Of a DNA stretch of 64,000 nucleotides, positions 1-64,000 are shown piece by piece. Under the pieces are notes generated by a model. The model was not told where the DNA came from. It saw nothing but the letters and a program-made list of their open reading frames with translations, and did no database searches. The position numbers were made by a program, and so were the translations under genes. Numbering within the stretch: position 1 is the first letter of the stretch; the number at the start of each line of letters is the position of its first letter. The DNA comes from a virus (lineage: Duplodnaviria > Heunggongvirae > Uroviricota > Caudoviricetes): the IMG/VR virus record IMGVR_UViG_3300032272_000001, positions 103,273 through 167,272 of that record. One strand, given 5' to 3'.

Positions 1-2
1 TT

Positions 3-43
3 TACCACCGCGTGATAATGGTAGCGGGTATAAATAGATCCAT
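3..43 (+). repeat. Repeat A copy 1; contains a T4 late-promoter-like TATAAATA at 29..36
   Basis: About 40 bp near-identical to 547..584 (taccaccgcgtgataatggtagcgggtataaatagatccat). Confidence 0.6.
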
Positions 44-136
44 GCCGCGATGGGTAGACCACTTATGCGGGGTAGTGATTTAGTATAGTCAGAGTTTACA
101 CATAATCACAATAAGAAAAAGGTATCGTAGGTGTAT

Positions 137-169
137 CCGTGCCTACAGAATATCCATAGAAATATGGGG
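137..169 (+). repeat. Repeat B copy 1 (ccgtgcct..aatatccatagaaatatgggg)
   Basis: 33-bp segment repeated at 598..630 with 4 mismatches. Confidence 0.55.
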
Positions 170-259
170 TGGCAACCAGAAAAGCTCAACCTAGATCTTT
201 AGATGTTCTAGACCTATTGAACGCTAACTGGATATATAAGCTAACGGTTTATATATTTA

Positions 260-352
260 AAGTTAAGAGCACAGAGCCACCTAAAGGCTCGTAAGCAGGT
301 GTATAGGGCAAATGAGGTTCGACTCCTCACTGTGGTTTAGGTGTGCTCTTAT
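260..352 (+). ncRNA. tRNA-like structured element with a canonical T-arm (tgaggTTCGACTcctca), a closing stem of about 11 bp (ttaagagcaca/tgtgctcttaa) and an internal 5-bp hairpin; it does not fold as a standard cloverleaf
   Basis: Inverted repeats 263..273/341..351, hairpin gagcc-acctaaa-ggctc at 274..290, T-arm at 313..329. There is no ORF in 1..480. Confidence 0.25.
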
Positions 353-546
353 TAAATGCGAGCCTATCCATGGGATTCGGATTGGTGTGGTGCTAAAAAA
401 TGAAGAGCACCGAATAAGTCCAATCGCTCTCTATACTCCAGAGAGTTAAAAATATGATGGAAACAAAGGTGCGAATCCTTTGGCTATTTTAAGTTTTGCA
501 GGTTAGAGAAGCGGTCATATGTTCGAATTCTATACCTACAATCACT

Positions 547-584
547 TACCGCATGATAATGGTAGCGGGTATAAATATATCCAT
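547..584 (+). repeat. Repeat A copy 2; TATAAATA at 570..577
   Basis: Near-identical to 3..43. Confidence 0.6.
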
Positions 585-597
585 TACAGGTCTAGCT

Positions 598-630
598 CCG
601 TGCCTGTTAAATATCCACAGAAATATGGGG
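598..630 (+). repeat. Repeat B copy 2
   Basis: Matches 137..169. Confidence 0.55.
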
Positions 631-880
631 TTATTAATGTATGGTAATAGTTCTTGTCATTCATTGGCCAATGAATGATGCATTTTGTTTGTTTAAATGT
701 GATTTATTATCAGATGTTATGCGCTAACGGACCAACAATTTTATATTATGTTATAATAAAGGAAAAAATACGATCATACTGATGATAATATAAGATTATA
801 TCTACTAAAACATGAATTGTTTATTCGCAAAGAAAAAAATTAAAGAAAAGATTGAAGAAGAAACATAAGAGGGGTAATTA

Positions 881-1306
881 GTGTACATATATAATGTAAC
901 CGTAATAGACGTAATTGATGGTAATACTGTTGAAGTTGACATAGATCTTGGTTTTGGCTTGCATATGAGAAATAAATATGTTAAATTGCATGGTATTGAT
1001 TGTCCAGAATCAAAAACATTGGATGTTGTTGAGAAACGGTTTGGTATTTTGGCTAAAAAAGAAGTCGAAAAATATATGACTGTTGGTAGCAAACAACAAA
1101 TGGTTTCTGTATTACCAAAAAACAAAATTTCTGGTAATATATTGGGCGAGTTTCTGGTAAAAGATCCTAACACACCAGAAACTAGATTTAATCTCAATAG
1201 ACATCTAGTAACAAAACATTTTGCTGTAGCATATGATGGCAGTATTTCAAAAGACAAGCTTATTGAAGAACATCATGAAAATAGAATGAGGTTGATGAAA
1301 TTTTGA
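881..1306 (+). CDS. Staphylococcal-nuclease-like (SNase/thermonuclease fold) protein
   Basis: GTG start with an upstream agagggg RBS. Motif VIDVIDGNTVEV..KYVKLHGIDCPES matches the SNase signature v.DGDT..v.....vRL.GiDaPE. Confidence 0.5.
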   Translation: MYIYNVTVIDVIDGNTVEVDIDLGFGLHMRNKYVKLHGIDCPESKTLDVVEKRFGILAKKEVEKYMTVGSKQQMVSVLPKNKISGNILGEFLVKDPNTPETRFNLNRHLVTKHFAVAYDGSISKDKLIEEHHENRMRLMKF

Positions 1307-1572
1307 AAACAGAAGAGTATAATGAAGTGAGAGAAACAAAACTCACTCAAATTGGTATAGAGTTAGAAAATATAGTTGAAAAATATGATGTCTCTTATAT
1401 GGATGCTGTTATAATGTATTCTGATGAACATGATATCGAATTGGAATTATTGGGTGAGGTTGTTAAAGGACACCAAAAAATAACCAATGAAATTCGTATA
1501 GAAGCAGAAAATCTTAATTATTTAGAAAAGAGTAATACTTTTAGTATACAAGAAATAGGAAATAAGTGTTAA
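1303..1572 (+). CDS. hypothetical protein (acidic)
   Basis: ORF start overlaps the upstream stop (ATGA); 89 aa. Confidence 0.5.
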   Translation: MKTEEYNEVRETKLTQIGIELENIVEKYDVSYMDAVIMYSDEHDIELELLGEVVKGHQKITNEIRIEAENLNYLEKSNTFSIQEIGNKC

Positions 1573-1919
1573 TGGATAGAGAAAAAGAATGGCCTTGGTC
1601 TGAATTTGATAAAAAAGAAGAAAATATCAAACCAAAAATAAAAAAACCTATTAAAATTGAAGAACCACCAAAAAAAGATGGATGGTTTAAGAATATTCTC
1701 AACAAATTAAATATTGTTAAAGAACCAATTGCTATTGAAATACCATCAACAGAAACCAAAATTATATCTGGTGATGATGTAACTTATGAAGTTCCTATCG
1801 AAGCTACAAAAATTGTAGTTCAAATAACGAATGATAGTGGAACTATTAAACAAATATACACCCTAACAAATTACATTTCTATTAAAGGCGGCGACAGAGT
1901 AAGAATTCTGGCCACATGA
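1566..1919 (+). CDS. hypothetical Lys-rich protein
   Basis: ORF of 117 aa in compact overlapping arrangement. Confidence 0.5.
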   Translation: MLMDREKEWPWSEFDKKEENIKPKIKKPIKIEEPPKKDGWFKNILNKLNIVKEPIAIEIPSTETKIISGDDVTYEVPIEATKIVVQITNDSGTIKQIYTLTNYISIKGGDRVRILAT

Positions 1920-2134
1920 TGGAAATATATAATATATCACATATCATTACGATATACGTGATTATAGCATACATAACATTTTTGTTTTTTATGCATAATA
2001 TGATGAACAATCCAGAAGCTATTGCTTTTGACGATAAATCAAAAACCATTTGGATCTTGGTCGCATTTGTATTGGCTTGTTTGTGGCCAATTGGATTGCC
2101 TTTTGTTTTTATTATGTCGATTTATTCGGATTGA
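1916..2134 (+). CDS. small membrane protein (2 predicted TM helices)
   Basis: Hydrophobic segments IITIYVIIAYITFLFF and ILVAFVLACLWPIGLPFVFIM. Confidence 0.45.
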   Translation: MMEIYNISHIITIYVIIAYITFLFFMHNMMNNPEAIAFDDKSKTIWILVAFVLACLWPIGLPFVFIMSIYSD

Positions 2135-2145
2135 TAATAATTCAC

Positions 2146-2153
2146 TATAAATA
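2146..2153 (+). promoter_or_regulatory. T4-type late promoter motif TATAAATA upstream of gene 32
   Basis: Exact TATAAATA about 95 bp upstream of the gp32 start codon. Confidence 0.4.
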
Positions 2154-2245
2154 GTGATACCTAATTAACAGATAATAAGACATCTGTTGATGACTGAATT
2201 AGTGGATAATAATAGATCTGCTAATATATGAAATAGTAAACGTAG

Positions 2246-3169
2246 ATGAAACAAGGAGACTATATGGTAGATTTTAAAGCCATGAAAGCCAATCGACAAA
2301 ATAGATTGGAATCACTAAAACAAGAGCTTGCCAATGCAGGCAAGAAAAAGACGTTCCAGAATGAAGATAATGATCCAACATTTTGGAAATTAGAAGTAGA
2401 TAAAGCAGGGAATGGTTTTGCTGTTATTAGATTTCTTGATAGCGACAAAGAAATTCCTTATGTTACGTATTGGGACCATGGGTTTAAGGGTCCAGGTGGT
2501 TATTATATTGAAAAATCACTTACTTCTATTGGGTTGCCAGATCCCGTTGCAGATTTAAATTCTAAATTATGGAAGTCTGGCGACAAAGACACAGCAAGAG
2601 CGCAGAAGCGTAGATTGCATCATGTGTCAAATATCTTAGTCATTAAGGATTCTAAAAATCCTGATAATGAAGGTAAAGTCTTCAAATTCAAGTATGGTGT
2701 GAAAATCATGGAAAAGCTCAATGAAGCTATGATGCCACCATTTGATGAAGAAGGTCGTTCCCCTGATGATGAAGATTATGATCCAGTGAATGCATTCAAT
2801 CCATTCTGTATTTGGAATGGTGCTGCACTAAAATTGGCCGCCCGCAAGGTCAAGGATTTCCGTAACTATGACTCTTCGGAATTTCAAAAACAGTCTCCAT
2901 TGGCCGCCTCGGAAGAGGAAATGGAAGAAATTATGTCTCAGACATACGATCTGGACGAAATTCTAGATCCTTCTAACTTCAAAACAAGAGAAGAGTTAGA
3001 AGCAAGACTGAACAAGATTTTGGGTAATGAGGTTGTTCAAAATAGTGCTGATAGGGAAACCAAAGAAGCACCATCAAGAAAAACCAAAGAATCGACAAAA
3101 ACATCTATTGATGAAGATGAAGATGAAATTGACCTAGATGCATTAATTGGTTCAATTGAATCTGAATAA
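2246..3169 (+). CDS. 32: gp32-like single-stranded DNA-binding protein (start more likely at 2264, which has an aaggaga RBS)
   Basis: Matches T4 gp32 as I recall it: AGNGFAVIRFL..., HGFK, KVFKFKYGVKIMEKLNEAM and an acidic C-terminal tail (DEDEDEIDLD). It lacks the Zn-binding Cys residues of T4 gp32. Confidence 0.8.
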   Translation: MKQGDYMVDFKAMKANRQNRLESLKQELANAGKKKTFQNEDNDPTFWKLEVDKAGNGFAVIRFLDSDKEIPYVTYWDHGFKGPGGYYIEKSLTSIGLPDPVADLNSKLWKSGDKDTARAQKRRLHHVSNILVIKDSKNPDNEGKVFKFKYGVKIMEKLNEAMMPPFDEEGRSPDDEDYDPVNAFNPFCIWNGAALKLAARKVKDFRNYDSSEFQKQSPLAASEEEMEEIMSQTYDLDEILDPSNFKTREELEARLNKILGNEVVQNSADRETKEAPSRKTKESTKTSIDEDEDEIDLDALIGSIESE

Positions 3170-3186
3170 ATAGCAGAAAATTAGAA

Positions 3187-3213
3187 GAAGGGATTTTTAA
3201 TCCCTTCTTTTTT
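3187..3213 (+). terminator. Rho-independent terminator after gene 32
   Basis: 9-bp stem gaagggatt/aatcccttc, ttt loop, then a T6 run. Confidence 0.7.
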
Positions 3214-3296
3214 ATAAAAACATGGTTAATATAAATATTAGGCAATATGGAATTGACCATCATAGCAATTATTGACTAATTATTAAGGAGAATAAC

Positions 3297-3818
3297 ATGT
3301 CTGAAAGCTTTCCAGAATCTGTGTTTAATCATGATGTAGTGTGGATGTACGATATGCTTAGACGTTTCCATCAGGAAATGGCTAAATCGCAATCTGCACC
3401 AGTAAGTGGAATGATTGTGCCTGATCAGCTTCGGTTTGAGTCGTATTTGGCCCAAATGCGTAGTGCTCTTGAATGGGTACAAAATACACCATTACTCGAT
3501 ATGCCAGAAACACACCCACGTCCATATTCTCTCCCGGCATTTCCGGCTGAAATTAATGTCGAAAACGAATCTATTAATGTTATTTTGCGATTAATTAGAG
3601 CATCTGCTGTTGAATTGACAAATTCACAATCTAGCAGATTTAGTTCTCGTCTCCAGCCATTCGATCAAGAACGCATTGTTGCTGTGATTGATAAGCTTGA
3701 TGCCTTCTTGAATAACTATATTCGTAGTCAAGCGGTTCCTTTGGATCTACCAGAGTCTTCGCCCGAAGAAAGTATTGGTACAGACGGTTTAATGGGTGTT
3801 TTGGGTACAAATAAATAA
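3297..3818 (+). CDS. hypothetical protein
   Basis: ORF of 173 aa with an aaggag RBS. Confidence 0.55.
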   Translation: MSESFPESVFNHDVVWMYDMLRRFHQEMAKSQSAPVSGMIVPDQLRFESYLAQMRSALEWVQNTPLLDMPETHPRPYSLPAFPAEINVENESINVILRLIRASAVELTNSQSSRFSSRLQPFDQERIVAVIDKLDAFLNNYIRSQAVPLDLPESSPEESIGTDGLMGVLGTNK

Positions 3819-3843
3819 TTGAACAACCAAAAAACATAAAAAG

Positions 3844-3867
3844 AAAGGGGGCAATTGCCCCCTTTTT
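3844..3867. terminator. Bidirectional terminator hairpin (aaagGGGGCAATTGCCCCCtttt) between convergent genes
   Basis: Perfect GC-rich palindrome flanked by A/T runs. A near-identical hairpin is at 33808..33830. Confidence 0.7.
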
Positions 3868-4044
3868 ACTTTTCTATATTAAAATTTTTAATATCTCTTG
3901 GATCTTCTTTACCATCCATTCTATATTTCCCGTCTTTTGTCCAATGACAAGGTTTATCATCAAGTGTACCAAAAACTGGAAATGCACCATTATATTTGTT
4001 TTTTGTTTCGATTATAACTATTTGGTTATCTATAGTCTTTAACA

Positions 4045-4731
4045 TTAAGCAACACCAGCAGCAAAATCCTGCGCCATAACTTTAGCATCTTCTAGTGTTT
4101 TTGCTTCCCATTCCCCACGTCCACATTTTACAATAGTATATGGATTTTCTTCATGTATATCAATTTCTTCTAATTCTGAAAGATCCAAATCTGGATCAAC
4201 GACATCATCTAATGAATTAGCCATTGCTATCATCACTGGTGTGTGTAAAATTCGAATTCCAGATCTATCAGGAAGAATTTGGCATTCATCTCTAGCCTGT
4301 TTTTTTCTTTCGGGACTGAGATCCCCCCAAAAATCTTCATGTGCTGTAATAAGATCTTCTGGAGTTGCGCCAACATATGCACAATCACCTTTAACTACAG
4401 AAGAACCAACACCAAAACCAAACATTGCTCTATGCGACCAACCATACCATTTTTGTTCTTTTTCACAAAAACCAATTCTACATTGTTTCCCTTCACCAAC
4501 ATCTGCATCCAATCTTGGTCTTGGTACAATTCCTCGATCATTACAAATATATGCAGTATCAACTACATTACCAATTTTATCACCGCCTGGTGTATAACAA
4601 TAAGTAATTTCTGTTGGTTCTTCTAATTCACTATGCCACCATAGTTCATCATGAATATTATACACGCCTTTAAGTCCAAGACGCTTATTCAAAAGTTTAC
4701 TTTTCATATTTATATCCTTATAGTCTTTCAT
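4045..4731 (-). CDS. hypothetical protein
   Basis: ORF of 228 aa. Antisense ORFs inside it are rejected. Confidence 0.55.
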   Translation of the reverse strand: MKDYKDINMKSKLLNKRLGLKGVYNIHDELWWHSELEEPTEITYCYTPGGDKIGNVVDTAYICNDRGIVPRPRLDADVGEGKQCRIGFCEKEQKWYGWSHRAMFGFGVGSSVVKGDCAYVGATPEDLITAHEDFWGDLSPERKKQARDECQILPDRSGIRILHTPVMIAMANSLDDVVDPDLDLSELEEIDIHEENPYTIVKCGRGEWEAKTLEDAKVMAQDFAAGVA

Positions 4732-4903
4732 TAAGACGTTTTTCTAGAGAATCTAGAAAAGCCCGACGCCAACGTAAAGTTGGTCTTTCATAAAAGTTAA
4801 CATCATCTTTATTAACGTTAGTGATGCTATCAGTTACATCTTTCAGAATTTCAATAATAGATGTTTGTTTATCAAATTCAGTATTAAATTCTTTTTCTGT
4901 CAT
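4718..4903 (-). CDS. hypothetical small protein
   Basis: 61-aa ORF overlapping its neighbours by a few codons. Confidence 0.4.
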   Translation of the reverse strand: MTEKEFNTEFDKQTSIIEILKDVTDSITNVNKDDVNFYERPTLRWRRAFLDSLEKRLNERL

Positions 4904-4924
4904 TTAAAAACCCCTTTAGTTATG

Positions 4925-5335
4925 TTATTGATAGAAATACCCACCCCAATCATTAGTATAAGGTGTTGGGATCAAATTTTTTCTTCCACATTCAGTATAA
5001 TTTTGTGTTCCAATAGGCCAATAACAATAAACATGTTGTGGCACTATTTCTGTTCTGTCTTTATTCCACCATTGAAATCCTTCATCATGTGCACTGTACT
5101 TAAAATGATTAGATGCATAATCACCTTTCTGTCTTTCATGATTTATAAAATAGTTTATAAGCTCACGATTTCCTTTATGCCACCACAAGGCTTTGACAAA
5201 AATAGTTTCATGCTGTTCATTCCAATAAACACAAGCATGATATAAACTTACATCTTTTTCTATGAAAGGTTTTGTCAATTCTGGATTGACCCACCCAAGA
5301 TTAAGCCAATCTTCATATCTTTTAAGTTGTTTCAT
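4925..5335 (-). CDS. hypothetical protein (W/Y-rich)
   Basis: 136 aa ORF. Confidence 0.5.
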   Translation of the reverse strand: MKQLKRYEDWLNLGWVNPELTKPFIEKDVSLYHACVYWNEQHETIFVKALWWHKGNRELINYFINHERQKGDYASNHFKYSAHDEGFQWWNKDRTEIVPQHVYCYWPIGTQNYTECGRKNLIPTPYTNDWGGYFYQ

Positions 5336-5742
5336 TATTCGTCCTCTGATTCAATATAAATTATACGTGATTTTGTATGAATTTGGATGTGATCATTTTC
5401 AAAATAATTTTTAGCGAAAGCCCGCGCTTCTTTTTCTGACGAGAATTTACCTTCACTTCTAGATCCATAAACTATTGGAGATCTGACTTCCCATTCTGTT
5501 ATTTCATCAGCAAAGAATCCAGTAACAGGCAAATCATCATTGGTTTTTGTGTGTTCTTCACGAACAGTCAGTCTTAATGGCGTTTCATTAAAAATAACAC
5601 GCAGAGGGATATCAGGAACTTCCATTGGAAAAGTCAATAAAATACCTCTCACAGGAACTTGATCTTCACCAACAACAATCTCTAAGTCACCAAAAGAATG
5701 AACAACAAGATCGCCATCTTTATATTTAAATTTCTTTGTCAT
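5335..5742 (-). CDS. hypothetical protein
   Basis: 135 aa ORF. Confidence 0.5.
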   Translation of the reverse strand: MTKKFKYKDGDLVVHSFGDLEIVVGEDQVPVRGILLTFPMEVPDIPLRVIFNETPLRLTVREEHTKTNDDLPVTGFFADEITEWEVRSPIVYGSRSEGKFSSEKEARAFAKNYFENDHIQIHTKSRIIYIESEDE

Positions 5743-6076
5743 GCTTAACTCTTTCCTTCATCATGGCGTCAGCAATTCTATATGATTCTTCTGCTGCTGT
5801 GGTCGTAATATACCATTTTCTAGAATACAAACCAGCCAATGCTTGTGCAGCAAAATAATCGCGTAAAGCCATACCATCATCTTTTTTGTCATATAATTTT
5901 TGCATTATATCACATAATCTATTTAATTTATCTTTATTTGTTTTAAGCTTTTCTGAATATAGTTCAAGAGCTTTAACAAAATAATTTGATACCAGCACAA
6001 AAGATAAACAAATCGCAAATGTGCAAATTATAATAACCCAAGAAAGGGTTGATAAATTATTAAATATTTCTAACAT
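5726..6076 (-). CDS. hypothetical protein with an N-terminal TM helix
   Basis: 116 aa; hydrophobic N-terminus LSTLSWVIIICTFAICLSFVLV. Confidence 0.5.
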   Translation of the reverse strand: MLEIFNNLSTLSWVIIICTFAICLSFVLVSNYFVKALELYSEKLKTNKDKLNRLCDIMQKLYDKKDDGMALRDYFAAQALAGLYSRKWYITTTAAEESYRIADAMMKERVKHDKEI

Positions 6077-6163
6077 AATATTCCTTCCATAATATTAACA
6101 CTGTACAGTCATTGGCCACCACAACCTGTTTGTCCACTTACTGGTTGGTTAATCCATTAAGCT

Positions 6164-6484
6164 TCATCTTTTATTCTGTTCATCTACATCCCTATGATTA
6201 AAAGATCCATCACAATAAGCACATTCTTCCCATTGTCTTGTTCGTAACACATTATAACGTGTTTGTCTGGTGCGATGCCCTAGTTTTTCACAAGCCTTTT
6301 CCATCGCAACTCTTTCGGGCATCAGCATTTCCCGCGCGGCTTCTGTTATATCATTAATACGTTTATTGAGATCATTTCGAAATTTTCTAATTTCTTTATG
6401 TGTTTTTAACATAAATCCTCTTTCAATATTATTTGTTCTATTCTGGTATGTATGCCCATTCACAATCAAGCAATTCGTCATCAC
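6164..6484 (-). CDS. hypothetical basic protein
   Basis: 106 aa, Arg/Lys-rich. Confidence 0.45.
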   Translation of the reverse strand: MMTNCLIVNGHTYQNRTNNIERGFMLKTHKEIRKFRNDLNKRINDITEAAREMLMPERVAMEKACEKLGHRTRQTRYNVLRTRQWEECAYCDGSFNHRDVDEQNKR

Positions 6485-6653
6485 TCAACACATCATCTGA
6501 AACATCAGCTAGTAGGGTTTCGGTGTAAAACCAACCAGAAGTGTCTTCATAATCAAACCAATACATGATAGCAGGACAATCCCAATCAGTTGATCTTACC
6601 AATATAGATTTTTTCCTTGGAGCTTCTGTGAAGTCTTTGTTCCAATTATTCAT
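6438..6653 (-). CDS. hypothetical acidic small protein
   Basis: 71 aa. Confidence 0.4.
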   Translation of the reverse strand: MNNWNKDFTEAPRKKSILVRSTDWDCPAIMYWFDYEDTSGWFYTETLLADVSDDVLSDDELLDCEWAYIPE

Positions 6654-6696
6654 TTTATTGTCCTATGAAATTTCATTTCTCCTGATTTCTTCTTCA

Positions 6697-7014
6697 TTAT
6701 GCGGTTAGATGATTGGTAGTAACCAAAACAACGCGTTCAAAACCATCATGAACTATAATTGAAAAATTAGTATATGTTTTTACCCAACAAACACGAAGAT
6801 CTTCTGTACCGATATCTGTTAGATTTGGATCATATCTAATTTTAGCAATACGATATGCTTCGGTATAATTTTCATCTATAACAGCTTGAGCTATATCACC
6901 ATCAAGACACATTCCAGGTATATCGTCACGTGTAGACCATCCAATACCATATCCAGGAGAATATACAATAGCTGTATAACCATTTTTAATTAACTTATTC
7001 ATTTTTTCCTTCAC
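6697..7014 (-). CDS. hypothetical protein
   Basis: 105 aa. Confidence 0.5.
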   Translation of the reverse strand: MKEKMNKLIKNGYTAIVYSPGYGIGWSTRDDIPGMCLDGDIAQAVIDENYTEAYRIAKIRYDPNLTDIGTEDLRVCWVKTYTNFSIIVHDGFERVVLVTTNHLTA

Positions 7015-7751
7015 TTAATTACTTTATTTAATTCTTGTAATGTTCTAATAATGATTAAAGTTTCATCACCTAATTTAGTACCACCTCTTGTCCTAGTCCA
7101 ATGTTCAATTGCTTCTGGGACTGTGAAATACCTGCAACCAGCAATGATTCTATCAATACCATCTTTATCAGGTACAAGAATAAATTCATATCTATCTGAT
7201 CTTTTAATTTGTGGAAACGGTTTTGATACTCTTACATCACCAGATACTACAGCATTACCAGATACTAGAGCATTACCATATACTCTAGCATAGCCAAATA
7301 CTTTAGCATTATCATATACTTTTGCATCCCCATATACTCCAGCATTATCACATACTACAGCATTATCACATACTTTAGCATTACCATATACTACAGCATC
7401 ATCAAATACTTCAGCATCACCAAATACTTGAGCATTGCCAGCTACTACAGCATTATCATATACTCTAGCATCACCATATACTAGAGCATCACCAGATACT
7501 TCAGTATCATCATATACTTGAGCATCACCAAATACTTCAGCATCATCATATACTCTTGTATTACCAAATACTCTAGCATCGCCATATACTCTAGCATCGC
7601 CATATACTCTTGCATTACCAAATACTTTAGCATTATCACATACTTTAGCATTAGGTCCAATATAAGCAGTATCTTCTACATATGCAGTATCTGCAACAAG
7701 ACCACCACCATTGGTATGTTTATGAAATCCTGACATTGTGTGTTCCTTCAC
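7011..7751 (-). CDS. Hexapeptide-repeat family paralog (246 aa) with conserved C-terminal domain
   Basis: N-term MSGFHKHTNGGGLVADTAYV, about 25 V-x-[GD]-[ND]-A-x repeats, C-term SKPFPQIKRSDRYEFILVPDKDGIDRIIAGCRYFTVPEAIEHWT. Confidence 0.75.
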   Translation of the reverse strand: MKEHTMSGFHKHTNGGGLVADTAYVEDTAYIGPNAKVCDNAKVFGNARVYGDARVYGDARVFGNTRVYDDAEVFGDAQVYDDTEVSGDALVYGDARVYDNAVVAGNAQVFGDAEVFDDAVVYGNAKVCDNAVVCDNAGVYGDAKVYDNAKVFGYARVYGNALVSGNAVVSGDVRVSKPFPQIKRSDRYEFILVPDKDGIDRIIAGCRYFTVPEAIEHWTRTRGGTKLGDETLIIIRTLQELNKVIK

Positions 7752-8254
7752 TTAATTACTTTATTTAATTCTTGTAATGTTCTAATAATGATTAAAGTCT
7801 CATTGCATAAACTAGTTCCATATCTTGTTTTTGTCCAATGTTCAATTGCTTCTTCGATACTAAAATACCTGCAACCAACAATGATTCTATCAATACCATT
7901 TTTATCTGGCACAAGAATAAATTCATATCTATCTGATCTTTTAATTTGTGGAAATGGTTTTGATACTCTTGCATCACCATATACTAGAGCATTACCAGAT
8001 ACTACAGCATTATCATATACTTTTGCATCACCATATACTTCAGCATCATCATATACTCTTGCATAACCAAATACTTGAGCATTACCAGATACATGAGCAT
8101 TACCATATACGCTAGCATCACCAGACACTTTAGCATAACCAGACACTTTAGCATTAGGTCCAATATAAGCAGTATCTGCAACAGTTGCAGTATCTGCAAC
8201 AAGACCACCACCATTGGAGTGTCTATGAAATCCTGACATATTATTTTCCTTCAC
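7748..8254 (-). CDS. Hexapeptide-repeat family paralog (168 aa)
   Basis: Same N- and C-terminal modules with fewer repeats. Start overlaps the upstream stop. Confidence 0.75.
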   Translation of the reverse strand: MKENNMSGFHRHSNGGGLVADTATVADTAYIGPNAKVSGYAKVSGDASVYGNAHVSGNAQVFGYARVYDDAEVYGDAKVYDNAVVSGNALVYGDARVSKPFPQIKRSDRYEFILVPDKNGIDRIIVGCRYFSIEEAIEHWTKTRYGTSLCNETLIIIRTLQELNKVIK

Positions 8255-8742
8255 TTAATTTCTTTATTTAATTCTTGTAATGTTCTAATAATTTTTAAGG
8301 TTTCGGTTCCTAGTTTAGTTCCGTATCTTGTTTTTGTCCAATGTTCAATTGCTTCTGGGACTGTAAAGTATCTGCAACCAGCAATTATTCTATCAATACC
8401 ATCTTTATCTGGTACAAGAATAAAATCATATCCATCTGATCTTTTAATTTGTGGAAACGGTTTTGATACTTTAACATCACCATATACACTTACATCACCA
8501 GATACTTTAACATGACCAGATACTCTAGCATTACCATATACATGAGCATTACCAGATATTACAGCTTTACCAAATACTTTAGCATAACCAAATACTAGAG
8601 CATTACCATATACTCTTGCATTACCAAATACTTTAGCATAACCAAATACTTTAGCATCTGGTCCAATAAAAGCAGTATCTTCTACATATGCAGTATCTGC
8701 AACAAGACCACCACCATTGATATGTTTATGAAATCCTGACAT
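8251..8742 (-). CDS. Hexapeptide-repeat family paralog (163 aa)
   Basis: Same architecture. Confidence 0.75.
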   Translation of the reverse strand: MSGFHKHINGGGLVADTAYVEDTAFIGPDAKVFGYAKVFGNARVYGNALVFGYAKVFGKAVISGNAHVYGNARVSGHVKVSGDVSVYGDVKVSKPFPQIKRSDGYDFILVPDKDGIDRIIAGCRYFTVPEAIEHWTKTRYGTKLGTETLKIIRTLQELNKEIK

Positions 8743-8743
8743 A

Positions 8744-8914
8744 TTATTTTCCTTTACTTAATTTTTTGACACAAGAATCATGAGAGGCGCTATACCATTC
8801 ATGTCCCATTTTTTCACATCTCTGACCAAATGTAGCACCACTAGCCAAAATACCAACAAGTAAAATAATAGATAATACCAAAAAAATCACAAATGTTTTA
8901 TAAATTCTATTCAT
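8744..8914 (-). CDS. small membrane protein (likely start at the internal Met at 8914; a longer ORF runs to 8986)
   Basis: TM helix FVIFLVLSIILLVGILASGA. The start at 8914 sits 5 nt after the upstream gene's stop. Confidence 0.4.
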   Translation of the reverse strand: MNRIYKTFVIFLVLSIILLVGILASGATFGQRCEKMGHEWYSASHDSCVKKLSKGK

Positions 8915-9293
8915 GACTACTCCAAACATAATCAGAGACAATAAATCCATAAAATTCAAAATCATCACCAACTTCTTTATATTCATTTATTGTTGCAATA
9001 CCATATGGAATTATTGCAAATTGACATGGCATATCATATAATGACATAAATTCTTTTCCATTAAAATTATCCATAAAAACAAATTCCCCAATCAGATCAT
9101 AATTATGATCCAACCTAAGATTTGTTACTGTTGCACAACGAGTATCATATTGACTAATTGTTTCGAAATAGATAAACAAATTATTATTAATAATCTTATC
9201 ATAAACATCAAAACCAAGAAAATGGTTCTTTCGATAGATTAAACCACCAGTTGTGGAAGATGGTTTATTCAACTCAATTTTAAATTTAGTCAT
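8907..9293 (-). CDS. hypothetical protein
   Basis: 128 aa. Confidence 0.5.
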   Translation of the reverse strand: MTKFKIELNKPSSTTGGLIYRKNHFLGFDVYDKIINNNLFIYFETISQYDTRCATVTNLRLDHNYDLIGEFVFMDNFNGKEFMSLYDMPCQFAIIPYGIATINEYKEVGDDFEFYGFIVSDYVWSSHE

Positions 9294-9480
9294 ATTATTT
9301 CTCCATTAATGTGGTTGATTTGAGTAGGAGTCGAACCTACAATAATCTCATTACGTCGCGCTGTTTGAGATACAGTAGGTTTCACCATGAGCGCGGAAAC
9401 TATTGATTTCGCAATAATCCCATCCATATCGGCTTAGCCCACACTGCTATTTACCAATTTCAGCATCAAATCATATTTAA

Positions 9481-10236
9481 TTATTTTTCCTTAAAATGTG
9501 CTTCTACCATATCCAACCATAATAGAGATTGTTGAGATAATTTAGATCCATCTCCACGCCTATGATTAGTCCAATATTTCCTAGCTTCTAAAATATTTTT
9601 TACTACACAACCAGCATATATTTTAATACCATCATCATTTTTCTGTGCAATATGCTGATAACCGTCTGTTCGTGTCATAATAGGACCAATATTTGTACGA
9701 TAATTACCATCCAAATCATTAAATTTTGTTGATTTTAAATCAGCATTATTAAAATTAGCACTACTTAAATAACAGAAGTTAAATACACAATTCCTCAGAT
9801 CACAATCACTAAAATTAGTTTTGTACATTCCAACATCTATGAATCTACTATCCGAAAAAGAACTACCAGTAAAATCAATAAAATCTAAACACTTATACTT
9901 AAATTTACAATTAAAAAAAATACATTTTTGTGAATTCTGATCAAAAATAATATCAGACAAATCTTTATTAACAAATTCAAGCTGTTGACCTTTAGTATTA
10001 TCATCAAGCCATAGTAGATGTTTTTTGTATTTCTTATCGTATTTCTTCTGAGTAATCTTTTTCATGTTATAATCCTTGGTAACTTCGTAGTAATTTCGTA
10101 GTAACTGAGTAATCTTTTTCATGTTATAATCCTTGGTAATTTCGTAGTAACTTCGTAGTAACTTCGTAGTAACTTCGTAGTAACTTCGTATGTGTTGTAT
10201 TAAACCTAGTGTATATGGATATGCGCGTGTGGTCAA
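9481..10236 (-). CDS. Pentapeptide-repeat protein fused to the same C-terminal domain as the hexapeptide family; its N-terminal region carries internal tandem repeats
   Basis: Central A(D/N)(L/F)xx repeats (CKFKY KCLDF IDFTG SSFSD SRFID ... NADLK STKFN). C-term RTDGYQHIAQKNDDGIKIYAGCVV..EARKYWTNHRRGDGSKL aligns with the family's C-terminal domain. N-terminal start is uncertain. Confidence 0.6.
   Translation of the reverse strand: MTTRAYPYTLGLIQHIRSYYEVTTKLLRSYYEITKDYNMKKITQLLRNYYEVTKDYNMKKITQKKYDKKYKKHLLWLDDNTKGQQLEFVNKDLSDIIFDQNSQKCIFFNCKFKYKCLDFIDFTGSSFSDSRFIDVGMYKTNFSDCDLRNCVFNFCYLSSANFNNADLKSTKFNDLDGNYRTNIGPIMTRTDGYQHIAQKNDDGIKIYAGCVVKNILEARKYWTNHRRGDGSKLSQQSLLWLDMVEAHFKEK
10046..10200. 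repeat. Tandem DNA repeats (about 56-bp duplication plus 10-bp unit cttcgtagta x5) inside the 5' end of the pentapeptide-protein gene
   Basis: gtaatctttttcatgttataatccttggtaa occurs twice; acttcgtagta is iterated. Confidence 0.7.
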
Positions 10237-10237
10237 G

Positions 10238-10327
10238 AAAAAAAAATAAAAAAAAATTACATAGAGACAAGGCTTCTATAGCAGTAGTATAAAAAATAAA
10301 AAAAAATTACATAGAGACAAGGCTTCT
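10238..10327. repeat. Direct repeat (A-rich, about 38 bp x2: aaaaaaataaaaaaaaattacatagagacaaggcttct)
   Basis: Two copies at 10238..10277 and 10291..10327. Confidence 0.65.
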
Positions 10328-10442
10328 TCAATAACATCCCTAGCATAGTTGTATATAAAAGGGGGGGTGTCTTTTTTGCAACACTGTTACCTAAATGTTA
10401 CGTTACCCAAATGCCACAGTTGCTTATATACAACATAGTGTG

Positions 10443-10512
10443 GTGTGGCAATTAAGCCACACCTTTTTGTATTACCAAATACTCTTGCATGTGTGTGACA
10501 ATTAAGTCACAC
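10443..10512. promoter_or_regulatory. Pair of near-identical hairpins sharing the loop AATTAA (gtgtggc-aattaa-gccacac and gtgtgac-aattaa-gtcacac)
   Basis: Stems of 7 bp at 10443..10462 and 10493..10512 in a non-coding gap. The loop resembles the gcAATTgc core of the terminators at 3844 and 33808. Confidence 0.45.
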
Positions 10513-10669
10513 GTATTAAGCCCGGAGAATCCGTCTAATTTCGGCCTTAATTTCTTTATTGCTTGGCTCGCGGCCAAGCCTTGCCGCCAGTTTGTTCCAA
10601 ATTGTTTCGGGGTTATTATTCGTAACCGTGAAATTGACTTGCATTGGATTCATTCCTTATAGTGAGGGT

Positions 10670-10981
10670 TTAAGACAAAGTGATATATTTCCAATCTATC
10701 GCTTTTGATATGTCAGTATCATAGCCAAATATTTCATTTTTGAGGAAATTGAATACTTTATCCTTTTCCCCAATAATATGGTTATAAGTGACTCTTGATG
10801 TTTTTTCAGTTCCCCAATATTCATGTGTCACACGAACATAAAAACCAGCTTTTAGTAGCTTTTTAGTAAAGCGCTCGGCAATCGGCGCAAAAATGTCATA
10901 GCTTGAAAGGTGGATCGTGGTTTCAATCATCAAAGAAGAAGACATAACAGAAGCTCGCTTGTTTGTGTTTCGTCTAACCAT
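10670..10981 (-). CDS. hypothetical early protein
   Basis: 103 aa; preceded by a minus-strand promoter module at 10985..11010. Confidence 0.5.
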   Translation of the reverse strand: MVRRNTNKRASVMSSSLMIETTIHLSSYDIFAPIAERFTKKLLKAGFYVRVTHEYWGTEKTSRVTYNHIIGEKDKVFNFLKNEIFGYDTDISKAIDWKYITLS

Positions 10982-10984
10982 GAA

Positions 10985-11010
10985 TATAAACGAATCTAGC
11001 CTAGAGTCAA
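10985..11010 (-). promoter_or_regulatory. Early sigma70-like promoter module on the minus strand (TTGACT-N16-TTATAT)
   Basis: Reverse complement of agtcaa at 11005..11010 with an AT-rich -10. Confidence 0.45.
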
Positions 11011-11180
11011 CTACACAACCACTGTTTAAAGGTTTTTATTGAAAAATTATCATCGCCCCACACACAATCAATGAACAGTGTGTAGCGATCCCATAGCTTA
11101 TCAGGTGCATCTTGGTGCATGTTCCTTTGGCCTGCTATAAATCGCCTTCTGGCGGCTTCTGTATGGGCTGGAATAGTCAT
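11007..11180 (-). CDS. hypothetical small protein (57 aa, missing from the ORF track because it is under 60 aa)
   Basis: Manual translation MTIPAHTEAARRRFIAGQRNMHQDAPDKLWDRYTLFIDCVWGDDNFSIKTFKQWLCS. Confidence 0.3.
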   Translation of the reverse strand: MTIPAHTEAARRRFIAGQRNMHQDAPDKLWDRYTLFIDCVWGDDNFSIKTFKQWLCS

Positions 11181-11234
11181 ATTAAACCTTTAGAATGATG
11201 AGAGTGTGGTTGTTTGTTACTAATGCCGATAACC

Positions 11235-11408
11235 CTAGAGTCCGTTTTTGGCTGATAGATCGCTGGCAGCCTTGCGGAGCGCCATAGCAGTTAATTGACA
11301 ATCAATCCCTTCCATAATGCCGTTGTCGTCGTGTAATATCAATCTATTGGCTTTGCGTTCATATATTGCGGCCAACTCACGGAGTTTATTCACGGCTTGT
11401 AGAGTCAT
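11235..11408 (-). CDS. hypothetical small protein (57 aa, under the 60-aa track cutoff)
   Basis: Manual translation MTLQAVNKLRELAAIYERKANRLILHDDNGIMEGIDCQLTAMALRKAASDLSAKNGL. Confidence 0.3.
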   Translation of the reverse strand: MTLQAVNKLRELAAIYERKANRLILHDDNGIMEGIDCQLTAMALRKAASDLSAKNGL

Positions 11409-11421
11409 GATGGTTTAACCT

Positions 11422-11718
11422 TTAGGTTTTGGTGCGCAAGCGAAATTGTGGGCGTGTGTCTTGATATCGCCAACCAGCCATTACCCCGCGCGCATGAAAC
11501 ATATAATAATTGTAGCCAGTATCCTTTATTTTGCTGGCAATCTCACGGCCCACCGCTATTTTGTCGTCTACAAAAACAATTTCAATGGTTGATTCCATCC
11601 AATCGCCAGGGTGCATCAAATATATTCCACCCAAATTTGGAGTCTCTGTTTCAAATTGTTCATAATATTGGGCAAAGGTGCAAATACCGTCAATCGCGTC
11701 ACTGTGTGAATATTTCAT
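11422..11718 (-). CDS. hypothetical protein
   Basis: 98 aa ORF. The antisense ORF 11448..11735 is rejected. Confidence 0.45.
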   Translation of the reverse strand: MKYSHSDAIDGICTFAQYYEQFETETPNLGGIYLMHPGDWMESTIEIVFVDDKIAVGREIASKIKDTGYNYYMFHARGVMAGWRYQDTRPQFRLRTKT

Positions 11719-11720
11719 TG

Positions 11721-11969
11721 TTATTCGCCTTTTAACCCTTCCAGCCTTCTGGCGTCATACTCACACGCAATAAAATCCCGCGCGGCAGTCAAAGAAATAC
11801 AGCCCTGTCTTTTACAATAAATTGTATATGCTTCGAAAACATTATCATACGGGCCAAAAATATGGCCAGCAACGCTATTGTGTGCTGAAACAACAATGTA
11901 ATGATTCGAATCGGTTGTATCCTTATAGATAATAAAGGATTTAGTATCAGACTGTAAGGCGGTTTTCAT
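11721..11969 (-). CDS. hypothetical protein
   Basis: 82 aa; minus-strand promoter at 12005..12033 upstream. Confidence 0.5.
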   Translation of the reverse strand: MKTALQSDTKSFIIYKDTTDSNHYIVVSAHNSVAGHIFGPYDNVFEAYTIYCKRQGCISLTAARDFIACEYDARRLEGLKGE

Positions 11970-12004
11970 AGTCTAAACTTTCGTTGCTTGTTTCGTCTAT
12001 CCCT

Positions 12005-12033
12005 GATACTAAAGGAATCTAGGCTAGAGTCAA
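12005..12033 (-). promoter_or_regulatory. Early promoter module, minus strand (TTGACTctagcctagattccttTAGTATC)
   Basis: Shares its core with the modules at 13055, 13424, 13717, 14056 and 14373. Confidence 0.5.
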
Positions 12034-12465
12034 CTAGAATCGACCAGGCGCGGGCGGTAGAGGAGTCCATTCTGTGATATTATCATCACCATATTGCTCG
12101 GATACAAGTTTTTTGATCCCTTCCCTATTGACACATCTACCAATAGCCCAAAATCCGGGCGGCTTTCCTGGATGGCCATCGCTATCAATCCACACAAGAA
12201 TATTCTTATATGAATAAGCCGCTTCTAGTGAGGCGTTAATCATGTCATTATTGTGTTTAATACGGTTAACCGCATGAGTGATATTCCCAGAAGAGCCGCC
12301 AATGATGTTATTTCCGTTCGAATCATACAGCAAGAAACCACCGTAGCATTTTTCAGCCCATCCAATAAACTCACCATCACAATATACAACAATGTGCGTA
12401 TCAAAACGCTTTTTCGGAAGTCTTAGCACTGAATATTCTGAATTTTCTGGTTTTTCTTTAGTCAT
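12034..12465 (-). CDS. hypothetical protein
   Basis: 143 aa. Confidence 0.5.
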   Translation of the reverse strand: MTKEKPENSEYSVLRLPKKRFDTHIVVYCDGEFIGWAEKCYGGFLLYDSNGNNIIGGSSGNITHAVNRIKHNNDMINASLEAAYSYKNILVWIDSDGHPGKPPGFWAIGRCVNREGIKKLVSEQYGDDNITEWTPLPPAPGRF

Positions 12466-12508
12466 AATCTCAACACTTTCGCTTGTTTCTGTTTATGCTG
12501 GCCGCGAT

Positions 12509-13018
12509 TTACCGACAGCTATAGATTAGGCGATCGCCCCCAATCGTTGTTTCGATATAATCACAACTCAAATCAGCCGCAATCGCGTCATAATCGATAT
12601 AATTGGCTAAATGTTCTGGAATATCGCCGAATAGACCATTATCAACCAATTCCTCTGCAAGATCGCGCATACTAGAGCAATGATAGATATCAACTTCAAA
12701 ATCTGATTCAGGATCAACCGAATCAGCATCAAAAGGATAGGAACACTCGCCAACCGCAATAATAAAGATGGTTTTCTCATGATCGGACCATGATACCTCA
12801 CAGTCAATATATTTTTCGATATTGGCCTGATTAATGCCCCATGCTTCCGACAATTCACAATCAATGGTTTCGCCGTCAATAAAATCAATTTCAAATTCTT
12901 CCACCTTGTCGCCATGGCTATTCCGCGCTTTGGACGCCTTTTCTGTGTATTCTTCGAACGTTTCGAAGTAGAATCCAGTGGCAGAAATATCATAAGGATT
13001 TGCGAAAAATTTGGACAT
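12509..13018 (-). CDS. Acidic protein, putative ArdA-like antirestriction (DNA-mimic) protein
   Basis: 169 aa and very acidic. C-terminal NYIDYDAIAADLSCDYIETTIGGDRLIY resembles the ArdA C-terminal motif (nY.DyeA.arDL...) as I recall it. Not verified by search. Confidence 0.4.
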   Translation of the reverse strand: MSKFFANPYDISATGFYFETFEEYTEKASKARNSHGDKVEEFEIDFIDGETIDCELSEAWGINQANIEKYIDCEVSWSDHEKTIFIIAVGECSYPFDADSVDPESDFEVDIYHCSSMRDLAEELVDNGLFGDIPEHLANYIDYDAIAADLSCDYIETTIGGDRLIYSCR

Positions 13019-13054
13019 ATCAGAAGCTCTCTGTGTGTGTTTCGTCTGATTTTG

Positions 13055-13082
13055 ATACTAAAGGAATCTAAGGGAGAGTCAA
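13055..13082 (-). promoter_or_regulatory. Early promoter module, minus strand, driving 12509..13018
   Basis: TTGACTctcccttagattccttTAGTAT read on the minus strand. Confidence 0.5.
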
Positions 13083-13083
13083 A

Positions 13084-13389
13084 TTATTTCTTAGCCATTC
13101 GTGCAGCATTTTGACACACTACGTTATTATATATTTCTGCTACTTTAGTTTCTGCTATCATATTATCTGCATCGCCGCGTAATGCCGCTTCAAGGGCCAG
13201 TTTGTAATGCTTTTCCGCAATGTCACTCAATCGCAGATTATTTGATGTTGTGACTATATTTTGCGCTTCGGCAAAATTGTCATAAGTGCCATAGTATAGC
13301 GCGGAGTAACATCCCATAATGTAGTAAACTTCGATTTCTGAATTATTATCAACATAAACAATTTCAGAGAATTTGACCGGGTTGGACAT
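13084..13389 (-). CDS. hypothetical protein
   Basis: 101 aa. Confidence 0.5.
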   Translation of the reverse strand: MSNPVKFSEIVYVDNNSEIEVYYIMGCYSALYYGTYDNFAEAQNIVTTSNNLRLSDIAEKHYKLALEAALRGDADNMIAETKVAEIYNNVVCQNAARMAKK

Positions 13390-13423
13390 ATCAGAAGCTC
13401 TCTTGTGTGTTTCGTTAAGACTG

Positions 13424-13451
13424 ATACTAAAGAAATTGAATGGAAAGTCAA
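13424..13451 (-). promoter_or_regulatory. Early promoter module, minus strand
   Basis: TTGACTttccattcaatttcttTAGTAT. Confidence 0.5.
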
Positions 13452-13462
13452 TCCCTAATTTG

Positions 13463-13693
13463 TTAGCAATGCGCCAGAACCAACGGATCTAGTGTTTTGA
13501 TGTTTATCAATTCACCCTCGATTCCGCGCTCGATATAAGTACCCGATTTGACCGGCTTGGCCATAATTCGCCATGAATTATCATATTGAGCATTCAAAAA
13601 TTTGTGCATGGCGTCACTAGATTTGAATGCACGCACCTTAACCCTATACTTAAAACCGTTGCCAGTTTTAACATTTTTCCGAATTGAGAACAT
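13463..13693 (-). CDS. hypothetical basic protein
   Basis: 76 aa. Confidence 0.45.
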   Translation of the reverse strand: MFSIRKNVKTGNGFKYRVKVRAFKSSDAMHKFLNAQYDNSWRIMAKPVKSGTYIERGIEGELINIKTLDPLVLAHC

Positions 13694-13716
13694 TTTATTT
13701 CCTTCCGTTAAGGCAG

Positions 13717-13744
13717 ATACTAAGGGAATCTAATGGAGAGTCAA
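13717..13744 (-). promoter_or_regulatory. Early promoter module, minus strand
   Basis: TTGACTctccattagattcccttAGTAT. Confidence 0.5.
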
Positions 13745-14022
13745 GCTCTATTTTCGTTGTGGCGTACTGCCGCATCTAATGCCTCTGCATATTCGCCATA
13801 ATAATTATAACAATGGCCAGAATCAAGGCCAAAGACACACCATTCTTTAAACGAATCATCATATTCAACATAAACGGATTCTTTGATGCCACGTGAAGAA
13901 TGTTCGACTGTAGGTCCAGGTCCAAAATACGCCTTATTAGACACTGTAACATTGCCTAGCCCTCTAACCTTTCTATGCACTCTAGCATTACCGCGAACTA
14001 TGGCAGTGTTATATATTGGCAT
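13741..14022 (-). CDS. hypothetical protein
   Basis: 93 aa. Confidence 0.5.
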   Translation of the reverse strand: MPIYNTAIVRGNARVHRKVRGLGNVTVSNKAYFGPGPTVEHSSRGIKESVYVEYDDSFKEWCVFGLDSGHCYNYYGEYAEALDAAVRHNENRA

Positions 14023-14055
14023 TGGATGTTCCTTAATCGAGTTGCGTTAAGACTG

Positions 14056-14083
14056 ATACTAAAGAAATCTAATGGAGAGTCAA
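14056..14083 (-). promoter_or_regulatory. Early promoter module, minus strand
   Basis: TTGACTctccattagatttctttAGTAT. Confidence 0.5.
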
Positions 14084-14086
14084 TCT

Positions 14087-14341
14087 CTATTCTACCTGAA
14101 ACGCTATTGTTACAGTGTCGCATGATCCAATACCATAGTCCCACGCGTCATGATATCGCATGAATCCTCTGCCCTTATCATCGACCGGGCAAAGGCATCG
14201 AAACATGCCATATTCAGCGGATTCAGCTTGATAAAATGCCTCAATTGCATCTATATCATGCTCTTCGAGACCACTATAATCATCATTGATCAATGCACAA
14301 AGCCAATGTGCTGGCAAAACGTATTCAACAATTCTCATCAA
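14087..14341 (-). CDS. hypothetical acidic protein
   Basis: 84 aa. Confidence 0.5.
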   Translation of the reverse strand: MMRIVEYVLPAHWLCALINDDYSGLEEHDIDAIEAFYQAESAEYGMFRCLCPVDDKGRGFMRYHDAWDYGIGSCDTVTIAFQVE

Positions 14342-14372
14342 ACTAGCCTCAATTGAGTTGCGTTAGAGCCAA

Positions 14373-14399
14373 ATATAAAGAGACGCTGGAACGAGTCAA
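14373..14399 (-). promoter_or_regulatory. Early promoter module, minus strand (TTGACTcgttccagcgtctctTTATAT)
   Basis: First promoter of the leftward early block; it lies at the edge of the divergent region. Confidence 0.45.
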
Positions 14400-14950
14400 G
14401 TCACAAGATTGTGATTAGACAAAAGGACTCAGTTAGTATCTCATTGGTGTAACTATTTTGCCACAAAGGGGTTTGATGCAGAAAAACAACACTATTGTAT
14501 ATATGTCACAGTTGCGTCTATGCAACTGTGTTGTATTATTATCACTGTGTTGCATAATGGTAGCACTGTTGCATTTGTGCGTCTATAGTGATATATAGGA
14601 CACAGAGACATAATGGACACACTATGTTGCATTTATGTCACAGTTGCGTCTATGTTACAGTGTGATATATAGGCCACAGAGACACAAAAATGTCACAGAG
14701 ACACAAAAATGTCATAGAGACACGTGGCCTCATATTACGTTTTTTCGATTATTCTACATTCCCCAAAATATCTGATATTTTATCTAATATAAGATTTTAA
14801 TTTTTCATACTATATTATTCCACTATATGGACATTACTATAATTCTAGTACAATAGTAATATACTATGTAATTGAGTTACAATAGAGCTAAAATCTCAAT
14901 TTCAAACAAAAATAGTTTGAAACTACAGATTAGTAGGTATATAACCACGC
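14400..14950. repeat. Non-coding divergent control region rich in palindromes and tandem motifs (cacagttgcgtctatgcaactgtg; cacagagacacaaaaatgt x3), followed by an AT-rich stretch. It separates the leftward and rightward early blocks. Candidate origin or regulatory hub
   Basis: No ORF of 60 aa or more. Contains the perfect inverted repeat cacagttgc..gcaactgtg at about 14505..14530 and a degenerate copy at about 14640..14665; tandem gtcacagagacacaaaaat at 14682..14730; more than 80% AT over 14750..14940. Confidence 0.5.
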
Positions 14951-15267
14951 TAGTTACTACACAATAACTTTTCAATAAGATCAATGATAAATTGAGGCTC
15001 ATTTGATGTAATATCACCACGATTAACTCCCATAACATAACTCAATTTATAGTTACCCGAATTATTAAACATAAGCACCATACTATCATTCCAAGCAAAA
15101 TAAAATGAGCCATAATTATCTAATTCAAGAATAGGATGTTTTGTTGTATTAATACCATGATCAATCATTTTTAACATTGCATTAAGAGAATTATCATTAA
15201 TACTAATATTGTTTTTTTGTGCTAATGTTATAATATCTTTAATAGACGTATCAAAATCAATAATCAT
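14950..15267 (-). CDS. hypothetical protein; paralog of 15288..15614 and 20705..21025
   Basis: Shared pattern ..SL.a....G.L...W.d...........; 105 aa. Confidence 0.5.
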   Translation of the reverse strand: MIIDFDTSIKDIITLAQKNNISINDNSLNAMLKMIDHGINTTKHPILELDNYGSFYFAWNDSMVLMFNNSGNYKLSYVMGVNRGDITSNEPQFIIDLIEKLLCSN

Positions 15268-15287
15268 AATGTCTTTCCTCTGTTTTA

Positions 15288-15614
15288 TTATATTGCAGAT
15301 TCTGCTTTCACTACTGTTAATTTTTGCAATAATGGCTCGATTGTGGTAATAATGAAATCAAGATCACTTGTTGTAATATCACCATAGCAATCCTTAAAAT
15401 CAAAGGATAAATTAAATTCTTTATAATCTACTTGATCTACATCAGAAAATACAATAATGATGGAATCATCATCCCAATTTGCAGATAATACACCATCATC
15501 ATTCCTATTTACTATAAAATCATTCTCTGAATCAAATTTCCGAAGAAGAAATTTTGACAGTGCACTAAGAGACGATTCATTGATAATGTCGCCTTTTTCA
15601 AAGATTTTACACAT
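15288..15614 (-). CDS. hypothetical protein; paralog of 14950..15267
   Basis: 108 aa. Confidence 0.5.
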   Translation of the reverse strand: MCKIFEKGDIINESSLSALSKFLLRKFDSENDFIVNRNDDGVLSANWDDDSIIIVFSDVDQVDYKEFNLSFDFKDCYGDITTSDLDFIITTIEPLLQKLTVVKAESAI

Positions 15615-15689
15615 TGTATGACGCCTTCCGAGGTTGCTGATCTGCTATCCCTAGCAACTATGAAATGTTGTGTCAAGTGAAAATAATTG

Positions 15690-15717
15690 TTGACATCACT
15701 CTAGAATCCACTATGAT
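15690..15717 (+). promoter_or_regulatory. Early promoter module (TTGACA-N16-TATGAT), first of a repeated series on the + strand
   Basis: ttgacatcactctagaatccactatgat followed by a conserved leader (ccagatatcagataacaaagggaacataatATG). Confidence 0.55.
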
Positions 15718-15747
15718 CCAGATATCAGATAACAAAGGGAACATAAT

Positions 15748-16168
15748 ATGTCAGAATTTCATAAACACTCCAATGGTGGTGGATTAGTAGAGTCTACTGC
15801 AACAGTATCTGATACTGCTTTTATTGGACCTAATGTTATAGTATGTGATAATGCAAGAGTATCTGGTACTGCTCTAGTATGTGATAATGCAAGAGTATCT
15901 GATGATGTTCTAGTATTTGGTGATGCAAGAGTATCTGATGATATTAAAGTATATGATAATGCTATAGTATCTGATGATGTTCTAGTATTTGGTGATGCAA
16001 GAGTATCTGGTCATGCAAAAGTATTTGGTGATGCTAAAGTAGCTGGCTATGCTATAGTATGATAATGCAAGAGTATCTATTGGACAGAAACGAGATATGG
16101 AACTAAATTAGGTGATGAAACACTTGAAATTATTTCTATGCTACAGAAATTAAAGTCAATTATGGATT
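15748..16168 (+). pseudogene. Decayed hexapeptide-family copy: intact N-terminus and 104 codons, then in-frame TGA TAA, then the last 26 codons of the C-terminal domain in the same frame (an internal deletion)
   Basis: gtatgataatgc here versus gtatgtgataatgc in intact copies (2-bp loss). The segment encoding SKPFP...EAIEH is missing and the sequence resumes at YWTETRYGTKLGDETLEIISMLQKLKSIMD*. Confidence 0.6.
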
Positions 16169-16194
16169 GACATCCCTCTAGAATCCACTATGAT
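16167..16194 (+). promoter_or_regulatory. Early promoter module
   Basis: ttgacatccctctagaatccactatgat. Confidence 0.55.
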
Positions 16195-16225
16195 ACAAGA
16201 TATCAGATAACAAAAGGAACATAAT

Positions 16226-16897
16226 ATGACAAAATTTCATAGACACTCCAATGGTGGTGGTCTTGTTGCAGATACTGCAAGAGTATCTGATACTGCTTTT
16301 ATTGGACCTAATGCAAGAGTATTTGGTAATGCTGAAGTATATGGTAATGCTATAGTATTTGGTAATGCTGTAATATCTGGTGATGCTGTAGTATATGGTA
16401 ATGCTAAAGTGTCTGGTAATGCTAGAGTATACAACAATGCTAAAGTATCTGATGATGCTAGAGTATACAGCAATGCTAAAGTATATGGTAATGCTAGAGT
16501 ATGTGATAATGCTGTAGTATGTGATAATGCTATAGTATCTGGTGATGCAAGAGTATATGGTGATGCAAGAGTATTTGATAATGCTGTAGTATGTGATAAT
16601 GCTTCAGTATCTGATGATGCTATAGTATGTGATCATGCAAGAGTATTTGGTGATGCAAAAGTATTTGGTGATGCTCTAGTATCAAAACCATTTCCAAAAA
16701 TCACCAGATCAGATAGATATGATTTTATTCTTGTGCCAGATAAAGATGGAGTCGATAGAATCATTGCTGGTTGCAGGTATTTTAGTATCGAAGAAGCAAT
16801 TGAACATTGGACAGAAACAAGAGGTGGAACTAAACTAGGAACCGAAACCTTAAAAATTATTGATATGTTACAAGAATTAAAGTCAATTATTGATTGA
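16226..16897 (+). CDS. Hexapeptide-repeat family paralog (223 aa)
   Basis: Conserved N/C modules and about 21 repeats. Confidence 0.75.
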   Translation: MTKFHRHSNGGGLVADTARVSDTAFIGPNARVFGNAEVYGNAIVFGNAVISGDAVVYGNAKVSGNARVYNNAKVSDDARVYSNAKVYGNARVCDNAVVCDNAIVSGDARVYGDARVFDNAVVCDNASVSDDAIVCDHARVFGDAKVFGDALVSKPFPKITRSDRYDFILVPDKDGVDRIIAGCRYFSIEEAIEHWTETRGGTKLGTETLKIIDMLQELKSIID

Positions 16898-16921
16898 CAA
16901 CACCATAGATTGGTGTATGAT
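16894..16921 (+). promoter_or_regulatory. Early promoter module (overlaps the stop codon of the upstream gene)
   Basis: ttgacaacaccatagattggtgtatgat. Confidence 0.55.
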
Positions 16922-16951
16922 CCAGATATCAGATAACAAAAGGAACATAAT

Positions 16952-17533
16952 ATGTCAGAATTTCATAGACACTCCAATGGTGGTGGATTAGTAGAGTCTA
17001 CTGCTAGTGTTGCTGATACTGCTTATATTGGACCTAATGCTGTAGTAGCTGGTAATGCTGTAGTAGAGGGCAATGCTATAGTAGATGGCAATGCTAAAGT
17101 ATTTGATAATGCTAGAGTAACTGGTCATGCTCTAGTATCTGGTAATGCTCAAATATTTGGTAATGCTCAATTATATGGTTATGCTATGGTATATGGTGAT
17201 GCTAAAGTATTTGATAAGGTTATAGTATCTGGTACTGCAAGAGTATTTGGTGATGCTGAAGTATATGATAATGCTGTAGTATCTGGTGATGCTGTAGTAT
17301 CTGGTGATGCTCTAGTATCAAAACCGTTTCCAAAAATTACTAGATCAGATGGATATGATTTTATTCTTGTACCAGATAAAGATGGTATTGATGTAATAAT
17401 TGCTGGTTGCAGATACTTTAGTATCGAAGAAGCAATTGAACATTGGACAGAAACAAGATATGGAACTAAATTAGGTGATGAAACTATGTTGATTATTGAA
17501 ACATTGCAGAAATTAAAGTCAATTATGGATTGA
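16952..17533 (+). CDS. Hexapeptide-repeat family paralog (193 aa)
   Basis: Same architecture. Confidence 0.75.
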   Translation: MSEFHRHSNGGGLVESTASVADTAYIGPNAVVAGNAVVEGNAIVDGNAKVFDNARVTGHALVSGNAQIFGNAQLYGYAMVYGDAKVFDKVIVSGTARVFGDAEVYDNAVVSGDAVVSGDALVSKPFPKITRSDGYDFILVPDKDGIDVIIAGCRYFSIEEAIEHWTETRYGTKLGDETMLIIETLQKLKSIMD

Positions 17534-17557
17534 CAACACCATAGATTGCTGTATGAT
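17530..17557 (+). promoter_or_regulatory. Early promoter module
   Basis: ttgacaacaccatagattgctgtatgat. Confidence 0.55.
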
Positions 17558-17585
17558 CCAGATATAGAAACAAAGGGAAAATGAT

Positions 17586-18221
17586 ATGTCAGGATTTCAT
17601 AGACATCCAAATGGTGGTGGTCTAGTAGAGTCTACTGCATATGTAGAAGATACTGCTTTTATTGGACCAGATGCTAGAGTAACTGGTGATGCTGAAGTAA
17701 CTGGTAATGCTCAAGTATTTGGTAATGCAAGAGTATCTGGTAATGCTAAAGTATTTGATAAGGTTATGGTATATGGTCATGCTTTAGTATCTGGTAATGC
17801 TATGGTATATGGTCATGCTTTAGTATCTGGTAATGCTATGATATCTGATAATGCTGAAGTATTTGATGATGCTAGAGTATATGGCTATGCTCATGTATTT
17901 GGTAATGCTCAAATATTTGGTAATGCTGTAATATTTGGTAATGTAAAAGTAGCTGGTAAAGCTGTAATATCTGGTAATGCAAGAGTATATGGTAATGCTG
18001 TAGTATCAAAACCATTTCCACGCATTCCTAGATCAGATGGATATGATTTTATTCTTGTACCTGATAAAGATGGTATTGATAGAATCATTGCTGGATGTAG
18101 ATATTTCACAGTCCCAGAAGCAATTGAACATTGGACAGAAACGAGATATGGAACCAAATTAGGAAGCGAGACTATGTTGATTATTGAAACATTGCAGAAA
18201 TTAAAGTCAATTATTGATTGA
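17586..18221 (+). CDS. Hexapeptide-repeat family paralog (211 aa)
   Basis: Same architecture. Confidence 0.75.
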   Translation: MSGFHRHPNGGGLVESTAYVEDTAFIGPDARVTGDAEVTGNAQVFGNARVSGNAKVFDKVMVYGHALVSGNAMVYGHALVSGNAMISDNAEVFDDARVYGYAHVFGNAQIFGNAVIFGNVKVAGKAVISGNARVYGNAVVSKPFPRIPRSDGYDFILVPDKDGIDRIIAGCRYFTVPEAIEHWTETRYGTKLGSETMLIIETLQKLKSIID

Positions 18222-18275
18222 CAACAACATAGAATCCACTATGATCAAGATATCAGATAACAAAGGGAACATACC

Positions 18276-18515
18276 ATGGATTTTGATGCTTTAAGAGAAT
18301 TAAAATCGGATTTGAATCATATTGTAACAAGATATGATCGTAAACAAGAAAATAAAAAATGTTATAATCATTATGCGCTTGGCATATATATGATTGCGGT
18401 TGATAATGCGATTAATGATATTGATAATGGTGCGAAGACAATTGATGCCATTAACAATAGATTCAATGACAGATTGCTTGCATTTATTTTGAAGAATTTA
18501 GATATAAAGGATTGA
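18276..18515 (+). CDS. hypothetical small protein (unrelated insert within the array)
   Basis: 79 aa; promoter module at 18228..18255. Confidence 0.5.
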   Translation: MDFDALRELKSDLNHIVTRYDRKQENKKCYNHYALGIYMIAVDNAINDIDNGAKTIDAINNRFNDRLLAFILKNLDIKD

Positions 18516-18521
18516 CATAAT

Positions 18522-19103
18522 ATGTCAGAATTTCATAAACATCCTAATGGTGGTGGATTAGTAGAGTCTACTGCAACAGTATCTGATACTGCTTATATTG
18601 GTCCTAATGCTGTAGTAGCTGGTAATGCTGCGGTACTTGGTAATGCTATAGTATCTAATAATGCTATAGTATCTAATAATGCAAGAGTATCTAATAATGC
18701 TCAAGTATATGGCGATGCTAAAGTGTCTGGTAATGCTCAAGTATTTGATAATGCTGAAGTATATGGTGATGCTCAAGTATTTGATAAGGTTATGGTATAT
18801 GGTACTGCTAGAGTATATGATAATGCTGTAGTATCTGGTAAAGCTGTAATATCTGGTGATGCTGTAGTATCTGGTGATGCTGTAGTATCAAAACCGTTTC
18901 CAAAAATTACTAGATCAGATGGATATGATTTTATTATTGTACCTGATTTATCTGGTAGTGATAGAATCATTGCTGGCTGTAGATATTTTAGTATCGAAGA
19001 AGCAATTGAACATTGGACAGAAACAAGATATGGAACTAAACTAGGCGATGAAACACTTGAAATTATTTCTATGCTACAGAAATTAAAGTCAATTATGGAT
19101 TGA
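18522..19103 (+). CDS. Hexapeptide-repeat family paralog (193 aa)
   Basis: Only a truncated upstream module survives here (ttgacataatATG). Confidence 0.75.
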   Translation: MSEFHKHPNGGGLVESTATVSDTAYIGPNAVVAGNAAVLGNAIVSNNAIVSNNARVSNNAQVYGDAKVSGNAQVFDNAEVYGDAQVFDKVMVYGTARVYDNAVVSGKAVISGDAVVSGDAVVSKPFPKITRSDGYDFIIVPDLSGSDRIIAGCRYFSIEEAIEHWTETRYGTKLGDETLEIISMLQKLKSIMD

Positions 19104-19158
19104 CATACCTCTAGAATCCACTATGATCAAGATATCAGATAACAAAGGAATAACTCAA

Positions 19159-19566
19159 ATGAAAAAATCAGATTTTGTTAGTGGTTTTATTGAGGCCGCA
19201 CTATGGTCATCTACATATGAACATGATGATTGCGAGGATTGTGTGGAAGGTTGTTGCAATCCCAATTGTGATGATGGCAAACATGAATTGTCACATAAAG
19301 CACGAAAAATGTTGACTGAGATTGCAGAAACATTTTTCGATAAGCACAATGCTCTATTCACTAATGATAATCTCATTCGACCATTAGTATGTTCTGTGTC
19401 CGAATACGCTGGCCATGATTTTTGGTTAACCAGCCAAGGACATGGTTGCGGGTTTTGGGATGGCGATTGGAATGAACCGGCTTCAACCATACTGACAGAG
19501 GCTAGCAAATGTGTAGGAGAAAAGCATTTTTATGTCAATTCTAATGGCGAATTTGATATAGAATAG
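19159..19566 (+). CDS. hypothetical Cys-rich protein (start at internal Met; the track ORF begins at 19123 inside the promoter)
   Basis: CEDCVEGCCNPNCDDGKHELSH motif; RBS aaaggaata. Confidence 0.5.
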   Translation: MKKSDFVSGFIEAALWSSTYEHDDCEDCVEGCCNPNCDDGKHELSHKARKMLTEIAETFFDKHNALFTNDNLIRPLVCSVSEYAGHDFWLTSQGHGCGFWDGDWNEPASTILTEASKCVGEKHFYVNSNGEFDIE

Positions 19567-19622
19567 TTGACATACATATAGAATCTGATATGATCCAGAT
19601 ATAGAAACAAAGGGAACATAAT

Positions 19623-20420
19623 ATGTCAGAATTTCATAAACATATCAATGGTGGTGGATTAGTAGAGTCTACTGCAACAGTTGCAGTATCTGCTTATATT
19701 GGACCTAATGCTAAAGTATTTGGTAATGCTAAAGTGTTTGGTTATGCTCTAGTATGTGATTATGCTGTAATATCTGGTGATGCTGTAATATCTGGTTATG
19801 CTAAAGTATATGATAATGCTGTAATATCTGGTGATGCTGTAGTATGTGATAATGCTAGAGTATCTGGCTATGCTCAAATATTTGGTAATGCTCAAGTATA
19901 TGGTAATGCTCTAGCATTTGATAAGGTTATGGTATATGGTGATGCAAGAGTATTTGGTAATGCTCAAGTATATGATGATGCTAGAGTATACAGCAATGCT
20001 AGAGTATCTGGTGATGCAAGAGTATTTGGTGATGCTGTAGTATTTGATAATGCTCTAGTATTTGATAAGGTTATGGTATATGGTACTGCAAGAGTATATG
20101 GTGATGCAAAAGTATATGATAATGCTATAGTAACTGGTAATGCTATAGTAACTGGTAATGCTATAGTATATGGCAATGTTCAAGTATCTGGTGATGCTAG
20201 AGTATCAAAACCATTTCCACAAATTAAAAGATCAGATAGATATGATTTCATTCTTGTGCCAGATAAAAATGGTACTGAAATAATAATTGCTGGTTGCAGA
20301 TACTTTACAGTTCCAGAAGCTATTGAACATTGGACAGAAACAAGAGGTGGAACCAAATTAGGTGATGAGACTATGCTGATTATCGAAACATTGCAGAAAT
20401 TAAAGTCAATTATTGATTGA
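19623..20420 (+). CDS. Hexapeptide-repeat family paralog (265 aa, the longest)
   Basis: About 28 repeats; promoter module at 19567..19594. Confidence 0.75.
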   Translation: MSEFHKHINGGGLVESTATVAVSAYIGPNAKVFGNAKVFGYALVCDYAVISGDAVISGYAKVYDNAVISGDAVVCDNARVSGYAQIFGNAQVYGNALAFDKVMVYGDARVFGNAQVYDDARVYSNARVSGDARVFGDAVVFDNALVFDKVMVYGTARVYGDAKVYDNAIVTGNAIVTGNAIVYGNVQVSGDARVSKPFPQIKRSDRYDFILVPDKNGTEIIIAGCRYFTVPEAIEHWTETRGGTKLGDETMLIIETLQKLKSIID

Positions 20421-20472
20421 CATCACTCTAGAATCTGATATAATCAAGATATAGAAACAAAGGGAACGTACA

Positions 20473-20673
20473 ATGTCTAATATGTCATACTGCCGTTGGG
20501 AAAATACCTCAAAAGATCTAATGGATTGTGTTGAAGATTTTGGAGAATTTGTTGAAGATGGCGGAACACTTGATGAATATCTTGAAAAGCTATCATCAAG
20601 CGAACGGCGCGCATTTAATAAGATCATAAACGAGTGTAATTTGTTTATGTCACTATACGAAGATTCTGAATAA
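20473..20673 (+). CDS. hypothetical small acidic protein
   Basis: 66 aa; promoter module at about 20417. Confidence 0.5.
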   Translation: MSNMSYCRWENTSKDLMDCVEDFGEFVEDGGTLDEYLEKLSSSERRAFNKIINECNLFMSLYEDSE

Positions 20674-20704
20674 ATATCGCCGCGTAACTATTCAAGGGGA
20701 TGTA

Positions 20705-21025
20705 ATGACTTGTATCTTGAAACCAATGATAAGAGATTTGAAAATACATGCAAAATACAATGGTATTAAGATCAATGAAACATCACTGAAAGGAGCGATT
20801 GCCTTTCTTGAGAAGAATGAATTGATTCATGCTCCAACATTATTTGTTTCTGATAATGGCGTTTTGACTTTACAGTGGGATAATAAGCAATTATATTTCA
20901 CAGTAGAGTTTAAGGATGATCAATTCACATATGATTGTCATGTTTATAATAGCAACATCAAAGGAACCGGAACTACTAGACGACTAGCAGATATCACGAA
21001 AATAGTCAAAACAATAAGGATATAA
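20705..21025 (+). CDS. hypothetical protein, third member of the small paralog family (14950, 15288)
   Basis: INETSLKGAIAFL...DNGVLTLQWDNKQLYF is similar to the two minus-strand paralogs. Confidence 0.5.
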   Translation: MTCILKPMIRDLKIHAKYNGIKINETSLKGAIAFLEKNELIHAPTLFVSDNGVLTLQWDNKQLYFTVEFKDDQFTYDCHVYNSNIKGTGTTRRLADITKIVKTIRI

Positions 21026-21249
21026 TGATGTTAGAGAAACAATATGTTACACATATTGATGAAGTTTCGTATAGGATAAGAGCAAATCCAGATGCGCTGC
21101 CGAGCCATACTGCGCAGTATGGCATTGTTCTGGAATATAAGAATGCTGATCAACAGGAATGGAATATCGGAATTTTCATTGAACCAGAAGCTATCAGTGA
21201 TATCATTGAAGCAATGGTTCTATTAATTGGCGATAAGAAAGAAAACTGA
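21025..21249 (+). CDS. hypothetical protein
   Basis: 74 aa; its ATG overlaps the upstream stop. Confidence 0.45.
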   Translation: MMLEKQYVTHIDEVSYRIRANPDALPSHTAQYGIVLEYKNADQQEWNIGIFIEPEAISDIIEAMVLLIGDKKEN

Positions 21250-21306
21250 TTGACATACCACTAGAATCTGCTATGATTAGATCATCGACAACAAAGGAAC
21301 ATTATT

Positions 21307-21648
21307 ATGAAGCCCATTAGTAAAGTTATCATGCTTTCAGATGAACGTAATGGTATCGCAGCACCGAAAAAAGCAATGGGTTGTATTGATTGGTCGGATA
21401 TCAATATCGTGAATCTTAAAGAAACACTTACCAAAGATATTCTTATTGTTTCTACGTTTAATATTAATTGCGATGGTGCTGATTCGGAATCGTATTGGGA
21501 ATCATGGCAGTATATTTGCGAGAATGCCGTTCTGGAATATAAACCAACCGGACAAAGATTCACTGTATATCAGGATGGTGATGTTTGGTTGATTGATCAG
21601 ACCGCAGTAGTTGGTATTGATCACGAATTGTGGGAATCTGACGATTAA
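21307..21648 (+). CDS. hypothetical protein
   Basis: 113 aa; promoter module at about 21247. Confidence 0.5.
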   Translation: MKPISKVIMLSDERNGIAAPKKAMGCIDWSDINIVNLKETLTKDILIVSTFNINCDGADSESYWESWQYICENAVLEYKPTGQRFTVYQDGDVWLIDQTAVVGIDHELWESDD

Positions 21649-21663
21649 ACCGAAAGGAATGAT

Positions 21664-21912
21664 GTGATGTTTGCAGTAATTCAATATGGATATAATATTT
21701 GTGGCGTTGGAGAAGATGAAGATTCTGCCTTAGAAATGGCTGCGGAATATTGTGATTTGCCAGATAACATAAAAACAATGCCAATGACAGATGGTGATAT
21801 TATTATCGTTGGAGCAACCAAAGAATTGTGTGATCATGTTATAAAATGTGGTGGTGATGTGAAATACACTATTAGTGGTGGTGTTGCTGATATTTGTTTG
21901 ACGCCAGAATAG
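21664..21912 (+). CDS. hypothetical protein
   Basis: 82 aa. Confidence 0.45.
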   Translation: MMFAVIQYGYNICGVGEDEDSALEMAAEYCDLPDNIKTMPMTDGDIIIVGATKELCDHVIKCGGDVKYTISGGVADICLTPE

Positions 21913-21952
21913 AATCTGCTATAATCAGAATATAGAAACAGAAAGAAACACA

Positions 21953-22375
21953 ATGTCTTATTGGTCAAATACAGGCAAATATCAAAAAGAATATTTCAAT
22001 TTTTATGATGAATTGGTTCCCTCTAGAGGAAAAGCAGAATTGCTTGGCGGGGAAATTTTGCGAGCCGTTTCTAAAATTTCATATGATTATTATAACAATG
22101 GGAGTTGCAATAATACGTCTGGGGCATGGAATTTTCTTAACGAATTTTTTATGTGTCGTGTTCCTGATAAAGATATGATAGAAGCGCTGAACTGCCTAGA
22201 TTCTATCAAACATATCGTCAACACTGGCGGATATTCTGATTTGACGGATAACCAAGAAGAAAAATTGAATCGTCTAACTGATCTTGTGGTTGAATTTATT
22301 ATGAATCATCCTGAAGCAAGATATTGTAATGATAGAGATATGTTTGATCTACAGGATGCAGATGATTGGATTTGA
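21953..22375 (+). CDS. hypothetical protein
   Basis: 140 aa. Confidence 0.5.
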   Translation: MSYWSNTGKYQKEYFNFYDELVPSRGKAELLGGEILRAVSKISYDYYNNGSCNNTSGAWNFLNEFFMCRVPDKDMIEALNCLDSIKHIVNTGGYSDLTDNQEEKLNRLTDLVVEFIMNHPEARYCNDRDMFDLQDADDWI

Positions 22376-22443
22376 AGTAATTATTGATTGACAACACCAT
22401 AGATTGTTATATGATAAAGATATAGAAACAAAAGGAACATGAT

Positions 22444-23025
22444 ATGTCAGAATTTCATAAACACTCCAATGGTGGTGGATTAGTAGAGTCTACTGCAACA
22501 GTATCTGATACTGCTTATATTGGACCTAATGCTAGAGTATCTGGCTATGCTCAAGTATTTGGTAATGCTAGAGTATCTGGTTATGCTAGAGTATTTGGTA
22601 ATGCTCTAGTATTTGGTAATGCTATAGTATCTGATGATGCTGTAGTATCTGGTACTGCTAGAGTATATGGTGATGCTCAAGTATATGATGATGCTATAGT
22701 ATGTGATGATGCAAGAGTATATGGTTATGCTGTAATATCTGGTTGTGCTCAAGTATATGGTAATGCTGTAATATCTGGCAATGCTAGAGTATATGGTGAT
22801 GCAAGAGTATCAAAACCGTTTCCACAAATTAAAAGATCAGATAGCTATGATTTTATTCTTGTACCAGATAAAGATGGTATTGATGTAATAATTGCTGGAT
22901 GTAGATATTTCACAGTCACAGCAGCAATTGGACATTGGACAGAAACAAGAGGTGGAACCAAATTAGGTGATGAAACCTTAAAAATTATTGATATGTTACA
23001 AGAATTAAAGTCAATTATGGATTGA
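22444..23025 (+). CDS. Hexapeptide-repeat family paralog (193 aa)
   Basis: Same architecture; promoter module at about 22387. Confidence 0.75.
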   Translation: MSEFHKHSNGGGLVESTATVSDTAYIGPNARVSGYAQVFGNARVSGYARVFGNALVFGNAIVSDDAVVSGTARVYGDAQVYDDAIVCDDARVYGYAVISGCAQVYGNAVISGNARVYGDARVSKPFPQIKRSDSYDFILVPDKDGIDVIIAGCRYFTVTAAIGHWTETRGGTKLGDETLKIIDMLQELKSIMD

Positions 23026-23080
23026 CAACACCATAGATTGCTGTATGATACAAGATATCAGATAACAAAGGAATGATACA

Positions 23081-23806
23081 ATGTCAGAATTTCATAACCA
23101 CTCCAATGGTGGTGGTCTTGTTGCAGATACTGCAAGAGTATCTGATACTGCTTATATTGGTCCATCTGCTAGAGTATTTGATAATGCTGTAGTATGTGAT
23201 AATGCTAAAGTATATGGTAATGCTGTAGTATTTGATTATGCTAAAGTATTTGATTATGCTAAAGTATATGGTAATGCTAAAGTATATGGTAATGCTGAAG
23301 TATTTGGTAATGCTCTAGTATGTGGTAATGCTGTAGTATATGGTAATGCTGTAGTATATGATAATGCTCAAGTATGTGATCATGTAAGAGTATCTGGTCA
23401 TGCAAGAGTATATGGTAATGCTGTAGTATACAGCAATGCTGCATTATCTGATAATGCTCTAGTATTTGGTAATGCTCAAGTATGTGATCATGCTAGAGTA
23501 TATGGTAATGCTATAGTATGTGATAATGCAAGAGTATTTGATAATGCAAGAGTATCTGGTAATGCTGTAGTATCTGGTGATGTAAGAGTATCAAAACCAT
23601 TTCCACAAATTAAAAGATCAGATAGATATGATTTTATTCTTGTGCCAGATAAAAATGGAGTCGATAGAATCATTGCTGGTTGCAGGTATTTCACAGTCCC
23701 AGAAGCAATTGGACATTGGACAAAAACAAGATATGGAACTAAATTAGGTGATGAAACACTTGAAATTATTTCTATGCTACAGAAATTAAAGTCAATTATG
23801 GATTGA
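23081..23806 (+). CDS. Hexapeptide-repeat family paralog (241 aa)
   Basis: Same architecture; promoter module at about 23024. Confidence 0.75.
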   Translation: MSEFHNHSNGGGLVADTARVSDTAYIGPSARVFDNAVVCDNAKVYGNAVVFDYAKVFDYAKVYGNAKVYGNAEVFGNALVCGNAVVYGNAVVYDNAQVCDHVRVSGHARVYGNAVVYSNAALSDNALVFGNAQVCDHARVYGNAIVCDNARVFDNARVSGNAVVSGDVRVSKPFPQIKRSDRYDFILVPDKNGVDRIIAGCRYFTVPEAIGHWTKTRYGTKLGDETLEIISMLQKLKSIMD

Positions 23807-23861
23807 CAACACCATAGATTGCTGTATGATACAAGATATCAAACAACAGAGGAATGATGTA

Positions 23862-24386
23862 ATGAACAAAATTGAAGACGCTCCAATCGATACTCCACTT
23901 CTTGTGTGGGTAAATGATTTTGGACCTCATAAAAAGCCGTGTGGTTGGATGAGTGGATGTTGTCTTGAAAATGTAAATGGTGATAGGCGATTGGTCGCGA
24001 ACGGGCTTCTTGGTGATTGGGATATCTCAACATGGCATGAATACCCAGACGATCCAAGCAAAGAAGAAAAAACCAAAAAACCAGTCGATATTCATGTATG
24101 GGTTAAGCATATCGAAAATAAAATCAATGAATACAATGAAGAATGTGGTTATAATTGGAAGATTTTTTTGAAGGTATTGAGCGGAAGAAAATACCATAAG
24201 ATCGTGACTGGGCGCGTGGGTACTGGCGATAGTAGTGTTTATTGCTTTGTTGAAAAGGAAACAGGCGATATCTACAAATCAGCATCATATAAAGCTCCGG
24301 CAAAGCATGTCAGAGGCAACATAGCCGATCATGATGGCGGTTGGGGATCATGCCTAAATTCTTATGGTGCTGCCTATTTGAGATAG
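23862..24386 (+). CDS. hypothetical protein (start at internal Met; the track ORF begins at 23826 inside the promoter)
   Basis: 174 aa; promoter module at about 23797. Confidence 0.5.
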   Translation: MNKIEDAPIDTPLLVWVNDFGPHKKPCGWMSGCCLENVNGDRRLVANGLLGDWDISTWHEYPDDPSKEEKTKKPVDIHVWVKHIENKINEYNEECGYNWKIFLKVLSGRKYHKIVTGRVGTGDSSVYCFVEKETGDIYKSASYKAPAKHVRGNIADHDGGWGSCLNSYGAAYLR

Positions 24387-24446
24387 GTGTTGACAACAAC
24401 ATAGAATCTGCTATGTTCAGAATATAGAAACACAGAGGAACACACA

Positions 24447-24704
24447 ATGGCTAAGAAAACTGATCTTGAATTTATTACAGATGGTTATTATGTTACTCTG
24501 TTCGCCAATACAGAAGGCGGTGAATATATTTGGAATGAAATCGCAGAAGCATTCGATGGCTATGCTAGATTTCCTGATCATATGTTTGCAAGCATCAAAT
24601 ACCAAATCAAAAAAGCTGGATATACTATCCGCCAATCACGTAAACCAAGTGAAAATAGCATCAAAAAATTGATGGAAGACTTAGAAAAAAGTAGATTGGT
24701 ATAA
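24447..24704 (+). CDS. hypothetical protein
   Basis: 85 aa; promoter ttgacaacaacatagaatctgctatgtt upstream. Confidence 0.5.
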   Translation: MAKKTDLEFITDGYYVTLFANTEGGEYIWNEIAEAFDGYARFPDHMFASIKYQIKKAGYTIRQSRKPSENSIKKLMEDLEKSRLV

Positions 24705-24708
24705 TAGA

Positions 24709-25017
24709 ATGAACACCTTAGTTAAAAATATGCGCAAAAAAGTTGAAGAGCTTGAAGACAAAATCATCGAACATCGATTAAAAATTACTGATATCTATAG
24801 AGAGATTGAAAACCTAGAAGAATTGATTGACGAACAGGAAGATGTTAATCACAAACGATGGTGGTTATTTTCTGGCGCTACAAAAAACAATCCTAATAAT
24901 TATGTTTTTATTGATAGCTATGAAACTTATGATGAACTCATTCAAGCCAAAAAAACCATTGATTGTTGTTGGTTTGACGTGTATGATAATGAAAAGTTTT
25001 CGATGGATAGAATTTAA
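24709..25017 (+). CDS. hypothetical coiled-coil protein
   Basis: 102 aa with a heptad-like EEL/EDK-rich N-terminus. Confidence 0.45.
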   Translation: MNTLVKNMRKKVEELEDKIIEHRLKITDIYREIENLEELIDEQEDVNHKRWWLFSGATKNNPNNYVFIDSYETYDELIQAKKTIDCCWFDVYDNEKFSMDRI

Positions 25018-25035
25018 TAACCAAAGGAATATATT

Positions 25036-25434
25036 ATGTCAGTACAAAAACTATTTGAAGATGCCATTATTCCTGTTATTGAACAAGGAGGACCGTCATA
25101 TTTTAGGGTATTTATCAATTCATGCAGATACCGTGGTCCTAATGGAAGAAAATGTGCTATCGGTCATTTGATTCCAGACGAACTATATAATGAAAAAATT
25201 GAAGACAAAAGGGCATTTATGCTGCCTGCTAATATTAAAAATTATATCATATTAAAATATGATTTGGAAGATGAAGATATTATTGATTATGTTCAAAAGA
25301 TTCATGATGACTTGACTAATAATAATAATGAAATCATTCATGATAATGTTTTCTTACATGATTTCATCAAAAAAGCATATGAAGGCTGTAAAAATCATAA
25401 CGTAAATCCATCATTTTTAGACAAATACACTTGA
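25036..25434 (+). CDS. hypothetical protein
   Basis: 132 aa. Confidence 0.5.
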   Translation: MSVQKLFEDAIIPVIEQGGPSYFRVFINSCRYRGPNGRKCAIGHLIPDELYNEKIEDKRAFMLPANIKNYIILKYDLEDEDIIDYVQKIHDDLTNNNNEIIHDNVFLHDFIKKAYEGCKNHNVNPSFLDKYT

Positions 25435-25467
25435 CATACATGTAGATTCATCTAAGATATAATTATC
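25411..25467 (+). repeat. 57-bp perfect direct repeat, copy 1 (contains an early promoter ttgacatacatgtagattcatctaagatataat)
   Basis: Identical to 25921..25977. Confidence 0.8.
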
Positions 25468-25487
25468 AAAACAAATGGACCATTCAA

Positions 25488-25745
25488 ATGACGAAACATG
25501 TTGATATTGAGGTTGAATTTGATGTGGATGTTGAAGCGGTAGACGATTTCGTGCGTTTTGCGGCGAATTGTAGGATTTTCGCGAAAGTTCATCGAATTCA
25601 CGGTTCCGAAATTCCTGTTGTCACGTTGCGCGCATCGCCCGAAAAATTGATTGACTTTTCGATAAACGTTTGGCGTGTTAATGCCGATGGCGACAAATCG
25701 CGCGCAGTAGATTTTTGCGCGATACATCCGCTTCGATCCCGTTAG
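25488..25745 (+). CDS. hypothetical protein inside the repeat-bracketed GC-richer cassette
   Basis: 85 aa. The local GC is clearly higher than in the flanks (many gcgcg/cgcc runs). Confidence 0.45.
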   Translation: MTKHVDIEVEFDVDVEAVDDFVRFAANCRIFAKVHRIHGSEIPVVTLRASPEKLIDFSINVWRVNADGDKSRAVDFCAIHPLRSR

Positions 25746-25920
25746 TGGAAGCGCAAAAGTATTTTAATCACAAAAGAAATGGTCCGTGTGACTGTTTCTT
25801 TTAAAAGGACCAAAGTCTAATTGGAGGGAAGACCTCTAGAAAAGTATCTAAGCAGAGATAGGTTTAAAACTTGAATCACATCCATGATTGAAACTTATTT
25901 TTGTTGCAATGTCTTTCCAT

Positions 25921-25977
25921 TTTAGACAAATACACTTGACATACATGTAGATTCATCTAAGATATAATTATCAAAAC
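25921..25977 (+). repeat. 57-bp perfect direct repeat, copy 2 (promoter for 25991..26359)
   Basis: Identical to 25411..25467. Confidence 0.8.
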
Positions 25978-25990
25978 AGAGGAACATACA

Positions 25991-26359
25991 ATGTACACAG
26001 TAATGACAGCAAAAACACCAACACAACGCCGCAATGCAGTAAATCTATCAAATGCTTCTGGTAATGTTAGACGATCATTAGCATTTAAAGATGAAGGTTT
26101 AAATGGGCCGATTGAATCTGAATTGAATAAAGGTGGATTGGTTTCTGCTATTAAAGAAGCATTAGAAACTAATCGCGTTAAGCGAGTATCTATTGCTATT
26201 GTTGATACTGATATCGGCACGGCGGTTTGGGTTTCTCCATTGAATATGGACCAATCATATAAAGTCGATTTTGTTATGGATTATATTGGTTTTAAAACAC
26301 CAAACGGATTTCATTGGTATCTGTTAGATGATATGAAAAAAGAAGGGTTTTCGCTATGA
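25991..26359 (+). CDS. hypothetical protein
   Basis: 122 aa. Confidence 0.5.
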   Translation: MYTVMTAKTPTQRRNAVNLSNASGNVRRSLAFKDEGLNGPIESELNKGGLVSAIKEALETNRVKRVSIAIVDTDIGTAVWVSPLNMDQSYKVDFVMDYIGFKTPNGFHWYLLDDMKKEGFSL

Positions 26360-26547
26360 ACGAATCATTTGAATTAGAAAGGAAGATTGACGAACTATGG
26401 TTTGCAGCAAATATTCATAGTTTGGAAATGATGGGTGAATTTGTTGATCATGAAATTGATCATGGAACAGAAAAAGTACCAGATCGACCAAAAGATAAAA
26501 TCGAAACGATTCAAAAAATCATTCAATATCTAAAGGAATCTATCTAA
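26356..26547 (+). CDS. hypothetical small protein
   Basis: 63 aa; ATGA overlap. Confidence 0.45.
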   Translation: MNESFELERKIDELWFAANIHSLEMMGEFVDHEIDHGTEKVPDRPKDKIETIQKIIQYLKESI

Positions 26548-26762
26548 TGGGTAAAATTTCAGAAAATTGTGCAGACGATATCATTAGAACAAGTGTGGGA
26601 ACAACCAACATTCCACATCCTAGTAAAGACGGCATGAGAATTGTTGGTTGGGTTGTTCCTGAAAAGGAAGCTCAGCTTAGCGTTGGTTTAATCGCCCTAG
26701 ATGATATTGCAGAATGTTGGAAAAAATCAAGAAAACCAAAATATTTTAGAGACAATTATTGA
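26547..26762 (+). CDS. hypothetical small protein
   Basis: 71 aa. Confidence 0.45.
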   Translation: MGKISENCADDIIRTSVGTTNIPHPSKDGMRIVGWVVPEKEAQLSVGLIALDDIAECWKKSRKPKYFRDNY

Positions 26763-26834
26763 TTGACAACACCATTATGTATAACAAACTTCCTGCTAAA
26801 GGCGCTCCACTTTAATCCAATTTATGGAAAGATC

Positions 26835-27044
26835 ATGACAAAAAAAGTTTATTTAGTAGATACATCATATGGTCAAACTATCAGATGCTATGATGAAAAA
26901 AATCATTACGAACAATGTTGTTATGAAATTGGTAATGAAAACATTGTTCGTATTAGTTTGGCAACTATAGCTGATATATCTTGGACTATAGCTATGGGAG
27001 GAAGAGTCCCAATAGAAGCACAAAAAATGTATGATGAAAGATAA
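26835..27044 (+). CDS. hypothetical small protein (start at internal Met, after the promoter module at 26763)
   Basis: MTKKVYLVDTSYGQTIRCYDEKNHYEQCCYEIG... Confidence 0.45.
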   Translation: MTKKVYLVDTSYGQTIRCYDEKNHYEQCCYEIGNENIVRISLATIADISWTIAMGGRVPIEAQKMYDER

Positions 27045-27056
27045 CAGGAAAATAAA

Positions 27057-27236
27057 ATGATCAAGAGTGTTGCTTATATCACATATATTGTGGTATATCT
27101 TTTAGTTATGTTATCGTCTAATTGGTTTTACGAATTTGATTCTGAGGCGGTAACGATTAGATTATCTGTGTTTTGTGGTATTTTACTTGGTATAATTGTG
27201 GCAGAATATATTAATTGGGTTTTAAAACATGATTGA
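27057..27236 (+). CDS. small membrane protein (59 aa, under the track cutoff)
   Basis: Manual translation MIKSVAYITYIVVYLLVMLSSNWFYEFDSEAVTIRLSVFCGILLGIIVAEYINWVLKHD. Confidence 0.4.
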   Translation: MIKSVAYITYIVVYLLVMLSSNWFYEFDSEAVTIRLSVFCGILLGIIVAEYINWVLKHD

Positions 27237-27432
27237 TGCTGCTACAGTAGAGTTTAAGGATCATTTATTGGTTGTTTCTTTTTATAAGAGCGGACCAATA
27301 AATGATATTAAATGTGAACCGTTCGCATATGAATTGGACGATGTTGATGTGACATATAAACATCTAAAAGAAAAATTTGGTCGAGAATATATCAATGAAG
27401 TTATTGATGATGCCATTTATTATCTTGATTGA
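27229..27432 (+). CDS. hypothetical small protein
   Basis: 67 aa. Confidence 0.45.
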   Translation: MIDAATVEFKDHLLVVSFYKSGPINDIKCEPFAYELDDVDVTYKHLKEKFGREYINEVIDDAIYYLD

Positions 27433-27448
27433 TTGAAAGGAACATAAT

Positions 27449-28192
27449 ATGATAGGATTTCATAAACATCCAAATGGTGGTGGTCTAGTAGAGTCTACTG
27501 CAACTGTTGCAGATACTGCTTTTATTGGACCAGATGCTGTAGTATCTGGTAATGCTCAAGTATATGATAATGCTCAAGTATTTGGTGATGCTCAAGTATT
27601 TGGTGATGCTCTAGTATCTGGTAATGCTAGAGTATCTGGCTATGCTAGAATATATGATACTGCTCTAGTATCTGGTACTGCTCTAGTATCTGGCTATGCT
27701 AGAATATATGGTAATGCTGTAGTATCTGGTACTGCTCTAGTATATGGCAATGCTATAGTATCTAATAATGCAAGAGTGACTGGTGATGCTGTAGTATGTG
27801 GTGATGCTCAAGTATATGATAATGCTCAAGTATCTGGTGATGCTATAGTATATGGTTATGCTCATGTATTTGGTGATGCTAGAGTATCTGGTAATGTAAG
27901 AGTATCTGGTGATGCTCAAGTATTTGGTAATGCTATGGTATTTGGTAATGCTAGAGTAGCTGGTAATGCTGTAGTATCAAAACCATTTCCAAAAATTACT
28001 AGATCAGATAGCTATGATTTTATTCTTGTACCTGATAAAGATGGTATTGATAGAATCATTGCTGGTTGCAGATATTTCACGGTTCCAGAAGCAATTGGAC
28101 ATTGGACTAGGACAAGAGGTGGTACTAAATTAGGAACCGAAACCTTAAAAATTATTGATATGTTACAAGAATTAAAGTCAATTATTGATTGA
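27449..28192 (+). CDS. Hexapeptide-repeat family paralog (247 aa)
   Basis: Same architecture. Confidence 0.75.
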   Translation: MIGFHKHPNGGGLVESTATVADTAFIGPDAVVSGNAQVYDNAQVFGDAQVFGDALVSGNARVSGYARIYDTALVSGTALVSGYARIYGNAVVSGTALVYGNAIVSNNARVTGDAVVCGDAQVYDNAQVSGDAIVYGYAHVFGDARVSGNVRVSGDAQVFGNAMVFGNARVAGNAVVSKPFPKITRSDSYDFILVPDKDGIDRIIAGCRYFTVPEAIGHWTRTRGGTKLGTETLKIIDMLQELKSIID

Positions 28193-28240
28193 CAAGAAAC
28201 CACAATATAGTATGATCAAGACATCAGAACAAAGGATATC

Positions 28241-28477
28241 GTGATGTATAAAGCATTCTATACTGAAAATACCATCATTCCTACAGTCTATGATATAGGA
28301 ACTTTTTGTACTCTTGAAACTGCTGCGGAGGAATGTGTAAAACACGCAACAAAACATAAACGATATGATCATATCGTTGCATATGAATTTGAAGAAGACG
28401 GTAGCGGTTATGATATGGCAGCTGCGATTGGTGGTGATATCAGAATTTACACTGTGAATAGGAAATATAATGTATAG
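28241..28477 (+). CDS. hypothetical protein
   Basis: 78 aa; promoter module at about 28190. Confidence 0.5.
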   Translation: MMYKAFYTENTIIPTVYDIGTFCTLETAAEECVKHATKHKRYDHIVAYEFEEDGSGYDMAAAIGGDIRIYTVNRKYNV

Positions 28478-28892
28478 AGCATATTTTCGAATGATTGGAT
28501 TTAATGTTGAATTAGATATTGGGGTGTTCAATAAGTTTGGAGAAGCTGTTGATAAATGTGTTGTTCATGCTAAAGAAAACAAATATTTCGAAAGAATCAT
28601 TAAAGACTATTACACAAAAGATGAATATCATTTATTAGTAATAAATGATGGTTATTTAATATTGTATGCAATAGTTGAAACAGAAGGAAAAGAAACAAAA
28701 ATGACTGATGAAGAACATGTACAAAGAATCAAAGACGCCATTGATATTCTTGTCGATGCTACTGATGCTGCCATGGCGGCTGGGCTTATGATAGATTATT
28801 TTGTAAATTCAAATCACAAAATACAAGACGAAAAAAGTAATTTGACTGCATTAGTGAAACCAACGATTAATGTATCAAGATCTTACACATAA
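28470..28892 (+). CDS. hypothetical protein
   Basis: 140 aa. Confidence 0.5.
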   Translation: MYRAYFRMIGFNVELDIGVFNKFGEAVDKCVVHAKENKYFERIIKDYYTKDEYHLLVINDGYLILYAIVETEGKETKMTDEEHVQRIKDAIDILVDATDAAMAAGLMIDYFVNSNHKIQDEKSNLTALVKPTINVSRSYT

Positions 28893-28925
28893 TATTACCT
28901 TAATGGTTCTGTAGATCAATAAAAA

Positions 28926-29006
28926 GGAAGAGATGGCAAATGGGGAGCCCCACAGCTCATAACTGTGTGTTTAAAAACCGAGTTGGTTCGATTCCGACCT
29001 CTTCTA
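28926..29006 (+). tRNA. Probable tRNA-Met/fMet (CAT) with an unusually long (about 14 nt) variable region; CCA encoded
   Basis: Acceptor ggaagag/ctcttct, anticodon arm cacag-ctCATaa-ctgtg, T-arm gttgg-ttcgatt-ccgac, then a-cca. The variable-loop length is atypical. Confidence 0.5.
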
Positions 29007-29013
29007 CCATTAT

Positions 29014-29086
29014 AGTTCCATAGCTCAGCGGAAAGAGCAATTGTCTTCTAAACAATAGGTCGTAGGTTCAAATCCTACTGGAACTA
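29014..29086 (+). tRNA. tRNA-Arg (anticodon TCT); CCA encoded
   Basis: Acceptor agttcca/tggaact, D-arm gctcagcggaaagagc, anticodon arm attgt-ctTCTaa-acaat, T-arm gtagg-ttcaaat-cctac, discriminator a, then cca. Confidence 0.75.
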
Positions 29087-29108
29087 CCAAACAACAAAGG
29101 AACATATC

Positions 29109-29318
29109 ATGAAAAAAAATGACTATCACGTAAAGGCGAAGGTTACTGTAGAAGTAGAAATGTGTGTTGTTGCTGAAAGTCGTAATGACGCAAAAAGAAT
29201 TGTTGATGATCATATCATAATGACAGCAATTCTTATTGATGTACCATCAAAAGAATATGATGTGTATGAAGACACTATTTCAGATGTTGATTATAGGGGT
29301 ATTGAACCAATCAGTTAG
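29109..29318 (+). CDS. hypothetical small protein
   Basis: 69 aa; RBS aaaggaac. Confidence 0.5.
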   Translation: MKKNDYHVKAKVTVEVEMCVVAESRNDAKRIVDDHIIMTAILIDVPSKEYDVYEDTISDVDYRGIEPIS

Positions 29319-29327
29319 GAGTATTAC

Positions 29328-29501
29328 ATGTATGAAATTGTGTATTCTCATAGTGATCGAGAACCAGACACAAAAAAGACAATAAACAAAGCTAAACAAA
29401 AAGCAGAAAGGATTAATGAACCAGCTGCAATTAGGTCTCCAATGGGATATATAGTTGCTATATATTTTGGTGCTGATGTTGGTTGGATAACAATTCATTA
29501 A
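29328..29501 (+). CDS. hypothetical small protein (57 aa, under the track cutoff)
   Basis: Manual translation MYEIVYSHSDREPDTKKTINKAKQKAERINEPAAIRSPMGYIVAIYFGADVGWITIH. Confidence 0.35.
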   Translation: MYEIVYSHSDREPDTKKTINKAKQKAERINEPAAIRSPMGYIVAIYFGADVGWITIH

Positions 29502-29513
29502 AATTATTATTAT

Positions 29514-29688
29514 GAGACACTTTTTTAATTTTATGGTTATGTTTATGTTGTTTTTTATTATGTGCATAGTGATAAGTATGCACACCACAATCAATAATCA
29601 TATTAATACGCTAAAGAATGATAAGATGACTATGCAAGAAATAAATGAAGAAGAGCAAGAAAAAGCTCTTGCAAAGAAAGTTGAATAA
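29514..29688 (+). CDS. small membrane protein (57 aa, under the track cutoff)
   Basis: Manual translation MRHFFNFMVMFMLFFIMCIVISMHTTINNHINTLKNDKMTMQEINEEEQEKALAKKVE. Confidence 0.35.
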
Positions 29689-29785
29689 ATGAAACCAGAA
29701 CCAATTACATTATATGAAGTGTTGTTTTGGATAACATTAATTATTCTTGCTGGTTTATATGCTTTTACAAGAACAGGAACATAAT

Positions 29786-30493
29786 ATGATAGGATTTCAT
29801 AAACATCCAAATGGTGGTGGTCTAGTAGAGTCTACTGCAACTGTTGCAGATACTGCTTTTATTGGACCTAATGCTAGAGTATATGGTAATGCTCAAGTAT
29901 TAGGTTATGCTCAAGTATCTGGCAATGCTAAAGTATTTGATAATGCTAGAGTATTTGATAATGCTGTAATATTTGGTGATGCTCAAGTATGTGATCATGC
30001 AAGAGTATATGGCAATGCTGTAGTACATGGTGATGCTCTAGTATATGTTAATGCTATAGTATGTGATCATGCAAGAGTATCTGGTAATACTCATGTATAT
30101 GGTAATGCTCATGTGTATGATAATGCTGCATTATCTGATAATGCTCTAGTATATGGAAATGCTCAAGTATGTGATAATGCAAGAGTATATGATAATGCTC
30201 AAGTATTTGGTGATGCTATAGTATGTGATAATGCAAGAGTATCTGGTAATGCAAGAGTATATGGTAATGCTGTAGTGTCAAAACCATTTCCAAAAATCAC
30301 TAGATCAGATAGATATGATTTCATTCTTGTACCTGATAAAGATGGTATTGATAGAATCATTGCTGGTTGTAGATATTTTACAGTTCCAGAAGCTATTGAA
30401 CATTGGACAAAAACAAGATATGGAACTAGTTTAGGCAATGAGACTTTAATCATTATTAGAACATTACAAGAATTAAAGTCAATTATGGATTGA
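29786..30493 (+). CDS. Hexapeptide-repeat family paralog (236 aa, counted from the conserved MIGFHKHPNGGG start)
   Basis: The track ORF begins upstream at 29747. The conserved family N-terminus and RBS point to 29786. Confidence 0.75.
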   Translation: MIGFHKHPNGGGLVESTATVADTAFIGPNARVYGNAQVLGYAQVSGNAKVFDNARVFDNAVIFGDAQVCDHARVYGNAVVHGDALVYVNAIVCDHARVSGNTHVYGNAHVYDNAALSDNALVYGNAQVCDNARVYDNAQVFGDAIVCDNARVSGNARVYGNAVVSKPFPKITRSDRYDFILVPDKDGIDRIIAGCRYFTVPEAIEHWTKTRYGTSLGNETLIIIRTLQELKSIMD

Positions 30494-30544
30494 CAGCAAC
30501 ATAGATTGCTGTCAATCCATATATAGAAACAAAGGGAACATAAT

Positions 30545-31252
30545 ATGACAGAATTTCATAAACATCCTAATGGTGGTGGATTAGTAGAATCTACTGCTAG
30601 TGTTGCTGATACTGCTTTTATTGGAATTAATGCTAGAGTATATGGTAATGCTAGAGTATCTGGTGATGCTATAGTATCTGGCTATGCTCAAATATTTGGT
30701 GATACTAGAGTATATGGTGATGCTAAAGTATGTGATCATGCAAGAGTATATGGAAATGCTAAAGTATGTGATAATGCTATAGTATATGGTCATGCTCATG
30801 TATATGATAATGCTGTAGTATCTGGTTATGCTGTAGTATCTGGTTATGCTCAAGTATCTGATGATGCTCAAGTATTTGGTCATTCTAGCGTATCTGGTAA
30901 TGCTCTAGTATTTGGTCATTCTAGAGTATATGATGATGCAAGAGTATCTGGTACTGCTCTAGTATCTGGTACTGCTCTAGTATATGGTGATGCAAGAGTA
31001 TCTGGTGATGTAAGTGTATATGGTGATGCTAAAGTATCAAAACCGTTTCCACAAATTAAAAGATCAGATGGATATGATTTTATTATTGTACCAGAGTTAT
31101 CAGGTAATGATAGAATAATTGCTGGTTGCAGATATTTCACAGTCCCAGAAGCTATTGAACATTGGACAGAAACAAGAGGTGGAACCAAATTAGGTGATGA
31201 GACTATGCTGATTATCGAAACACTTCAACGAATGAAAGAGATTTATGGATGA
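30545..31252 (+). CDS. Hexapeptide-repeat family paralog (235 aa)
   Basis: Same architecture; C-term ends ...LQRMKEIYG. Promoter module at about 30490. Confidence 0.75.
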   Translation: MTEFHKHPNGGGLVESTASVADTAFIGINARVYGNARVSGDAIVSGYAQIFGDTRVYGDAKVCDHARVYGNAKVCDNAIVYGHAHVYDNAVVSGYAVVSGYAQVSDDAQVFGHSSVSGNALVFGHSRVYDDARVSGTALVSGTALVYGDARVSGDVSVYGDAKVSKPFPQIKRSDGYDFIIVPELSGNDRIIAGCRYFTVPEAIEHWTETRGGTKLGDETMLIIETLQRMKEIYG

Positions 31253-31536
31253 ATGTATTGTTAATGGATCGTATAATTAGTGGTGAATTTAGAGAACCAG
31301 GTTTTGATCCAAATCAGGTTCAGATTTATGACTATTATAAAAGAGTAGTCATTCGAGATTTTAATATTACTCCAACGACGGATAACCCGTTACGTATAGT
31401 TTGGATTAAACAATATGTCACTGAATATGGAGGAAATGAATATGGATTAGCACTTAAAGAAGCAGAAAAAGCGTGTTTTCTAATTAAAACACATTATATG
31501 ATTATGGTTTATAACAAAGAGGTAAAAAATGTTTAA
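31249..31536 (+). CDS. hypothetical protein
   Basis: 95 aa; ATGA overlap. Confidence 0.5.
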   Translation: MNVLLMDRIISGEFREPGFDPNQVQIYDYYKRVVIRDFNITPTTDNPLRIVWIKQYVTEYGGNEYGLALKEAEKACFLIKTHYMIMVYNKEVKNV

Positions 31537-32479
31537 TATGAAACGTCTGGGAATCATCTCAGCACTAATTGCATCTATTGGACTAGCAGGTTGCAGCGGC
31601 GAGTATGCAGAAGTGCCGCTTGCTTATGTGGGTAAGATTAAAACAAAGGATGGTATTAAGCCAGGCTTGATTAATCCATCACAGTTCCGTCTACCACTAT
31701 GTTGGTACTATTGTGATAAATTGTTACTTGCAGAAACTTCAGACTTCAAAAGTAAAGAATCATTCCGTGGTAAGAATAACTCCCTATATATGCCAAAGTC
31801 TGATTTGATGATGGAATTCGATGTTCGAGGAACATTTGCTGTTGCCCGCGATGATCAGCGTCTTGAACGTGTGTTCGCAAACATTCCGGTAGAAGCAACG
31901 GACTTTCCTGGTTCATCTGGCGTAATTACTGCGGATAACATCTATAAGACCTACGCTGTACCGATTATTCGTGATGTAGTTAGGAGAGTGGTGGTAAATT
32001 ATAGCATAACGGAAATCAATTCAAATCGAGCTATCGCGAACGCGGTACTGAATAGAGAATTGCTAAAAGAATTTAAGTCAGGTAAAATACCAATCGATAT
32101 TAAACGCTTTGGTCTTGCTGATATTAGATTTCCACCAATGATCGTTCAGCAAAAGCAAGTCGCCGCTGAACGTAGGATTGCAATTGAACAGGAAGAAGCT
32201 AATAAGCAAGTTGCTTTGGTCAAGCTTGAAACTGAACTTGAAACCGCTAAAGCCAAACGCGCTATTAAACGAGAATTGGCGCAAGCTGCGGCAGAAGAGA
32301 ATAAAATTCTTGCTGACTCTGTAACACCTAAGTATCTTGCTTATAAGGATCGTGAGATTCTTGAGAAGTTAACTACAAGCAATAACACAAAATGGATCTC
32401 GCCTGATATTCTAGGCACCATGGCAGGTAAAATTGCAGTAGGTAATGGAATTGGTAATGAACATCGACGGAAACATTAA
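31529..32479 (+). CDS. SPFH/band-7 (prohibitin/HflC-like) domain lipoprotein
   Basis: Signal peptide with lipobox LAGC at residues 20-23, then an SPFH-like core and a coiled-coil (QEEANKQVALVKLETELETAKAKRAIKRELAQAAAEENK). Confidence 0.55.
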   Translation: MFNMKRLGIISALIASIGLAGCSGEYAEVPLAYVGKIKTKDGIKPGLINPSQFRLPLCWYYCDKLLLAETSDFKSKESFRGKNNSLYMPKSDLMMEFDVRGTFAVARDDQRLERVFANIPVEATDFPGSSGVITADNIYKTYAVPIIRDVVRRVVVNYSITEINSNRAIANAVLNRELLKEFKSGKIPIDIKRFGLADIRFPPMIVQQKQVAAERRIAIEQEEANKQVALVKLETELETAKAKRAIKRELAQAAAEENKILADSVTPKYLAYKDREILEKLTTSNNTKWISPDILGTMAGKIAVGNGIGNEHRRKH

Positions 32480-32491
32480 TCAATAAACAAC

Positions 32492-32517
32492 TTGAGGTCG
32501 CAATTTGCGACCTCAAC
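32492..32517 (+). terminator. Stem-loop terminator candidate (ttgaggtcgcaa-tt-tgcgacctcaa)
   Basis: 12-bp perfect stem after the SPFH gene. The T-tract is weak. Confidence 0.4.
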
Positions 32518-32537
32518 AATCAACAAAGGAGTGTATT

Positions 32538-32927
32538 ATGAATGAATTTGCATTAGCATATGATGTTATTAGATTGGTTCTATTTGGTATTGTATTGTTG
32601 TGGTTTGTGCGGTTGGTATATTCAACAAGCAATGTATTGCTAGAGGTAGATTTTCTCACTAAATTAACTGACAAAGAAAAAGATATAATTAATAACATTA
32701 AAAAACAATGGTTCTATTCATTGATTGGTATTCTTGCTATTCTTACCATTATGAGCTATTTGATACCATCAATGCCAAAGATGAGTACCAGACAGGTTGC
32801 TCCACCAGCTGCTATTGTCGATATTGGAAAGCTTAAAATGACGCCAACAATAAAAAGAACATTGTCTGATAGTGAACGACTCGAAAGAAATCAAAAACTA
32901 TATGATAGTAATAAAATTAAGGAATAA
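32538..32927 (+). CDS. membrane protein with 2 TM helices (start at internal Met with RBS aaggag)
   Basis: VIRLVLFGIVLLWFVRLV and FYSLIGILAILTIMSYLI. Confidence 0.5.
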   Translation: MNEFALAYDVIRLVLFGIVLLWFVRLVYSTSNVLLEVDFLTKLTDKEKDIINNIKKQWFYSLIGILAILTIMSYLIPSMPKMSTRQVAPPAAIVDIGKLKMTPTIKRTLSDSERLERNQKLYDSNKIKE

Positions 32928-32931
32928 CAAT

Positions 32932-33096
32932 ATGACCGATGGAGAATTAGCGAGTATTGTATATTCTAGAGCAAAAAATTTTACAAAAGAAAATATAGAT
33001 ATTGATGATGACGCAAAAAAATTAGCATATGCTATTGTGTTTTTTAATGATAAATATTTTAGATTATTAAAAACACGAGAGGAAAATTTATGTTAA
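32932..33096 (+). CDS. hypothetical small protein
   Basis: RBS aaggaataacaatATG. Confidence 0.4.
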   Translation: MTDGELASIVYSRAKNFTKENIDIDDDAKKLAYAIVFFNDKYFRLLKTREENLC

Positions 33097-33674
33097 ATAA
33101 AAATGTGTGTTATTCTGGTGGATCTAAAGGATCTGATGAATTGTTCGGCAAAATGGCTGAATCATGTGGTCATTATGCAATTCACTGGTCTTTTCAAATG
33201 CATAAGAGTATGGGGACAAAAGAAAATACTCGTATTTTACCAGCATTTAAACTCGCCATTGCTAATGATCATTTAAATATAGCAAACAAATATCTTAAAA
33301 GAAAATTTCCTAGTAAATCAGAATATGTCAACAATCTTTTGAGAAGAAATTATTATCAAATATTATATTCTGAAAGAATATATGCTGTATGTGAGTTTGA
33401 TAATAATATGGCCCCACTTGGCGGTACAGCTTGGGCTATAATAATGGGAATTAATATTGGAATTGATGAAATATATGTATATGAAACAACAAGAAATAGT
33501 TGGATAACGTTCAAAAGAAAACATTTCAATGACATAAATAGATATGCCGAAGAATGGGAACATATCGATTATGATGTTATACCTAAACCTCATGGTCATT
33601 ATGCTGGTATTGGCAAATCAGAACTTTCTGGTGATGGTAAACAAGCCATCATATCATTATATGAAAAGGAATGA
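33090..33674 (+). CDS. Putative Rossmann-fold SLOG/DprA-like nucleotide-binding protein
   Basis: N-terminal CYSGGSKGSDELFGKMAESCGHYAIH resembles the DprA/LOG motif (SGgArGiD..aH..AL). Weak evidence. Confidence 0.3.
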   Translation: MLNKNVCYSGGSKGSDELFGKMAESCGHYAIHWSFQMHKSMGTKENTRILPAFKLAIANDHLNIANKYLKRKFPSKSEYVNNLLRRNYYQILYSERIYAVCEFDNNMAPLGGTAWAIIMGINIGIDEIYVYETTRNSWITFKRKHFNDINRYAEEWEHIDYDVIPKPHGHYAGIGKSELSGDGKQAIISLYEKE

Positions 33675-33678
33675 ATAA

Positions 33679-33801
33679 ATGGATAATAACACTAAAATTC
33701 TAGTCGCTGTAGTTGTTGTTGTGGCTCTTGCTGCATTGACATTGTTTGGTGGTGATGCCGGTTTTATGAATTGGGATCAAATTAGTCAAGACGGACCATA
33801 A
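33679..33801 (+). CDS. small hydrophobic peptide (40 aa)
   Basis: Manual translation MDNNTKILVAVVVVVALAALTLFGGDAGFMNWDQISQDGP. Confidence 0.35.
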   Translation: MDNNTKILVAVVVVVALAALTLFGGDAGFMNWDQISQDGP

Positions 33802-33807
33802 AAAATA

Positions 33808-33830
33808 GAAAGGGGGCAATTTGCCCCCTT
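33808..33830. terminator. Bidirectional terminator hairpin (aaaGGGGGCAAtTTGCCCCCtt) between convergent genes
   Basis: Near-identical to the hairpin at 3844..3867. Confidence 0.7.
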
Positions 33831-33837
33831 ATTCGTA

Positions 33838-36800
33838 TCAAACCCAACATTGGCCTGATTGACCCCCACCACCACCATAACCAGAGGAACTTTCGCTCGG
33901 CATTTCTTGTTCTGGTCTATTAACACCAACACCACTAGAATTATTCACATTCTCATTAGATTTTTTATCTTGTTTTGGTTTACTTCCTGCTGATTTTTCT
34001 TCAAGAACTTTCTTTTCGATCTTATGTTCAACTTCCATAGAATCAGTTATTTGTTCCTTTTCAGTTCTAGGAGCTTTAATTTCTGGTTCTGGCACAATCA
34101 TTGGTTTTTCAACAATAGAACCTTCCATTCCAGAATCATCTACAGATTTCTTTATATTTTCTATTGGCTCAGAAGTTTTTTGTTTTGCTTGTACTGTTGG
34201 TCCAGATATGGTTGCGTCTGGCTGCACAACATATTCTGGTTTTTGTACAGGAGAAGCAACGCCTCTAATTCTTGAAAGCTCTTTTGCAGCTTCTGTTGTA
34301 TCAGGAATTTCATTTTGTTGCTGTATATTATTTAAAGCATCATTAAGATTAAATTTTCTGCTTTCTTTTCTTCCTTGTCTCCATGCATGAGCATAATCTC
34401 CAGTCATGCCACCGCCCCAAGTAGCAGAAGTACCAAAACCAACATGAAGACGACCATCACCCATATAGCCGCCATTTCTACCAGTACCAACACCAGTAGC
34501 TCCAGCTTTGGTAGATGCACGGATAAATGCAGCGATCTTGATTCTATCTTTTGAATTAGATGATTTTAATCTTCTTCTTCTACCATTTTCATTAACATAT
34601 AAATCAAGATCAGCAGCATTGCCTAAATCATGGCGGGTTGATCCTTTTCTTTTACCTCCAGATCCTCTTTTGGCTTGACCACCAGACCAAACATCAACTT
34701 CAACACCAGCTTCACCAGCTGCATATTCTAATACACTATTTAATTTATTTGATAATTTTCTTTTTCGAATACCAGCATGTTTCATTTGTTTTTGGCGAAC
34801 AGTACCAAGTTTAATTTCTTTGTTGGTATCACCAAAATTATTTTTTATGTTTGGTTTCATTTCATCAACAAATGCTGATTGTGTTAATTTTTGTTCGTTA
34901 GTTTCTTTTGGTTTATACGATTTCAATTCTTTTTGTGTTTTATTTACCCAATCTTGAGTGTTTCTTACAGTACCTATACCATGTTGTCTTGCACCAGACA
35001 TTTTATCCTTACGAGATAAAGTTTCGCCAGTAGAAGTCATGTGTGTTATTGTTTGTGATCGTCTAGCAGATGCTGCAACATGAGCAGATGAATTTTGTGT
35101 TGCTAATTTACTATAATTAGAACCACGCAAAACTTCATTATGTGCACTATCCAATCGAGCGAATAAATGAGGATCTTTTTTAAGTTTGGCAAGATAGTTT
35201 TTATAATTTTGATATCCACCAGTATTTGTTCGTAATGGTTCGTAATATGCAGCTGTAAGATTTTGTGTTATATGTTTATCTTTTTCTGTCATACCACGAT
35301 TATATGGAGTTTCCATTAATGCAGCAAGATCTTGTTTTGTTGCTCTTGGCCCAATTTCTGCTAATGTTAAAGCATAAAAATGTAATTTTTGATCGCGACT
35401 TAGTTTATTACCACCAAGTTGCATTCTTTGTTTGGTTAATGGATGTTTATCGTCTGGTATACTGCCAGGAGAACCGCTCATGTTCATGCCAATATTTGGT
35501 GCTTCGCCTGGACTAACACTATATTGTTGCGAGCCAGCATAATTAGAACCACTTGAAGCAAAATTAGAGCCAGAATAGCCAGAATAGCCAGAAGATCCAG
35601 CTTGGCCGCCAAATGGCATAGCACCACCAGCAGCTACAGCACTAGGTTTTCCTAGTATGCCACGATTGCCAGCAATATGTTCAAAACCTGATGGTAAAGC
35701 ACCAAATTTCATAAATTGAGCCATTTGTTGTTGTTCAGCAAATTGTTGTGGTGATTGATGCCATTTGTTAGTGGCACCGACATACATTTTACCACCTTTA
35801 CCGCCAAAATTATAAGCACCAGTGGATCTACCACCATGACCAGTCATAACATCACTACCTGTACGCATACCGCCTTGACGCTCTTCTTTACGGATTGTGC
35901 GACCAACATCAACTCGGGTTGATTGATCATCAATTTTTCCAGAACCAGAAAATTGTTTCATATAATCTTTTGTTTCTGGTTTTTTTATTGATTGTGTTTT
36001 TGACTGTACTTTGGTTATTTTTGTTCTTGCTTTGTTTCTATCAAGAATTTGTGTAGCAGCTTTTGGTATTTTATTAATAATATCATTTTTTTGAAAATTA
36101 TTCAAATTATATGAATTCAATTCAACCATGAAACTATTAATCAAATTTGTACGTTCTACTGGATCATGTGTTTTGAAATAAGAATTTTTAAGTTCAGATA
36201 CAGCAACCAACGCTTTTTCATGATCATCAAGATTTTTATCTTTTTTGATTTCTGCCAAAACTTTAGCATTATTGGAGACGGTTGATTTGCTTCCTAATTG
36301 TATTCTATTCCTTAATCTAGTGAGAGCATCATGCTTTTCTTTTTTTGTTTTTGCATTCTTTATATCAGCAGCATCATTTTTTATATCATTCTTATTGTCA
36401 TTAGACAACAAAAATGCTAGGACAGCATATGGTGCAGCAGCTTTTGGGAATGCATGAGTCAATAATGTTTTTAATATATTTTTAGCACCACCAGCGAGCC
36501 AAGCCCCAGCAAGACCAGCAAAAACACTAGCAGATAAAGAAGGAACTATAGATGGTGTGGATTTTTGTTTATTATCAAATTTTGGTTTATTAAATTCTTC
36601 TTCACCAGATTTTCTTTTAATTTCATTCCATAGTCGCTGATATTCTTTTTTATTTGTTCTGTTATAATCATGAATATTACTAACAAGAAGTTGCATACGA
36701 TTGCCATACCGCGACACTCTATCTTCTACATTACCAATAGCTCTACGTGTAGCAATAAATCTTTCATCAACACTCTTTTTATTATCTGTCATTATACGAT

Positions 36801-36981
36801 ATTGTGAATTGATATCACTATTAATCATAATATCAGTCGCCATATCACGCCGCAAATTATCAATATTCAATTGCGGTGGTTGTGCTGAATTGTTTTTATT
36901 TGTTGGTAAAGAAGAGTTTTTAGTGTCCTTAGCTATATTATTGCGAGGGACTTTACCAACCATAAATTTATTTATTTTCAT
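33838..36981 (-). CDS. Large (1047 aa) protein with a peptidase M15-like (LAS zinc D,D-/L-Ala-D-Glu peptidase) motif and Gly/Ser/Gln low-complexity regions. Candidate virion-associated cell-wall hydrolase, tail hub or tape-measure-like
   Basis: GSTRHDLGNAADLDLY matches S.H..G.A.D, and the downstream GDGRLHVGF supplies the second His. Poly-G/S tracts (SGYSGYSGSNFASSGSNYAGS; GYGGGGGQSGQ). It is adjacent to tail genes. Confidence 0.5.
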   Translation of the reverse strand: MKINKFMVGKVPRNNIAKDTKNSSLPTNKNNSAQPPQLNIDNLRRDMATDIMINSDINSQYRIMTDNKKSVDERFIATRRAIGNVEDRVSRYGNRMQLLVSNIHDYNRTNKKEYQRLWNEIKRKSGEEEFNKPKFDNKQKSTPSIVPSLSASVFAGLAGAWLAGGAKNILKTLLTHAFPKAAAPYAVLAFLLSNDNKNDIKNDAADIKNAKTKKEKHDALTRLRNRIQLGSKSTVSNNAKVLAEIKKDKNLDDHEKALVAVSELKNSYFKTHDPVERTNLINSFMVELNSYNLNNFQKNDIINKIPKAATQILDRNKARTKITKVQSKTQSIKKPETKDYMKQFSGSGKIDDQSTRVDVGRTIRKEERQGGMRTGSDVMTGHGGRSTGAYNFGGKGGKMYVGATNKWHQSPQQFAEQQQMAQFMKFGALPSGFEHIAGNRGILGKPSAVAAGGAMPFGGQAGSSGYSGYSGSNFASSGSNYAGSQQYSVSPGEAPNIGMNMSGSPGSIPDDKHPLTKQRMQLGGNKLSRDQKLHFYALTLAEIGPRATKQDLAALMETPYNRGMTEKDKHITQNLTAAYYEPLRTNTGGYQNYKNYLAKLKKDPHLFARLDSAHNEVLRGSNYSKLATQNSSAHVAASARRSQTITHMTSTGETLSRKDKMSGARQHGIGTVRNTQDWVNKTQKELKSYKPKETNEQKLTQSAFVDEMKPNIKNNFGDTNKEIKLGTVRQKQMKHAGIRKRKLSNKLNSVLEYAAGEAGVEVDVWSGGQAKRGSGGKRKGSTRHDLGNAADLDLYVNENGRRRRLKSSNSKDRIKIAAFIRASTKAGATGVGTGRNGGYMGDGRLHVGFGTSATWGGGMTGDYAHAWRQGRKESRKFNLNDALNNIQQQNEIPDTTEAAKELSRIRGVASPVQKPEYVVQPDATISGPTVQAKQKTSEPIENIKKSVDDSGMEGSIVEKPMIVPEPEIKAPRTEKEQITDSMEVEHKIEKKVLEEKSAGSKPKQDKKSNENVNNSSGVGVNRPEQEMPSESSSGYGGGGGQSGQCWV

Positions 36982-37190
36982 TAGTATCCCAATTCTCGCC
37001 TAGCTTTTTCTAAAGACGCTTCTTGATTTTCTGCATCAGATAATTTCTTTGCGTGTTCTTGTAGCATTAAAGAATACACATCTAATTCAAATGGTATCAT
37101 ATTTTCATATTCAGTAATTGTGCAAAAATTATTCAGATGACAGAAATTGAAAGCATTGCTATACCATGCCTCCAATGTATGTTCTGCCAT
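36981..37190 (-). CDS. hypothetical small protein
   Basis: 69 aa; ATGA overlap with its neighbours. Confidence 0.45.
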   Translation of the reverse strand: MAEHTLEAWYSNAFNFCHLNNFCTITEYENMIPFELDVYSLMLQEHAKKLSDAENQEASLEKARRELGY

Positions 37191-37903
37191 CAGATAAGAA
37201 AAAAATCATATAACGATGATAGTTCAATTTTATGTTCTTCTCCTTCAGAATCTTTATATGATCCAGAATGTTTAAATGATGGAGCAGAATTAAGATAATT
37301 TTCAATTTTTTCGTATACTGGAGCAGGAAGACTATTAATCCATTCGTTTAATTCGTTTTTGTCCATTGCAGATAGATCAATATTTCCAGATTCTTGCTTT
37401 AATGTCACAACAGAAAATAACATCATCAAACCCATATATTTGCCTTGATTAAATACTTCTTCTGACATTATATCATCATATTCTTTTGTCATATAAGCAT
37501 AAACAGGAACATCTCGAAGAACTAATGAAGTAGATTCATTAATAGAAATTTCATTAGATCTTTTTGTTGTTTTGGGAGCATCTATTTGATCAAGATCAAT
37601 GACGTATCTTCCACCATTATCATATTCCAAAGCAATTTTATTTGATACTGATTGTGACCGTAATTTAATAAGAATAGATGTTAAATCATACATTGTCATG
37701 TCATCAATATCTGTGCTGGTACGAACAACACAATTTGATATAATTTGATGTATTGCTTTAAGTATGTCACTTGCAGATTCTGATGTTTTCGCCATCAAAA
37801 GAATTTTTTGTTCTTTGATAGTCATTGGACGCATTTCTAATTGAGTTTTCTTTGATACGATATCTGCTTTAAATGTTGGCATATCAAATTTTGGTAAATT
37901 CAT
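37190..37903 (-). CDS. putative baseplate/tail structural protein
   Basis: 237 aa; placement inside the tail module. Confidence 0.4.
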   Translation of the reverse strand: MNLPKFDMPTFKADIVSKKTQLEMRPMTIKEQKILLMAKTSESASDILKAIHQIISNCVVRTSTDIDDMTMYDLTSILIKLRSQSVSNKIALEYDNGGRYVIDLDQIDAPKTTKRSNEISINESTSLVLRDVPVYAYMTKEYDDIMSEEVFNQGKYMGLMMLFSVVTLKQESGNIDLSAMDKNELNEWINSLPAPVYEKIENYLNSAPSFKHSGSYKDSEGEEHKIELSSLYDFFLI

Positions 37904-37914
37904 GTTTAAATTCC

Positions 37915-38559
37915 TTAGAGTAATCCAGCACCAGTAAGTGCTTGTTGTTGTGGTTGATTTGGTTGACTTTCAGATTTATTTATTTGCTCGCTCCAATCCA
38001 AATATTCAATGAATACTGTGAATTGAGATATTTGATTTTGATCAGCCCATGATAATTGAATTAAATTAACATTACTTGGAAATGCTTCTCTTAAAAAAAC
38101 TTCTTTAATCTGAAAACCGTCTTCTGACATAACCTTTATATTCATATCAACAGCATAATCTTTTTTGTATGCTATTTCGTATGGCTTACCAACACTAAAT
38201 TCTGAATTATTATCCATGTTAGCACCATCATGAGGTATAATGGTTTGCATCCAATCATTGAAATAATTCCATGTATCAAAATCACCATCAACATTGAATA
38301 CTAATTGTACTTGTTGGAAATTTGGACTAAATGGTCTTACTTCATTGGTTCCATAGGTATGTCTTCTGACATTACCAGTCATTATCTGATATCCAGGAAG
38401 AACAGCATCAGAACAATAAAATTTCAAATCTCTGGCTATTTCTCCACCTATCTTTGGTATGATGGTAGGAACAGGTATATTTATTTCAAATTTATTTGTT
38501 CTTGCATAACCATTTCTTTCGTTTATTTTACTAGTAAATTCTGATACATTGAATGACAT
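37915..38559 (-). CDS. Tail tube protein family (T4 gp19/gp54-like)
   Basis: SEFTSKINERNGYARTNKFEINIP / LKFYCSDAVLPG / IKEVFLREAFPSNVNLIQLSWADQNQISQFTVFIEYLDWSE parallel T4 gp19 FESGDFARPNLFQVEIS / FQCKATALPAG / IEIKGLWPTNVGELQLDWDSNNEIQTFEVTLALDYWE. Confidence 0.65.
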   Translation of the reverse strand: MSFNVSEFTSKINERNGYARTNKFEINIPVPTIIPKIGGEIARDLKFYCSDAVLPGYQIMTGNVRRHTYGTNEVRPFSPNFQQVQLVFNVDGDFDTWNYFNDWMQTIIPHDGANMDNNSEFSVGKPYEIAYKKDYAVDMNIKVMSEDGFQIKEVFLREAFPSNVNLIQLSWADQNQISQFTVFIEYLDWSEQINKSESQPNQPQQQALTGAGLL

Positions 38560-39287
38560 TAAGAATTCCTTGCACTTTCTGCATGTACAAATGCTTCGCT
38601 CTTTTTCTCAAATCTAGCAATATCAAGAAAAATAACATTTTCCCATTCAAAGCCAGGTATTTTAATAAGATTTGGTGACACTACATGATCTTTACGATAC
38701 ATTTTAATAGCTGGTTTGAACTGCCTATGCGAAGCAGCTCCTTTCAAAACTTCATATGTTATTCTGGAATATAGATTTGGATCATAATTTTGATGTGTTT
38801 CATCGAAACCATTACGCATCAATCTATCATTTATAGCATCCATTAAGAGTGCTCTTTGTCTGGGATATAGATAATGAAGATTGAGACCAAGAAAATGATC
38901 ATTGCTTGGCTTTCCTTTAATCATAGCATTATTGCTTATCAAAAAAATTAAAGGGTATCTATCCCAATATGGTAATTTATCACGCCATTTGGCTTTGTAT
39001 ATGAATAAATACAATCCACCAATATTGGTTTTTGAAATATTTGTTTTGCCAACTGTTTCTGCTTTACTAGCAACGTTTGTTATTGCAGCAGTTGAAGCGC
39101 CTCTACCTCGGGGAGCATTACTTTGTTCGTGGAATGCACGAAGGAATCTATTGCGCTCTACCCTATCACGATTACCAGTGGCCATGTCTACCCAAGCAGC
39201 CATAGCATCGCGGGCTTGATTTAGCCATCGTCCTGCTACAGAAGCACGACTTCTGAATATTTGAGTAAATGATTGTCGTCTAGCCAT
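38559..39287 (-). CDS. putative baseplate/tail structural protein (gp48-like by position)
   Basis: 242 aa; a minus-strand late-promoter TATAAATA lies upstream at 39323..39330. Confidence 0.4.
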   Translation of the reverse strand: MARRQSFTQIFRSRASVAGRWLNQARDAMAAWVDMATGNRDRVERNRFLRAFHEQSNAPRGRGASTAAITNVASKAETVGKTNISKTNIGGLYLFIYKAKWRDKLPYWDRYPLIFLISNNAMIKGKPSNDHFLGLNLHYLYPRQRALLMDAINDRLMRNGFDETHQNYDPNLYSRITYEVLKGAASHRQFKPAIKMYRKDHVVSPNLIKIPGFEWENVIFLDIARFEKKSEAFVHAESARNS

Positions 39288-39322
39288 GTATTGAAATAAC
39301 CCCTACATTTGTTTTTATGTAG

Positions 39323-39330
39323 TATTTATA
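39323..39330 (-). promoter_or_regulatory. T4-type late promoter (TATAAATA on the minus strand) upstream of 38559..39287
   Basis: Exact motif 36 nt upstream of the ATG. Confidence 0.5.
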
Positions 39331-39494
39331 GAGGTTGTATTTTAGATCTGTTGTCCGTCGCACATGGAAACGTGGAAACGGAGAACGGACAACAGATCAT
39401 TAGAGGAACAAGAAAGTGTTACATCGGTTATATGCGTTCTTTCTTGGGCTCTAACCAACACCAATAACCGTTGTGTTGGGATTTTCTAGCATAC

Positions 39495-39866
39495 TCAGCT
39501 AGAATTGGTATTTATATCATTCATAAAATCACACCAAACATTTCTGCATTGACGAAACAAATAATTTCCGCTTTCATTAAGAGAAATTGTTTTCAATCTA
39601 GAATCAGAAGAATTTTTGGTGATATTTAATATATTTTTTGTTTCTAGTCTACGAATATTGGTTGAAAGTGTTGAACGATCAATATCCAATTTTTTTGATA
39701 AATTTGAAATTGTTGTTGTTTTGTTTTCATGTATAACCATAATAATCGAAAATTGACCATTTGTCAATCCAAATGGGCGTAAAAGATCATCAAATTTTCG
39801 TGAAATTATTCTTGCCTTTTTTTGTTGTTCTAGACATTTACACATATCAGAGTCTTTTACCAACAT
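39495..39866 (-). CDS. MarR-family winged-helix transcriptional regulator
   Basis: LTNGQFSIIMVIHENKTTTISNLSKKLDIDRSTLSTNIRRLETKNIL shows the typical MarR wHTH pattern. Confidence 0.6.
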   Translation of the reverse strand: MLVKDSDMCKCLEQQKKARIISRKFDDLLRPFGLTNGQFSIIMVIHENKTTTISNLSKKLDIDRSTLSTNIRRLETKNILNITKNSSDSRLKTISLNESGNYLFRQCRNVWCDFMNDINTNSS

Positions 39867-40069
39867 TATTTCGTATCCTTCGGCATAATAGTATATTTTT
39901 TATTGTTTTTGATCACACCAGTAATAATAGAATCTGTTTCATTTTGATGAGCAGCAAGCATGGATAATGAAAAAGTTGTTGAATCATACCACAAGGCAAG
40001 CAAAGCAAAATTTAAATACACACGAAAATTGACCAATCGTTGTTTAAGTTCTGTCATTATAATCTCCAT
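39866..40069 (-). CDS. hypothetical small protein co-transcribed with the MarR gene
   Basis: 67 aa; ATGA overlap. Confidence 0.4.
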   Translation of the reverse strand: MEIIMTELKQRLVNFRVYLNFALLALWYDSTTFSLSMLAAHQNETDSIITGVIKNNKKYTIMPKDTK

Positions 40070-40157
40070 TTATGTTATAATCACATTACTATAGTAGATC
40101 ATTGGTGTCAACCGCATAATTAAAATAATTTTTTTTTCAAAAAGTTGATTTTTTTAG

Positions 40158-40188
40158 TTGACATCAAATTATAATTGATCTATAAATA
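40158..40188 (+). promoter_or_regulatory. Overlapping sigma70-like (TTGACA-N17-TATAAA) and late-type TATAAATA promoter for the secreted-protein gene
   Basis: ttgacatcaaattataattgatctataaata. Confidence 0.5.
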
Positions 40189-40245
40189 CGTATCACTTCA
40201 ATGATGAGGTGCTTTTTTAACCGAAAACAAGATAGGAAAACTAAA

Positions 40246-40500
40246 ATGAAAAATCTTATTATCGCTGCTGTTGTGTCTCTTGCTATGGCAACATCTGCTA
40301 TTGCTGCTGGTAACGATGGAGATGAATTTGTTGATGCTAAGTTCCCACCGGCATCTATCGGAACATCCTTTGATCCATCAACAGTAGCGCCTCCACAAGA
40401 ATCGAGCGATTGTGATGGTCTTTCTGGTGTGTCATGGAAAGAATGTTATCATTCACTTCCAATCGAATCCGCAGAAGATGTCAAAAGCGCATCCAATTAA
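40246..40500 (+). CDS. small secreted protein (signal peptide MKNLIIAAVVSLAMATSAIAAG)
   Basis: Start at the internal Met with RBS aggaaaa. The track ORF begins upstream at 40201. Confidence 0.55.
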   Translation: MKNLIIAAVVSLAMATSAIAAGNDGDEFVDAKFPPASIGTSFDPSTVAPPQESSDCDGLSGVSWKECYHSLPIESAEDVKSASN

Positions 40501-40530
40501 TCGTTGGAACAAATAACTTTATAGAACAGA

Positions 40531-40557
40531 AAAAAGGCGGTTTTACCCGCCTTTTTT
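40531..40557. terminator. Strong bidirectional rho-independent terminator (aaaaaggcgg-ttttac-ccgccttttt)
   Basis: GC stem flanked by A5 and T6 runs between convergent genes. Confidence 0.8.
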
Positions 40558-40560
40558 AAT

Positions 40561-41238
40561 TTATAGAACTTCTACAAAAGAATTATATGCAGAAACGATA
40601 TCTTCTTGTGCTGTAATCGGCCTCCCAACAACAATATAATCTACCCCTTGTTCTTTAGCAAATTCTGGTGTAAATACATTAGTTTTATCATGACAATTTA
40701 TATCATCACCTTCATGTCTAATTGCTGGAGATATACAAATCATATCTGGATATGTTGATTTGATGCTAGATACATAATTTGCAGGACAAACTACACCATC
40801 CAAATCATAAAAATCGCAAAGTGCTGGCAAATCAACAATATTTCTGTCTGGTAATTTATTGTTAGTTGTTATACCAACAATAATAATTTTTGTTTTTGGT
40901 GGTTTTGATTTTTGTTTTTCATATATCTCTTTTGCCTTTTTGGCTCCAGATAAAATATTTCTATCAAGGGCACAAATAGTCAACATATCAACATCATTAC
41001 GCATAACATTAAGAACTGTTTTTATGATGGTGTCTTCAATATCATACAATTTTAAATCAAGAAATATATTACAGTTATTTTTTTGTAATTCATTAACAAA
41101 TTTCATCCCAGAGCCAACAAACAGTTCTAGACCAATTTTATACCATATTGTTTGATCTAAATCTTCCAAAGATTCTATCGCATAATCATATGCAAGGGTA
41201 TCATTAGGATAATCCAAAGCAACTATAAGTTCTGTCAT
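40561..41238 (-). CDS. pyrF: Orotidine 5'-phosphate decarboxylase
   Basis: LIVALDYPN, KIGLELF, FLDLKLYDIEDT and C-terminal IVVGRPIT motifs match OMPdecase. There is a Lys-rich insertion KQKSKPPKTK. Confidence 0.75.
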   Translation of the reverse strand: MTELIVALDYPNDTLAYDYAIESLEDLDQTIWYKIGLELFVGSGMKFVNELQKNNCNIFLDLKLYDIEDTIIKTVLNVMRNDVDMLTICALDRNILSGAKKAKEIYEKQKSKPPKTKIIIVGITTNNKLPDRNIVDLPALCDFYDLDGVVCPANYVSSIKSTYPDMICISPAIRHEGDDINCHDKTNVFTPEFAKEQGVDYIVVGRPITAQEDIVSAYNSFVEVL

Positions 41239-41588
41239 TTAATGGTTCCCCATAATCTCCACATAGATTGAAGTAATAATTTAGTATCTCTATCTTTGAC
41301 ACAACGACAGCCACCATTTGTATGCATACCTTTTGCTGGACCTGTGATAAGACAAAAGCCATCAGAACAACCATCAAGGGTTTTAATGGTGCGTTCACAA
41401 TTTTCTTTGGCTGCTGTAAAATCAGACACTTCTTCAAGCCGAACACCAGGAGTGTTTATAAGATCACCATATGCAAATGTTTGTGTGTTATTTCCAATCA
41501 CATATTCACCTTTATGTGTTCTATAACAACGATGTGCTCTATCATCAAAATTTGGATGATTTTTAACCCTATAATAATTTTTCTTCAT
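41235..41588 (-). CDS. Cys-rich hypothetical protein (start at the internal Met with RBS aaggaaaaa)
   Basis: CERTIKTLDGCSDGFC...GGCRCV. The longer track ORF would overlap its upstream neighbour by 110 nt. Confidence 0.45.
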   Translation of the reverse strand: MKKNYYRVKNHPNFDDRAHRCYRTHKGEYVIGNNTQTFAYGDLINTPGVRLEEVSDFTAAKENCERTIKTLDGCSDGFCLITGPAKGMHTNGGCRCVKDRDTKLLLQSMWRLWGTIK

Positions 41589-41601
41589 AATATTTTTTTC
41601 C

Positions 41602-41859
41602 TTATTGGACAGTCGCATCTCGTTGGATACGTTCTGTCCTTTTACTTTGAAAATAAGAATCTGGTTGTGTTGGGCCATCAAGCCCAACAACTTCCCATGG
41701 ATCAGAATCACCTTTAAGATAAACGAATTTACCTATAGCAACCTTAACACCATTTGTTCCTTTTTCTGGAATCCAGATACATTGTTCACTATAACCAGAT
41801 CCGTCTTGAAGTTTTCGTTTTAATCTTGTCTGAATATAATTCAATTTATTTTTCTCCAT
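41602..41859 (-). CDS. hypothetical protein
   Basis: 85 aa. Confidence 0.45.
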   Translation of the reverse strand: MEKNKLNYIQTRLKRKLQDGSGYSEQCIWIPEKGTNGVKVAIGKFVYLKGDSDPWEVVGLDGPTQPDSYFQSKRTERIQRDATVQ

Positions 41860-42220
41860 ATAATGATGGTATGTTGATATATTCCATCAAAATTTCTTCT
41901 GGGTTATAGAATATATATTCTGGTTCGGTTGCAATTCCACCAAGATCAAGAAAATTTGCAATATTTAATATTTCCTTAATATCATAAAATTCTGTTTTTG
42001 GTGAAATAAGGCGGGTTTCAGATAAAAGTGCAATAATTTCATTACACCACATTACATGATTATAATATGGTGTAGTTTTTCTATAATCATCTAAATAATC
42101 CACCACTGTTTTTACTATAGAAACAGATGGATCAATAAACAGTAAACCTTCATCGTTTGTTTTTACATCTACATCATCGATGATGTAATTCAATTTTTTT
42201 AAAAAAATTTCATTATTCAT
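41846..42220 (-). CDS. hypothetical acidic protein
   Basis: 124 aa. Confidence 0.5.
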   Translation of the reverse strand: MNNEIFLKKLNYIIDDVDVKTNDEGLLFIDPSVSIVKTVVDYLDDYRKTTPYYNHVMWCNEIIALLSETRLISPKTEFYDIKEILNIANFLDLGGIATEPEYIFYNPEEILMEYINIPSLYGEK

Positions 42221-42225
42221 TGTTA

Positions 42226-43152
42226 TTACCTCGGACCATATAAGGAAGACACTTCACAATATGGCATATCATCATATTCATGAATAAGAGGTTGAGCAAA
42301 TTCTATAGTGTATTCAGCTTTTAGAGCACGGGCTTTAGCAGTAACTGAAACTTGTTCAATGCTGATTGCCATATCTGGTAATGGTTCTGGTTCTCCGATA
42401 GGTGGAACACGATACACATATTCTGGCTCTATTGTATCAACATCTATATTACTTTCAAGAACAGTTTTCATACGTTCAAGCGTAGTGATTAAATGATCTG
42501 TTTTCGCGCGATTTTCATCGAAAATCGCAAGGAATTCGTTACACCAACCATTAAGTCTTTTATTTGTCAAATTTTTATCAATAAATTGTTTTAGATAATT
42601 TTTAATGATTATAGAATTGCTAGAATCTTTAAATAATAGGTAATTATATGTGTTTAAAAATGACACAGCACTATCAATACTTTGCAAATAAACTTCTTCG
42701 CTTATCAATACTGCTTTATAATCGTTTTCAGACACATTTTTAATACATTGTTCCCAATTCATGGTGTTTTCTTTTTCTTTATAATACTTATATTCTGGAG
42801 AGATAAGTTTAAAAGTAGTTAATGCAATCATTTCTGCATATTCTACATACCTAAGAGCCTCTAAGAAGGTATCATCTTGTCGATTTATATCCAAATCATT
42901 AGAAAAATATGCAATCAATTCATTACACCATGCAATATTATGTTTTTTTGTATCTTGTGTTTCATCATCTAAGTGATTTAGATAATTCAGATAACATTTC
43001 AGATAAAACTTTATGTTTTTACCATCATGAGATCCGCTGCGCCAGTGACACATGCCGGTATTGTGTCTTTTTAGAGCTGTTTTAAAATACGCAAGAGATT
43101 CATAATATCCTTCTGCCATCACATATTCATTAGCGTCATATTCATCCATCAT
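42226..43152 (-). CDS. hypothetical protein
   Basis: 308 aa. Shares the CNE(I/F)IA(I/Y)(L/F)S motif with 41846..42220 (CNEIIALLS / CNELIAYFS / CNEFLAIFD), so the two may be distant paralogs. Confidence 0.5.
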   Translation of the reverse strand: MMDEYDANEYVMAEGYYESLAYFKTALKRHNTGMCHWRSGSHDGKNIKFYLKCYLNYLNHLDDETQDTKKHNIAWCNELIAYFSNDLDINRQDDTFLEALRYVEYAEMIALTTFKLISPEYKYYKEKENTMNWEQCIKNVSENDYKAVLISEEVYLQSIDSAVSFLNTYNYLLFKDSSNSIIIKNYLKQFIDKNLTNKRLNGWCNEFLAIFDENRAKTDHLITTLERMKTVLESNIDVDTIEPEYVYRVPPIGEPEPLPDMAISIEQVSVTAKARALKAEYTIEFAQPLIHEYDDMPYCEVSSLYGPR

Positions 43153-43613
43153 TTTTTCTTATCCTTAAATAATTCATTTTCAGTTATTATAGTAAAGTCT
43201 ATTTTTCTATCTGCACACCATTCTTTGGCCGCTCGCCATTTCGCAGAATTGATCATGAAAGTGGCGTGTTCCTGTATCATCCGTTTGGATGGCGGCCCCT
43301 TTTTCTTCCGAGTTGGTCGAATGGTTTCTTTGTAAGGTTTAATTTCTATCAGAGTTGTGGTTACTTGTCCAGTCTTTTTTTTCATTTTGACAAGAAAATC
43401 TGGGTGGTAATTATGCCACTTATGATCAACCGGACTGTAATATGGTATTTTGATGTCTTCGCTCACCCACATTAGAACGTTTTCATTTCTATCACAAAAT
43501 TTACAAAATTCTAATTCCCATAATGACCTCCATACAATTTTGTTTATATCACCTTTATATTTTTTTGGGTTTTCGGGATGATATCTACCCTTATTTTTGC
43601 TTCTTGCTGGCAT
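43149..43613 (-). CDS. PD-(D/E)XK-family nuclease-like protein
   Basis: YHPDFLV ... TTLIEIKP matches the D-x(n)-E-x-K core. Basic N- and C-termini. Confidence 0.45.
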   Translation of the reverse strand: MPARSKNKGRYHPENPKKYKGDINKIVWRSLWELEFCKFCDRNENVLMWVSEDIKIPYYSPVDHKWHNYHPDFLVKMKKKTGQVTTTLIEIKPYKETIRPTRKKKGPPSKRMIQEHATFMINSAKWRAAKEWCADRKIDFTIITENELFKDKKK

Positions 43614-43623
43614 ATTTTATTCC

Positions 43624-43649
43624 TATAAATACTACTGAATATATTTATA
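43624..43649. promoter_or_regulatory. Divergent late promoters (TATAAATA on + at 43624..43631 and on - at 43642..43649)
   Basis: Both motifs are exact, in the 50-bp gap between divergent genes. Confidence 0.5.
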
Positions 43650-43665
43650 GAAGGATATACTACTA

Positions 43666-44658
43666 ATGGCAGAACCAGATCTTGGTTTAACTGGTATAGG
43701 AAACTTTATAACAACAGCAGGAAGCTCTGGTGCGTCTGCTGTTGTTGGTAGTGCCACAAGTGTTCCTGGTTTTGTGGCAGGAGGCGGTGCAGCAGCCACT
43801 AAGGCATTAAGAAATGTTGGTCGTAATCCAGCACAAGTCATTAATAATGGTGGTTCTGCTAGTGCATTATCAAAAACGGCTTCATACACATATCCAGTTG
43901 ATCTTCCACCAGTACATTTAAATATTGTTGAAGCAGATATTAAAATATCTACAAATATAAACAAACCCGGAAATATAATAACTACTGATCATATGTATAG
44001 ATTGCCTTTACCCTTACAGATGACAGATAATCAAGAAGTTGCATATAATGATAATATGAGTTATTTACAAGCTGCGGCAACAGCTGCTACTTCTATAGGT
44101 GGTGCTGCAACAGCTGCACTTGCAGGCGCAGCTAGTGCTGCTGCACAACTAGGTGGAGCGTTGAGCGGTGTTGTTGTTAATACATTAAAAGGTGTTGCTC
44201 TTGAACAACCAATGTTCAAGAAACACCAAATGTCGTGGAAACTGTCACCAAAAACAGCAGAAGAATCCGCGCGGATTCAAAGAATTATAACTAAAATGAA
44301 AATTGGCGCTTTACCACATCAAGATAAAAATTTTGGTAGAGGTATTTTACATTTTCCCAAAATCTTCATTCCATATTTTTATCCAAATGTAAAATTTATG
44401 TATAAATTCAAACCATGCGTGATGACAAATATTGAAGTTGATTATATTGGTGGCAATCAAGCTCCAGCATTTTTTGCACAAACAAATGCTCCAGAATCAT
44501 TAATTCTAAAAATAACATTATTAGAAATAGAATACTGGATGAGAGAAGATATGAGAGAAGAAAAATTGGATGCAGCTGGATTGCCTAGCGGTGATTTTCA
44601 AGATCCTTTCAATTTTGTAAAAGTTGTTAATCTTTCAGGAGTAGACATAAACTCATGA
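43666..44658 (+). CDS. putative baseplate/tail structural protein
   Basis: 330 aa with a Gly/Ala/Ser-rich N-terminus; first gene of the late structural operon. Confidence 0.45.
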   Translation: MAEPDLGLTGIGNFITTAGSSGASAVVGSATSVPGFVAGGGAAATKALRNVGRNPAQVINNGGSASALSKTASYTYPVDLPPVHLNIVEADIKISTNINKPGNIITTDHMYRLPLPLQMTDNQEVAYNDNMSYLQAAATAATSIGGAATAALAGAASAAAQLGGALSGVVVNTLKGVALEQPMFKKHQMSWKLSPKTAEESARIQRIITKMKIGALPHQDKNFGRGILHFPKIFIPYFYPNVKFMYKFKPCVMTNIEVDYIGGNQAPAFFAQTNAPESLILKITLLEIEYWMREDMREEKLDAAGLPSGDFQDPFNFVKVVNLSGVDINS

Positions 44659-45572
44659 GCGAAAAATATTTTGATAATTTTCCAAATCTTTTATATGGTA
44701 ATACTCTTTGCAAAGACATTACACGAAGATCTATCATAACTGCTAATAATGCTTCACCATATGAATATTATCCATACGAAATAGAAAATCATTTGAGATC
44801 AGATCATATTGCAGAATATTATTATGGTGATGGTATGCTTGAATGGATGGTTCAAATAGCCAACGAAAACATCGACCCATACTATGGTTGGTATAATGAT
44901 GATGATACATTTTTAGAATTGATCAGAGAAAAATACGGCACTATAGAAAATGCACAATTGAAAATTAAACATTATATTAATAATTGGGCAGATGATGACA
45001 CTATAATCACAAAATCATTTTATGACAATACCCTTGAAGAAGAGCTAAGAAAATATTGGGAACCATTATATAGTGAAGGTTTAACTATAATTGGATATCA
45101 AAGAAAAAAAGAAGATACTGTACAAAATACAAACCAAATATGGCAATATACTATTCAAGCAAATAATAATGGAATTGCGTTTGAAGTTGGAGAATTGATT
45201 GATATTAAAGTCACAGGTTCTGATGTTGTTGTTGGTCGCGGCGAACTTGAAATGGCCAATTCTTCTGTGTTCAGAATAAAAAATGTAAGCGACAATGTAT
45301 CTGCTAATTCTACAGATGTCAAGGACTTTGTTGGTAAAACAACAACAGCGAATGTGTCTTCAGCAGATGGCCAGAATTGGTTCTACAACATATCAAATAC
45401 AGAATTTGTGCAATATAGTGCAGTATCATTTTGGGATTGGGAACAAGAAGTGAACGAACAAAAGAAGAACATAGTTCTTGTTGGTGATGGTGTCCAGGCA
45501 CAAGTATCACAAACATTCGAGGATCTTATGAAAGCTGATGTAGATCCAGAAACAGGATTATCAACAGGATAA
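44655..45572 (+). CDS. putative structural protein
   Basis: 305 aa; translationally coupled (ATGA). Confidence 0.45.
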   Translation: MSEKYFDNFPNLLYGNTLCKDITRRSIITANNASPYEYYPYEIENHLRSDHIAEYYYGDGMLEWMVQIANENIDPYYGWYNDDDTFLELIREKYGTIENAQLKIKHYINNWADDDTIITKSFYDNTLEEELRKYWEPLYSEGLTIIGYQRKKEDTVQNTNQIWQYTIQANNNGIAFEVGELIDIKVTGSDVVVGRGELEMANSSVFRIKNVSDNVSANSTDVKDFVGKTTTANVSSADGQNWFYNISNTEFVQYSAVSFWDWEQEVNEQKKNIVLVGDGVQAQVSQTFEDLMKADVDPETGLSTG

Positions 45573-46894
45573 TGGCAGTAATCGAAGCAGGCCAATGCAG
45601 CCTCAATTTATGTTTGATAAATGATATACCTTCCATTGCTGTGAATGGTGAAGTGAATTTTGTTGTGCGTGATATCAAAATATTTGAAGATCATTGCAAA
45701 CCATATTTTACAGCACAATTGACAATAGAAACGTATCAACATGCCCATGATTATTTTATTTTTCCTACAGCAGAAGTTATTATTGATATGACTAGTCATA
45801 GTTCAGATTCAACATTCACTAGTGCTAATTATAAGGAACGTTTTAGAATATTCTCGCATGATACAAAAGAATCTAGAGATAATGAATTTTCTATTAGACA
45901 TATACATACACTATCATTGATTGGTCAAGAATATTATAATGATAAACATAACAATATAATTAAAATGGATTCAAACATAACAGGAACAGCAGCAGCTGCA
46001 AAAATACATAATCAATACATTCAAAGAAATGATGTCGGATCATTAAGCGTTAAGGTTCCTAGTCGAGGTATGATTGGATCTAACCGTATGCCGCATAGTT
46101 CAATGAATGTAAAACCATTCAAAGCTATCAATGATATTCTGGCTAAATGTACGTGGTCACAATATAAAACTTGTGCTCCAGTATATTTTAGAAATAAACG
46201 TGGTCATGTAATTGCTCCATTACAATCATTGCTCGAAGCAGGAACTATTGGTTTGAATTTTGTTGAAAACCAAACCCAAGGCAATCAAGCAATGAAATAT
46301 ATGGGAACAAGCATTGGGTATCAAGCAATACTTTCTATTAAGCCTCTAGCACCATCTGGTGAGGCCAGTTCTGGCGTAAAAGCGTCAGAGATTAGTGGAT
46401 TGATGAAAAGCGTTAGTTATTTCGAATCTAAATCAGGACAATTTAATAATGTTGGTAATAGAATAAATTCTGTATTGAAAAATTTTGGTAGTGTTCCGGG
46501 ATTACAAGCAAAAATAAAACCTATGCTACAAGAAGCATATAAAGGTAATCGTGGTGGTGGTCAAATGTTTGGTATAATCAATGAAATTATGCAAAACAGA
46601 GCAATCGCCAAAGATGGTCCTGGTGGTTATAAAGTGGCTCAAGAAGCTCTTGTAACCGCTTTAACTTATGCTGATAAGTACTGGGTAACAGTCCCTGGGC
46701 AGAGTGGGTTGAAGGTGACGTGTGGTGATAAAATTAATGTCACATACCAAATGGTAAAAAATGGTAAATCTGTTGATGTAAAAAGAAAATTATATGTGGC
46801 AAGACTTATACATAACATAAAATTTGTTGATGGTGAAGGACGAAAACCTGTTGCTGATAATGCAGTAACAGAAATGTATGGAGTTTCATGGTGA
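45572..46894 (+). CDS. putative baseplate structural protein
   Basis: 440 aa. Confidence 0.45.
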   Translation: MAVIEAGQCSLNLCLINDIPSIAVNGEVNFVVRDIKIFEDHCKPYFTAQLTIETYQHAHDYFIFPTAEVIIDMTSHSSDSTFTSANYKERFRIFSHDTKESRDNEFSIRHIHTLSLIGQEYYNDKHNNIIKMDSNITGTAAAAKIHNQYIQRNDVGSLSVKVPSRGMIGSNRMPHSSMNVKPFKAINDILAKCTWSQYKTCAPVYFRNKRGHVIAPLQSLLEAGTIGLNFVENQTQGNQAMKYMGTSIGYQAILSIKPLAPSGEASSGVKASEISGLMKSVSYFESKSGQFNNVGNRINSVLKNFGSVPGLQAKIKPMLQEAYKGNRGGGQMFGIINEIMQNRAIAKDGPGGYKVAQEALVTALTYADKYWVTVPGQSGLKVTCGDKINVTYQMVKNGKSVDVKRKLYVARLIHNIKFVDGEGRKPVADNAVTEMYGVSW

Positions 46895-47871
46895 ATTATA
46901 AATTAGCAACAATCGTTGCACAAAAACCAAAAGAAGGTCAACAATCTGGTAGATATCAATTACAGTTTGTGCAGGCACAGGATTCAGGAACAACAAACCC
47001 AGAACAAACTTCTGAAGCAGTATATCCAAAAAAAGATGCGCCATTTTATGGTATTGGTAAAACTGGTGCTGATTTTATTAATGGACAAACAGTATATGTT
47101 CAAATAGATGAAGGTGGACAAGAACCAGTAATTGTTGGAGCATTACCAAATGCTATTGATAATGATAAAAAAGGTGATGTTACACAAAATGCTTCTTGGG
47201 CGACTGGATTATCACAATGGCTTAGTAGAGTTGGGACAGATCCAAAAACATTATCAAAAACATATAAAGAAACCTTTAGCAGTATTCTTGGTAATGTCAA
47301 TACATTTCAAGATTTAAAACCAAATAATGTAATTAAACTCAGATCAGAATTAGAAGGCGCTATAAAGAGAGCGACTAGATCTGGTAAAGATCCAATCGAA
47401 GATATTAAAGGTACTGTAAGAGCAGCACTTGAAGGTGGTATTGAAAAAGGTAGATATGCCGCAATAGGAAAGAATATAAATAAATCAATTGGTTCATTTG
47501 CATTCAAAAAATCTGATATGAAAGATCCAGTCAAATATATACAGAATACTTTAGGCAAAAAGGGTGAATTGATACCCAATGCAATGCAAATGATTCAAAA
47601 TTTAAAAGCTACTGTAAAATCAGGAAGTCCTACATCAATGATAAGTTCTGTTGGTGGTTCTGAATTAATCAACAAAGCATTAGCTGGTATTAATATGATA
47701 AGATCAGAAAGAGCCAATAATGAAGTTGATCTAATGGATTATCTTTGTGAACTGTATGAAGAATTGTTTCCAGGTCTAGAATGTAAAATAAATAATGAAT
47801 TCACTCCTGGTTTTTTGAAATGGAAAAAAGAGTATTTACTTGCTCTTAGAACAGAACAGGGACTCATATAA
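46888..47871 (+). CDS. putative baseplate structural protein
   Basis: 327 aa. Confidence 0.45.
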   Translation: MVNYKLATIVAQKPKEGQQSGRYQLQFVQAQDSGTTNPEQTSEAVYPKKDAPFYGIGKTGADFINGQTVYVQIDEGGQEPVIVGALPNAIDNDKKGDVTQNASWATGLSQWLSRVGTDPKTLSKTYKETFSSILGNVNTFQDLKPNNVIKLRSELEGAIKRATRSGKDPIEDIKGTVRAALEGGIEKGRYAAIGKNINKSIGSFAFKKSDMKDPVKYIQNTLGKKGELIPNAMQMIQNLKATVKSGSPTSMISSVGGSELINKALAGINMIRSERANNEVDLMDYLCELYEELFPGLECKINNEFTPGFLKWKKEYLLALRTEQGLI

Positions 47872-48446
47872 TGGTTGGCGAGAAAAAAGAAGGCGATAGA
47901 CACCAAGAAAAAGCACCAGAAGCTGCTAATGCGCCATATATGCATTATGAGGTTAGGGAAAATGGTTCTGTCTATGCGTACAGCACTGAAGCAACAAACA
48001 GAATGGAGGCGTGGTTTCAAGGCGGAACAGGCGCATTCAGAGTTATAAATAATGATGGTTCTAAATCAGAATCTTTTCCAGGTGATAGTCGTGTTGAATA
48101 TGAAGGTATGTCTGTTTCAATAACAAACAATCTTGATCAACATGTTGGTGGCCATATGACCATCAAGACAAAAGGTGGTGCCGAAGTAGAAATATCTGGT
48201 GATGGGGCTATCACTATCGGTGGGGCTGCTATGATAAATATATTAGGAGATGCAGGAATAGCTGTAAAAGGAAATGCAAAAATCATGGCCGCACAGCAAT
48301 TAGATTTAGATGCTGCGGGCGATTTGAATATTAAAGCGGCTGGGGCAATGAATTTGGGTTCTGGTGGAGCGATAAATATACAAGCAGGCGGTGGAGTTAA
48401 AATACAAAAAGCTGGTTCAGGAACCAGCGGATATGATAGTACATAA
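47871..48446 (+). CDS. gp5-like beta-helical spike protein (C-terminal needle-like repeats)
   Basis: Repetitive GxAxIxxxG beta-helix pattern (EVEISGDGAITIGGAAMINILGDAGIAVKGNAKIMAAQQLDLDAAGDLNIKAAGAMNLGSGGAINIQAGGGVKIQ). Confidence 0.5.
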   Translation: MVGEKKEGDRHQEKAPEAANAPYMHYEVRENGSVYAYSTEATNRMEAWFQGGTGAFRVINNDGSKSESFPGDSRVEYEGMSVSITNNLDQHVGGHMTIKTKGGAEVEISGDGAITIGGAAMINILGDAGIAVKGNAKIMAAQQLDLDAAGDLNIKAAGAMNLGSGGAINIQAGGGVKIQKAGSGTSGYDST

Positions 48447-48456
48447 GGATTATTTA

Positions 48457-49011
48457 ATGAATACGTTAGAAAAATACAAAATCACAGAAGATGATATTTT
48501 AATTATGGCTGATTTGTTCGAAACAAATCAAGGTTATATTGAACTTTTGCTTCTGGCCAATGAAACAAAAAGAGATTCAGAAGGAACCAACCTTACTGGT
48601 TCTGAAGTAATAGACATATGGTCTGGATATTATGAAAAATTACCTGTCCGTAATGATTCTTATGAAAAATTAAAAGAATCATATAATTCCATGACAGAAG
48701 TCCAACAAAAATTCGAAGATTCTATTATAGAATCAGAAGCAGCTACATATTTCAAAGAAATAATGATACCAAAAACAGCAGAAAAATTTGGTGTTACTGC
48801 TGAACTTGTTTTGGATTGTAAATGTATTAGTAATTGTGGCGATTCTTTTTATATTTTGATGAATTGGTTGGACGAACACAATCCAAAATTGAAACCAAGT
48901 CTAATTGAAGTTATTGAACTTTATATGTTTATGTATACTCATACAATTAAACAACCTCATCTATTACCAAAAGGGCTTGAAAAATATGCCAAAAGCTCAC
49001 AGAAACGATGA
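48457..49011 (+). CDS. hypothetical protein between spike and PAAR genes (start at the internal Met with RBS aagga)
   Basis: 185 aa. Confidence 0.45.
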   Translation: MNTLEKYKITEDDILIMADLFETNQGYIELLLLANETKRDSEGTNLTGSEVIDIWSGYYEKLPVRNDSYEKLKESYNSMTEVQQKFEDSIIESEAATYFKEIMIPKTAEKFGVTAELVLDCKCISNCGDSFYILMNWLDEHNPKLKPSLIEVIELYMFMYTHTIKQPHLLPKGLEKYAKSSQKR

Positions 49012-49264
49012 TCTTCGGAATTGCACATCAAAAACCATAGTTTCCAATCAAAGTTCAGTAACTATTGAAGGAGAATTGTGGGCAGTAGAAGGCGATGAAA
49101 ATGATCATGGTGGTGGTGAATTAATTAGTATTGTTGGTAGTGATGTCACCATTGAAGGAAAATTAGTTATTGTTGTTGGTGATACAGCATCACCAGATGA
49201 TTTGTTACATGAACCACCACTAGTAGATCCATCTACAGGATCGGATTCAGTTTCTTGTTACTAA
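48986..49264 (+). CDS. PAAR-repeat spike-tip protein (T4 gp5.4-like)
   Basis: MPKAHRNDDLRNCTS...IEGELWAVEGDENDHGGGELI...VTIEGKLVIVVGDTASPDDLLHEPP is a PAAR-like pattern. Start at the internal Met. Confidence 0.5.
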   Translation: MPKAHRNDDLRNCTSKTIVSNQSSVTIEGELWAVEGDENDHGGGELISIVGSDVTIEGKLVIVVGDTASPDDLLHEPPLVDPSTGSDSVSCY

Positions 49265-49273
49265 AGGAAAAAA

Positions 49274-49693
49274 ATGTCTAGAAGTGACCGCTTCACACTA
49301 AAACAAAAACAGAAAATTGTATATAGCGATTTCACGACAAATTTCGATAGAAATCCACATACAGGTTATCTTAATATAGTAACCAATGAAAATTCTGTTA
49401 AACAGATGTTAAAATCTCTCTTTCTTACAGATGAGGGAGAAAGATTTGGTAATGCTGATTATGGTGGTGGTATTAAACACGCATTATTTGAAAATATAGA
49501 TGGTGGTACAGGAGAATTATTAAAATTCGAAATGTCTAATATGATTAATGCGTATTTACCTATGGTTGATATTCAAGAAATTCAAGTAATTACACCAACT
49601 GATGCTAATGTGTTGGATATTAGGCTCGTATATCGAATAGAAAATATTATTGATGTACAAACATTAGATTTAAATATAAAAAGGGTGCGGTGA
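49274..49693 (+). CDS. 25: Baseplate wedge protein gp25-like (GPW/gp25 family)
   Basis: 139 aa; LKSLFLTDEGERFGNADYGGGI is the gp25 signature region. Located just before the gp6-like gene. Confidence 0.6.
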   Translation: MSRSDRFTLKQKQKIVYSDFTTNFDRNPHTGYLNIVTNENSVKQMLKSLFLTDEGERFGNADYGGGIKHALFENIDGGTGELLKFEMSNMINAYLPMVDIQEIQVITPTDANVLDIRLVYRIENIIDVQTLDLNIKRVR

Positions 49694-51492
49694 TGGCTAA
49701 CACGTCTATCGAAGTAGTTAATCTCGATTTTGATGCTATTAAAAACAGTTTAAAAAACTTTATGCGAGATCATGATCAATTCAAGGATCTTGATTATGAA
49801 GCATCTAATATCAACATACTATTAGAGCTTTTAGCTGTCAATGGTTATCGCACAGCTTTTTATCAAAATATGGTTCTTAATGAATCGTTTTTAGATTCTG
49901 CGGTATTGAGAAATTCTGTGTTGTCGCGATCCAAAGAACTAAATTATCTTCCTATTTCTGCCAAATCATCCAAAGCAAGAATAAAAGTTTCTTTTGAAGC
50001 AGATGGATCTAATGCGCCATACAATATCCCAAAGGGTTCGCAACTCACATCTCTTGTTAAGAACGATTCATATACATTCACAATTCCTGATTTAATTGTT
50101 GCATCATCTGCAAATAATTCATTTGAATTCGAAACAGATATTTTTGAAGGATATTATGTTAATGACACATATACATTCCTATCAGATGATAGCACACAAT
50201 TATTTAATATTACTAACAGAAATGTTGATATAAGCTCATTAACAGTTAAAGTATATGAAGATGGTAATTCCATTGGAGATACATATACGCTATCAACAAC
50301 TTTATTAGATTTAGATAATACATCAAAAGTTTTCTTTTTACAACCATCTGGTGTTGGTTATTATGAGGTTTTGTTTGGTGATGGTAATCTTGGACGGAAA
50401 CCAAAAACAAATTCTACTATTGTATTGAATTATAGAATATCTTCTGGTGTTGTTGCTGATGGTGCCAGAGAGTTTGTTCTTGATTTTGATCCTACTGGTA
50501 ATGATGAATTAACATCTTCTGTTACAATAAACACTCTCCAAAATGCAATAGATGGTTCTGATGAAGAATCTATTTCTTCAATTAAATATAATGCGCCAAG
50601 GCATTTTCAAACCCAAGAAAGAGCAGTAACATCTTCTGATTATAAATCTCTTCTTAAAGACAAATTTTCAGAAATCAACGCTATTCATGCATATGGTGGA
50701 GAAGATCTTGATCCACCAAGATATGGTAAAGTTTTTATATCAATAGATATAAAAAATGTTGATGGATTTCCAATATCAAAAAAACAAGAATATAAAAATT
50801 ATATAAAATCAAGGACAACGTTTGGTATTACTCCAGAATTTGTTAATCCAGATTTCACATATATTAAAGTTAATTCAACAATACGTTATAATATCAATAT
50901 CACAGCATTGCCAACAGAAACTGTAAAATCAATCGCCAAAGACGCAATTATTGCATATCGTGATGAATTTCTTGATGATTTTGATGTTATTTTTAGACAA
51001 TCAAAATTGAATGATGTTATTGATCAAATTGATCCTTCTGTGATATCAACCATTAGTGATTATACCATATACAAAAAAATAAATCCATCTCTTAATGTGT
51101 TGGAAAATCATAGATTAAATTTTGGTGTTTCTTTGAGAAACGACTTACGGGTTGAACGTGGTCCAAGACATCCAGCAAATATTATATCCGCAGTTCAATC
51201 ATCGAATTTTTACTATAAATCAGAACTCAGCACTATGGATGATGATGGCGCAGGAAACATTCGTATAATGAAAATTGTTGGTGATTTTCATGAAAAAAGC
51301 GCGGATATTGGTACAATCAATTATGATACAGGAGTTATATCGATTAACGATTTAAAAGTTGATAGTTATATTGGTTCTTCTATAAGATTTTTTGTTAGGC
51401 CACAAGATCCAGATATTGTTTCTGCTTTAAATAATATTATTTCTATAGAAGAAAATGAAATTGAAATAATACCAGAGCAGGTTCGTGTTTAA
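49690..51492 (+). CDS. 6: Baseplate wedge protein gp6-like (Baseplate_J family)
   Basis: 600 aa; N-terminal ...LKNFMRDHDQFKDLDYEASNINILLELLAVNGYRTAFYQN... is typical of gpJ/gp6. Synteny with gp25. Confidence 0.55.
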   Translation: MMANTSIEVVNLDFDAIKNSLKNFMRDHDQFKDLDYEASNINILLELLAVNGYRTAFYQNMVLNESFLDSAVLRNSVLSRSKELNYLPISAKSSKARIKVSFEADGSNAPYNIPKGSQLTSLVKNDSYTFTIPDLIVASSANNSFEFETDIFEGYYVNDTYTFLSDDSTQLFNITNRNVDISSLTVKVYEDGNSIGDTYTLSTTLLDLDNTSKVFFLQPSGVGYYEVLFGDGNLGRKPKTNSTIVLNYRISSGVVADGAREFVLDFDPTGNDELTSSVTINTLQNAIDGSDEESISSIKYNAPRHFQTQERAVTSSDYKSLLKDKFSEINAIHAYGGEDLDPPRYGKVFISIDIKNVDGFPISKKQEYKNYIKSRTTFGITPEFVNPDFTYIKVNSTIRYNINITALPTETVKSIAKDAIIAYRDEFLDDFDVIFRQSKLNDVIDQIDPSVISTISDYTIYKKINPSLNVLENHRLNFGVSLRNDLRVERGPRHPANIISAVQSSNFYYKSELSTMDDDGAGNIRIMKIVGDFHEKSADIGTINYDTGVISINDLKVDSYIGSSIRFFVRPQDPDIVSALNNIISIEENEIEIIPEQVRV

Positions 51493-54236
51493 TGACAGAC
51501 ACAAAAAAAATATCAGGATTAGTAAAAACACAATTTCCTTCATTTTATAAAGATGAAGGGCAGTTTTTTATTGATTTTGTTTCTGCATATTATGATTGGA
51601 TGGAATCCAAAACATATGCGCGGAAAGAATATATCAAAAAACACAAATCAACATTAGCCATAGTATATGGATCTGCTAATGTTGTTGGTAATAACACATC
51701 ATTTGATACTAATTTTTCTAATGGTGATATGATTGCTATTTCTAGAGATGAAGATGATTATGAAATTTTTACAATCAATACGATTTCAAATTCTTCATTT
51801 TTAGTTTTATCTACAGATAAGTTGCCGTCATTCGCTCATATTAATGCATCTTATGGTAATGTTCATTTAGCAGAAAATCCTGGTTATTATGTCAGAAGAA
51901 CACAAGATGTTGTTGATATAGATGAAACAACAGATGATTTTATTGTATTTTTTAAAGAAACATATTTAAAAAATATACAATTTTCTTCTGTTACAGACAC
52001 ACAAACAATGATTAAAAATTCATTAGATTTGTATCGCTCTAAGGGCACACCAAGATCTGTAGATTTACTATTCAAAGCAACGTTTGGTATACCAGCAGAA
52101 ATATATTATCCTGCAACAGATATATTTACATTATCTTCTGGTGAATGGACAATACCGACATATCTAGAATTATCATTAAATGAAAAATCTATTGAATTTG
52201 TTGGTAAACAAATTAATGGTATAAAATCTGGCGCAACAGCTTTTTGTGACAACATAATCAGAAGAAATGTTAATGGTAAACTATTAGATGTTGCATATAT
52301 ATCAGCAATATCAGGAAATTTTGAAACAGGAGAAAAAATCAATGCCACAGTTGGGGGCATTGATATCGAAACAGCACCATTTATAATTGGTTCATTAAAT
52401 GAATTAACAATTATTGATGGAGGTTCTGGTTTTTCGATTGGTGATTTTGTGTCCGTAACATCAAATAATGGTGTTCAAGGACGTGCGCGTGTAGCAAATA
52501 CAACAAATTCTACTGGCGCTATAGCCACCACGTTGATAGATGGTGGCTATGGATTTTCTGCTGCTGCTAATGTTTATATATCAGAAAGCATTCTACAAAT
52601 CGAAGATCTTCGTGCTAATTCTACCCTTGTCAATACATATTTTAATGAAGAATCTTTTGAAAAAATCTATCAACCAACAGCAAATATAACATACGAATCT
52701 GGCACAGGAACATTCAATACTGGAGATGATATATTCACATACCATGCAAATGGTGATGTGAATGGTATTGGAGCTATTTTATCCATAGTATCTCTCAACT
52801 CAACTTTTGGTGAATTAACAGCAAAAGTTTTATCTGGAAGTATGGATGAAGCTGACATATACACTACAGCAAACGCAATCACAGCAGCAGTTAATACATA
52901 TGCAAATACAACTGCATATGCTAATGTCATTGGTAATTATTCAAATGTAGTATTGCAAATATCAAACATAACAGGAACCTTTACAACTGGAGAATTAATA
53001 ACAACACCATTAGTTGGCAATGGTTCTCTTAGTCGCGTATCAAATACTCTTGGTTCTAATGGAACCATGTTTGTTTCTAATGCTACAGGTGTGTATCATT
53101 ATTCAAATGTCATTACAGGACAAACATCGGGTGCTACAGCTACGATCGATAAGGTAGATCTTCAAATTGGTGTTATTGGTACGAATAATACGTTTCAAAT
53201 ATTAAGTAATAATTATATGTACAGTGAAGAATGGAATGTGAATGGCTCAATAACATTTATTTCTTCTGGATCTGGTTTTAATTTTTCTGTATCAAACAAT
53301 TTTTTATATCCAGAATATATTAATTATGCAACAGATTTATTAACAACAAACGCCACGCATTTTATACCAATAGCTCTTGATGCTGTTGCATATGGGTTGT
53401 CTGGTGATCCGGCTGCAAACCTAACAAGCAATACAATTGAAAATAGCTTAACATCAGTCAATACAGAAATAGGCAAAATACAAACATTAATAAATTTTTC
53501 TCCTGGTAGTAACTACAACAGACTTCCTATTGTTGTAATAAAAGATAATATTACATCGACATATAGAATAGAAGATGAGCAAATATTAGATATTAGCAAC
53601 ACAACATCATCATTTTCTGTTGGTGAACTGATAACACAAGAATCTACTGGATATAGAGGATTTGTCAAAGCAGCAAATAATTCAGAACTAAGAGTACAAA
53701 AAACACATTTCTATACTGATAATAATGTTATTTTAACAGTCAATGCAACAACATTAATTTCTGGTGAAGATACTGGCGCTACGGCAAATGTTGATTTCAT
53801 AACAGCAAATGCATTTTCACCATTTATTGGTAGAGATGCTGTTATCGATTCTGTTGCGAGTATTGTTAATGGTGCCATAACTTTATTGGATGTTACTGAT
53901 TCTGGATTTGGATATTTACATAACGAAACAGTAACTTTCGATAATGACGGATCTGCAATAGCAAATCTATACACACATGGCACAGCTGCTGGTTATTATA
54001 GATCAGAAGATGGATTTGCTTCTAGCAACAAGAAAATACATGACGGGGAATATTGGCAATCTCATTCATATGAAGTTAGGGCTGCTGCAACATTAGATAA
54101 ATACCATGATATGCTTAAACAAGTTGTTCATGTTGCAGGAACCAAAATGTTCGGTAATCTTGTACATACTTCAACAACATCAGTAACTTCAAAATTGACA
54201 CCAAACACCGGAACAAATACTGTTATTTCTACTTGA
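51492..54236 (+). CDS. Large baseplate wedge/fiber protein (gp7-like by synteny)
   Basis: 914 aa, N/S/T-rich. Confidence 0.4.
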   Translation: MTDTKKISGLVKTQFPSFYKDEGQFFIDFVSAYYDWMESKTYARKEYIKKHKSTLAIVYGSANVVGNNTSFDTNFSNGDMIAISRDEDDYEIFTINTISNSSFLVLSTDKLPSFAHINASYGNVHLAENPGYYVRRTQDVVDIDETTDDFIVFFKETYLKNIQFSSVTDTQTMIKNSLDLYRSKGTPRSVDLLFKATFGIPAEIYYPATDIFTLSSGEWTIPTYLELSLNEKSIEFVGKQINGIKSGATAFCDNIIRRNVNGKLLDVAYISAISGNFETGEKINATVGGIDIETAPFIIGSLNELTIIDGGSGFSIGDFVSVTSNNGVQGRARVANTTNSTGAIATTLIDGGYGFSAAANVYISESILQIEDLRANSTLVNTYFNEESFEKIYQPTANITYESGTGTFNTGDDIFTYHANGDVNGIGAILSIVSLNSTFGELTAKVLSGSMDEADIYTTANAITAAVNTYANTTAYANVIGNYSNVVLQISNITGTFTTGELITTPLVGNGSLSRVSNTLGSNGTMFVSNATGVYHYSNVITGQTSGATATIDKVDLQIGVIGTNNTFQILSNNYMYSEEWNVNGSITFISSGSGFNFSVSNNFLYPEYINYATDLLTTNATHFIPIALDAVAYGLSGDPAANLTSNTIENSLTSVNTEIGKIQTLINFSPGSNYNRLPIVVIKDNITSTYRIEDEQILDISNTTSSFSVGELITQESTGYRGFVKAANNSELRVQKTHFYTDNNVILTVNATTLISGEDTGATANVDFITANAFSPFIGRDAVIDSVASIVNGAITLLDVTDSGFGYLHNETVTFDNDGSAIANLYTHGTAAGYYRSEDGFASSNKKIHDGEYWQSHSYEVRAAATLDKYHDMLKQVVHVAGTKMFGNLVHTSTTSVTSKLTPNTGTNTVIST

Positions 54237-54262
54237 TATATGAGGAACATAAGAAAAAATAA

Positions 54263-56305
54263 ATGACAAAAATTGTAACATCTGTATTCAATACACATTT
54301 AATTGATCAGCTACAAGAATCTATTTCAGAAACAGCTAATAGTGTATACTATCTTTATGTTGCTGAACATGTTGAGCGTTCTTCAAATACAATACCTACG
54401 CCGATAGATAAAGTAAGCACTACATATATAGATGCTTATAGAAATATGTTATTTGGTAAAAGAATTGCTGCAAACAATTTTTCTAAAATGGTAAATAAAA
54501 ATATTTGGACATCAGGAGAAACATACGAAATGTATGATGATACATCTGATGATCTTTTAGAAAATGCAAATTTTTATGTTGTGGTAGACGAAACAAGTTT
54601 TCTTCACGTTTATAAATGTTTAGATAATAATATGAATGCTGAATCTACTTCACAACCAACATTTTCCCATATAACTGGGTCTAATTCTTCTTTGTATCAA
54701 ACAGCTGATGGTTATCGTTGGAAATACATGTATTCTTTTTCCGATACTGAAGACGATGCGTTTTCAACACAATCATTTATACCAATAATTGCTAATACTT
54801 CAGTTTCTGATTTCGCAACACAAGGTTCTATTGATATTGTTAAAATAGAAGAAGCTGGTAAAAATTACAATAATTATTTGACTGATACCTTTTCTGGTTC
54901 TGAACTAAGAATTGGTGGTAATTCTATTTTGTACGAAATATCAAACACAATAGCAAGCCCAACAAATGGATATTATACAGACTGTATTTTTTATATAAGT
55001 TCTGGTAACGGAGCAGGTGAATACAAAACAGTTTCTGATTATTTTGTAAATTCAACTGGATCTTATATCACGGTAAATAATTCTTTTACTGTTGCGCCAC
55101 AAAATGGTTCTGTGTATGAAATTAATCCAAAACTTGTTGTTAGTGGTGATAGTACAGAAACAACAGAAGCTGTTGGTCGAGCATTAATAAATAATCTTTC
55201 TACTAACAGTATATACAGAATAGAAATGTTAAATACTGGTGAAAATTATTCTTACCATACAGCAAACATTTCTGCAAACGCAGTTGTTGGCGTCACAACA
55301 ACTGCTTCTGTTCGTCCAATATATTCTCCTTTTGGTGGGCATGGTAGCAATCAAGAAGAAGAACTTGGAGCAAGAAGATTTTGTATTGGTATCAATTTGG
55401 CTAATACCGAAAACGATACAATACCAGCTCTAAATACATATCAAAAAATTGGTATATTAAAAGATCCTAAATTTTCAAATGTTGTTTTTTCTATATTTGA
55501 TGGATTTGGGTCTTTTGCTGATAATGAAATAGTACACAAAATTAATCCAAAAAAGGTTGACAGCAATGCTTCTATCAATGCGACTTCTAATGCTGTGTCT
55601 TCTAACACAGGTGACTATGCAAATCAATTTGGTGTTGGGGATTATGTATATTTAAAATCTTCTAATGGCTCGTCTCATATGATAGCTACAGTAAATACAA
55701 TAACTAATGCTACTCATATGACATTATCATCTAATGGTAAATTTGCATGTACAGAAACATTTGTTTATTTGGCCAATGTGACATCAAACGCTATTGTAAG
55801 TAGTACAACAAACGCTACGCATATGGTGTTTAATAATGTTAGTGGAATATTTGAATATAATGATTCTTATATTGGAATGAATTCTGGAGCAAAAGCGACC
55901 ACAAACACCATAACAAGAAATGATGTCATTAAAGATTTTAACACGTTTGTACAAATGCATAAATACACAGGATCAATGACTTCAGGAACATTTTCATTAG
56001 ATGAAAATGTATTTCAAGGAATTGATCTAGACACATCAACAGCAAACGCTTCTTTACATTCAGCAAATATTTCTGGTGGTGTGGTTACTATATATACTAC
56101 TAATCAGATAGGTTCTTTTGCCACATCATCTACCATGGAAGGTGATACTTCTGGAGCAACAGCAACACTTTCTGAAAAATATGCTCCTGAATTAAATCAT
56201 GGATCTGGAAAAATATTATCAATGGAAAATGTGCAGACTATTACAAGAGCAAACACCACAACGGAATCTTTCAAAATAATTTTTGAATTTGATTTAAATG
56301 AATAG
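54263..56305 (+). CDS. Large structural (baseplate/fiber) protein
   Basis: 680 aa. Confidence 0.4.
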   Translation: MTKIVTSVFNTHLIDQLQESISETANSVYYLYVAEHVERSSNTIPTPIDKVSTTYIDAYRNMLFGKRIAANNFSKMVNKNIWTSGETYEMYDDTSDDLLENANFYVVVDETSFLHVYKCLDNNMNAESTSQPTFSHITGSNSSLYQTADGYRWKYMYSFSDTEDDAFSTQSFIPIIANTSVSDFATQGSIDIVKIEEAGKNYNNYLTDTFSGSELRIGGNSILYEISNTIASPTNGYYTDCIFYISSGNGAGEYKTVSDYFVNSTGSYITVNNSFTVAPQNGSVYEINPKLVVSGDSTETTEAVGRALINNLSTNSIYRIEMLNTGENYSYHTANISANAVVGVTTTASVRPIYSPFGGHGSNQEEELGARRFCIGINLANTENDTIPALNTYQKIGILKDPKFSNVVFSIFDGFGSFADNEIVHKINPKKVDSNASINATSNAVSSNTGDYANQFGVGDYVYLKSSNGSSHMIATVNTITNATHMTLSSNGKFACTETFVYLANVTSNAIVSSTTNATHMVFNNVSGIFEYNDSYIGMNSGAKATTNTITRNDVIKDFNTFVQMHKYTGSMTSGTFSLDENVFQGIDLDTSTANASLHSANISGGVVTIYTTNQIGSFATSSTMEGDTSGATATLSEKYAPELNHGSGKILSMENVQTITRANTTTESFKIIFEFDLNE

Positions 56306-56313
56306 GGATACAA

Positions 56314-59300
56314 ATGCCTGAACAAACTAATCTTAATGTAGCACCATATCATAATGATTATGATCCTGAGAAAGATTATTACAAAATTCTTTTTCAGCCT
56401 GGTGTATCTGTACAGACTCGGGAATTAAATAATCTCCAATCAATTCTTCAAAAACAAGTGGAGAGATTTGGTGATAATATTTTTGTGCGGGGCACAATTC
56501 TTGAAGGTTGTAATTTTATTCATTATAACCCAACACCATATATTAAAATAACTGATGTTCAAGCAGATGGTATATCTGCTGTTGTTCCTAGTTCATACCA
56601 AGATTTACATATTTCATCGTCTTCTAGCGGCCTTAAAGCTATGGTGCATGATTATGTTGATGGATTTGAATCTTCTGATCCAGATCTAAAAACATTATAT
56701 CTTGGTTATATTAATTCTGGAGATAATAATAATACCTTTGTTTTTACTTCTGGCGAAACATTAGATGTATATAGTTATCAAAGACCTATTGATGGTGTTA
56801 CTATCACTAATGGTGGTGTAGGATTTGCTAATTCTGATTCTGTAATTGTATCATCTGCGATTGTTGTTAATGTTGTTTCAGGTACATTTGCAAATGCTGG
56901 ATACATCAATGATGGTGCTTTGGCAAATGTACAGATTGTTGGTATTGATACCACAACACTTGCTTCTTCTGGTCAAGAAATTTGGAGCATTAAGCCTAGA
57001 ACAGAAGACCTTGCAAATTCTTCTGTTACTTCAACTGCATGGACAATAGCAAATAATGCTGCTATAGCAGATTCTGGAGCAACAGCAACAGCAACAGTAG
57101 AAAAAATATTAGGTTCTGGTCTTGAAGCATTGCTTCGTACTAATTCAACTGGCAGAATAACAAGCATAACACCATCAAATGGTGGTGAAGGCTATACTAC
57201 TATACCTCAAATTACAGTACAATCAGCAGATAATTCTTCTGGTATTTCTGCTTTAGATTTAACAGCAAAAAACTTTGCGGCACAGATCATAGTATCTAGT
57301 GTAGCAGAATCTGTTGGTAATGGATATGTTTTTGGTGTCACTGAAGGTGTTATTTATCAAAAGGGCTATATGCTTCGTGTTGATTCACAAAGAATTGTAG
57401 TTGAAAAATATAACCAACTTCCAAATGCAGTATCTGTTGGTTTTGGTACAAGAGAAGAAATAATCAATTCGTCGATAGATACTGATTTGTTGGATAATGC
57501 TACTGGAGAGAAAAATTATTTAGCTCCTGGTGCTGATAGGCTTAAACTAATTCCAGAATTAAAAGTTATTGCTACCGATACTGCTAGTGAAGATAGTGAA
57601 TTTTTCACTCTTGTTGAATTTTCTGAAGGTAGACCATTTCGTCAAAACAAAACAACACAATATAATAAAATCAACGACGAGATGGCAAGACGTACAAAAG
57701 ATGAAAGCGGGAATTATGTAATTGATAAATTCATTTTATCTACTGCAAGCCCAGCTAATACAATGCAAGAAGCAAACGTATTTTCTCTTAAGATAGATCC
57801 TGGTACAGCATATGTTGATGGATATCGAATCAAAACAGATGGCACATATTCAACAGATATTTCAAGAACTACAGAAACAAGAACATCAACACAAAATATA
57901 TCATTAAATTATGGTAATTATGTTGTTGTGAATGAAGTTGGTGGTTTATTTCAATATTCGACTGGTGATGTTATTGATTTATACGACTCTGCTACTGGAT
58001 TTATCTCCAACACAACACATATATCTACAGGAAATATTACTCCGGTTGGTAATATTATTGGTACTGCTAGAATTCGTTCAATGGTTCCTGTAAACAATAT
58101 ATCTCCAGAAAATTCACAGATTGGTGTCGGTGATTCAAAATATAGATTATATTTGTTTGATATTAATATGACCTCTGGTAGAAATTTTTCTGACACTAGA
58201 GGTGTTCATTATTCTGCTGGAACATACGAAGGTATTGCTGATGTTGTTACTGTAACTCAAGGAACTACAAACAACGAAATTGCTGAATTGGCAGACAGAC
58301 AAAAAAGAAATCTTTTGTTTTATTCTGGTGTGCAGTCTATTCATAATGCAAATGCTATATCATACACATACCGCACGATTGATGAAACAACTGCGATGTC
58401 TAATAATGGCATTTTGACAAAATCAATAGCAGCAACACCAAACGAATTCTATGTTACTACTGGTGCATTATCAAATAGTGAATTGATGAAGATTTATGCG
58501 TCTCCAATCGCAGCTGATCTTATTGCTGCTGACAATTTGACAGGAACCGTAAATCTCGGTACAGGATCTAATGTTGTTACTGGCACAGGCACAACATTCC
58601 TTACGGAATTGGTTGCTGGTGACTATGTTTCGATATTCGCTAACTCTACTGGTGGTTCCCAATTAGCACGTATTGATAAGGTTGTTAATTCTACATCTGT
58701 ACAAATAGATTCTGTTGGTGATTATGCCAATAGTGTAGCAACATTTCGAAGAACATTCCCCAAACATGTACCTATTCCATTCGGTATTCGTGATGGATTG
58801 ACTGGCGCTGTTGATGCTAATGGTAATATTTTAACATTAACGATGCAATACGAAAACGCAAACGATTTTAATATTGATTCTGGAACATCTGTCAATACTG
58901 CGCTTGGTGTTAATATCAGTCGCACAGATGCTGATAGAAAAACAAAAACACCTAATCGCACAAGATATGTCAAAATCGACACATCAAACAATGCTGGTGG
59001 TGTTATTGGACCATGGTGTCTTGGTGTTCCTGATGCATTCCGGCTTCGAAATGTATATCAATCAGGAAATTCCACTATAACTACAAGCTCCAATTCTGTA
59101 CTTAATCAGTTCTATATTGATCACAACCAAAACTCTGATTATTATGGATTATCATATCTATATCTAAGACCAAAAAACAATCTTACTGTTAGTTCTGGTA
59201 ATTATTTCTTAGTGGAATTTGATCATTTTACACAATCTGGTACAGGTGGTTTCTTTGATGCTATATCTTATGTTAGTGCCAACACAACACAAAGAATTTT

Positions 59301-60867
59301 AGTTGATAGTCAACCGTTAGAAAATGTCGTATCAACGATACATTCATTTGAAATACCACAAATGGTTGGTGATGATGGTATTAATTATGATTTGATCAAT
59401 CAATTCGATTTCAGACCATATGCAAACAATACAGCAACTCCTAATACTGCACATGGCAACGCTCCTATCAATCCAGGGACAACTATTAGCTTTGGCAATA
59501 CAGCCGATCCGGCAAATGATAAGAAATTCCCATTACCAGACTCTATAATGTCTACAACAATTTCGCAATTTCTTGCTCGTATTGACAGTGTGTTTTTGGA
59601 TCGTTTAGGAACATTTAATATTGTTACTGGTAAAACTGGTTCTAATACATTAAATACATCACCACCAGATGTACCTGAAGGGGTGTTAAAATTATTTGAT
59701 GTATATATTCCACCATATCCAAATACACCAATTTCGAAATCAGCACAATTTAAAGAGATTATCAATACAAAAGTTGCTAATATACGTTATTTGTATAATA
59801 GATTTGCTGAACGTACAATTGAACGTGTTAAATCATATAATACATCAACACAATATACACAACCAACAAGATTTACACAAGCAGATATTGGTAAATTGGA
59901 AAAAAGAATTTCTGATCTTGAATTTTATATGGGTCTTTCCTTACTAGAAACAGATGTTAAAGATCGTATAATCCCATCATCAAATGATCCAAATCTTAAT
60001 AGATTTAAATTTGGTTTCTTTGTTGATGATTTCAGCAACTATGATCGTCTAGATACAGCAAATCCAAGATTTAGTGCTATGATCGAACAAGACGATTTAA
60101 TCCCAGAAAAAATGCAATGGATATCTTATTTTGACGAATCTACAAATTCTCGTGGAGAATATATCGATGAAGTTTTGATTGCTCAATTGAATTCATCAGA
60201 TCCTGTTGATGCTATAGAACCAGCATGTTTGCCAAACACTCAAATAGCAAACACATTTGCTTATAGAACCAAATTTAATGCAACACAAGTAGGAAACACA
60301 GTTTCTTCGTTTGTTGATAATTTGTCTCTTACTTTTGCTGCTGGTGCTCAAGAAGTAAGTCCTGGCAATGTTCAGTTCGTAAATTCTTCGGCAACAGTAT
60401 TTTATTATAACTACGATAAAAACACAAAAATTGAAGTATATCAAGGAACTACTCTTTTAGCATCTACTGCTAATGGTGTTGTAATGACTTCGGCTGAAAA
60501 AACTCTATTAACTTCAGATGAAGCAGCACAATGGTTTAATGATGATTTCTCTACGTTTGGTATAGATACTACGATCAATACTGATTACGCAACACACATG
60601 GGGAAAATAGAATTCACACATAATCCAAATCTTGGTCGGAACTATACCATCAGAACATATAAAGGTGATGGTTCATGGCGTTGGAGATATGCTATAAGAT
60701 ACCCAATCGATAGATCTACTGTTGGTTGCCCACCACCACCTCCTGGTGCTCCTGGTGCTCCTGGTGCTCCTGGTGTCCCAGCAAGACAACCAGCACCAGC
60801 ACCAGCAACTAATTGGCAATGGGATCAAGATCAAGGAGATTCTGGAGATGCTGGTGCAGAACCATAG
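56314..60867 (+). CDS. Giant structural fiber-like protein (1517 aa) with a collagen-like Pro-rich C-terminus
   Basis: C-term GCPPPPPGAPGAPGAPGVPARQPAPAPA; N/T/S-rich. Confidence 0.45.
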   Translation: MPEQTNLNVAPYHNDYDPEKDYYKILFQPGVSVQTRELNNLQSILQKQVERFGDNIFVRGTILEGCNFIHYNPTPYIKITDVQADGISAVVPSSYQDLHISSSSSGLKAMVHDYVDGFESSDPDLKTLYLGYINSGDNNNTFVFTSGETLDVYSYQRPIDGVTITNGGVGFANSDSVIVSSAIVVNVVSGTFANAGYINDGALANVQIVGIDTTTLASSGQEIWSIKPRTEDLANSSVTSTAWTIANNAAIADSGATATATVEKILGSGLEALLRTNSTGRITSITPSNGGEGYTTIPQITVQSADNSSGISALDLTAKNFAAQIIVSSVAESVGNGYVFGVTEGVIYQKGYMLRVDSQRIVVEKYNQLPNAVSVGFGTREEIINSSIDTDLLDNATGEKNYLAPGADRLKLIPELKVIATDTASEDSEFFTLVEFSEGRPFRQNKTTQYNKINDEMARRTKDESGNYVIDKFILSTASPANTMQEANVFSLKIDPGTAYVDGYRIKTDGTYSTDISRTTETRTSTQNISLNYGNYVVVNEVGGLFQYSTGDVIDLYDSATGFISNTTHISTGNITPVGNIIGTARIRSMVPVNNISPENSQIGVGDSKYRLYLFDINMTSGRNFSDTRGVHYSAGTYEGIADVVTVTQGTTNNEIAELADRQKRNLLFYSGVQSIHNANAISYTYRTIDETTAMSNNGILTKSIAATPNEFYVTTGALSNSELMKIYASPIAADLIAADNLTGTVNLGTGSNVVTGTGTTFLTELVAGDYVSIFANSTGGSQLARIDKVVNSTSVQIDSVGDYANSVATFRRTFPKHVPIPFGIRDGLTGAVDANGNILTLTMQYENANDFNIDSGTSVNTALGVNISRTDADRKTKTPNRTRYVKIDTSNNAGGVIGPWCLGVPDAFRLRNVYQSGNSTITTSSNSVLNQFYIDHNQNSDYYGLSYLYLRPKNNLTVSSGNYFLVEFDHFTQSGTGGFFDAISYVSANTTQRILVDSQPLENVVSTIHSFEIPQMVGDDGINYDLINQFDFRPYANNTATPNTAHGNAPINPGTTISFGNTADPANDKKFPLPDSIMSTTISQFLARIDSVFLDRLGTFNIVTGKTGSNTLNTSPPDVPEGVLKLFDVYIPPYPNTPISKSAQFKEIINTKVANIRYLYNRFAERTIERVKSYNTSTQYTQPTRFTQADIGKLEKRISDLEFYMGLSLLETDVKDRIIPSSNDPNLNRFKFGFFVDDFSNYDRLDTANPRFSAMIEQDDLIPEKMQWISYFDESTNSRGEYIDEVLIAQLNSSDPVDAIEPACLPNTQIANTFAYRTKFNATQVGNTVSSFVDNLSLTFAAGAQEVSPGNVQFVNSSATVFYYNYDKNTKIEVYQGTTLLASTANGVVMTSAEKTLLTSDEAAQWFNDDFSTFGIDTTINTDYATHMGKIEFTHNPNLGRNYTIRTYKGDGSWRWRYAIRYPIDRSTVGCPPPPPGAPGAPGAPGVPARQPAPAPATNWQWDQDQGDSGDAGAEP

Positions 60868-60878
60868 GAGATAAATAA

Positions 60879-61316
60879 ATGACTAGTCTATCAAACAATG
60901 CATTAAATATCGTAAGAACACAAAATCATTTTTATGAATTTAATGTTGCTGGTCTTACGCCAAACACAAAACACACAATAATGATTGATGAGGTTGACCA
61001 TTCATGGGCAACCAAACAATTCGGGAAAGATTTTGGTGCGGATATGATTTCGGATAATGATGGTAAAATGAAAATAGGTATTCTGTTCGAATTACCATTT
61101 CCAAGAGATCAAAATTTTGAATTGCCAAGAACAAACACGCTACAATTTCAAAACGAACAACTTTCAAGCGGAACAAGACAGGATTTGAATATAGTATCAA
61201 ATATTCGCGTACTAGAACTCAAAACAGCAGATGGTAGTGTAAAGGCACAATTTATGTTGAATTTACCAACTATCTTATCTGCTGGCACTGTCTCCACACT
61301 TTTCCCAATAGAATAG
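60879..61316 (+). CDS. structural protein
   Basis: 145 aa. Confidence 0.4.
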   Translation: MTSLSNNALNIVRTQNHFYEFNVAGLTPNTKHTIMIDEVDHSWATKQFGKDFGADMISDNDGKMKIGILFELPFPRDQNFELPRTNTLQFQNEQLSSGTRQDLNIVSNIRVLELKTADGSVKAQFMLNLPTILSAGTVSTLFPIE

Positions 61317-61326
61317 AAAGAAACAA

Positions 61327-63963
61327 ATGGCTCTAATTACTAAAACATTTAATGGTGCACATACTTTTTATGTAGATCCATCAATTGTAGATGGCAAAAG
61401 AACGGCGGACATTTCTGCTATAAATTTATATTTTAAACACAAACCAGACATGTTTCTAAACACCAATGATGGTGCTAAAGCTGGTGTCACTATCTCTATA
61501 GCAGAGACAATGTATGATGTTCCAAGAATAACAAGAGATTCTGGTATTTTTACTGGTAGAGTTGCAAAATTAGAGCTTTCTGAAATTTTAACATCATCAG
61601 ATGCTACAGTACCATCAACATTTAGATTTGCGCAACCTATTACTGTTGAAACAGACAAATCATATTCTTTTATTATTGAATATGATTTGTCCAGTGATTT
61701 TATTCCTTGGACTTCGGTCCAAGGTGATGTTCTGACAGGATCAACAAACATTTCTCCTGGACCATCAAACAAATTTATTGGTAAATATTATGATTTTGTT
61801 TCATTGTTTGCTGCTGCTGATGATACAAATTTGGATGAATACATAAAATCATGGAGACCAGTTTCAGACACTTCATTGAAATTTGATATTTTAATTGCTA
61901 GATATTCTCATGGTGGTGTACCAGTTACGGCAAATGGTACTATAGATACAGATGATATCATTTCAGTTACGCCTTTATCTAATGTTACTGCAAATTCTAC
62001 TGGTAAAAATTTCGATGTTAATTTTGGTTCATATGAATTTATGTCATTCAATGAAAATCGATCTACAAAATCAACTTATGTTGGTGGTATGATGGCATAT
62101 CAAAATACAGTATTTTATCCTGGTGGTTTTGCAGGTTCAAATACATATGTTCAATTAACTACTATTGCTGGAAATTCCACAATTACTGCAAATACACAAT
62201 TGCCTGATGGTACTAATTTTAATTGGAATACTATATTTCCTGCTGTAAATCCAGAGAATCGTATTGTTATTACCGATGGAACAACTGTCAACATAAGAAC
62301 GATAGGAACTATCGTTTCGAATACAATTCTTACGGTTACAGAAGATTGTACGTTTTCAAACACAGATACGAAGTTGATGGTGACTCCAACTGGTCGGGTT
62401 TCATCGCTCAATAAATCATCTCCATTTGGTATTAATGATGCCTTTATCATGCTGGCTAATAGTTCAGCAAATTCGACTGTGCGATTTGTTAATAATCAAA
62501 TTGTAGCAACAACAATAACGGATGGAGGAACAGGATATAACAATGCTGATGTTTTCTATGTTAAAGGGTTTGAGTCTGTTAGTGGTGCTGTTGATGGCGG
62601 GTATGTTGCTGTTGCCAATCTTGTTACTAATAGCACTGGTGGGATCACTTCTCTATATTTTTCGAATCTTGGTTGCGGATTTGTAAATACTGCGGCTATT
62701 GATGTTGCGGTAGCAAATTCTACTGAAGTAGGCAATACTTCAGCAAATACTACTGCTGGTTCTGGAGCAACATTCACATATACTGTTGGTGCTGATGTTA
62801 AAACAGAATACGGAACAACTAGCCTTAGAGATGTTATTGTTCGTAATATTGATATGGGGGAATTTATACCGTATCATAGAATCGATACCCCGCCTGGTAT
62901 CGATTATACTCTAAAATTAGAGACAAATTACATCAAAAAATCTAATTCATCAACTCTTTCTGGCGAAGCATATTATGTTAATGATGGCGTATCAAACAAT
63001 CAATTGTCTGTCATCATGTATGATTTAAATTCTACTGATTATCTAGAAGAGATTCCATTGATACCATCAAAATCAAATGAATTTCATATGTTGTATGAAA
63101 ACGGTGATCCTAATGATAAAGTATCGAATTCGGCATCAAGATCTTCACAATCACTTGTTCTGAAAACAGATATTAGTTCTAATTCAGATTGGGCAACGGT
63201 TCGTATGAGCAGACCTTCTGTTCAATTCAGCAAATATATTATTAATAACGATTATACTGATGAACATACTGATAGTGGTAATGCATATTCGAAAGGCATT
63301 ACAAATACTGTTGATTTCAAAAGAACATCAGAAGATATTCGATTGTTCTTAACAGCATACAAACCAGCAAATACAGATATTAAAGTGTATGCAAGAATAT
63401 ACAAGAACGAAGATCCAGAAGCATTTGATGATAAAAATTGGACAGAACTTGAATTGAAAGATGGTGATGGTCTTGTATCATCTTCTGCCGATGCACTTGA
63501 TTATATTCAATTAGAATATGGTTTTTATCAAGTTCCTCAAGACAGAACAGCGTTAACTGGTTCTGTTCAAGTTGCTACTGGTGATGAAACAATCACTGGT
63601 TCTGGTACAGATTTTGTTACTGATCTAGCTGTTGGTGATTTAGTTTATATGTATCAACCGCTATTTGTTGAAAATCATCTTATTGCTGCTGTATCTTCGA
63701 TAACAAACACTACATCATTTGAAATGGATACAACAACAGCAAATTCATCAATTCTTGCTGAAGGTATGCAAATAGAAAAAATCACATACCCCGAACAAGC
63801 GTTCAATAATAAACAAAACAGTAATGTTGTTAGATACTATAATGGATCTACATCAAAATTTGATGGGTATGAGCATGTCGCTCTTAAAATAGTCCATCTA
63901 TCATCAAGTCCGCACAAAATACCAAGAGTCGATGATTATGAAGTCGTTTCTGTGTCGGCCTAA
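61327..63963 (+). CDS. Large structural fiber-like protein (878 aa)
   Basis: N/S/T-rich. Confidence 0.4.
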   Translation: MALITKTFNGAHTFYVDPSIVDGKRTADISAINLYFKHKPDMFLNTNDGAKAGVTISIAETMYDVPRITRDSGIFTGRVAKLELSEILTSSDATVPSTFRFAQPITVETDKSYSFIIEYDLSSDFIPWTSVQGDVLTGSTNISPGPSNKFIGKYYDFVSLFAAADDTNLDEYIKSWRPVSDTSLKFDILIARYSHGGVPVTANGTIDTDDIISVTPLSNVTANSTGKNFDVNFGSYEFMSFNENRSTKSTYVGGMMAYQNTVFYPGGFAGSNTYVQLTTIAGNSTITANTQLPDGTNFNWNTIFPAVNPENRIVITDGTTVNIRTIGTIVSNTILTVTEDCTFSNTDTKLMVTPTGRVSSLNKSSPFGINDAFIMLANSSANSTVRFVNNQIVATTITDGGTGYNNADVFYVKGFESVSGAVDGGYVAVANLVTNSTGGITSLYFSNLGCGFVNTAAIDVAVANSTEVGNTSANTTAGSGATFTYTVGADVKTEYGTTSLRDVIVRNIDMGEFIPYHRIDTPPGIDYTLKLETNYIKKSNSSTLSGEAYYVNDGVSNNQLSVIMYDLNSTDYLEEIPLIPSKSNEFHMLYENGDPNDKVSNSASRSSQSLVLKTDISSNSDWATVRMSRPSVQFSKYIINNDYTDEHTDSGNAYSKGITNTVDFKRTSEDIRLFLTAYKPANTDIKVYARIYKNEDPEAFDDKNWTELELKDGDGLVSSSADALDYIQLEYGFYQVPQDRTALTGSVQVATGDETITGSGTDFVTDLAVGDLVYMYQPLFVENHLIAAVSSITNTTSFEMDTTTANSSILAEGMQIEKITYPEQAFNNKQNSNVVRYYNGSTSKFDGYEHVALKIVHLSSSPHKIPRVDDYEVVSVSA

Positions 63964-64000
63964 TATTAGAAAGATAAATAATGACAGATAAAGACATGAT

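Follow-up and report, generated by a model that had tools for sequence, protein, structure and literature searches.

T4 early promoters are dependent on host sigma70, occur in many copies with a GTTTAC-type -35 element, and give rise to overlapping early transcripts. Matus-Garcia et al. are said to have described, in 2012, "putative mobile promoters", near-identical promoter regions that precede non-homologous genes in prokaryotic genomes; these were reportedly found mostly in bacterial chromosomes, frequently in association with transposable elements. Promoter-early stem-loops (PeSLs) have been identified in the T4-like phages RB49/phi1, T4/PST and KVP40/nt-1 (Arbiol et al. 2010, PMC2839356; Comeau et al. 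2014, PMC4122927). The repeat reported here lies in a 64 kb window (the whole stretch of phage DNA analysed) and, by analogy, is best read as PeSL-like, a variant of a phenomenon known from other T4-like phages. We consider it probable that its plus-strand copies are early promoter/leader units of the host sigma70 type that also provide patches of homology for general homologous recombination.

The source is a distant, previously undescribed T4-like myovirus, and the window codes for gp32, the late coactivator gp33 and baseplate wedge proteins. Its closest relative, L136 (gp32 70% identical), is collinear with the window on both sides of a ~30 kb hyperplastic region (3819..33837) but is without these 30 kb. 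The conserved genes that flank the region enclose ~1.4 kb in L136 and ~30 kb in the window, and every copy of both promoter classes described below therefore lies within the hyperplastic region. None of the collections searched yielded a relative close enough for a comparison of cassette boundaries, and since L136, the one relative detected, is without the region altogether, indel boundaries cannot be set against module positions.

The conserved plus-strand unit spans ~55–75 bp and consists of TTGACA, a 16-nt spacer with TAGA(A/T)T at positions 7–12, TATGAT, and a 23–31 nt leader that ends in AACAAAGG(G)AAC...ATG. The 5' UTR of ~25 nt carries an AAAGG(G)AA Shine-Dalgarno (SD) sequence located 6–9 nt 5' of the ATG. 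A strict regular expression identifies 16 plus-strand copies, and a position weight matrix (PWM) built from these and run over both strands of the 64 kb at a threshold of >8 bits identifies 18, all on the plus strand within 15690–30547. No PWM match occurs outside this interval on either strand, and shuffled windows contain 0–2 matches each. The ~60-bp TTGACA-TATGAT-ATG module of the original prediction is thus real and conserved, but the claim of more than 25 occurrences before nearly every gene is too high: there are 18 copies for the ~37 plus-strand genes counted between 15.7 and 31.5 kb, about half of which are preceded by one. All copies are on the coding strand, with a start codon 50–60 nt downstream. 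Approximately 14 remaining plus-strand genes have no module and are translationally coupled to the preceding gene or lie 4–31 nt from it, and within 15.7–28.3 kb no intergenic gap of 40 nt or more is without a copy. The overlap with upstream stop codons that had also been predicted is present, as T-TGA-CA, at 10 intact upstream ORFs (nine solenoid genes, members of a tandem paralog family, and orf132) and at a scar at 18512. In most cases the upstream gene's stop codon lies inside the -35 hexamer or right next to it, which leaves no space for a terminator.

The plus-strand tally is 16 intact copies, two degenerate copies, three collapsed scars and two leader-only remnants. Copy 1 (15690..15750, intact) lies upstream of a truncated solenoid gene (15748–16062); a minus-strand TTGACA at 15674–15669 stands back-to-back with it. 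Copy 2 (16167..16228, intact) separates a solenoid pseudogene remnant from solenoid gene 16226–16897, whose TGA stop is contained within the -35 hexamer of the intact copy 3 (16894..16954). The next five copies are also intact. Copy 4 (17530..17588) is flanked on both sides by a solenoid gene, copies 5 (18218..18278) and 6 (19100..19161) lead from a solenoid gene into the unrelated orf79 and into orf135, respectively, copy 7 (19567..19625) leads from orf135 into a solenoid gene, and copy 8 (20417..20475, -10 TATAAT) leads from a solenoid gene into orf66. Copies 9 (21250..21309, intact), 10 (21898..21955, degenerate, with -35 TTGACG and -10 TATAAT) and 14 (24390..24449, -10 TATGTT) have a solenoid gene on neither side. 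Copy 11 (22388..22446, intact) follows a non-coding remnant of a solenoid 3' end (AGTAATTATTGA), and the intact copies 12 (23022..23083) and 13 (23803..23864) share 58 bp of exact identity. In copy 17 (28189..28246) both hexamers are intact, the spacer is unrelated and without TAGAWT, and identity with copy 3 stops 1 nt past the -35 hexamer. No copy farther downstream than 28216 is intact. The degenerate copy at 30490 (copy 18, 30484..30547) retains the -35 hexamer, whereas a perfect 16-bp hairpin (TATGGATTGACAGCAA/TTGCTGTCAATCCATA, z = -7.3) now occupies the place of the lost -10 hexamer.

The scars and remnants are also on the plus strand. At 18512..18524, TTGACA reads straight into the leader TAATATG, and an ACATA microhomology is consistent with a promoter deletion of ~52 bp. 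A half-module at 26746..26775 (scar 26763) comprises a solenoid-type 3' end and TTGACAACACCAT followed by unrelated sequence, with no -10 hexamer, and provides the unrelated orf71 with its stop codon; solenoid 3'-end remnants precede modules now located behind unrelated genes at both 22388 and 26763. A third, probable scar (27433..27451), upstream of solenoid gene 27449–28192, has TTGA joined to AAGGAACATAATATG, and the promoter core is therefore missing. Only the leader and ribosome binding site are left at 29090..29111 (AACAACAAAGGAACATATCATG), immediately 3' of a tRNA-Arg gene, and at 29765..29788 (ACAGGAACATAATATG), upstream of solenoid gene 29786–30493.

A second promoter class is present on the minus strand, where a related version had been predicted at 10.9–14.4 kb. 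Seven copies of TTGACT-N16-TAGTAT/TATATT (10983..14399) have -35 hexamers starting at 14399, 14083, 13744, 13451, 13082, 12033 and 11010, each copy 30–45 nt upstream of a minus-strand start codon. These putative promoters probably serve small minus-strand genes, including ArdA-type anti-defence genes. The class has the same architecture as the plus-strand unit, and no solenoid genes are involved.

Several features support reading the unit as promoter plus leader, as originally proposed. The sigma70 consensus is matched at 10–12 of 12 positions in 16 of the 18 plus-strand copies and at 11–12 positions in 14. Across the whole window 18 sites match this consensus at 11 or more positions, 14 of them module copies, and mononucleotide shuffles yield 2–9 such sites. 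The unit supplies an SD sequence and ATG, and its copies are oriented with the genes. Less favourable is the spacer of 16 nt, as the optimum is 17. Between 4715 and 39322 there is no T4 late motif TATAAATA, which stands just upstream of core genes. Judged from these signals, the units are predicted to be active as promoters and to act early. The 18 units in the same orientation divide a 15-kb accessory-gene stretch into putative transcription units of 1–3 genes, and the second class partitions the divergent minus-strand genes likewise. Host RNA polymerase would fire from all units right after infection, and nested read-through transcripts would result.

The sequences also support the view that recombination at or in the module has left traces. 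First, copy 13 is an exact chimera of the copies at 16167 and 23022; it matches copy 2 from -74 to +6 and copy 12 from -19 to +39, which places the crossover within 25 bp around the -35 hexamer. Second, a perfect 59-bp direct repeat consisting of the last 16 nt of orf132 and the module occurs at 25415..25473 (copy 15, -35 at 25431, -10 TAAGAT) and at 25920..25978 (copy 16, -35 at 25936, upstream of orf122). The 446-bp insert between the repeats (25474..25919, plus strand) has 46–49% G+C against a background of 33%, carries the ORFan orf85 (25488–25745), and contains a hairpin-plus-U-run at ~25772–25802. Because this repeat comprises the module together with 16 nt of the neighbouring gene, the exchange appears to be homologous and not site-specific. 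Third, there are the half-modules and promoter deletions. Fourth, beyond the module, gene conversion is pervasive among the solenoid paralogs (significant Sawyer-type runs, global p 0.005–0.04; Rm = 18 for 240 columns, 12 for 120). We infer the direction and mechanism of each of these rearrangements from the patterns that they left. Exact blocks of 47–80 bp are shared between several copy pairs, with discrete haplotypes recombined in different combinations. As direct repeats that share 40–80 bp at 80–100% identity, the units may therefore act as crossover sites for the general homologous recombination of the phage. Crossovers would use both the units and the much longer homology of the solenoid genes; unequal exchange between units could duplicate, delete or circularise the genes between them, and a foreign gene exchanged at units would arrive with its expression signals already attached.

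The module may instead be a passenger of tandem duplication, without any particular function in shuffling: the promoter would have been copied as part of the solenoid unit, and unrelated genes would have been inserted later. We regard this as possible, if rather unlikely. Thirteen of the 18 copies have a solenoid gene as neighbour on one or both sides, a solenoid 3' end runs into the -35 hexamer in 10, homology between solenoid units continues without a break from the C-terminal domain across the module and on into the N-terminal region, and the 3' half of the leader (GGAACATAATATG) occurs only before solenoid genes. The conversion breakpoints among the solenoid paralogs are scattered across all solenoid-unit homology, spread along the whole coding sequence and no denser in the module than in flanking solenoid coding sequence, and much more homology resides in the genes themselves than in the module. 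Most copy pairs share only a short stretch of exact identity through the -35 hexamer (median 8 bp), and just 7 of 153 pairs reach 50 bp or more; most copies are therefore poor recombination substrates today. However, unrelated genes flank both sides of the copies at 21250, 21898, 24390, 25431 and 25936, and with a solenoid gene on neither side of these five the unit is not merely part of the solenoid gene. Half-module 26763 and the 59-bp repeat that brackets the ORFan insert likewise have no shared sequence other than the module, and the minus-strand class has its architecture without solenoid genes. The proposed role of the module as homology for shuffling thus survives in the chimera at 23803, the 59-bp repeat and the half-modules, but not as a concentration of breakpoints.

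It is doubtful that a phage or host factor also binds the unit and thereby turns the whole early gene set on or off jointly. The candidate site is TAGA(A/T)T at spacer positions 7–12. Of the plus-strand copies 17 of 18 have it, as do 5 of 7 on the minus strand; its conservation equals that of the -10 hexamer (1.2–2.0 bits per position), and no other part of the spacer is common to the two classes, which otherwise differ in spacer, -10 hexamer and leader. Yet shared ancestry of both classes could account for this conservation, the element has no dyad symmetry, copy 28189 lacks it while its hexamers are perfect, and no candidate regulator was identified. Independent selection for strong promoters, with no common descent or recombination, would fit the hexamers and SD being the most conserved module positions, but it is very improbable, as identity extends to positions without known function (the spacer, 15–20 nt upstream, the initial transcribed region) and the exact shared blocks of 47–80 bp and recombined haplotypes already contradict it. 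Equally remote is an actively mobile MITE-like or integron attC-like element moved by a dedicated recombinase: the copies are many and dispersed, gene order is cassette-like and one insert has flanking direct repeats, but terminal inverted repeats and a conserved secondary structure are missing from the unit, the breakpoints vary widely in position, and a non-exhaustive look at the region revealed no recombinase.

The proposed combined promoter and homology-patch unit shares features with several known systems. As with mobile promoters, one promoter/5' UTR sequence precedes unrelated genes in the same genome, although here the copies are associated with tandem paralogs and lie within a hyperplastic region of a phage. 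Integron cassette arrays likewise contain small, mostly unknown genes split by a repeat, with cassette gain and loss and possibly circular intermediates; in this phage, however, the repeat is a putative promoter and not an attC site, has no conserved folded structure, no integrase was seen, and exchange looks homologous rather than site-specific. The resemblance to T4 early promoters lies in many strong, similar sigma70-type promoters, here predicted, before small non-essential early genes, in transcripts that probably read through into the next unit, and in the use of the late motif elsewhere in the genome. Unlike those of T4, the hexamers are of the E. coli type (TTGACA/TATGAT), the copies resemble one another much more closely than their function by itself would demand, and their timing is a prediction. 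The proposed kinship with PeSLs holds in part. The defining stable stem-loop/terminator is absent from 17 of the 18 copies, the spacer is 16 nt and not 17 and includes the conserved TAGAWT, the upstream stop codon falls inside the -35 hexamer, and most copies sit within a tandem paralog family whose coding sequence offers more homology than the module. Nevertheless, both are composite repeats that begin at an upstream stop codon, continue with a near-consensus sigma70 promoter and finish with an SD sequence and ATG, and both are in one orientation and concentrated among ORFans in hyperplastic regions. Degraded half-elements occur in both: half-module 26763, like the promoter deletions at 18512 and 27433, corresponds to what Comeau et al. 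(2014, PMC4122927) called "degraded PeSLs". Finally, the ORFan between two identical copies has its counterpart in ORF192 of RB49.

Between 15690 and 30490 the window carries a dispersed promoter and leader unit, here called the module, on the plus strand. A strict pattern, TTGACA-N16-TA(T/A)(G/A)(A/T)T, recovers 16 plus-strand copies that agree with the sigma70 consensus at 10–12 of 12 positions, and a weight matrix built from these finds 18 across that interval, all on the plus strand, with none elsewhere in the window and 0–2 in shuffled sequence. The aligned unit extends from ~19 nt upstream of the -35 through to the start codon. Its invariant or nearly invariant positions are TTGAC(A), TAGA-T in the spacer, TA---T at the -10, AT in the initial transcribed region, and AACA before the Shine-Dalgarno (SD) sequence. 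The leader is 23–31 nt long, with an AAAGG(G)AA SD placed 6–9 nt before the ATG, and the 30 nt upstream of the -35 average 72% A+T compared with 66% (sd 8%) in random 30-mers of the region.

The original prediction of a repeated plus-strand module is thus borne out, although its figure of more than 25 copies, preceding nearly every gene, is an overcount. Among the ~37 plus-strand genes annotated at 15.7–31.5 kb, 16 have an intact module, two a degenerate one, three a collapsed scar, and two the leader only; the remainder are coupled to the gene before them. A module copy is present in every gap of at least 40 nt between genes at 15.7–28.3 kb. The proposed overlap with the upstream stop codon is also observed, with the TGA of the upstream gene lying within or beside the -35 in 12 copies and within TTGACA itself at 10 intact ORFs, as is a minus-strand version, present as seven copies of TTGACT-N16-TAGTAT at 10983–14399 (-), each with its own conserved leader. 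Two TTGACA hexamers lie back-to-back on opposite strands, 15 bp apart (15669–15695), and mark the point at which minus- and plus-strand early transcription would diverge. A match to the Caulobacter-type promoter, TTGACGS-N10-14-GCTANAWC, was rejected, the spacing in the module being much too short for it. An assembly artefact was likewise rejected, as two assemblies made independently agree across 18 kb and no exact repeat (≤80 bp) reaches the length of the assembler k-mer.

The 64-kb window encodes gp32, a gp33-type late coactivator, and the baseplate wedge proteins gp6/7/8. The gp6 protein is at best only ~35% identical to those of cultured phages (Caulobacter Cr30, Sinorhizobium phiM12 and Pelagibacter HTVC008M), and megablast of 15600–23600 against 50,697 phage records returns zero matches; the phage, whose G+C content in the window is 33–34%, is therefore a distant T4-like myovirus. 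The same phage is present as a 176-kb ENA contig, L015, identical over 18 kb save for one 11-bp indel, and in short Logan contigs broken at repeats, and exact-protein look-ups find nothing beyond these. The indel, TTCGTAGTAAC at 10141–10151, is present in the window, absent from L015, and falls within a pentapeptide-repeat gene (9481–10236 (-)). Directly upstream of this gene, at 10250–10340 (-), a 50-bp unit (GAAGCCTTGTCTCTATGTAATTTTTTTTTATTTTTT...) is duplicated in tandem, and two similar non-coding hairpins, GTGTGACTTAATTGTCACAC and GGTGTGGCTTAATTGCCACACC, are located at 10400–10560 (-), downstream of the last minus-class unit.

Among 5.8 billion proteins the closest gp32 is 70% identical and the runner-up 55%. 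Searches for related loci with the flanking lipoprotein find nothing, and those with a solenoid protein, one of the YdcK-type beta-solenoid paralogs of the region, find only distant loci (37–43% identical) from which the repeated promoter is absent. Scans with the module pattern return 8 matches in IMG/VR, all single, at least 119 in JGI/ENA metagenome contigs, and at least 120 in GTDB genomes, the latter two sets being single among the matches listed; all of those listed are single chance hits. BLAST against the window, which covered the retrieved loci of the IMG/VR and metagenome matches, detects similarity in the solenoid repeats only. Across all these searches, no genome similar enough for a comparison of cassette boundaries was recovered.

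Comparison with L136, the contig of the closest relative, places the promoters in a single hyperplastic block. Neither a module nor any repeated intergenic motif occurs in 21 kb of L136. It is collinear with the window at 875–3797 and 34852–39026 (69–75% DNA identity), but the ~30 kb at 3819–33837, from the gp32-side genes to a gene coding for 1047 residues, corresponds to only ~1.4 kb at L136 11557–12923, which holds Cpn10, a 62-aa ORF and an unrelated 224-aa ORF; the G+C content is 41.6% in L136 and 33% in the window. The 30 kb missing from L136 contain all 25 promoter copies of the two classes, along with ArdA, the pentapeptide-repeat gene, a Tad6-like gene and 14 solenoid paralogs. The promoters and accessory genes therefore share one hyperplastic region. 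The majority of the genes beside these promoter copies have no family or function assigned.

The 14 solenoid paralogs (15748–31252 (+) and 7011–8742 (-)) have a conserved ~70-aa C-terminal domain. Eleven, including a truncated one, lie on the plus strand and differ greatly in the length of their 18-nt (hexapeptide) repeat arrays; the three on the minus strand (7011–8742) are more distant and translationally coupled. Solenoid homologs are widespread among unrelated phages. The cassette block also contains tRNA-Met-CAT and tRNA-Arg-TCT (28926–29089), directly followed by a leader-only remnant; Rfam at the gathering threshold confirms tRNA-Arg alone, and the 84-nt tRNA-Met is called by ARAGORN only.

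The T4 late motif TATAAATA does not occur within 4715–39322 and closely precedes gp32 and the baseplate genes, a distribution that supports, but does not prove, an early class for the promoter units. Anti-defence-type genes lie downstream of the minus-class promoters. Early use of the modules by the host RNA polymerase is proposed on the indirect evidence of the consensus hexamers, the absence of TATAAATA, and the anti-defence-type genes under the sister class. The 25 sites can serve directly as an early promoter annotation for the 30-kb block, whose genes are of unknown and probably anti-defence function. A 520-bp gap without genes (14433–14950) lies near both the switch between the divergent early units and the cumulative GC-skew minimum, and is a candidate for a replication origin or a regulatory region. 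It contains an iteron-like repeat array, especially at 14490–14730, among whose repeats are three copies of TGTCACAGAGACACAAAAA at 19-nt spacing, one 33-nt inverted repeat, and a 42-nt repeat that encloses a CACAGTTGCGTCTATGCAACTGTG hairpin.

The hexamer TAGA(A/T)T at spacer positions 7–12 is as conserved as the -10, and is the only spacer element common to the plus and minus classes, which otherwise differ in spacer, -10 and leader. TAGAAT was rejected as an alternative -10 because no usable -35 lies 16–18 nt upstream. The hexamer might conceivably be recognised by a dedicated phage factor, either a regulator that turns all the early genes on or off in concert or a protein that directs recombination to the units, although we regard this as improbable. 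If such a factor exists, the units would form a regulated or actively shuffled cassette system instead of passive patches of homology.

Several junctions bear traces of recombination at or near the modules. First, copy 23803 matches copy 16167 exactly from -74 to +6 and copy 23022 exactly from -19 to +39; it is therefore a recombinant whose crossover falls in the 25 bp around the -35. Second, a perfect 59-bp direct repeat (25415–25473 and 25920–25978), consisting of the last 16 nt of the plus-strand ORF orf132 plus the module, flanks a 446-bp insert of 46–49% G+C. The insert contains one ORFan, orf85 (25488–25745), and the only terminator-like hairpin of the plus-strand block, and Rfam gives a sub-threshold match only; Pfam, PHROG, phage tblastn and blastn yield no match to orf85, which among 5.8 billion proteins matches only itself. 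This repeat-flanked arrangement has the topology that would result if a circle integrated by homologous exchange at the module, and the repeat pair could excise the insert again. Third, module 22388 and half-module 26763 retain remnants of solenoid 3' ends though they now follow unrelated genes. Fourth, deletion between short repeats has removed the promoter core at 18512 and probably also at 27433. The junctions at 23803, 25415/25920, 26763 and 18512 are concrete and testable.

These traces uphold the modules as homology for shuffling only in part. The solenoid 3' ends with their modules show significant conversion tracts (global p 0.005–0.04) and a minimum of 18 recombination intervals over 240 columns; for the solenoid 5' ends the minimum is 12 over 120 columns. 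The module does not exceed its coding flanks in breakpoint density, exact blocks between most module pairs are short (median 8 bp), and a solenoid gene adjoins 13 of 18 copies, which argues that within the solenoid family the genes themselves supply the main homology. Only for the non-solenoid cassettes is the module the sole shared sequence.

A MITE or other transposable element fits poorly, since the folds reveal no inverted termini and the only flanking duplication is the 59-bp repeat, made of the module and adjacent gene sequence. The closest known elements are the promoter-early stem-loops (PeSLs), which combine an upstream stop codon, an AT-rich tract, a sigma70-like promoter, a stable terminating or attenuating stem-loop, and an SD with ATG (Arbiol et al. 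2010, PMC2839356; Comeau et al. 2014, PMC4122927). They are enriched in hyperplastic regions, are linked to indels between near-identical phages, and can form mini-circles (PMC2839356, PMC4122927). Such repeated early-promoter cassettes have been proposed as a gene-shuffling engine in T-even, pseudo-T-even and schizo-T-even phages. The window units share with PeSLs the sigma70-type promoter, the SD with ATG, the upstream stop codon, a place in a hyperplastic region, and the occurrence of degraded half-elements. Half-module 26763 (-35 only), collapsed 18512, the probable scar 27433 and copy 30490, which lacks a -10, match the degraded PeSL types of Comeau et al. 2014 (Fig. 5, PMC4122927).

Unlike PeSLs, however, the window units lack the stable stem-loop. 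RNAalifold on 18 aligned copies finds no conserved pairs, and neither single copies folded as DNA (z -1.3 to +1.7, copy 30490 excepted) nor the upstream 58 nt folded as RNA (z -2.1 to +2.2) are stabler than shuffles. The sole recurrent hairpin is a weak 7-bp GTCAATT/GATTGAC stem without a U tract, and a terminator scan detects none at the modules. The exception, copy 30490, has a perfect 16-bp hairpin (z = -7.3) that destroys its -10. Both arms of this palindrome (30484–30521), which formed within the module copy, are unlike the sister copies, as would be expected from a template-switch (quasi-palindrome) mutation.

The unit thus works in the manner of a PeSL, yet one defining feature, the stem-loop, is missing, and it is not filed as a member. 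It represents a variant on the PeSL theme, from a T4-like lineage that is itself new. A similar cassette architecture is now found in a lineage whose core proteins are ~35% identical to those of any cultured phage and 70% to those of the nearest metagenomic relative, and its stem-loop-free form suggests that promoter and leader homology, not the terminator hairpin, is the common denominator of these systems.

Follow-up and report, generated by a model that had tools for sequence, protein, structure and literature searches.

The locus lies in a 64-kb window (the whole stretch of DNA analysed, 64,000 nucleotides) from an uncultured T4-like myovirus whose gp6 is ~34% identical to that of its closest isolates. 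The surrounding region is made of small accessory early genes with anti-defence genes, coding for ArdA, a pentapeptide-repeat protein and a Tad6-like protein. All features described here are on the + strand. Gene A (25036..25434; 132 aa) runs into the first copy of a repeat, R (25415..25473), which is followed by a short leader (25474..25487), the coding sequence of an 85-residue ORFan (ORF85; 25488..25745), a non-coding tail (25746..25919), the second copy of R (25920..25978), another leader (25979..25990) and gene C (25991..26359).

Gene A belongs to phrog_17693 (PHROG match 2.6e-17) and has known homologues; the contig also encodes a paralog of it, with 45% identity. The C-terminus of gene A, PSFLDKYT, aligns with FSFLNEKE of the paralog, so that the left context of the first R copy is native. 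Gene C encodes a 122-residue ORFan of native composition, and its predicted promoter is the second R copy.

A probable coding sequence of foreign composition in native surroundings

ORF85 is compositionally foreign by every measure applied. Its GC content of 45.7% compares with 33.9% for the window, placing it in the top 0.5% of 258-nt windows, and with 29-36% for neighbouring genes. It holds 30 CpG dinucleotides at an observed/expected ratio of 2.29, the highest in the window (0.65 overall), and its GC3 is 0.42 against a native value of 0.20. The codons it favours (GCG, CGN, TCG and ACG) are those the phage avoids, and its codon score is the lowest among 40 early-region genes, of which it is the single compositional outlier. 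The maximum-likelihood anomalous segment, 25488-25754, corresponds to the coding sequence, with a log-likelihood ratio of 49.8 against at most 13.2 elsewhere. An initial reading of the sequence alone had described a GC-richer cassette with many CGCG and GCGC runs. Such sites are indeed enriched ~20-fold in ORF85, but the anomaly is confined to the coding sequence, as the leader is of native type and the tail is compositionally native (GC 34.5%, CpG observed/expected 0.39).

The 85-codon frame proposed in that reading is borne out by the list of open reading frames, and its three-base periodicity (chi2 20.9, p=0.002) favours coding, as does the proportion of G at the first codon position (42%, against 18% for the antisense frame). 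We discarded length as coding evidence, since equally open frames occur in 35% of composition-matched shuffles and there is an antisense frame open over 96 codons. The 91-aa antisense frame was rejected on its poor codon score, its pI of 11.2, its 18% of G at codon position 1 and its lack of any family match or database record. ORF85 is called by one of three annotation pipelines (JGI; the ENA and Logan gene calls omit it), and versions with alternative starts are absent from the record. We infer that ORF85 is expressed as an early accessory protein, for which the surrounding genes suggest a possible role in anti-defence or host takeover.

The sequence-only reading had pointed to homology searches with the protein and the tail, and these returned no relatives of ORF85, in ~15 billion proteins, and no database match for the tail. 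In a word-indexed search of 5.8 billion clusters, ORF85 and gene C each matched only themselves. An index-free HMMER search of 1.84 billion representatives returned ORF85 itself and four internally repetitive proteins, which we dismissed as homologues because a single short motif, multiplied five to eight times, accounts for the scores. Comparisons with Pfam, PHROGs, NCBIfam, PADLOC and PDB sequences returned nothing, and both tblastn against phages and peptide-pattern scans of IMG/VR, GTDB genomes and JGI metagenomes were empty. An AF2 single-sequence model of ORF85 (pLDDT 58.9) has a beta-alpha-beta4 topology. The best Foldseek match to the PDB, which is KH-like (E 0.1, TM ~0.4), was dismissed as meaningless.

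The leader of ORF85, which with the ATG reads AATGGACCATTCAAATG, is a native, family-type 5' UTR with a damaged Shine-Dalgarno sequence, weak by comparison with the family consensus AAGGGAACATAATATG. The leader of gene C is also native and has an intact Shine-Dalgarno sequence (GAGGAACATACA before the ATG), and its sequence is much like that of the leader at 24429-24449.

The tail was correctly described as non-coding, having stops in all frames and no three-base periodicity (p=0.5), although it measures 174 nt and not the 175 first given. It has no paralog in the window. On the + strand it folds with z=-3.3 (+0.2 on the - strand). We nonetheless set aside a structured non-coding RNA, since 9% of 117 same-size phage windows reach z<=-3, and Rfam searches at E<=10 yielded only sub-threshold chance matches. 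Within the tail, 27 nt past the ORF85 stop and 117 nt 5' of the second R copy, lies a hairpin (25772..25802) with a 13-bp stem, AAAAGAAAUGGUC-cgugu-GACUGUUUCUUUU, flanked by an A-tract and a U-tract (dG -12.2 kcal/mol, z=-2.8, 3/200 shuffles as good). This AT-rich and weak structure is terminator-like and may be considered a candidate terminator; a scan for consensus terminators did not call it.

The repeat and its promoter family

R is a 59-nt exact direct repeat, TTTTAGACAAATACACTTGACATACATGTAGATTCATCTAAGATATAATTATCAAAACA, whose copies start 505 nt apart. The perfect identity of the flanking repeats had been recognized from the start, but their length had been put at 57 nt and their starts at 25411 and 25921, and the string quoted for them is in fact 55 nt long, with its two occurrences starting at 25419 and 25924. 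Chance cannot account for an exact repeat of 59 nt in 64 kb. Another ~20 exact repeats, 50-94 nt long, are present in the window, but these lie within a paralogous gene family and its promoters, and the R pair is the sole repeat pair that has no tie to paralogous genes.

R contains the final seven codons and stop of gene A together with a sigma70-type early promoter. In the first copy, the -35 element (TTGACA, 25431-25436) overlaps the TGA stop of gene A, the spacer holds the family motif TAGATT, and the -10 element is TAAGAT (25453-25458); the corresponding elements of the second copy are at 25936-25941 and 25958-25963. The promoter scan picks out R (TTGACA-N16-TAAGAT), and the pattern scan and alignment place it as a full member of a family, TTGACA-N16-TAnRAT, with 15 copies in the window against 0.43 expected by chance. 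These are found only on the + strand, between 15.7 and 28.2 kb of the window, and have in common a TAGAwT spacer motif, a stop codon that falls within the -35 element and a conserved leader, with a mean column identity of 72% across ~80 nt. Our analysis supports the view that the two R copies are an identical, functional-looking predicted early promoter, and family membership suggests that R has promoter activity. Folding of R with its flanks is no better than that of shuffles (z=-0.4 and -0.9), and the only hairpin in the main promoter family is a 7-bp, AT-rich one over the -35 element. The 50-94-nt exact patches common to other promoter regions indicate that recombination or conversion is active at promoters in this genome.

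The edges of R bear on how it was duplicated. On the right, identity ends between the -10 element and the Shine-Dalgarno sequence, beyond which both copies run on as diverged family leaders. On the left, it ends 16 nt 5' of the -35 element, within the coding sequence of gene A, with no similarity further left. These first 16 nt of R are the conserved 3' coding end of gene A, and to the left of the second copy similarity breaks off abruptly inside sequence matching that coding end. The second copy thus carries a displaced fragment of gene A, which identifies R as a true segmental duplication; the reading frame that ends at its TGA is closed by a stop a little upstream. The compositional boundaries (25488 and 25754) differ from those of the repeats (25473/25474 and 25919/25920), and acquisition of the coding sequence and duplication of R may therefore be two separate events.

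Origin of the arrangement

The promoter-flanked cassette is real and probably recent. We favour, with confidence somewhat better than even, an origin by duplicative recombination of the 59-nt segment, which would have built the R-leader-ORF85-tail cassette between genes A and C through a right joint resembling those of promoter-early stem-loops (PeSLs) and an illegitimate left joint. Recombination would have copied the segment made of the 3' end of A and the early promoter, giving the order promoter R, native-type leader, foreign ORF85 and non-coding tail with its weak hairpin, and placing ORF85 and gene C each under an identical sigma70-type early promoter. The right joint would be a homologous crossover of the PeSL type, between the -10 element and the Shine-Dalgarno sequence, and the left joint an illegitimate one within the coding sequence of gene A, where the sharp break calls for at least one joint of this kind. 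Most simply, an event of the copy-choice or one-sided homologous kind would have re-entered the recipient 59 nt behind its exit point.

This reading retains part of what had been proposed from the sequence alone. Insertion by promoter-repeat recombination fits the right joint, whereas pure promoter-promoter homologous recombination fails at the left one. A very recent event is likely, but the perfect identity of the flanks does not prove it, since gene conversion, which is active among promoters here, could maintain identity. Fresh acquisition likewise suits ORF85, which is foreign, but not the leader and tail, which are native, or the promoter, which is resident. No close relative of the phage turned up in any collection searched. 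Among 50,697 phage records and 72,556 plasmids, neither megablast nor sensitive blastn found a relative of the locus or of its insert. Exact scans of IMG/VR and JGI metagenomes revealed no relative or donor with the R core, those of GTDB genomes revealed none with a 30-mer taken from the CpG-rich core, and genes A and C had no relatives in IMG/VR. As these searches showed neither an empty site nor a donor, we infer the direction and recency of the event, and the recombination mechanism, from one sequence.

Possible, though in our judgment unlikely, is a different order of events, in which ORF85 and its tail are older residents behind the original R and only the 59-nt segment was recently copied, to a site just 5' of the Shine-Dalgarno sequence of gene C, the new copy restoring strong early transcription of gene C beyond the tail hairpin. 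The mismatch between compositional and repeat boundaries fits such a history, as do the native composition of the tail, the hairpin between ORF85 and the second copy, the intact family Shine-Dalgarno sequence of gene C directly after that copy, and the native-type yet degraded leader of ORF85, which suggests some residence time. The hairpin is weak, however, insertion of the 59-nt segment needs two illegitimate joints and not one, and the absence of any amelioration of ORF85 (CpG observed/expected 2.29, lowest codon score) argues against long residence. Gene conversion would instead have homogenised, over 59 nt, two old and different family promoters around a resident gene, in which case the perfect identity of R would be uninformative about the date at which ORF85 arrived. 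Conversion is active in this genome, as is evident from exact patches (50-94 nt) that other promoter and gene-end regions share, and the rightward leaders are diverged but alignable, as at the edge of a conversion tract. We consider this improbable, because the tract takes in 16 nt of the gene A coding end and conversion requires homology on both sides of its tract, whereas there is no similarity to the left of the second copy.

That the R-B-R order (B being the insert) was created during assembly of a mixed population, for example from A-R-C genomes and a separate R-B molecule or mini-circle, is very improbable. The contig is metagenome-assembled, the repeat length of 59 is within the range of assembler k-mers, and ORF85 is recorded only by the JGI annotation and not in the ENA or Logan gene calls. 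In run SRR9045818, two Logan contigs (k=31), one entering R from each side, both end exactly 30 nt inside it. Although A-R-B-R-C and A-R-C plus a circular R-B look alike in a k=31 graph, such break points are what one expects if the reads contain R in two left and two right contexts, and they support the repeat independently. Moreover, contigs of the phage from two assemblers measure 176,134 and 176,125 nt, and this 9-nt difference is incompatible with a missing 505-nt cassette. The independent MEGAHIT contig is 100% identical across the 5.6 kb compared, which lie outside the cassette locus; its ENA name, k141, indicates a final k of 141, and with k >59 real k-mers must span both the A-R-B and B-R-C joints. 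Nor does chance provide a foreign fragment with flanks specific to the phage at both ends. A mini-element moved by transposition or site-specific recombination (an integron cassette, a MITE or a small integrative element, for example), with R as an att-like core or target-site duplication and a recombinase acting in trans, is scarcely credible. R does resemble the attL and attR of integrators at gene 3' ends, being a direct repeat with the target gene's 3' end inside it, and some structure is predicted for the non-coding segment that closes the insert. Yet the 446-nt insert lacks a recombinase, the fold of the tail is unexceptional for this genome, and no further copy of the insert or of R is present in the 64-kb window or an extra 6.9 kb of genome. 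Terminal inverted repeats, as in a transposon or MITE, are absent from the insert ends (longest exact inverted run 5 nt under three element definitions), and to our knowledge target-site duplications are all far shorter than 59 bp.

That R-ORF85-tail is an active, self-contained mobile cassette, released by R x R recombination as a 505-bp mini-circle and able to re-insert at family promoters of co-infecting phages, we find doubtful and rate as quite unlikely. The mini-circle would carry one promoter, a foreign ORFan and the tail, and the cassette would be a promoter-borne gene shuttle that operates without a stem-loop in a T4-like lineage very far from the PeSL phages. Equally speculative is the possibility that ORF85 is a newly captured anti-defence or host-takeover factor.

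If the favoured reading, duplicative recombination of the 59-nt segment, is right, the locus offers a clean snapshot of accessory gene gain in T4-like phages, in which a native promoter and leader have received, in a precise fit behind them, a foreign coding sequence. Duplication of the resident promoter would also let the downstream gene keep its expression. ORF85 having no detectable relatives and having ArdA, pentapeptide-repeat and Tad6-like neighbours, it makes a reasonable, low-priority anti-defence candidate.

Comparison with known systems

The sequence-only reading had likened the locus to a moron or mobile cassette. A classical moron brings a promoter with it, whereas here the resident promoter has been copied. 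The morons known from lambdoid phages (Hendrix et al. 2000, as summarised in PMC3594210 and PMC2839356) are defined, in these summaries, by comparison with a relative lacking the gene. Measured against the moron as so summarised, the locus shares a single extra ORFan between resident genes, a GC content unlike that of its neighbours, a promoter before the gene and a hairpin after it. It differs in that both promoter and leader are the phage's own, the promoter being a duplicate of a resident one and not an import, that the gene is co-oriented with its neighbours, that the phage is a lytic T4-like one and not a prophage, and that the candidate terminator is weak and lies in DNA of native composition. 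As regards integron attC sites, the motif RYYYAAC is absent from 25380-26010, and the lone GTTRRRY, at 25512, falls inside ORF85 and not at a boundary.

Homology-facilitated illegitimate recombination, or copy-choice insertion with a short duplication, is a general mechanism of foreign DNA capture, defined in transformable bacteria. The locus resembles its products in having one joint in homology (promoter and leader) and the other non-homologous, and in holding foreign DNA between a short duplication of recipient sequence. In contrast to that work, the process is deduced here from how the junctions are built in one phage genome.

The closest parallel in phages is PeSL-mediated modular shuffling in T4-type phages, in which two promoter motifs enclose an ORFan within an early region that is hyperplastic (Arbiol et al. 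2010, PMC2839356; Comeau et al. 2014, PMC4122927) and crossovers were mapped between the -10 element and the Shine-Dalgarno sequence (Arbiol et al. 2010). In PeSLs a stable stem-loop in or next to the promoter serves as terminator or attenuator, the motifs delimit indels that distinguish close relatives, and mini-circles are formed. The present phage is also a T4-like myovirus with a hyperplastic region of small early ORFans, and its motif likewise starts with an upstream stop codon, takes in a strong sigma70-like promoter and reaches the Shine-Dalgarno sequence and ATG, is intergenic, precedes ORFans and is present in many copies per genome (here 15 in 12.5 kb). ORF85 lies directly between two motifs, as does RB49 ORFan192, and the right end of R identity coincides with the PeSL crossover zone. 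R departs from PeSLs in lacking the significant stem-loop that defines them, in the 100% identity of its copies, where PeSL pairs are similar but distinct family members, and in including an upstream coding fragment with a sharp, non-homologous left joint; the phage is moreover very distant from those in which PeSLs were defined, and the R arrangement is known from one genome. The case, a single metagenomic sequence, adds a further example of a known route of gene gain and no new principle. If our reading is right, it would extend the PeSL idea to a very distant, uncultured T4-like branch, and would suggest that the stem-loop is dispensable to the process and that an illegitimate joint can take part in it.

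An exact promoter repeat on both sides of ORF85

The 85-codon ORF85 (25488–25745, +), which lies where the sequence-only reading had placed it, is flanked by two copies of an exact direct repeat (R). The repeat is real, although its extent differs from the 57 bp at 25411 and 25921 described in that reading: R spans 59 nt, at 25415–25473 (copy 1) and 25920–25978 (copy 2), with a start-to-start spacing of 505 nt, and the string originally quoted is 55 nt long and found at 25419 and 25924. The window derives from a JGI metagenome contig of 176,134 nt; an independent ENA assembly (MEGAHIT, k141) yielded a contig of 176,125 nt, which matches the window at 100% identity across the 5,589 nt compared. 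Two Logan contigs (k=31, run SRR9045818) end or begin exactly 30 nt into R, from the side of the upstream gene A (25036–25434, +) and from that of the downstream gene C (25991–26359, +). In a de Bruijn graph, such breaks arise only at a repeat that occurs in the reads with two different contexts on each side. The duplication of R is therefore not specific to one assembler, which argues against the R–ORF85–tail–R arrangement being an assembly artefact. About 20 other exact repeats of 50–94 nt occur in the window, all from a family of paralogous β-solenoid genes and their promoters; only the R pair has no link to paralogous genes.

The first 16 nt of R, together with the TGA within the −35 hexamer, correspond to the last seven codons and stop of gene A. 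In an alignment with a 45%-identical paralog of the same genome, the gene A C-terminus is homologous through those codons (PSFLDKYT versus FSFLNEKE), and copy 1 thus stands in its native left context while copy 2 holds a displaced gene A fragment. The contexts to the left of the two copies share no similarity. The best non-self relatives of gene A are at most 45% identical. It belongs to a small family (phrog_17693, function unassigned) with two paralogs in this genome, an invariant C-x-Y-R-G-x-x-G-x-K-C-x-x-G-x-L-I-x-D signature and a Q..HD motif, a Cys/His pattern that may correspond to a metal-binding or nuclease-like fold.

The part of R outside gene A is a sigma70-type promoter, TTGACA-N16-TAAGAT, of a highly conserved family of early promoters. 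The pattern TTGACA-N16-TAnRAT is present at 15 sites in the window versus 0.43 expected by chance; all 15 lie on the + strand, from 15.7 to 28.2 kb (15690–28216; for example, 23022–23049 and 23803–23830). The members share an invariant TAGAwT spacer motif, hinting at an extra regulator-binding site, the stop codon (TGA) of the upstream gene embedded in the −35 and a conserved leader (...AACAAAGGGAACATAATATG). In most copies the −35 is also covered by a 7-bp hairpin (GTCAATT-atg-GATTGAC). Where the 59-nt identity ends, copy 2 is followed by an intact family leader (GAGGAACATACAATG) and then gene C; copy 1 is followed by AATGGACCATTCAAATG, which can still be aligned with the family leader but has a damaged Shine-Dalgarno (SD) sequence.

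ORF85 and its non-coding tail

Of dinucleotide-preserving shuffles of the ORF85 segment, 35% have a stretch of 86 or more codons free of stops, and the antisense strand of the segment is open for 96 codons; we therefore discounted the open frame as evidence for a gene. The sense frame shows a strong 3-base periodicity comparable to that of neighbouring genes (chi-square 20.9, reached by 0.2% of shuffles), with G at 42% of first codon positions versus 18% in the antisense frame. The 85-residue product has a balanced sequence and a pI of 6.0, and a single-sequence AlphaFold model adopts a β-α-β4 topology with modest confidence (pLDDT 58.9). We regard ORF85 as a probable protein-coding gene. It is called only in the JGI annotation; its atypical codons and its weak SD plausibly explain why the others missed it.

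As judged by homology searches, ORF85 is an ORFan in the strict sense. No match was found in Pfam, PHROGs, NCBIfam, PADLOC or PDB sequences, nor by tblastn against phages, and the fold search with the model returned no significant match. Among 5.8 billion clusters it retrieved only itself, as did an index-free HMMER scan of 1.84 billion representatives, apart from repetitive proteins judged to be spurious.

The stretch between the repeats had been described as GC-richer, which holds for the ORF85 coding sequence (45.7% GC) but not for the tail behind it (25746–25919; 34.5%), which is near the 33.9% of the window. The CpG observed/expected ratio is 2.29 in ORF85 (30 CpG), 0.39 in the tail and 0.65 in the window. 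Relative to same-size windows, ORF85 ranks in the top 0.5% for GC and has the highest CpG count within the 64 kb; the many CGCG/GCGC runs noted earlier amount to a ~20-fold enrichment of these sites. Codon usage, proposed as a check, sets it apart as well: scored against the phage's own usage, ORF85 reaches −0.23, versus a mean of 0.28 for 57 long native ORFs (s.d. 0.17, minimum −0.19), its GC3 is 0.42 versus 0.20 for the phage, and it favours the GCG, CGN, TCG and ACG codons that the phage avoids. It ranks first among 40 early-region genes in both GC and CpG, and no other gene of this set has a negative codon score. Maximum-likelihood segmentation delimits the anomalous stretch to 25488–25754, from the ATG to 9 nt beyond the stop (log-likelihood ratio 49.8, versus at most 13.2 elsewhere), and the foreign-looking DNA is thus the coding sequence itself, preceded by a native promoter and leader and followed by a tail of native composition. 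These boundaries do not coincide with those of R.

The tail is non-coding, as proposed, but 174 rather than 175 nt long. It lacks periodicity (p=0.5), and neither a paralog within the window nor a match in phage collections, plasmid collections or Rfam was found. A 13-bp hairpin with an A-tract/U-tract (25772–25802; ΔG −12.2, z=−2.8) resembles a weak intrinsic terminator but was not among the calls of a consensus terminator scan. For the tail as a whole, folding reaches z=−3.3, and only on the + strand; since 9% of 117 equal-size windows of this phage reach z≤−3, we make no claim of a structured RNA. The sequence AAATGGACC at the joint of copy 1 with the insert (25473–25481) recurs with one mismatch as AAATGGTCC (25777–25785) in the 5′ arm of the hairpin. 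This is the only short direct repeat found close to the ends of the foreign coding sequence, and its recurrence is probably due to chance.

The phage and its early region

The window belongs to an uncultured T4-like myovirus. Matches to the T4 baseplate proteins gp6, gp7-like wedge and gp8 are encoded by ORFs at 49.7–56.3 kb. For the gp6 homologue, identity to the closest relatives among isolates (Caulobacter phage Cr30, Sinorhizobium phiM12/phiN3 and Pelagibacter HTVC008M) is only ~34%. No close relative of the phage was found in any collection searched, gene C has no homologue except itself, and both the core of R and ORF85 relatives are absent from these collections. To the left of the window (ENA contig k141_5634585, 51470–58354, corresponding to 1–6885 of contig piece L003), the same phage encodes SpoVR and DUF444 proteins (stress/sporulation-type auxiliary genes), an SNase-like nuclease, a gp33-like late-transcription coactivator and a 157-residue paralog of gene A. 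Where L003 overlaps the window (~2246–4731), it encodes gp32 and a Tad6-like anti-defence protein.

About 14 paralogs of a YdcK-type β-solenoid/hexapeptide-repeat protein with an 18-nt DNA period are found at 15748–31252 (+; for example, 16226–16897, 16952–17533, 17586–18221, 18522–19103, 19623–20420, 22444–23025, 23081–23806, 27449–28192, 29759–30493 and 30545–31252) and 7011–8742 (−, three copies), a tandem family of unusual size for a T4-like phage. They match PF18836 and PF00132 (three members tested against Pfam) and phrog_7964 and phrog_5070 (function unassigned), are nearly devoid of CpG (observed/expected 0–0.3) and have the best codon scores of the region. Exact patches of 50–94 nt shared at their gene ends and promoters suggest ongoing gene conversion. 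The early region also contains two neighbouring tRNA genes, tRNA-Met (CAT) and tRNA-Arg (TCT) (28926–29089, +); AGA, the dominant Arg codon of the phage, is absent from ORF85. A second compositional outlier (31529–32479, +; GC 0.40, CpG observed/expected 1.09, codon score 0.03) encodes an SPFH/Band 7 domain protein with a lipoprotein signal, is followed by a GC-rich hairpin (GAGGTCGCAAtttGCGACCTC, 32495–32515) and may be another horizontally acquired accessory gene. On the opposite strand, a GC-richer block (38–40%) at 10–14 kb (genes 9481–13018, −) looks like an anti-defence module, with an ArdA antirestriction homologue (12509–13018, −), a pentapeptide-repeat protein (9481–10236, −) and TTGACT-type promoter-like sites at 11010 and 14399.

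Origin of the cassette and comparison with known systems

The proposal of a freshly acquired cassette is correct in outline and needs correction in its extent, composition and joint. Promoter-repeat recombination was the mechanism suggested for it, but simple homologous exchange between two family promoters is insufficient because copy 2 carries a gene A fragment and similarity ends abruptly at its left edge; one or more joints must be illegitimate. The most economical explanation would be a homologous event that is one-sided and duplicative, for instance copy-choice or homology-facilitated illegitimate recombination. It would leave the recipient between the −10 and the SD, copy the leader, ORF85 and tail of a donor cassette whose promoter is of the same family, and rejoin the recipient 59 nt upstream, duplicating the 3′ end of gene A with the promoter and leaving ORF85 and gene C under the same early promoter.

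The perfect identity of R and the unameliorated composition of the coding sequence point to a recent event and to its direction. Less probable alternatives are that R by itself was recently copied to the site ahead of gene C, that two old promoters were homogenised by gene conversion, that the arrangement is an assembly artefact or that it stems from a site-specific element; integron and transposon signatures are absent at the locus.

The sequence-only reading had also invoked a moron. The locus resembles one in that a single gene of deviant composition is preceded by a promoter and followed by a hairpin, but this promoter and its leader are the phage's own, not imported ones, and no relative lacking the gene was found. 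By analogy, the closest described system is the promoter-early stem-loop (PeSL) of T4-type phages. PeSLs are conserved motifs of ~100 bp that start at the stop codon of the preceding gene, take in a strong early promoter and a stem-loop, and reach to the SD and ATG; they cluster upstream of ORFans in hyperplastic regions, and recombination between them leads to gene deletion, insertion, swapping and mini-circle release, with crossovers mapped between the −10 and the SD/ATG (Arbiol et al. 2010, PMC2839356; Comeau et al. 2014, PMC4122927). The present locus agrees in setting, motif extent and copy number, in the layout of an ORFan between two motifs and in the position of the right-hand joint, but R has no significant stem-loop. 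We would class it as a new, distant case of cassette acquisition associated with promoters in T4-like phages.

Follow-up and report, generated by a model that had tools for sequence, protein, structure and literature searches.

In the window, the 64,000-nucleotide stretch of a tailed-phage genome analysed here, one ORF has been read as a phage-encoded pyrF. This raises the question of whether a T4-like phage carries a working OMP decarboxylase (OMPDC) and, if so, what the phage would gain from it.

The pyrF-like gene and its phage

The ORF encodes 225 amino acids from an ATG start and spans exactly the coordinates of the original prediction (Table 1). The motifs quoted in support of that prediction were all present in the translation, with LIVALD at residues 4 to 9, LDLKLYDI at 60 to 67, and VGRPI at 204 to 208, and the HMMER comparison with Pfam PF00215 that it had suggested gave 100.9 bits (cut-off of 27) over nearly the whole profile, residues 3 to 219 being aligned to positions 2 to 219 of 221. 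In a sequence search of the PDB, the best ten structures were all OMPDCs, with the Bacillus subtilis enzyme (1dbt) at the top (E = 5.6e-23). An AlphaFold2 model of the monomer, made with a 52-sequence alignment, had a mean pLDDT of 90.7 and a pTM of 0.88, and its (beta/alpha)8 barrel superposed on solved OMPDCs; the top 50 PDB matches found with this model by Foldseek were again all OMPDCs (1dbt, TM 0.85, rmsd 2.6). The Pfam, PDB, and structural matches together established that the homology to OMPDC is real and far above chance, and that a full-length OMPDC homologue is encoded at this locus. A match to PF22556 (E = 0.063) was too weak to be given any significance.

The NCBIfam models with the highest scores were also pyrF equivalogs, the pyrF models reaching 147, 92, and 84 bits. 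However, NF001273 (146.8 bits) and TIGR01740 (91.9 bits) stayed below their cut-offs of 193 and 92.3 bits, respectively, i.e., below the level set for safe transfer of an exact function. A scan of the protein against the PHROGs profiles matched no family.

The gene belongs to a bona fide T4-like myovirus; gp4 and gp2 flank it, and structural genes of the phage are found on both sides within 2 to 3 kb. The window corresponds to positions ~58,344 to 122,343 of a 176,125-bp ENA contig, and the junctions of pyrF with its surroundings recurred in independent Logan contigs of run SRR9045818. When 24 kb of the window were compared with GenBank phages by megablast, no match was obtained, and for gp6 the identity to its counterparts in Caulobacter phage Cr30, Sinorhizobium phages phiM12/phiN3, Pelagibacter phage HTVC008M, and cyanophages did not exceed ~35%. 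These comparisons place the phage far from every cultured one. No pyrE or other gene of de novo pyrimidine synthesis was found in 83 kb (49.6 to 132.3 kb) of the 176-kb contig, and none of the genes neighbouring pyrF suggested a modification pathway.

Table 1. Features around the pyrF-like gene (positions in the window)
Feature	Position	Strand	Basis or remark
gp32 and gp33 late-transcription co-activator	near window start		
gp26 baseplate hub	37190-37903	-	downstream of pyrF
Tail-tube family protein	37915-38559	-	downstream of pyrF
gp2 DNA end protector	38559-39287	-	downstream of pyrF
MarR-family winged-helix regulator	39495..39866	-	PF01047, 42.9 bits
Small convergent ORF, 84 aa, signal-peptide-like N-terminus	40246..40500	+	faces pyrF
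Intrinsic-terminator-like hairpin AAAAAAGGCGG-GTAAAA-CCGCCTTTTTT	40530..40557	-	4 nt past pyrF stop
pyrF-like gene	40561..41238	-	ORF, PF00215, AF2/Foldseek
Cys-rich ORF, 117 aa as called in Logan assembly	41235..41588	-	upstream of pyrF
Three tightly packed ORFs	41602-41859, 41846-42220, 42226-43152	-	between gp4 and Cys-rich ORF
gp4-type head completion gene	43149..43613	-	phrog_218 head closure, 180 bits
T4-type late-promoter-like box TATAAATA	43642..43649	-	pattern search, 29 nt upstream of gp4
gp48, gp53, gp5-like, gp25, gp6, gp7, gp8	upstream side	divergent from gp4	homologues

On the strand of pyrF, a tightly packed run starts with gp4, continues with three ORFs and the Cys-rich ORF, and has pyrF as its last gene. 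The stop codon of the Cys-rich ORF and the start codon of pyrF share an ATGA, an arrangement suggestive of translational coupling. The Cys-rich ORF had no Pfam or PHROG match but a homologue with 48% identity at L006, a locus of the related phage, where gp4 was 85% and the MarR regulator 43% identical; among the three packed ORFs, the sole profile match was a short Gp23-like stretch in the one next to gp4. The box TATAAATA is a candidate promoter of the gp4-to-pyrF run. Its pattern is not enriched in the window (12 occurrences against 14.3 expected), so what speaks for a promoter is the position of the box before a gene start and not its frequency. At the other end of the run, the hairpin has a stem of 11 pairs, 5 of them GC, flanked by A and T runs, and was one of 5 sites returned by the terminator scan against 1.7 expected. 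Given the symmetry of its A and T runs, it could act both ways, between pyrF and the small convergent ORF, for which tblastn gave a match in L006 (10751-10861, 41% identity) that lies beside pyrF there too.

A second phage with the gene, and phage pyrF at large

Among 1.84 billion cluster representatives searched with HMMER, one closer relative of the window protein was found. This protein, P0121, also has 225 amino acids, is ~44 to 45% identical (E = 1.4e-48), and is encoded on the 169.7-kb contig JBFPEK010001830.1 (GCA_041156885.1), where the gene order is gp53, gp48, gp4, small ORFs, pyrF, a convergent small ORF, and MarR. Downstream of gp4, pyrF thus shares an accessory island between gp4 and gp2 with a MarR gene in each of the two phages. 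The protein start MTELI.ALD is conserved, and so is the way in which the gene overlaps the ORF before it. Base composition differs between the genomes, with 41.7% GC for that of P0121 and 33.9% for that of the window, and each pyrF is close to its own genome, at 41.7% and 29.8%, respectively. A syntenic orthologue in a second phage implies that pyrF was present in the common ancestor and argues against host contamination or a chimera. On this synteny, the gene is an old resident of the phage lineage.

Cellular relatives were more distant. A word-indexed search of 5.8 billion proteins returned the window protein itself and cellular PyrFs of no more than 38% identity, and the closest cellular PyrFs were 36 to 39% identical over all searches; the two that were looked up, P0002 and P0004, had the ordinary bacterial contexts gmk-pyrF and lapA-lapB-pyrF. 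A clade-specific scan, made with an alignment of the window protein and P0121, gave no match in IMG/VR, matches of at most 39% identity in GTDB genomes, and matches of at most 35% identity in JGI metagenomes, so that a third member of the clade was found in none of these three collections. Since the best cellular matches were scattered over many phyla, no donor lineage can be named.

The assertion that pyrF is unusual in phages agreed with what the collections contained. There is no PHROGs family for it, and 11 of 50,697 GenBank phage records matched PyrF, at 26 to 31% identity, several of these probably being host sequence, from records that are poorly curated or represent prophage ends. In IMG/VR, a scan with the single window protein found no match, and a profile-derived scan found 27 loci at up to 33% identity. 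Some of these place the gene in the middle of a contig, beside a Baseplate_J protein and an intein-containing class II RNR (L028) or beside a class II RNR (L030), and in L026/L022 pyrF lies on a 267-kb contig with EF-Ts. In the literature, a list of viral auxiliary genes in estuarine viromes has a single entry for pyrF (PMC13288924), and pyrE, whose product acts one step earlier, is well established in T4-like cyanophages (PMC9983427). Phage pyrF is rare yet not unique. The gene studied here has the attributes by which phage auxiliary metabolic genes are defined, being a homologue of a cellular enzyme, with phage genes on both sides and in synteny in a second phage.

Active-site residues and substrate-closing loops

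We aligned the two phage proteins with 143 diverse PyrF representatives and 23 PyrFs from IMG/VR contigs. The register around 'LTS' varied among HMMER, MAFFT-auto, and L-INS-i; that of L-INS-i was used (V121 = V, T125 = T of LTS), because the P0121 sequence 'KLIGVGCTT' then fits the consensus 'KLLGVTVLT' free of gaps. The catalytic Lys and Asp residues, whose absence had been named as evidence against a phage pyrF, were all there: D9, K34, D61, K63, and D66, in columns that are 99 to 100% conserved in the 143 representatives, are kept in both the window protein and P0121. D9 and K34 mark the ends of strands 1 and 2, respectively, and D61-x-K63-x-x-D66 forms the DxKxxD motif. Also kept in both proteins are T70, T125 (the Thr of 'LTS'), R174 (of 'PGIR'), and G205-R206 (of 'VGR'). 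In OMPDCs, this conserved set supplies the catalytic residues and the contacts to the ribose hydroxyls, to N3/O4 of the pyrimidine, and to the phosphate. OMPDC is a homodimer with active sites shared across the interface, where D66' and T70' come from the partner subunit.

At the 35 columns with at least 90% conservation, each phage protein deviates 8 times, compared to a mean of 1.09 (sd 1.44, maximum 8) for the 143 representatives. Both phage proteins depart from the family in six of these columns: P68 (Glu in the window protein, Lys in P0121), H89 (Cys in both; His is 91% conserved in the family), L124 (Thr in both), S126 (Asn and Gly), the gripper-loop Gln Q185 (Lys and Thr), and R187 (Asn and Ser). 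At the Gln position, 135 of the representatives have Gln and 8 have His, with Lys or Thr in none, and all 23 IMG/VR PyrFs carry the canonical H...LTS...D(Q/H)xR signature, again without Lys or Thr at this position. In the alignment, the gripper-loop Gln (Sc Q215 / Mt Q185, of the 'DQxR' motif) is thus absent from both phage proteins. The gripper loop of the phage protein is 2 residues above the median length and contains a Cys-His pair, C182-H183, which is common to the two phages and, in combination with C89, occurs in no other PyrF examined. Behind 'LTS', the stretch that forms the pyrimidine cover in OMPDCs has 22 residues against a median of 33 and is thus ~11 shorter. P0121 differs from the window protein in having A184-T185 instead of D184-K185 and in retaining the G of PGIR and the S of VSS. 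The near-invariant substitutions, K185, and the shortened post-'LTS' segment are features that the original prediction did not mention. Its naming of a phage-encoded pyrF was sound insofar as a homologue lies inside a real phage genome, but the protein is not a typical PyrF, as it falls below the equivalog cut-offs and has no gripper Gln.

By our own mapping, T125 would correspond to S127 of the M. thermautotrophicus enzyme (Mt S127) and to Sc S154. In yeast OMPDC, Q215A raises the kcat/Km barrier by 2.2 kcal/mol, with a 60 to 80-fold increase in Km and a change in kcat of less than 2-fold, while S154A costs 5.8 kcal/mol and R235A 5.6 kcal/mol (PMC12874384). As aligned, the phage proteins keep the equivalents of S154 and R235 (T125 and R206), and only the least costly of the three, Q215, is lost; K185 of the window protein could still contact the phosphate.

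Selection on the two phage genes was also compared. While structural proteins of the two phages are 68 to 85% identical and the genes of the accessory island 41 to 55%, pyrF is at ~44% and evolves faster than the structural genes. Despite this fast overall divergence, the columns with at least 90% conservation are 77% identical between the two phage proteins compared to 38% elsewhere (Fisher p = 2.6e-5), which points to purifying selection on the catalytic core. A rough dN/dS of ~0.2 is indicative only, as pS is essentially saturated at 0.72 and the two genomes differ in GC.

The Lys-rich stretch KQKSKPPKTK (residues 108 to 117) had been described as an insertion not typical of cellular PyrF, and this part of the prediction did not hold up. 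The stretch lies in the variable alpha4-beta5 surface loop, where the confidence of the AlphaFold2 model is lower. The segment from H89 to V121 has 31 residues against a median of 26, and it is as long or longer in 21% of the 143 PyrFs; B. subtilis PyrF aligns through the region with one single-residue gap, and P0121 has a loop of identical length without the lysines. The Lys content of the phage PyrF is 7.6%, compared to a family mean of 7.1%. By these measures it is an ordinary variable loop, whose composition may reflect the AT-rich genome.

Probable role of the phage PyrF

We consider it fairly probable, at roughly 65%, that the gene product is a PyrF that has diverged strongly yet remains catalytically competent, an old acquisition of a small T4-like lineage that has been kept for nucleotide supply. 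An ancestor of this small myovirus lineage would have acquired pyrF long ago, and the present enzyme would still decarboxylate OMP to UMP and CO2. The chemistry would be carried out by K63 with D61, D66', and K34, the ribose would be held by D9, K34, and T70', the pyrimidine by T125, and the phosphate by R174 and G205-R206. K185 (Thr in the orthologue) would stand in place of the usual gripper Gln, and closure over the substrate may be looser in the phage enzyme. The gene would be co-transcribed as the last of the gp4 run, with transcription ending at the hairpin directly behind it, and the benefit would be extra UMP and, via UMP, dTTP and dCTP/CTP for replicating a 176-kb genome of 34% GC. 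The more specific proposal, that UMP supply is boosted for an AT-rich genome in a nutrient-limited host, has the 34% GC as its one basis in the sequence.

A role in supply is favoured by the yeast Q215A data, in which the cost falls mainly on Km, by the precedent of cyanophage pyrE, and by the occurrence of pyrF beside RNR on phage contigs. It is weakened by the missed equivalog cut-offs, the 8 of 35 deviating columns, the lack of Gln or His at position 185, the shortened pyrimidine-covering segment, the faster evolution, and the absence of pyrE from the 83 kb read. The late-type candidate promoter also weakens it, as this timing would be unexpected for a nucleotide-supply gene.

Several of these points would also fit a PyrF that has taken on a new function, with the core kept and both closing loops remodelled, so that it would act on another substrate (a different 6-carboxy, deoxy, or base-modified pyrimidine nucleotide or orotidylate) or bind OMP or UMP for another purpose. 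We regard this as unlikely. In its favour, the six shared substitutions are concentrated in the gripper loop, in the post-LTS loop, and beside DxKxxD, C182-H183 and C89 are kept in both phages in a combination absent elsewhere, the cover of the pyrimidine is shortened, the equivalog cut-offs are not reached, and the 83 kb read contain no partner pyrE. However, the known contacts of the ribose and of pyrimidine N3/O4 are all retained, as is the Arg of the phosphate site, the neighbours include no gene of a modification pathway, and no evidence points to any particular alternative substrate. Furthermore, the two phages have unlike residues in columns 68, 126, 185, and 187 (E/K, N/G, K/T, and N/S), a pattern closer to a loosened constraint than to a common new specificity. 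Another alternative is a decaying or barely active relic, captured from a host and drifting under weak selection with little contribution to fitness. The ~44% identity against 68 to 85% for core genes, the many deviations at conserved family positions, and a clade carried by only two phages in the collections searched would be expected of such a relic, but we hold this to be distinctly improbable, as both phages retain an uninterrupted ORF of full length at 55% divergence, the catalytic residues are all kept, with the conserved core preferentially preserved (p = 2.6e-5), the MTELI.ALD start and the upstream overlap are conserved, and the model folds confidently (pLDDT 90.7).

Two other explanations concern the identity of the protein and the integrity of the contig. 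The fold and the DxKxxD motif are shared with other PF00215 members, 3-hexulose-6-phosphate synthase (HPS) and 3-keto-L-gulonate-6-phosphate decarboxylase (KGPDC), and an HPS-containing model gave a weak C-terminal match of 17.9 bits. This match covers the common phosphate-binding end only and compares with a cut-off of 274 bits, whereas the pyrF models scored far higher and all sequence and fold matches in the PDB were OMPDCs. Metal-dependent members of PF00215 carry a Glu at the strand-2 Lys position, where the phage protein has the OMPDC-type Lys K34. Taken with the low score, this residue rules out HPS or KGPDC for practical purposes. That host DNA was joined to the phage contig by misassembly or contamination had to be considered since several GenBank 'phage' pyrF matches look like host DNA; nothing in the window itself favours it. 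The close structural genes, the recurrence of this arrangement in the ENA contig, a separate Logan assembly, and another, divergent phage, the phage-like GC of pyrF, and the distance to the nearest cellular PyrF (36 to 39% identity) leave it next to no probability, and we consider an assembly chimera ruled out by the independent assemblies and the second phage.

Compared to the bacterial type-1 PyrFs of B. subtilis (1dbt) and Escherichia coli (1eix), the competent but diverged enzyme that we favour belongs to the same length class, has the same (beta/alpha)8 fold (TM 0.85), and carries the same D, K, DxKxxD, T, R, and GR residues. It differs in being only 27 to 39% identical and below the equivalog cut-offs, in having K185, C89, TTN for 'LTS', DIEDT for DIPNT, and a shorter post-LTS segment, and in being phage-borne between gp4 and gp2. 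The pyrE and purine-synthesis genes of cyanomyoviruses are likewise host-derived genes of de novo nucleotide synthesis in T4-like phages, and pyrE makes the substrate of PyrF (PMC9983427), but it encodes an orotate phosphoribosyltransferase and belongs to another phage lineage, the gp6 protein here being ~33% identical to that of cyanophages. The other pyrF genes on IMG/VR contigs represent the same enzyme family near phage or nucleotide-metabolism genes; unlike the gene studied here, they encode proteins with the canonical signature, at most 33% identical to ours, and none lies in a T4-like gp4-gp2 island. They are independent acquisitions. The UMP synthases of giant viruses (Marseillevirus LCMAC103 and Fadolivirus) also contain a viral OMPDC domain and gave the best viral structural matches in BFVD. 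However, these are eukaryote-type OPRT-OMPDC fusions of ~400 aa from viruses of eukaryotes, with 18 to 19% identity to the phage protein.

Nucleotide-synthesis genes are already a recognised class of phage auxiliary genes, and the phage PyrF is best described as a divergent variant of this known type. For tailed phages there are hardly any records of the final step of UMP synthesis, and none from a T4-like island of structural genes. As a single accessory gene of two uncultured phages, its wider impact would be modest either way. If the protein is not active on OMP, it would point to a hitherto undescribed pyrimidine-nucleotide reaction in phage infection; if it is active, the pyrimidine repertoire of T4-like phages (pyrE, thyX) would extend to pyrF. 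The protein is also a natural OMPDC variant without the gripper Gln and with a short pyrimidine cover, elements that enzymologists have probed by mutagenesis.

A multicopy β-solenoid family

We observed at least 14 paralogous genes across window positions 7011-31252, distributed over both strands, which is a very large family for a T4-like phage. Each paralogue starts with the N-terminal sequence MSEFHKHSNGGGLVESTA, followed by a middle region of GNAxVx β-solenoid repeats in variable copy number, which match the Pfam YdcK β-solenoid at 65 bits. The C-terminal domain, approximately 65 aa long, is conserved among the paralogues (SKPFPQIKRSDRYDFILVPDKDGIDRIIAGCRYF...). A C-terminus resembling that of the paralogues was also found fused to pentapeptide repeats in the ORF at 9481-10236 (-).

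Coordinates of example β-solenoid paralogues in the window and of gene clusters flanking it on ENA contig ERZ27251236:k141_5634585
Feature	Coordinates	Strand or position
β-solenoid paralogues	7011-7751, 7748-8254, 8251-8742	-
β-solenoid paralogues	15748-16062, 16226-16897, 16952-17533, 17586-18221, 18522-19103, 19623-20420	+
β-solenoid paralogues	22444-23025, 23081-23806, 27449-28192, 29747-30493, 30545-31252	+
PrkA-DUF444-SpoVR trio	contig ~49.7-53.8 kb	immediately upstream of window
Glycosyltransferase/radical-SAM cluster	contig ~126-132 kb	immediately downstream of window

Other genes of the window

The window also encodes a homologue of the Thoeris anti-defence inhibitor Tad6 (4045-4731 (-); PF25188, 123 bits) and an ORF with a weak match to the ArdA antirestriction-like domain (12509-13018 (-); PF07275, 30.8 bits). 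Neighbouring tRNA-Met(CAT) and tRNA-Arg(TCT) genes (28926-29089 (+)) were also present, as was an SPFH/Band 7 domain protein (31529-32479 (+); PF01145, 28.9 bits), lipoprotein-like, with an N-terminus resembling a signal peptide/lipobox. Adjoining the gp26 hub gene, a 1047-aa ORF (33838-36981 (-)) had no match in Pfam or PHROG. Near pyrF, the ORFs at 42226-43152 and 41846-42220, both (-), share the repeated module WCNE[LFI]IA.F/LS ... EPEY.[YF], and a 34-residue stretch of the larger one matches the profile for the major capsid protein Gp23 (29.4 bits).

PyrF with elongation factor Ts on other contigs

On two other large IMG/VR viral contigs, those of loci L026 (5472-6368; 267 kb) and L022 (62 kb), PyrF lies a few kb from an elongation factor Ts that is full-length and scores 174 bits against PF00889. 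In both, the gripper-loop Gln of PyrF is replaced by His.

Gene clusters flanking the window

Downstream, a cluster (L034 16765-22637) encodes a family 25 glycosyltransferase, a carbamoyltransferase and a radical-SAM protein, along with a protein that faintly resembles QueC; the cluster may act on surface sugars or in base modification. Upstream lies a PrkA-DUF444-SpoVR trio (L036 1-4173), which we take to be homologous to the bacterial starvation-response operon yeaG-yeaH-ycgB; if so, it would constitute a further host-like auxiliary cluster in this phage.
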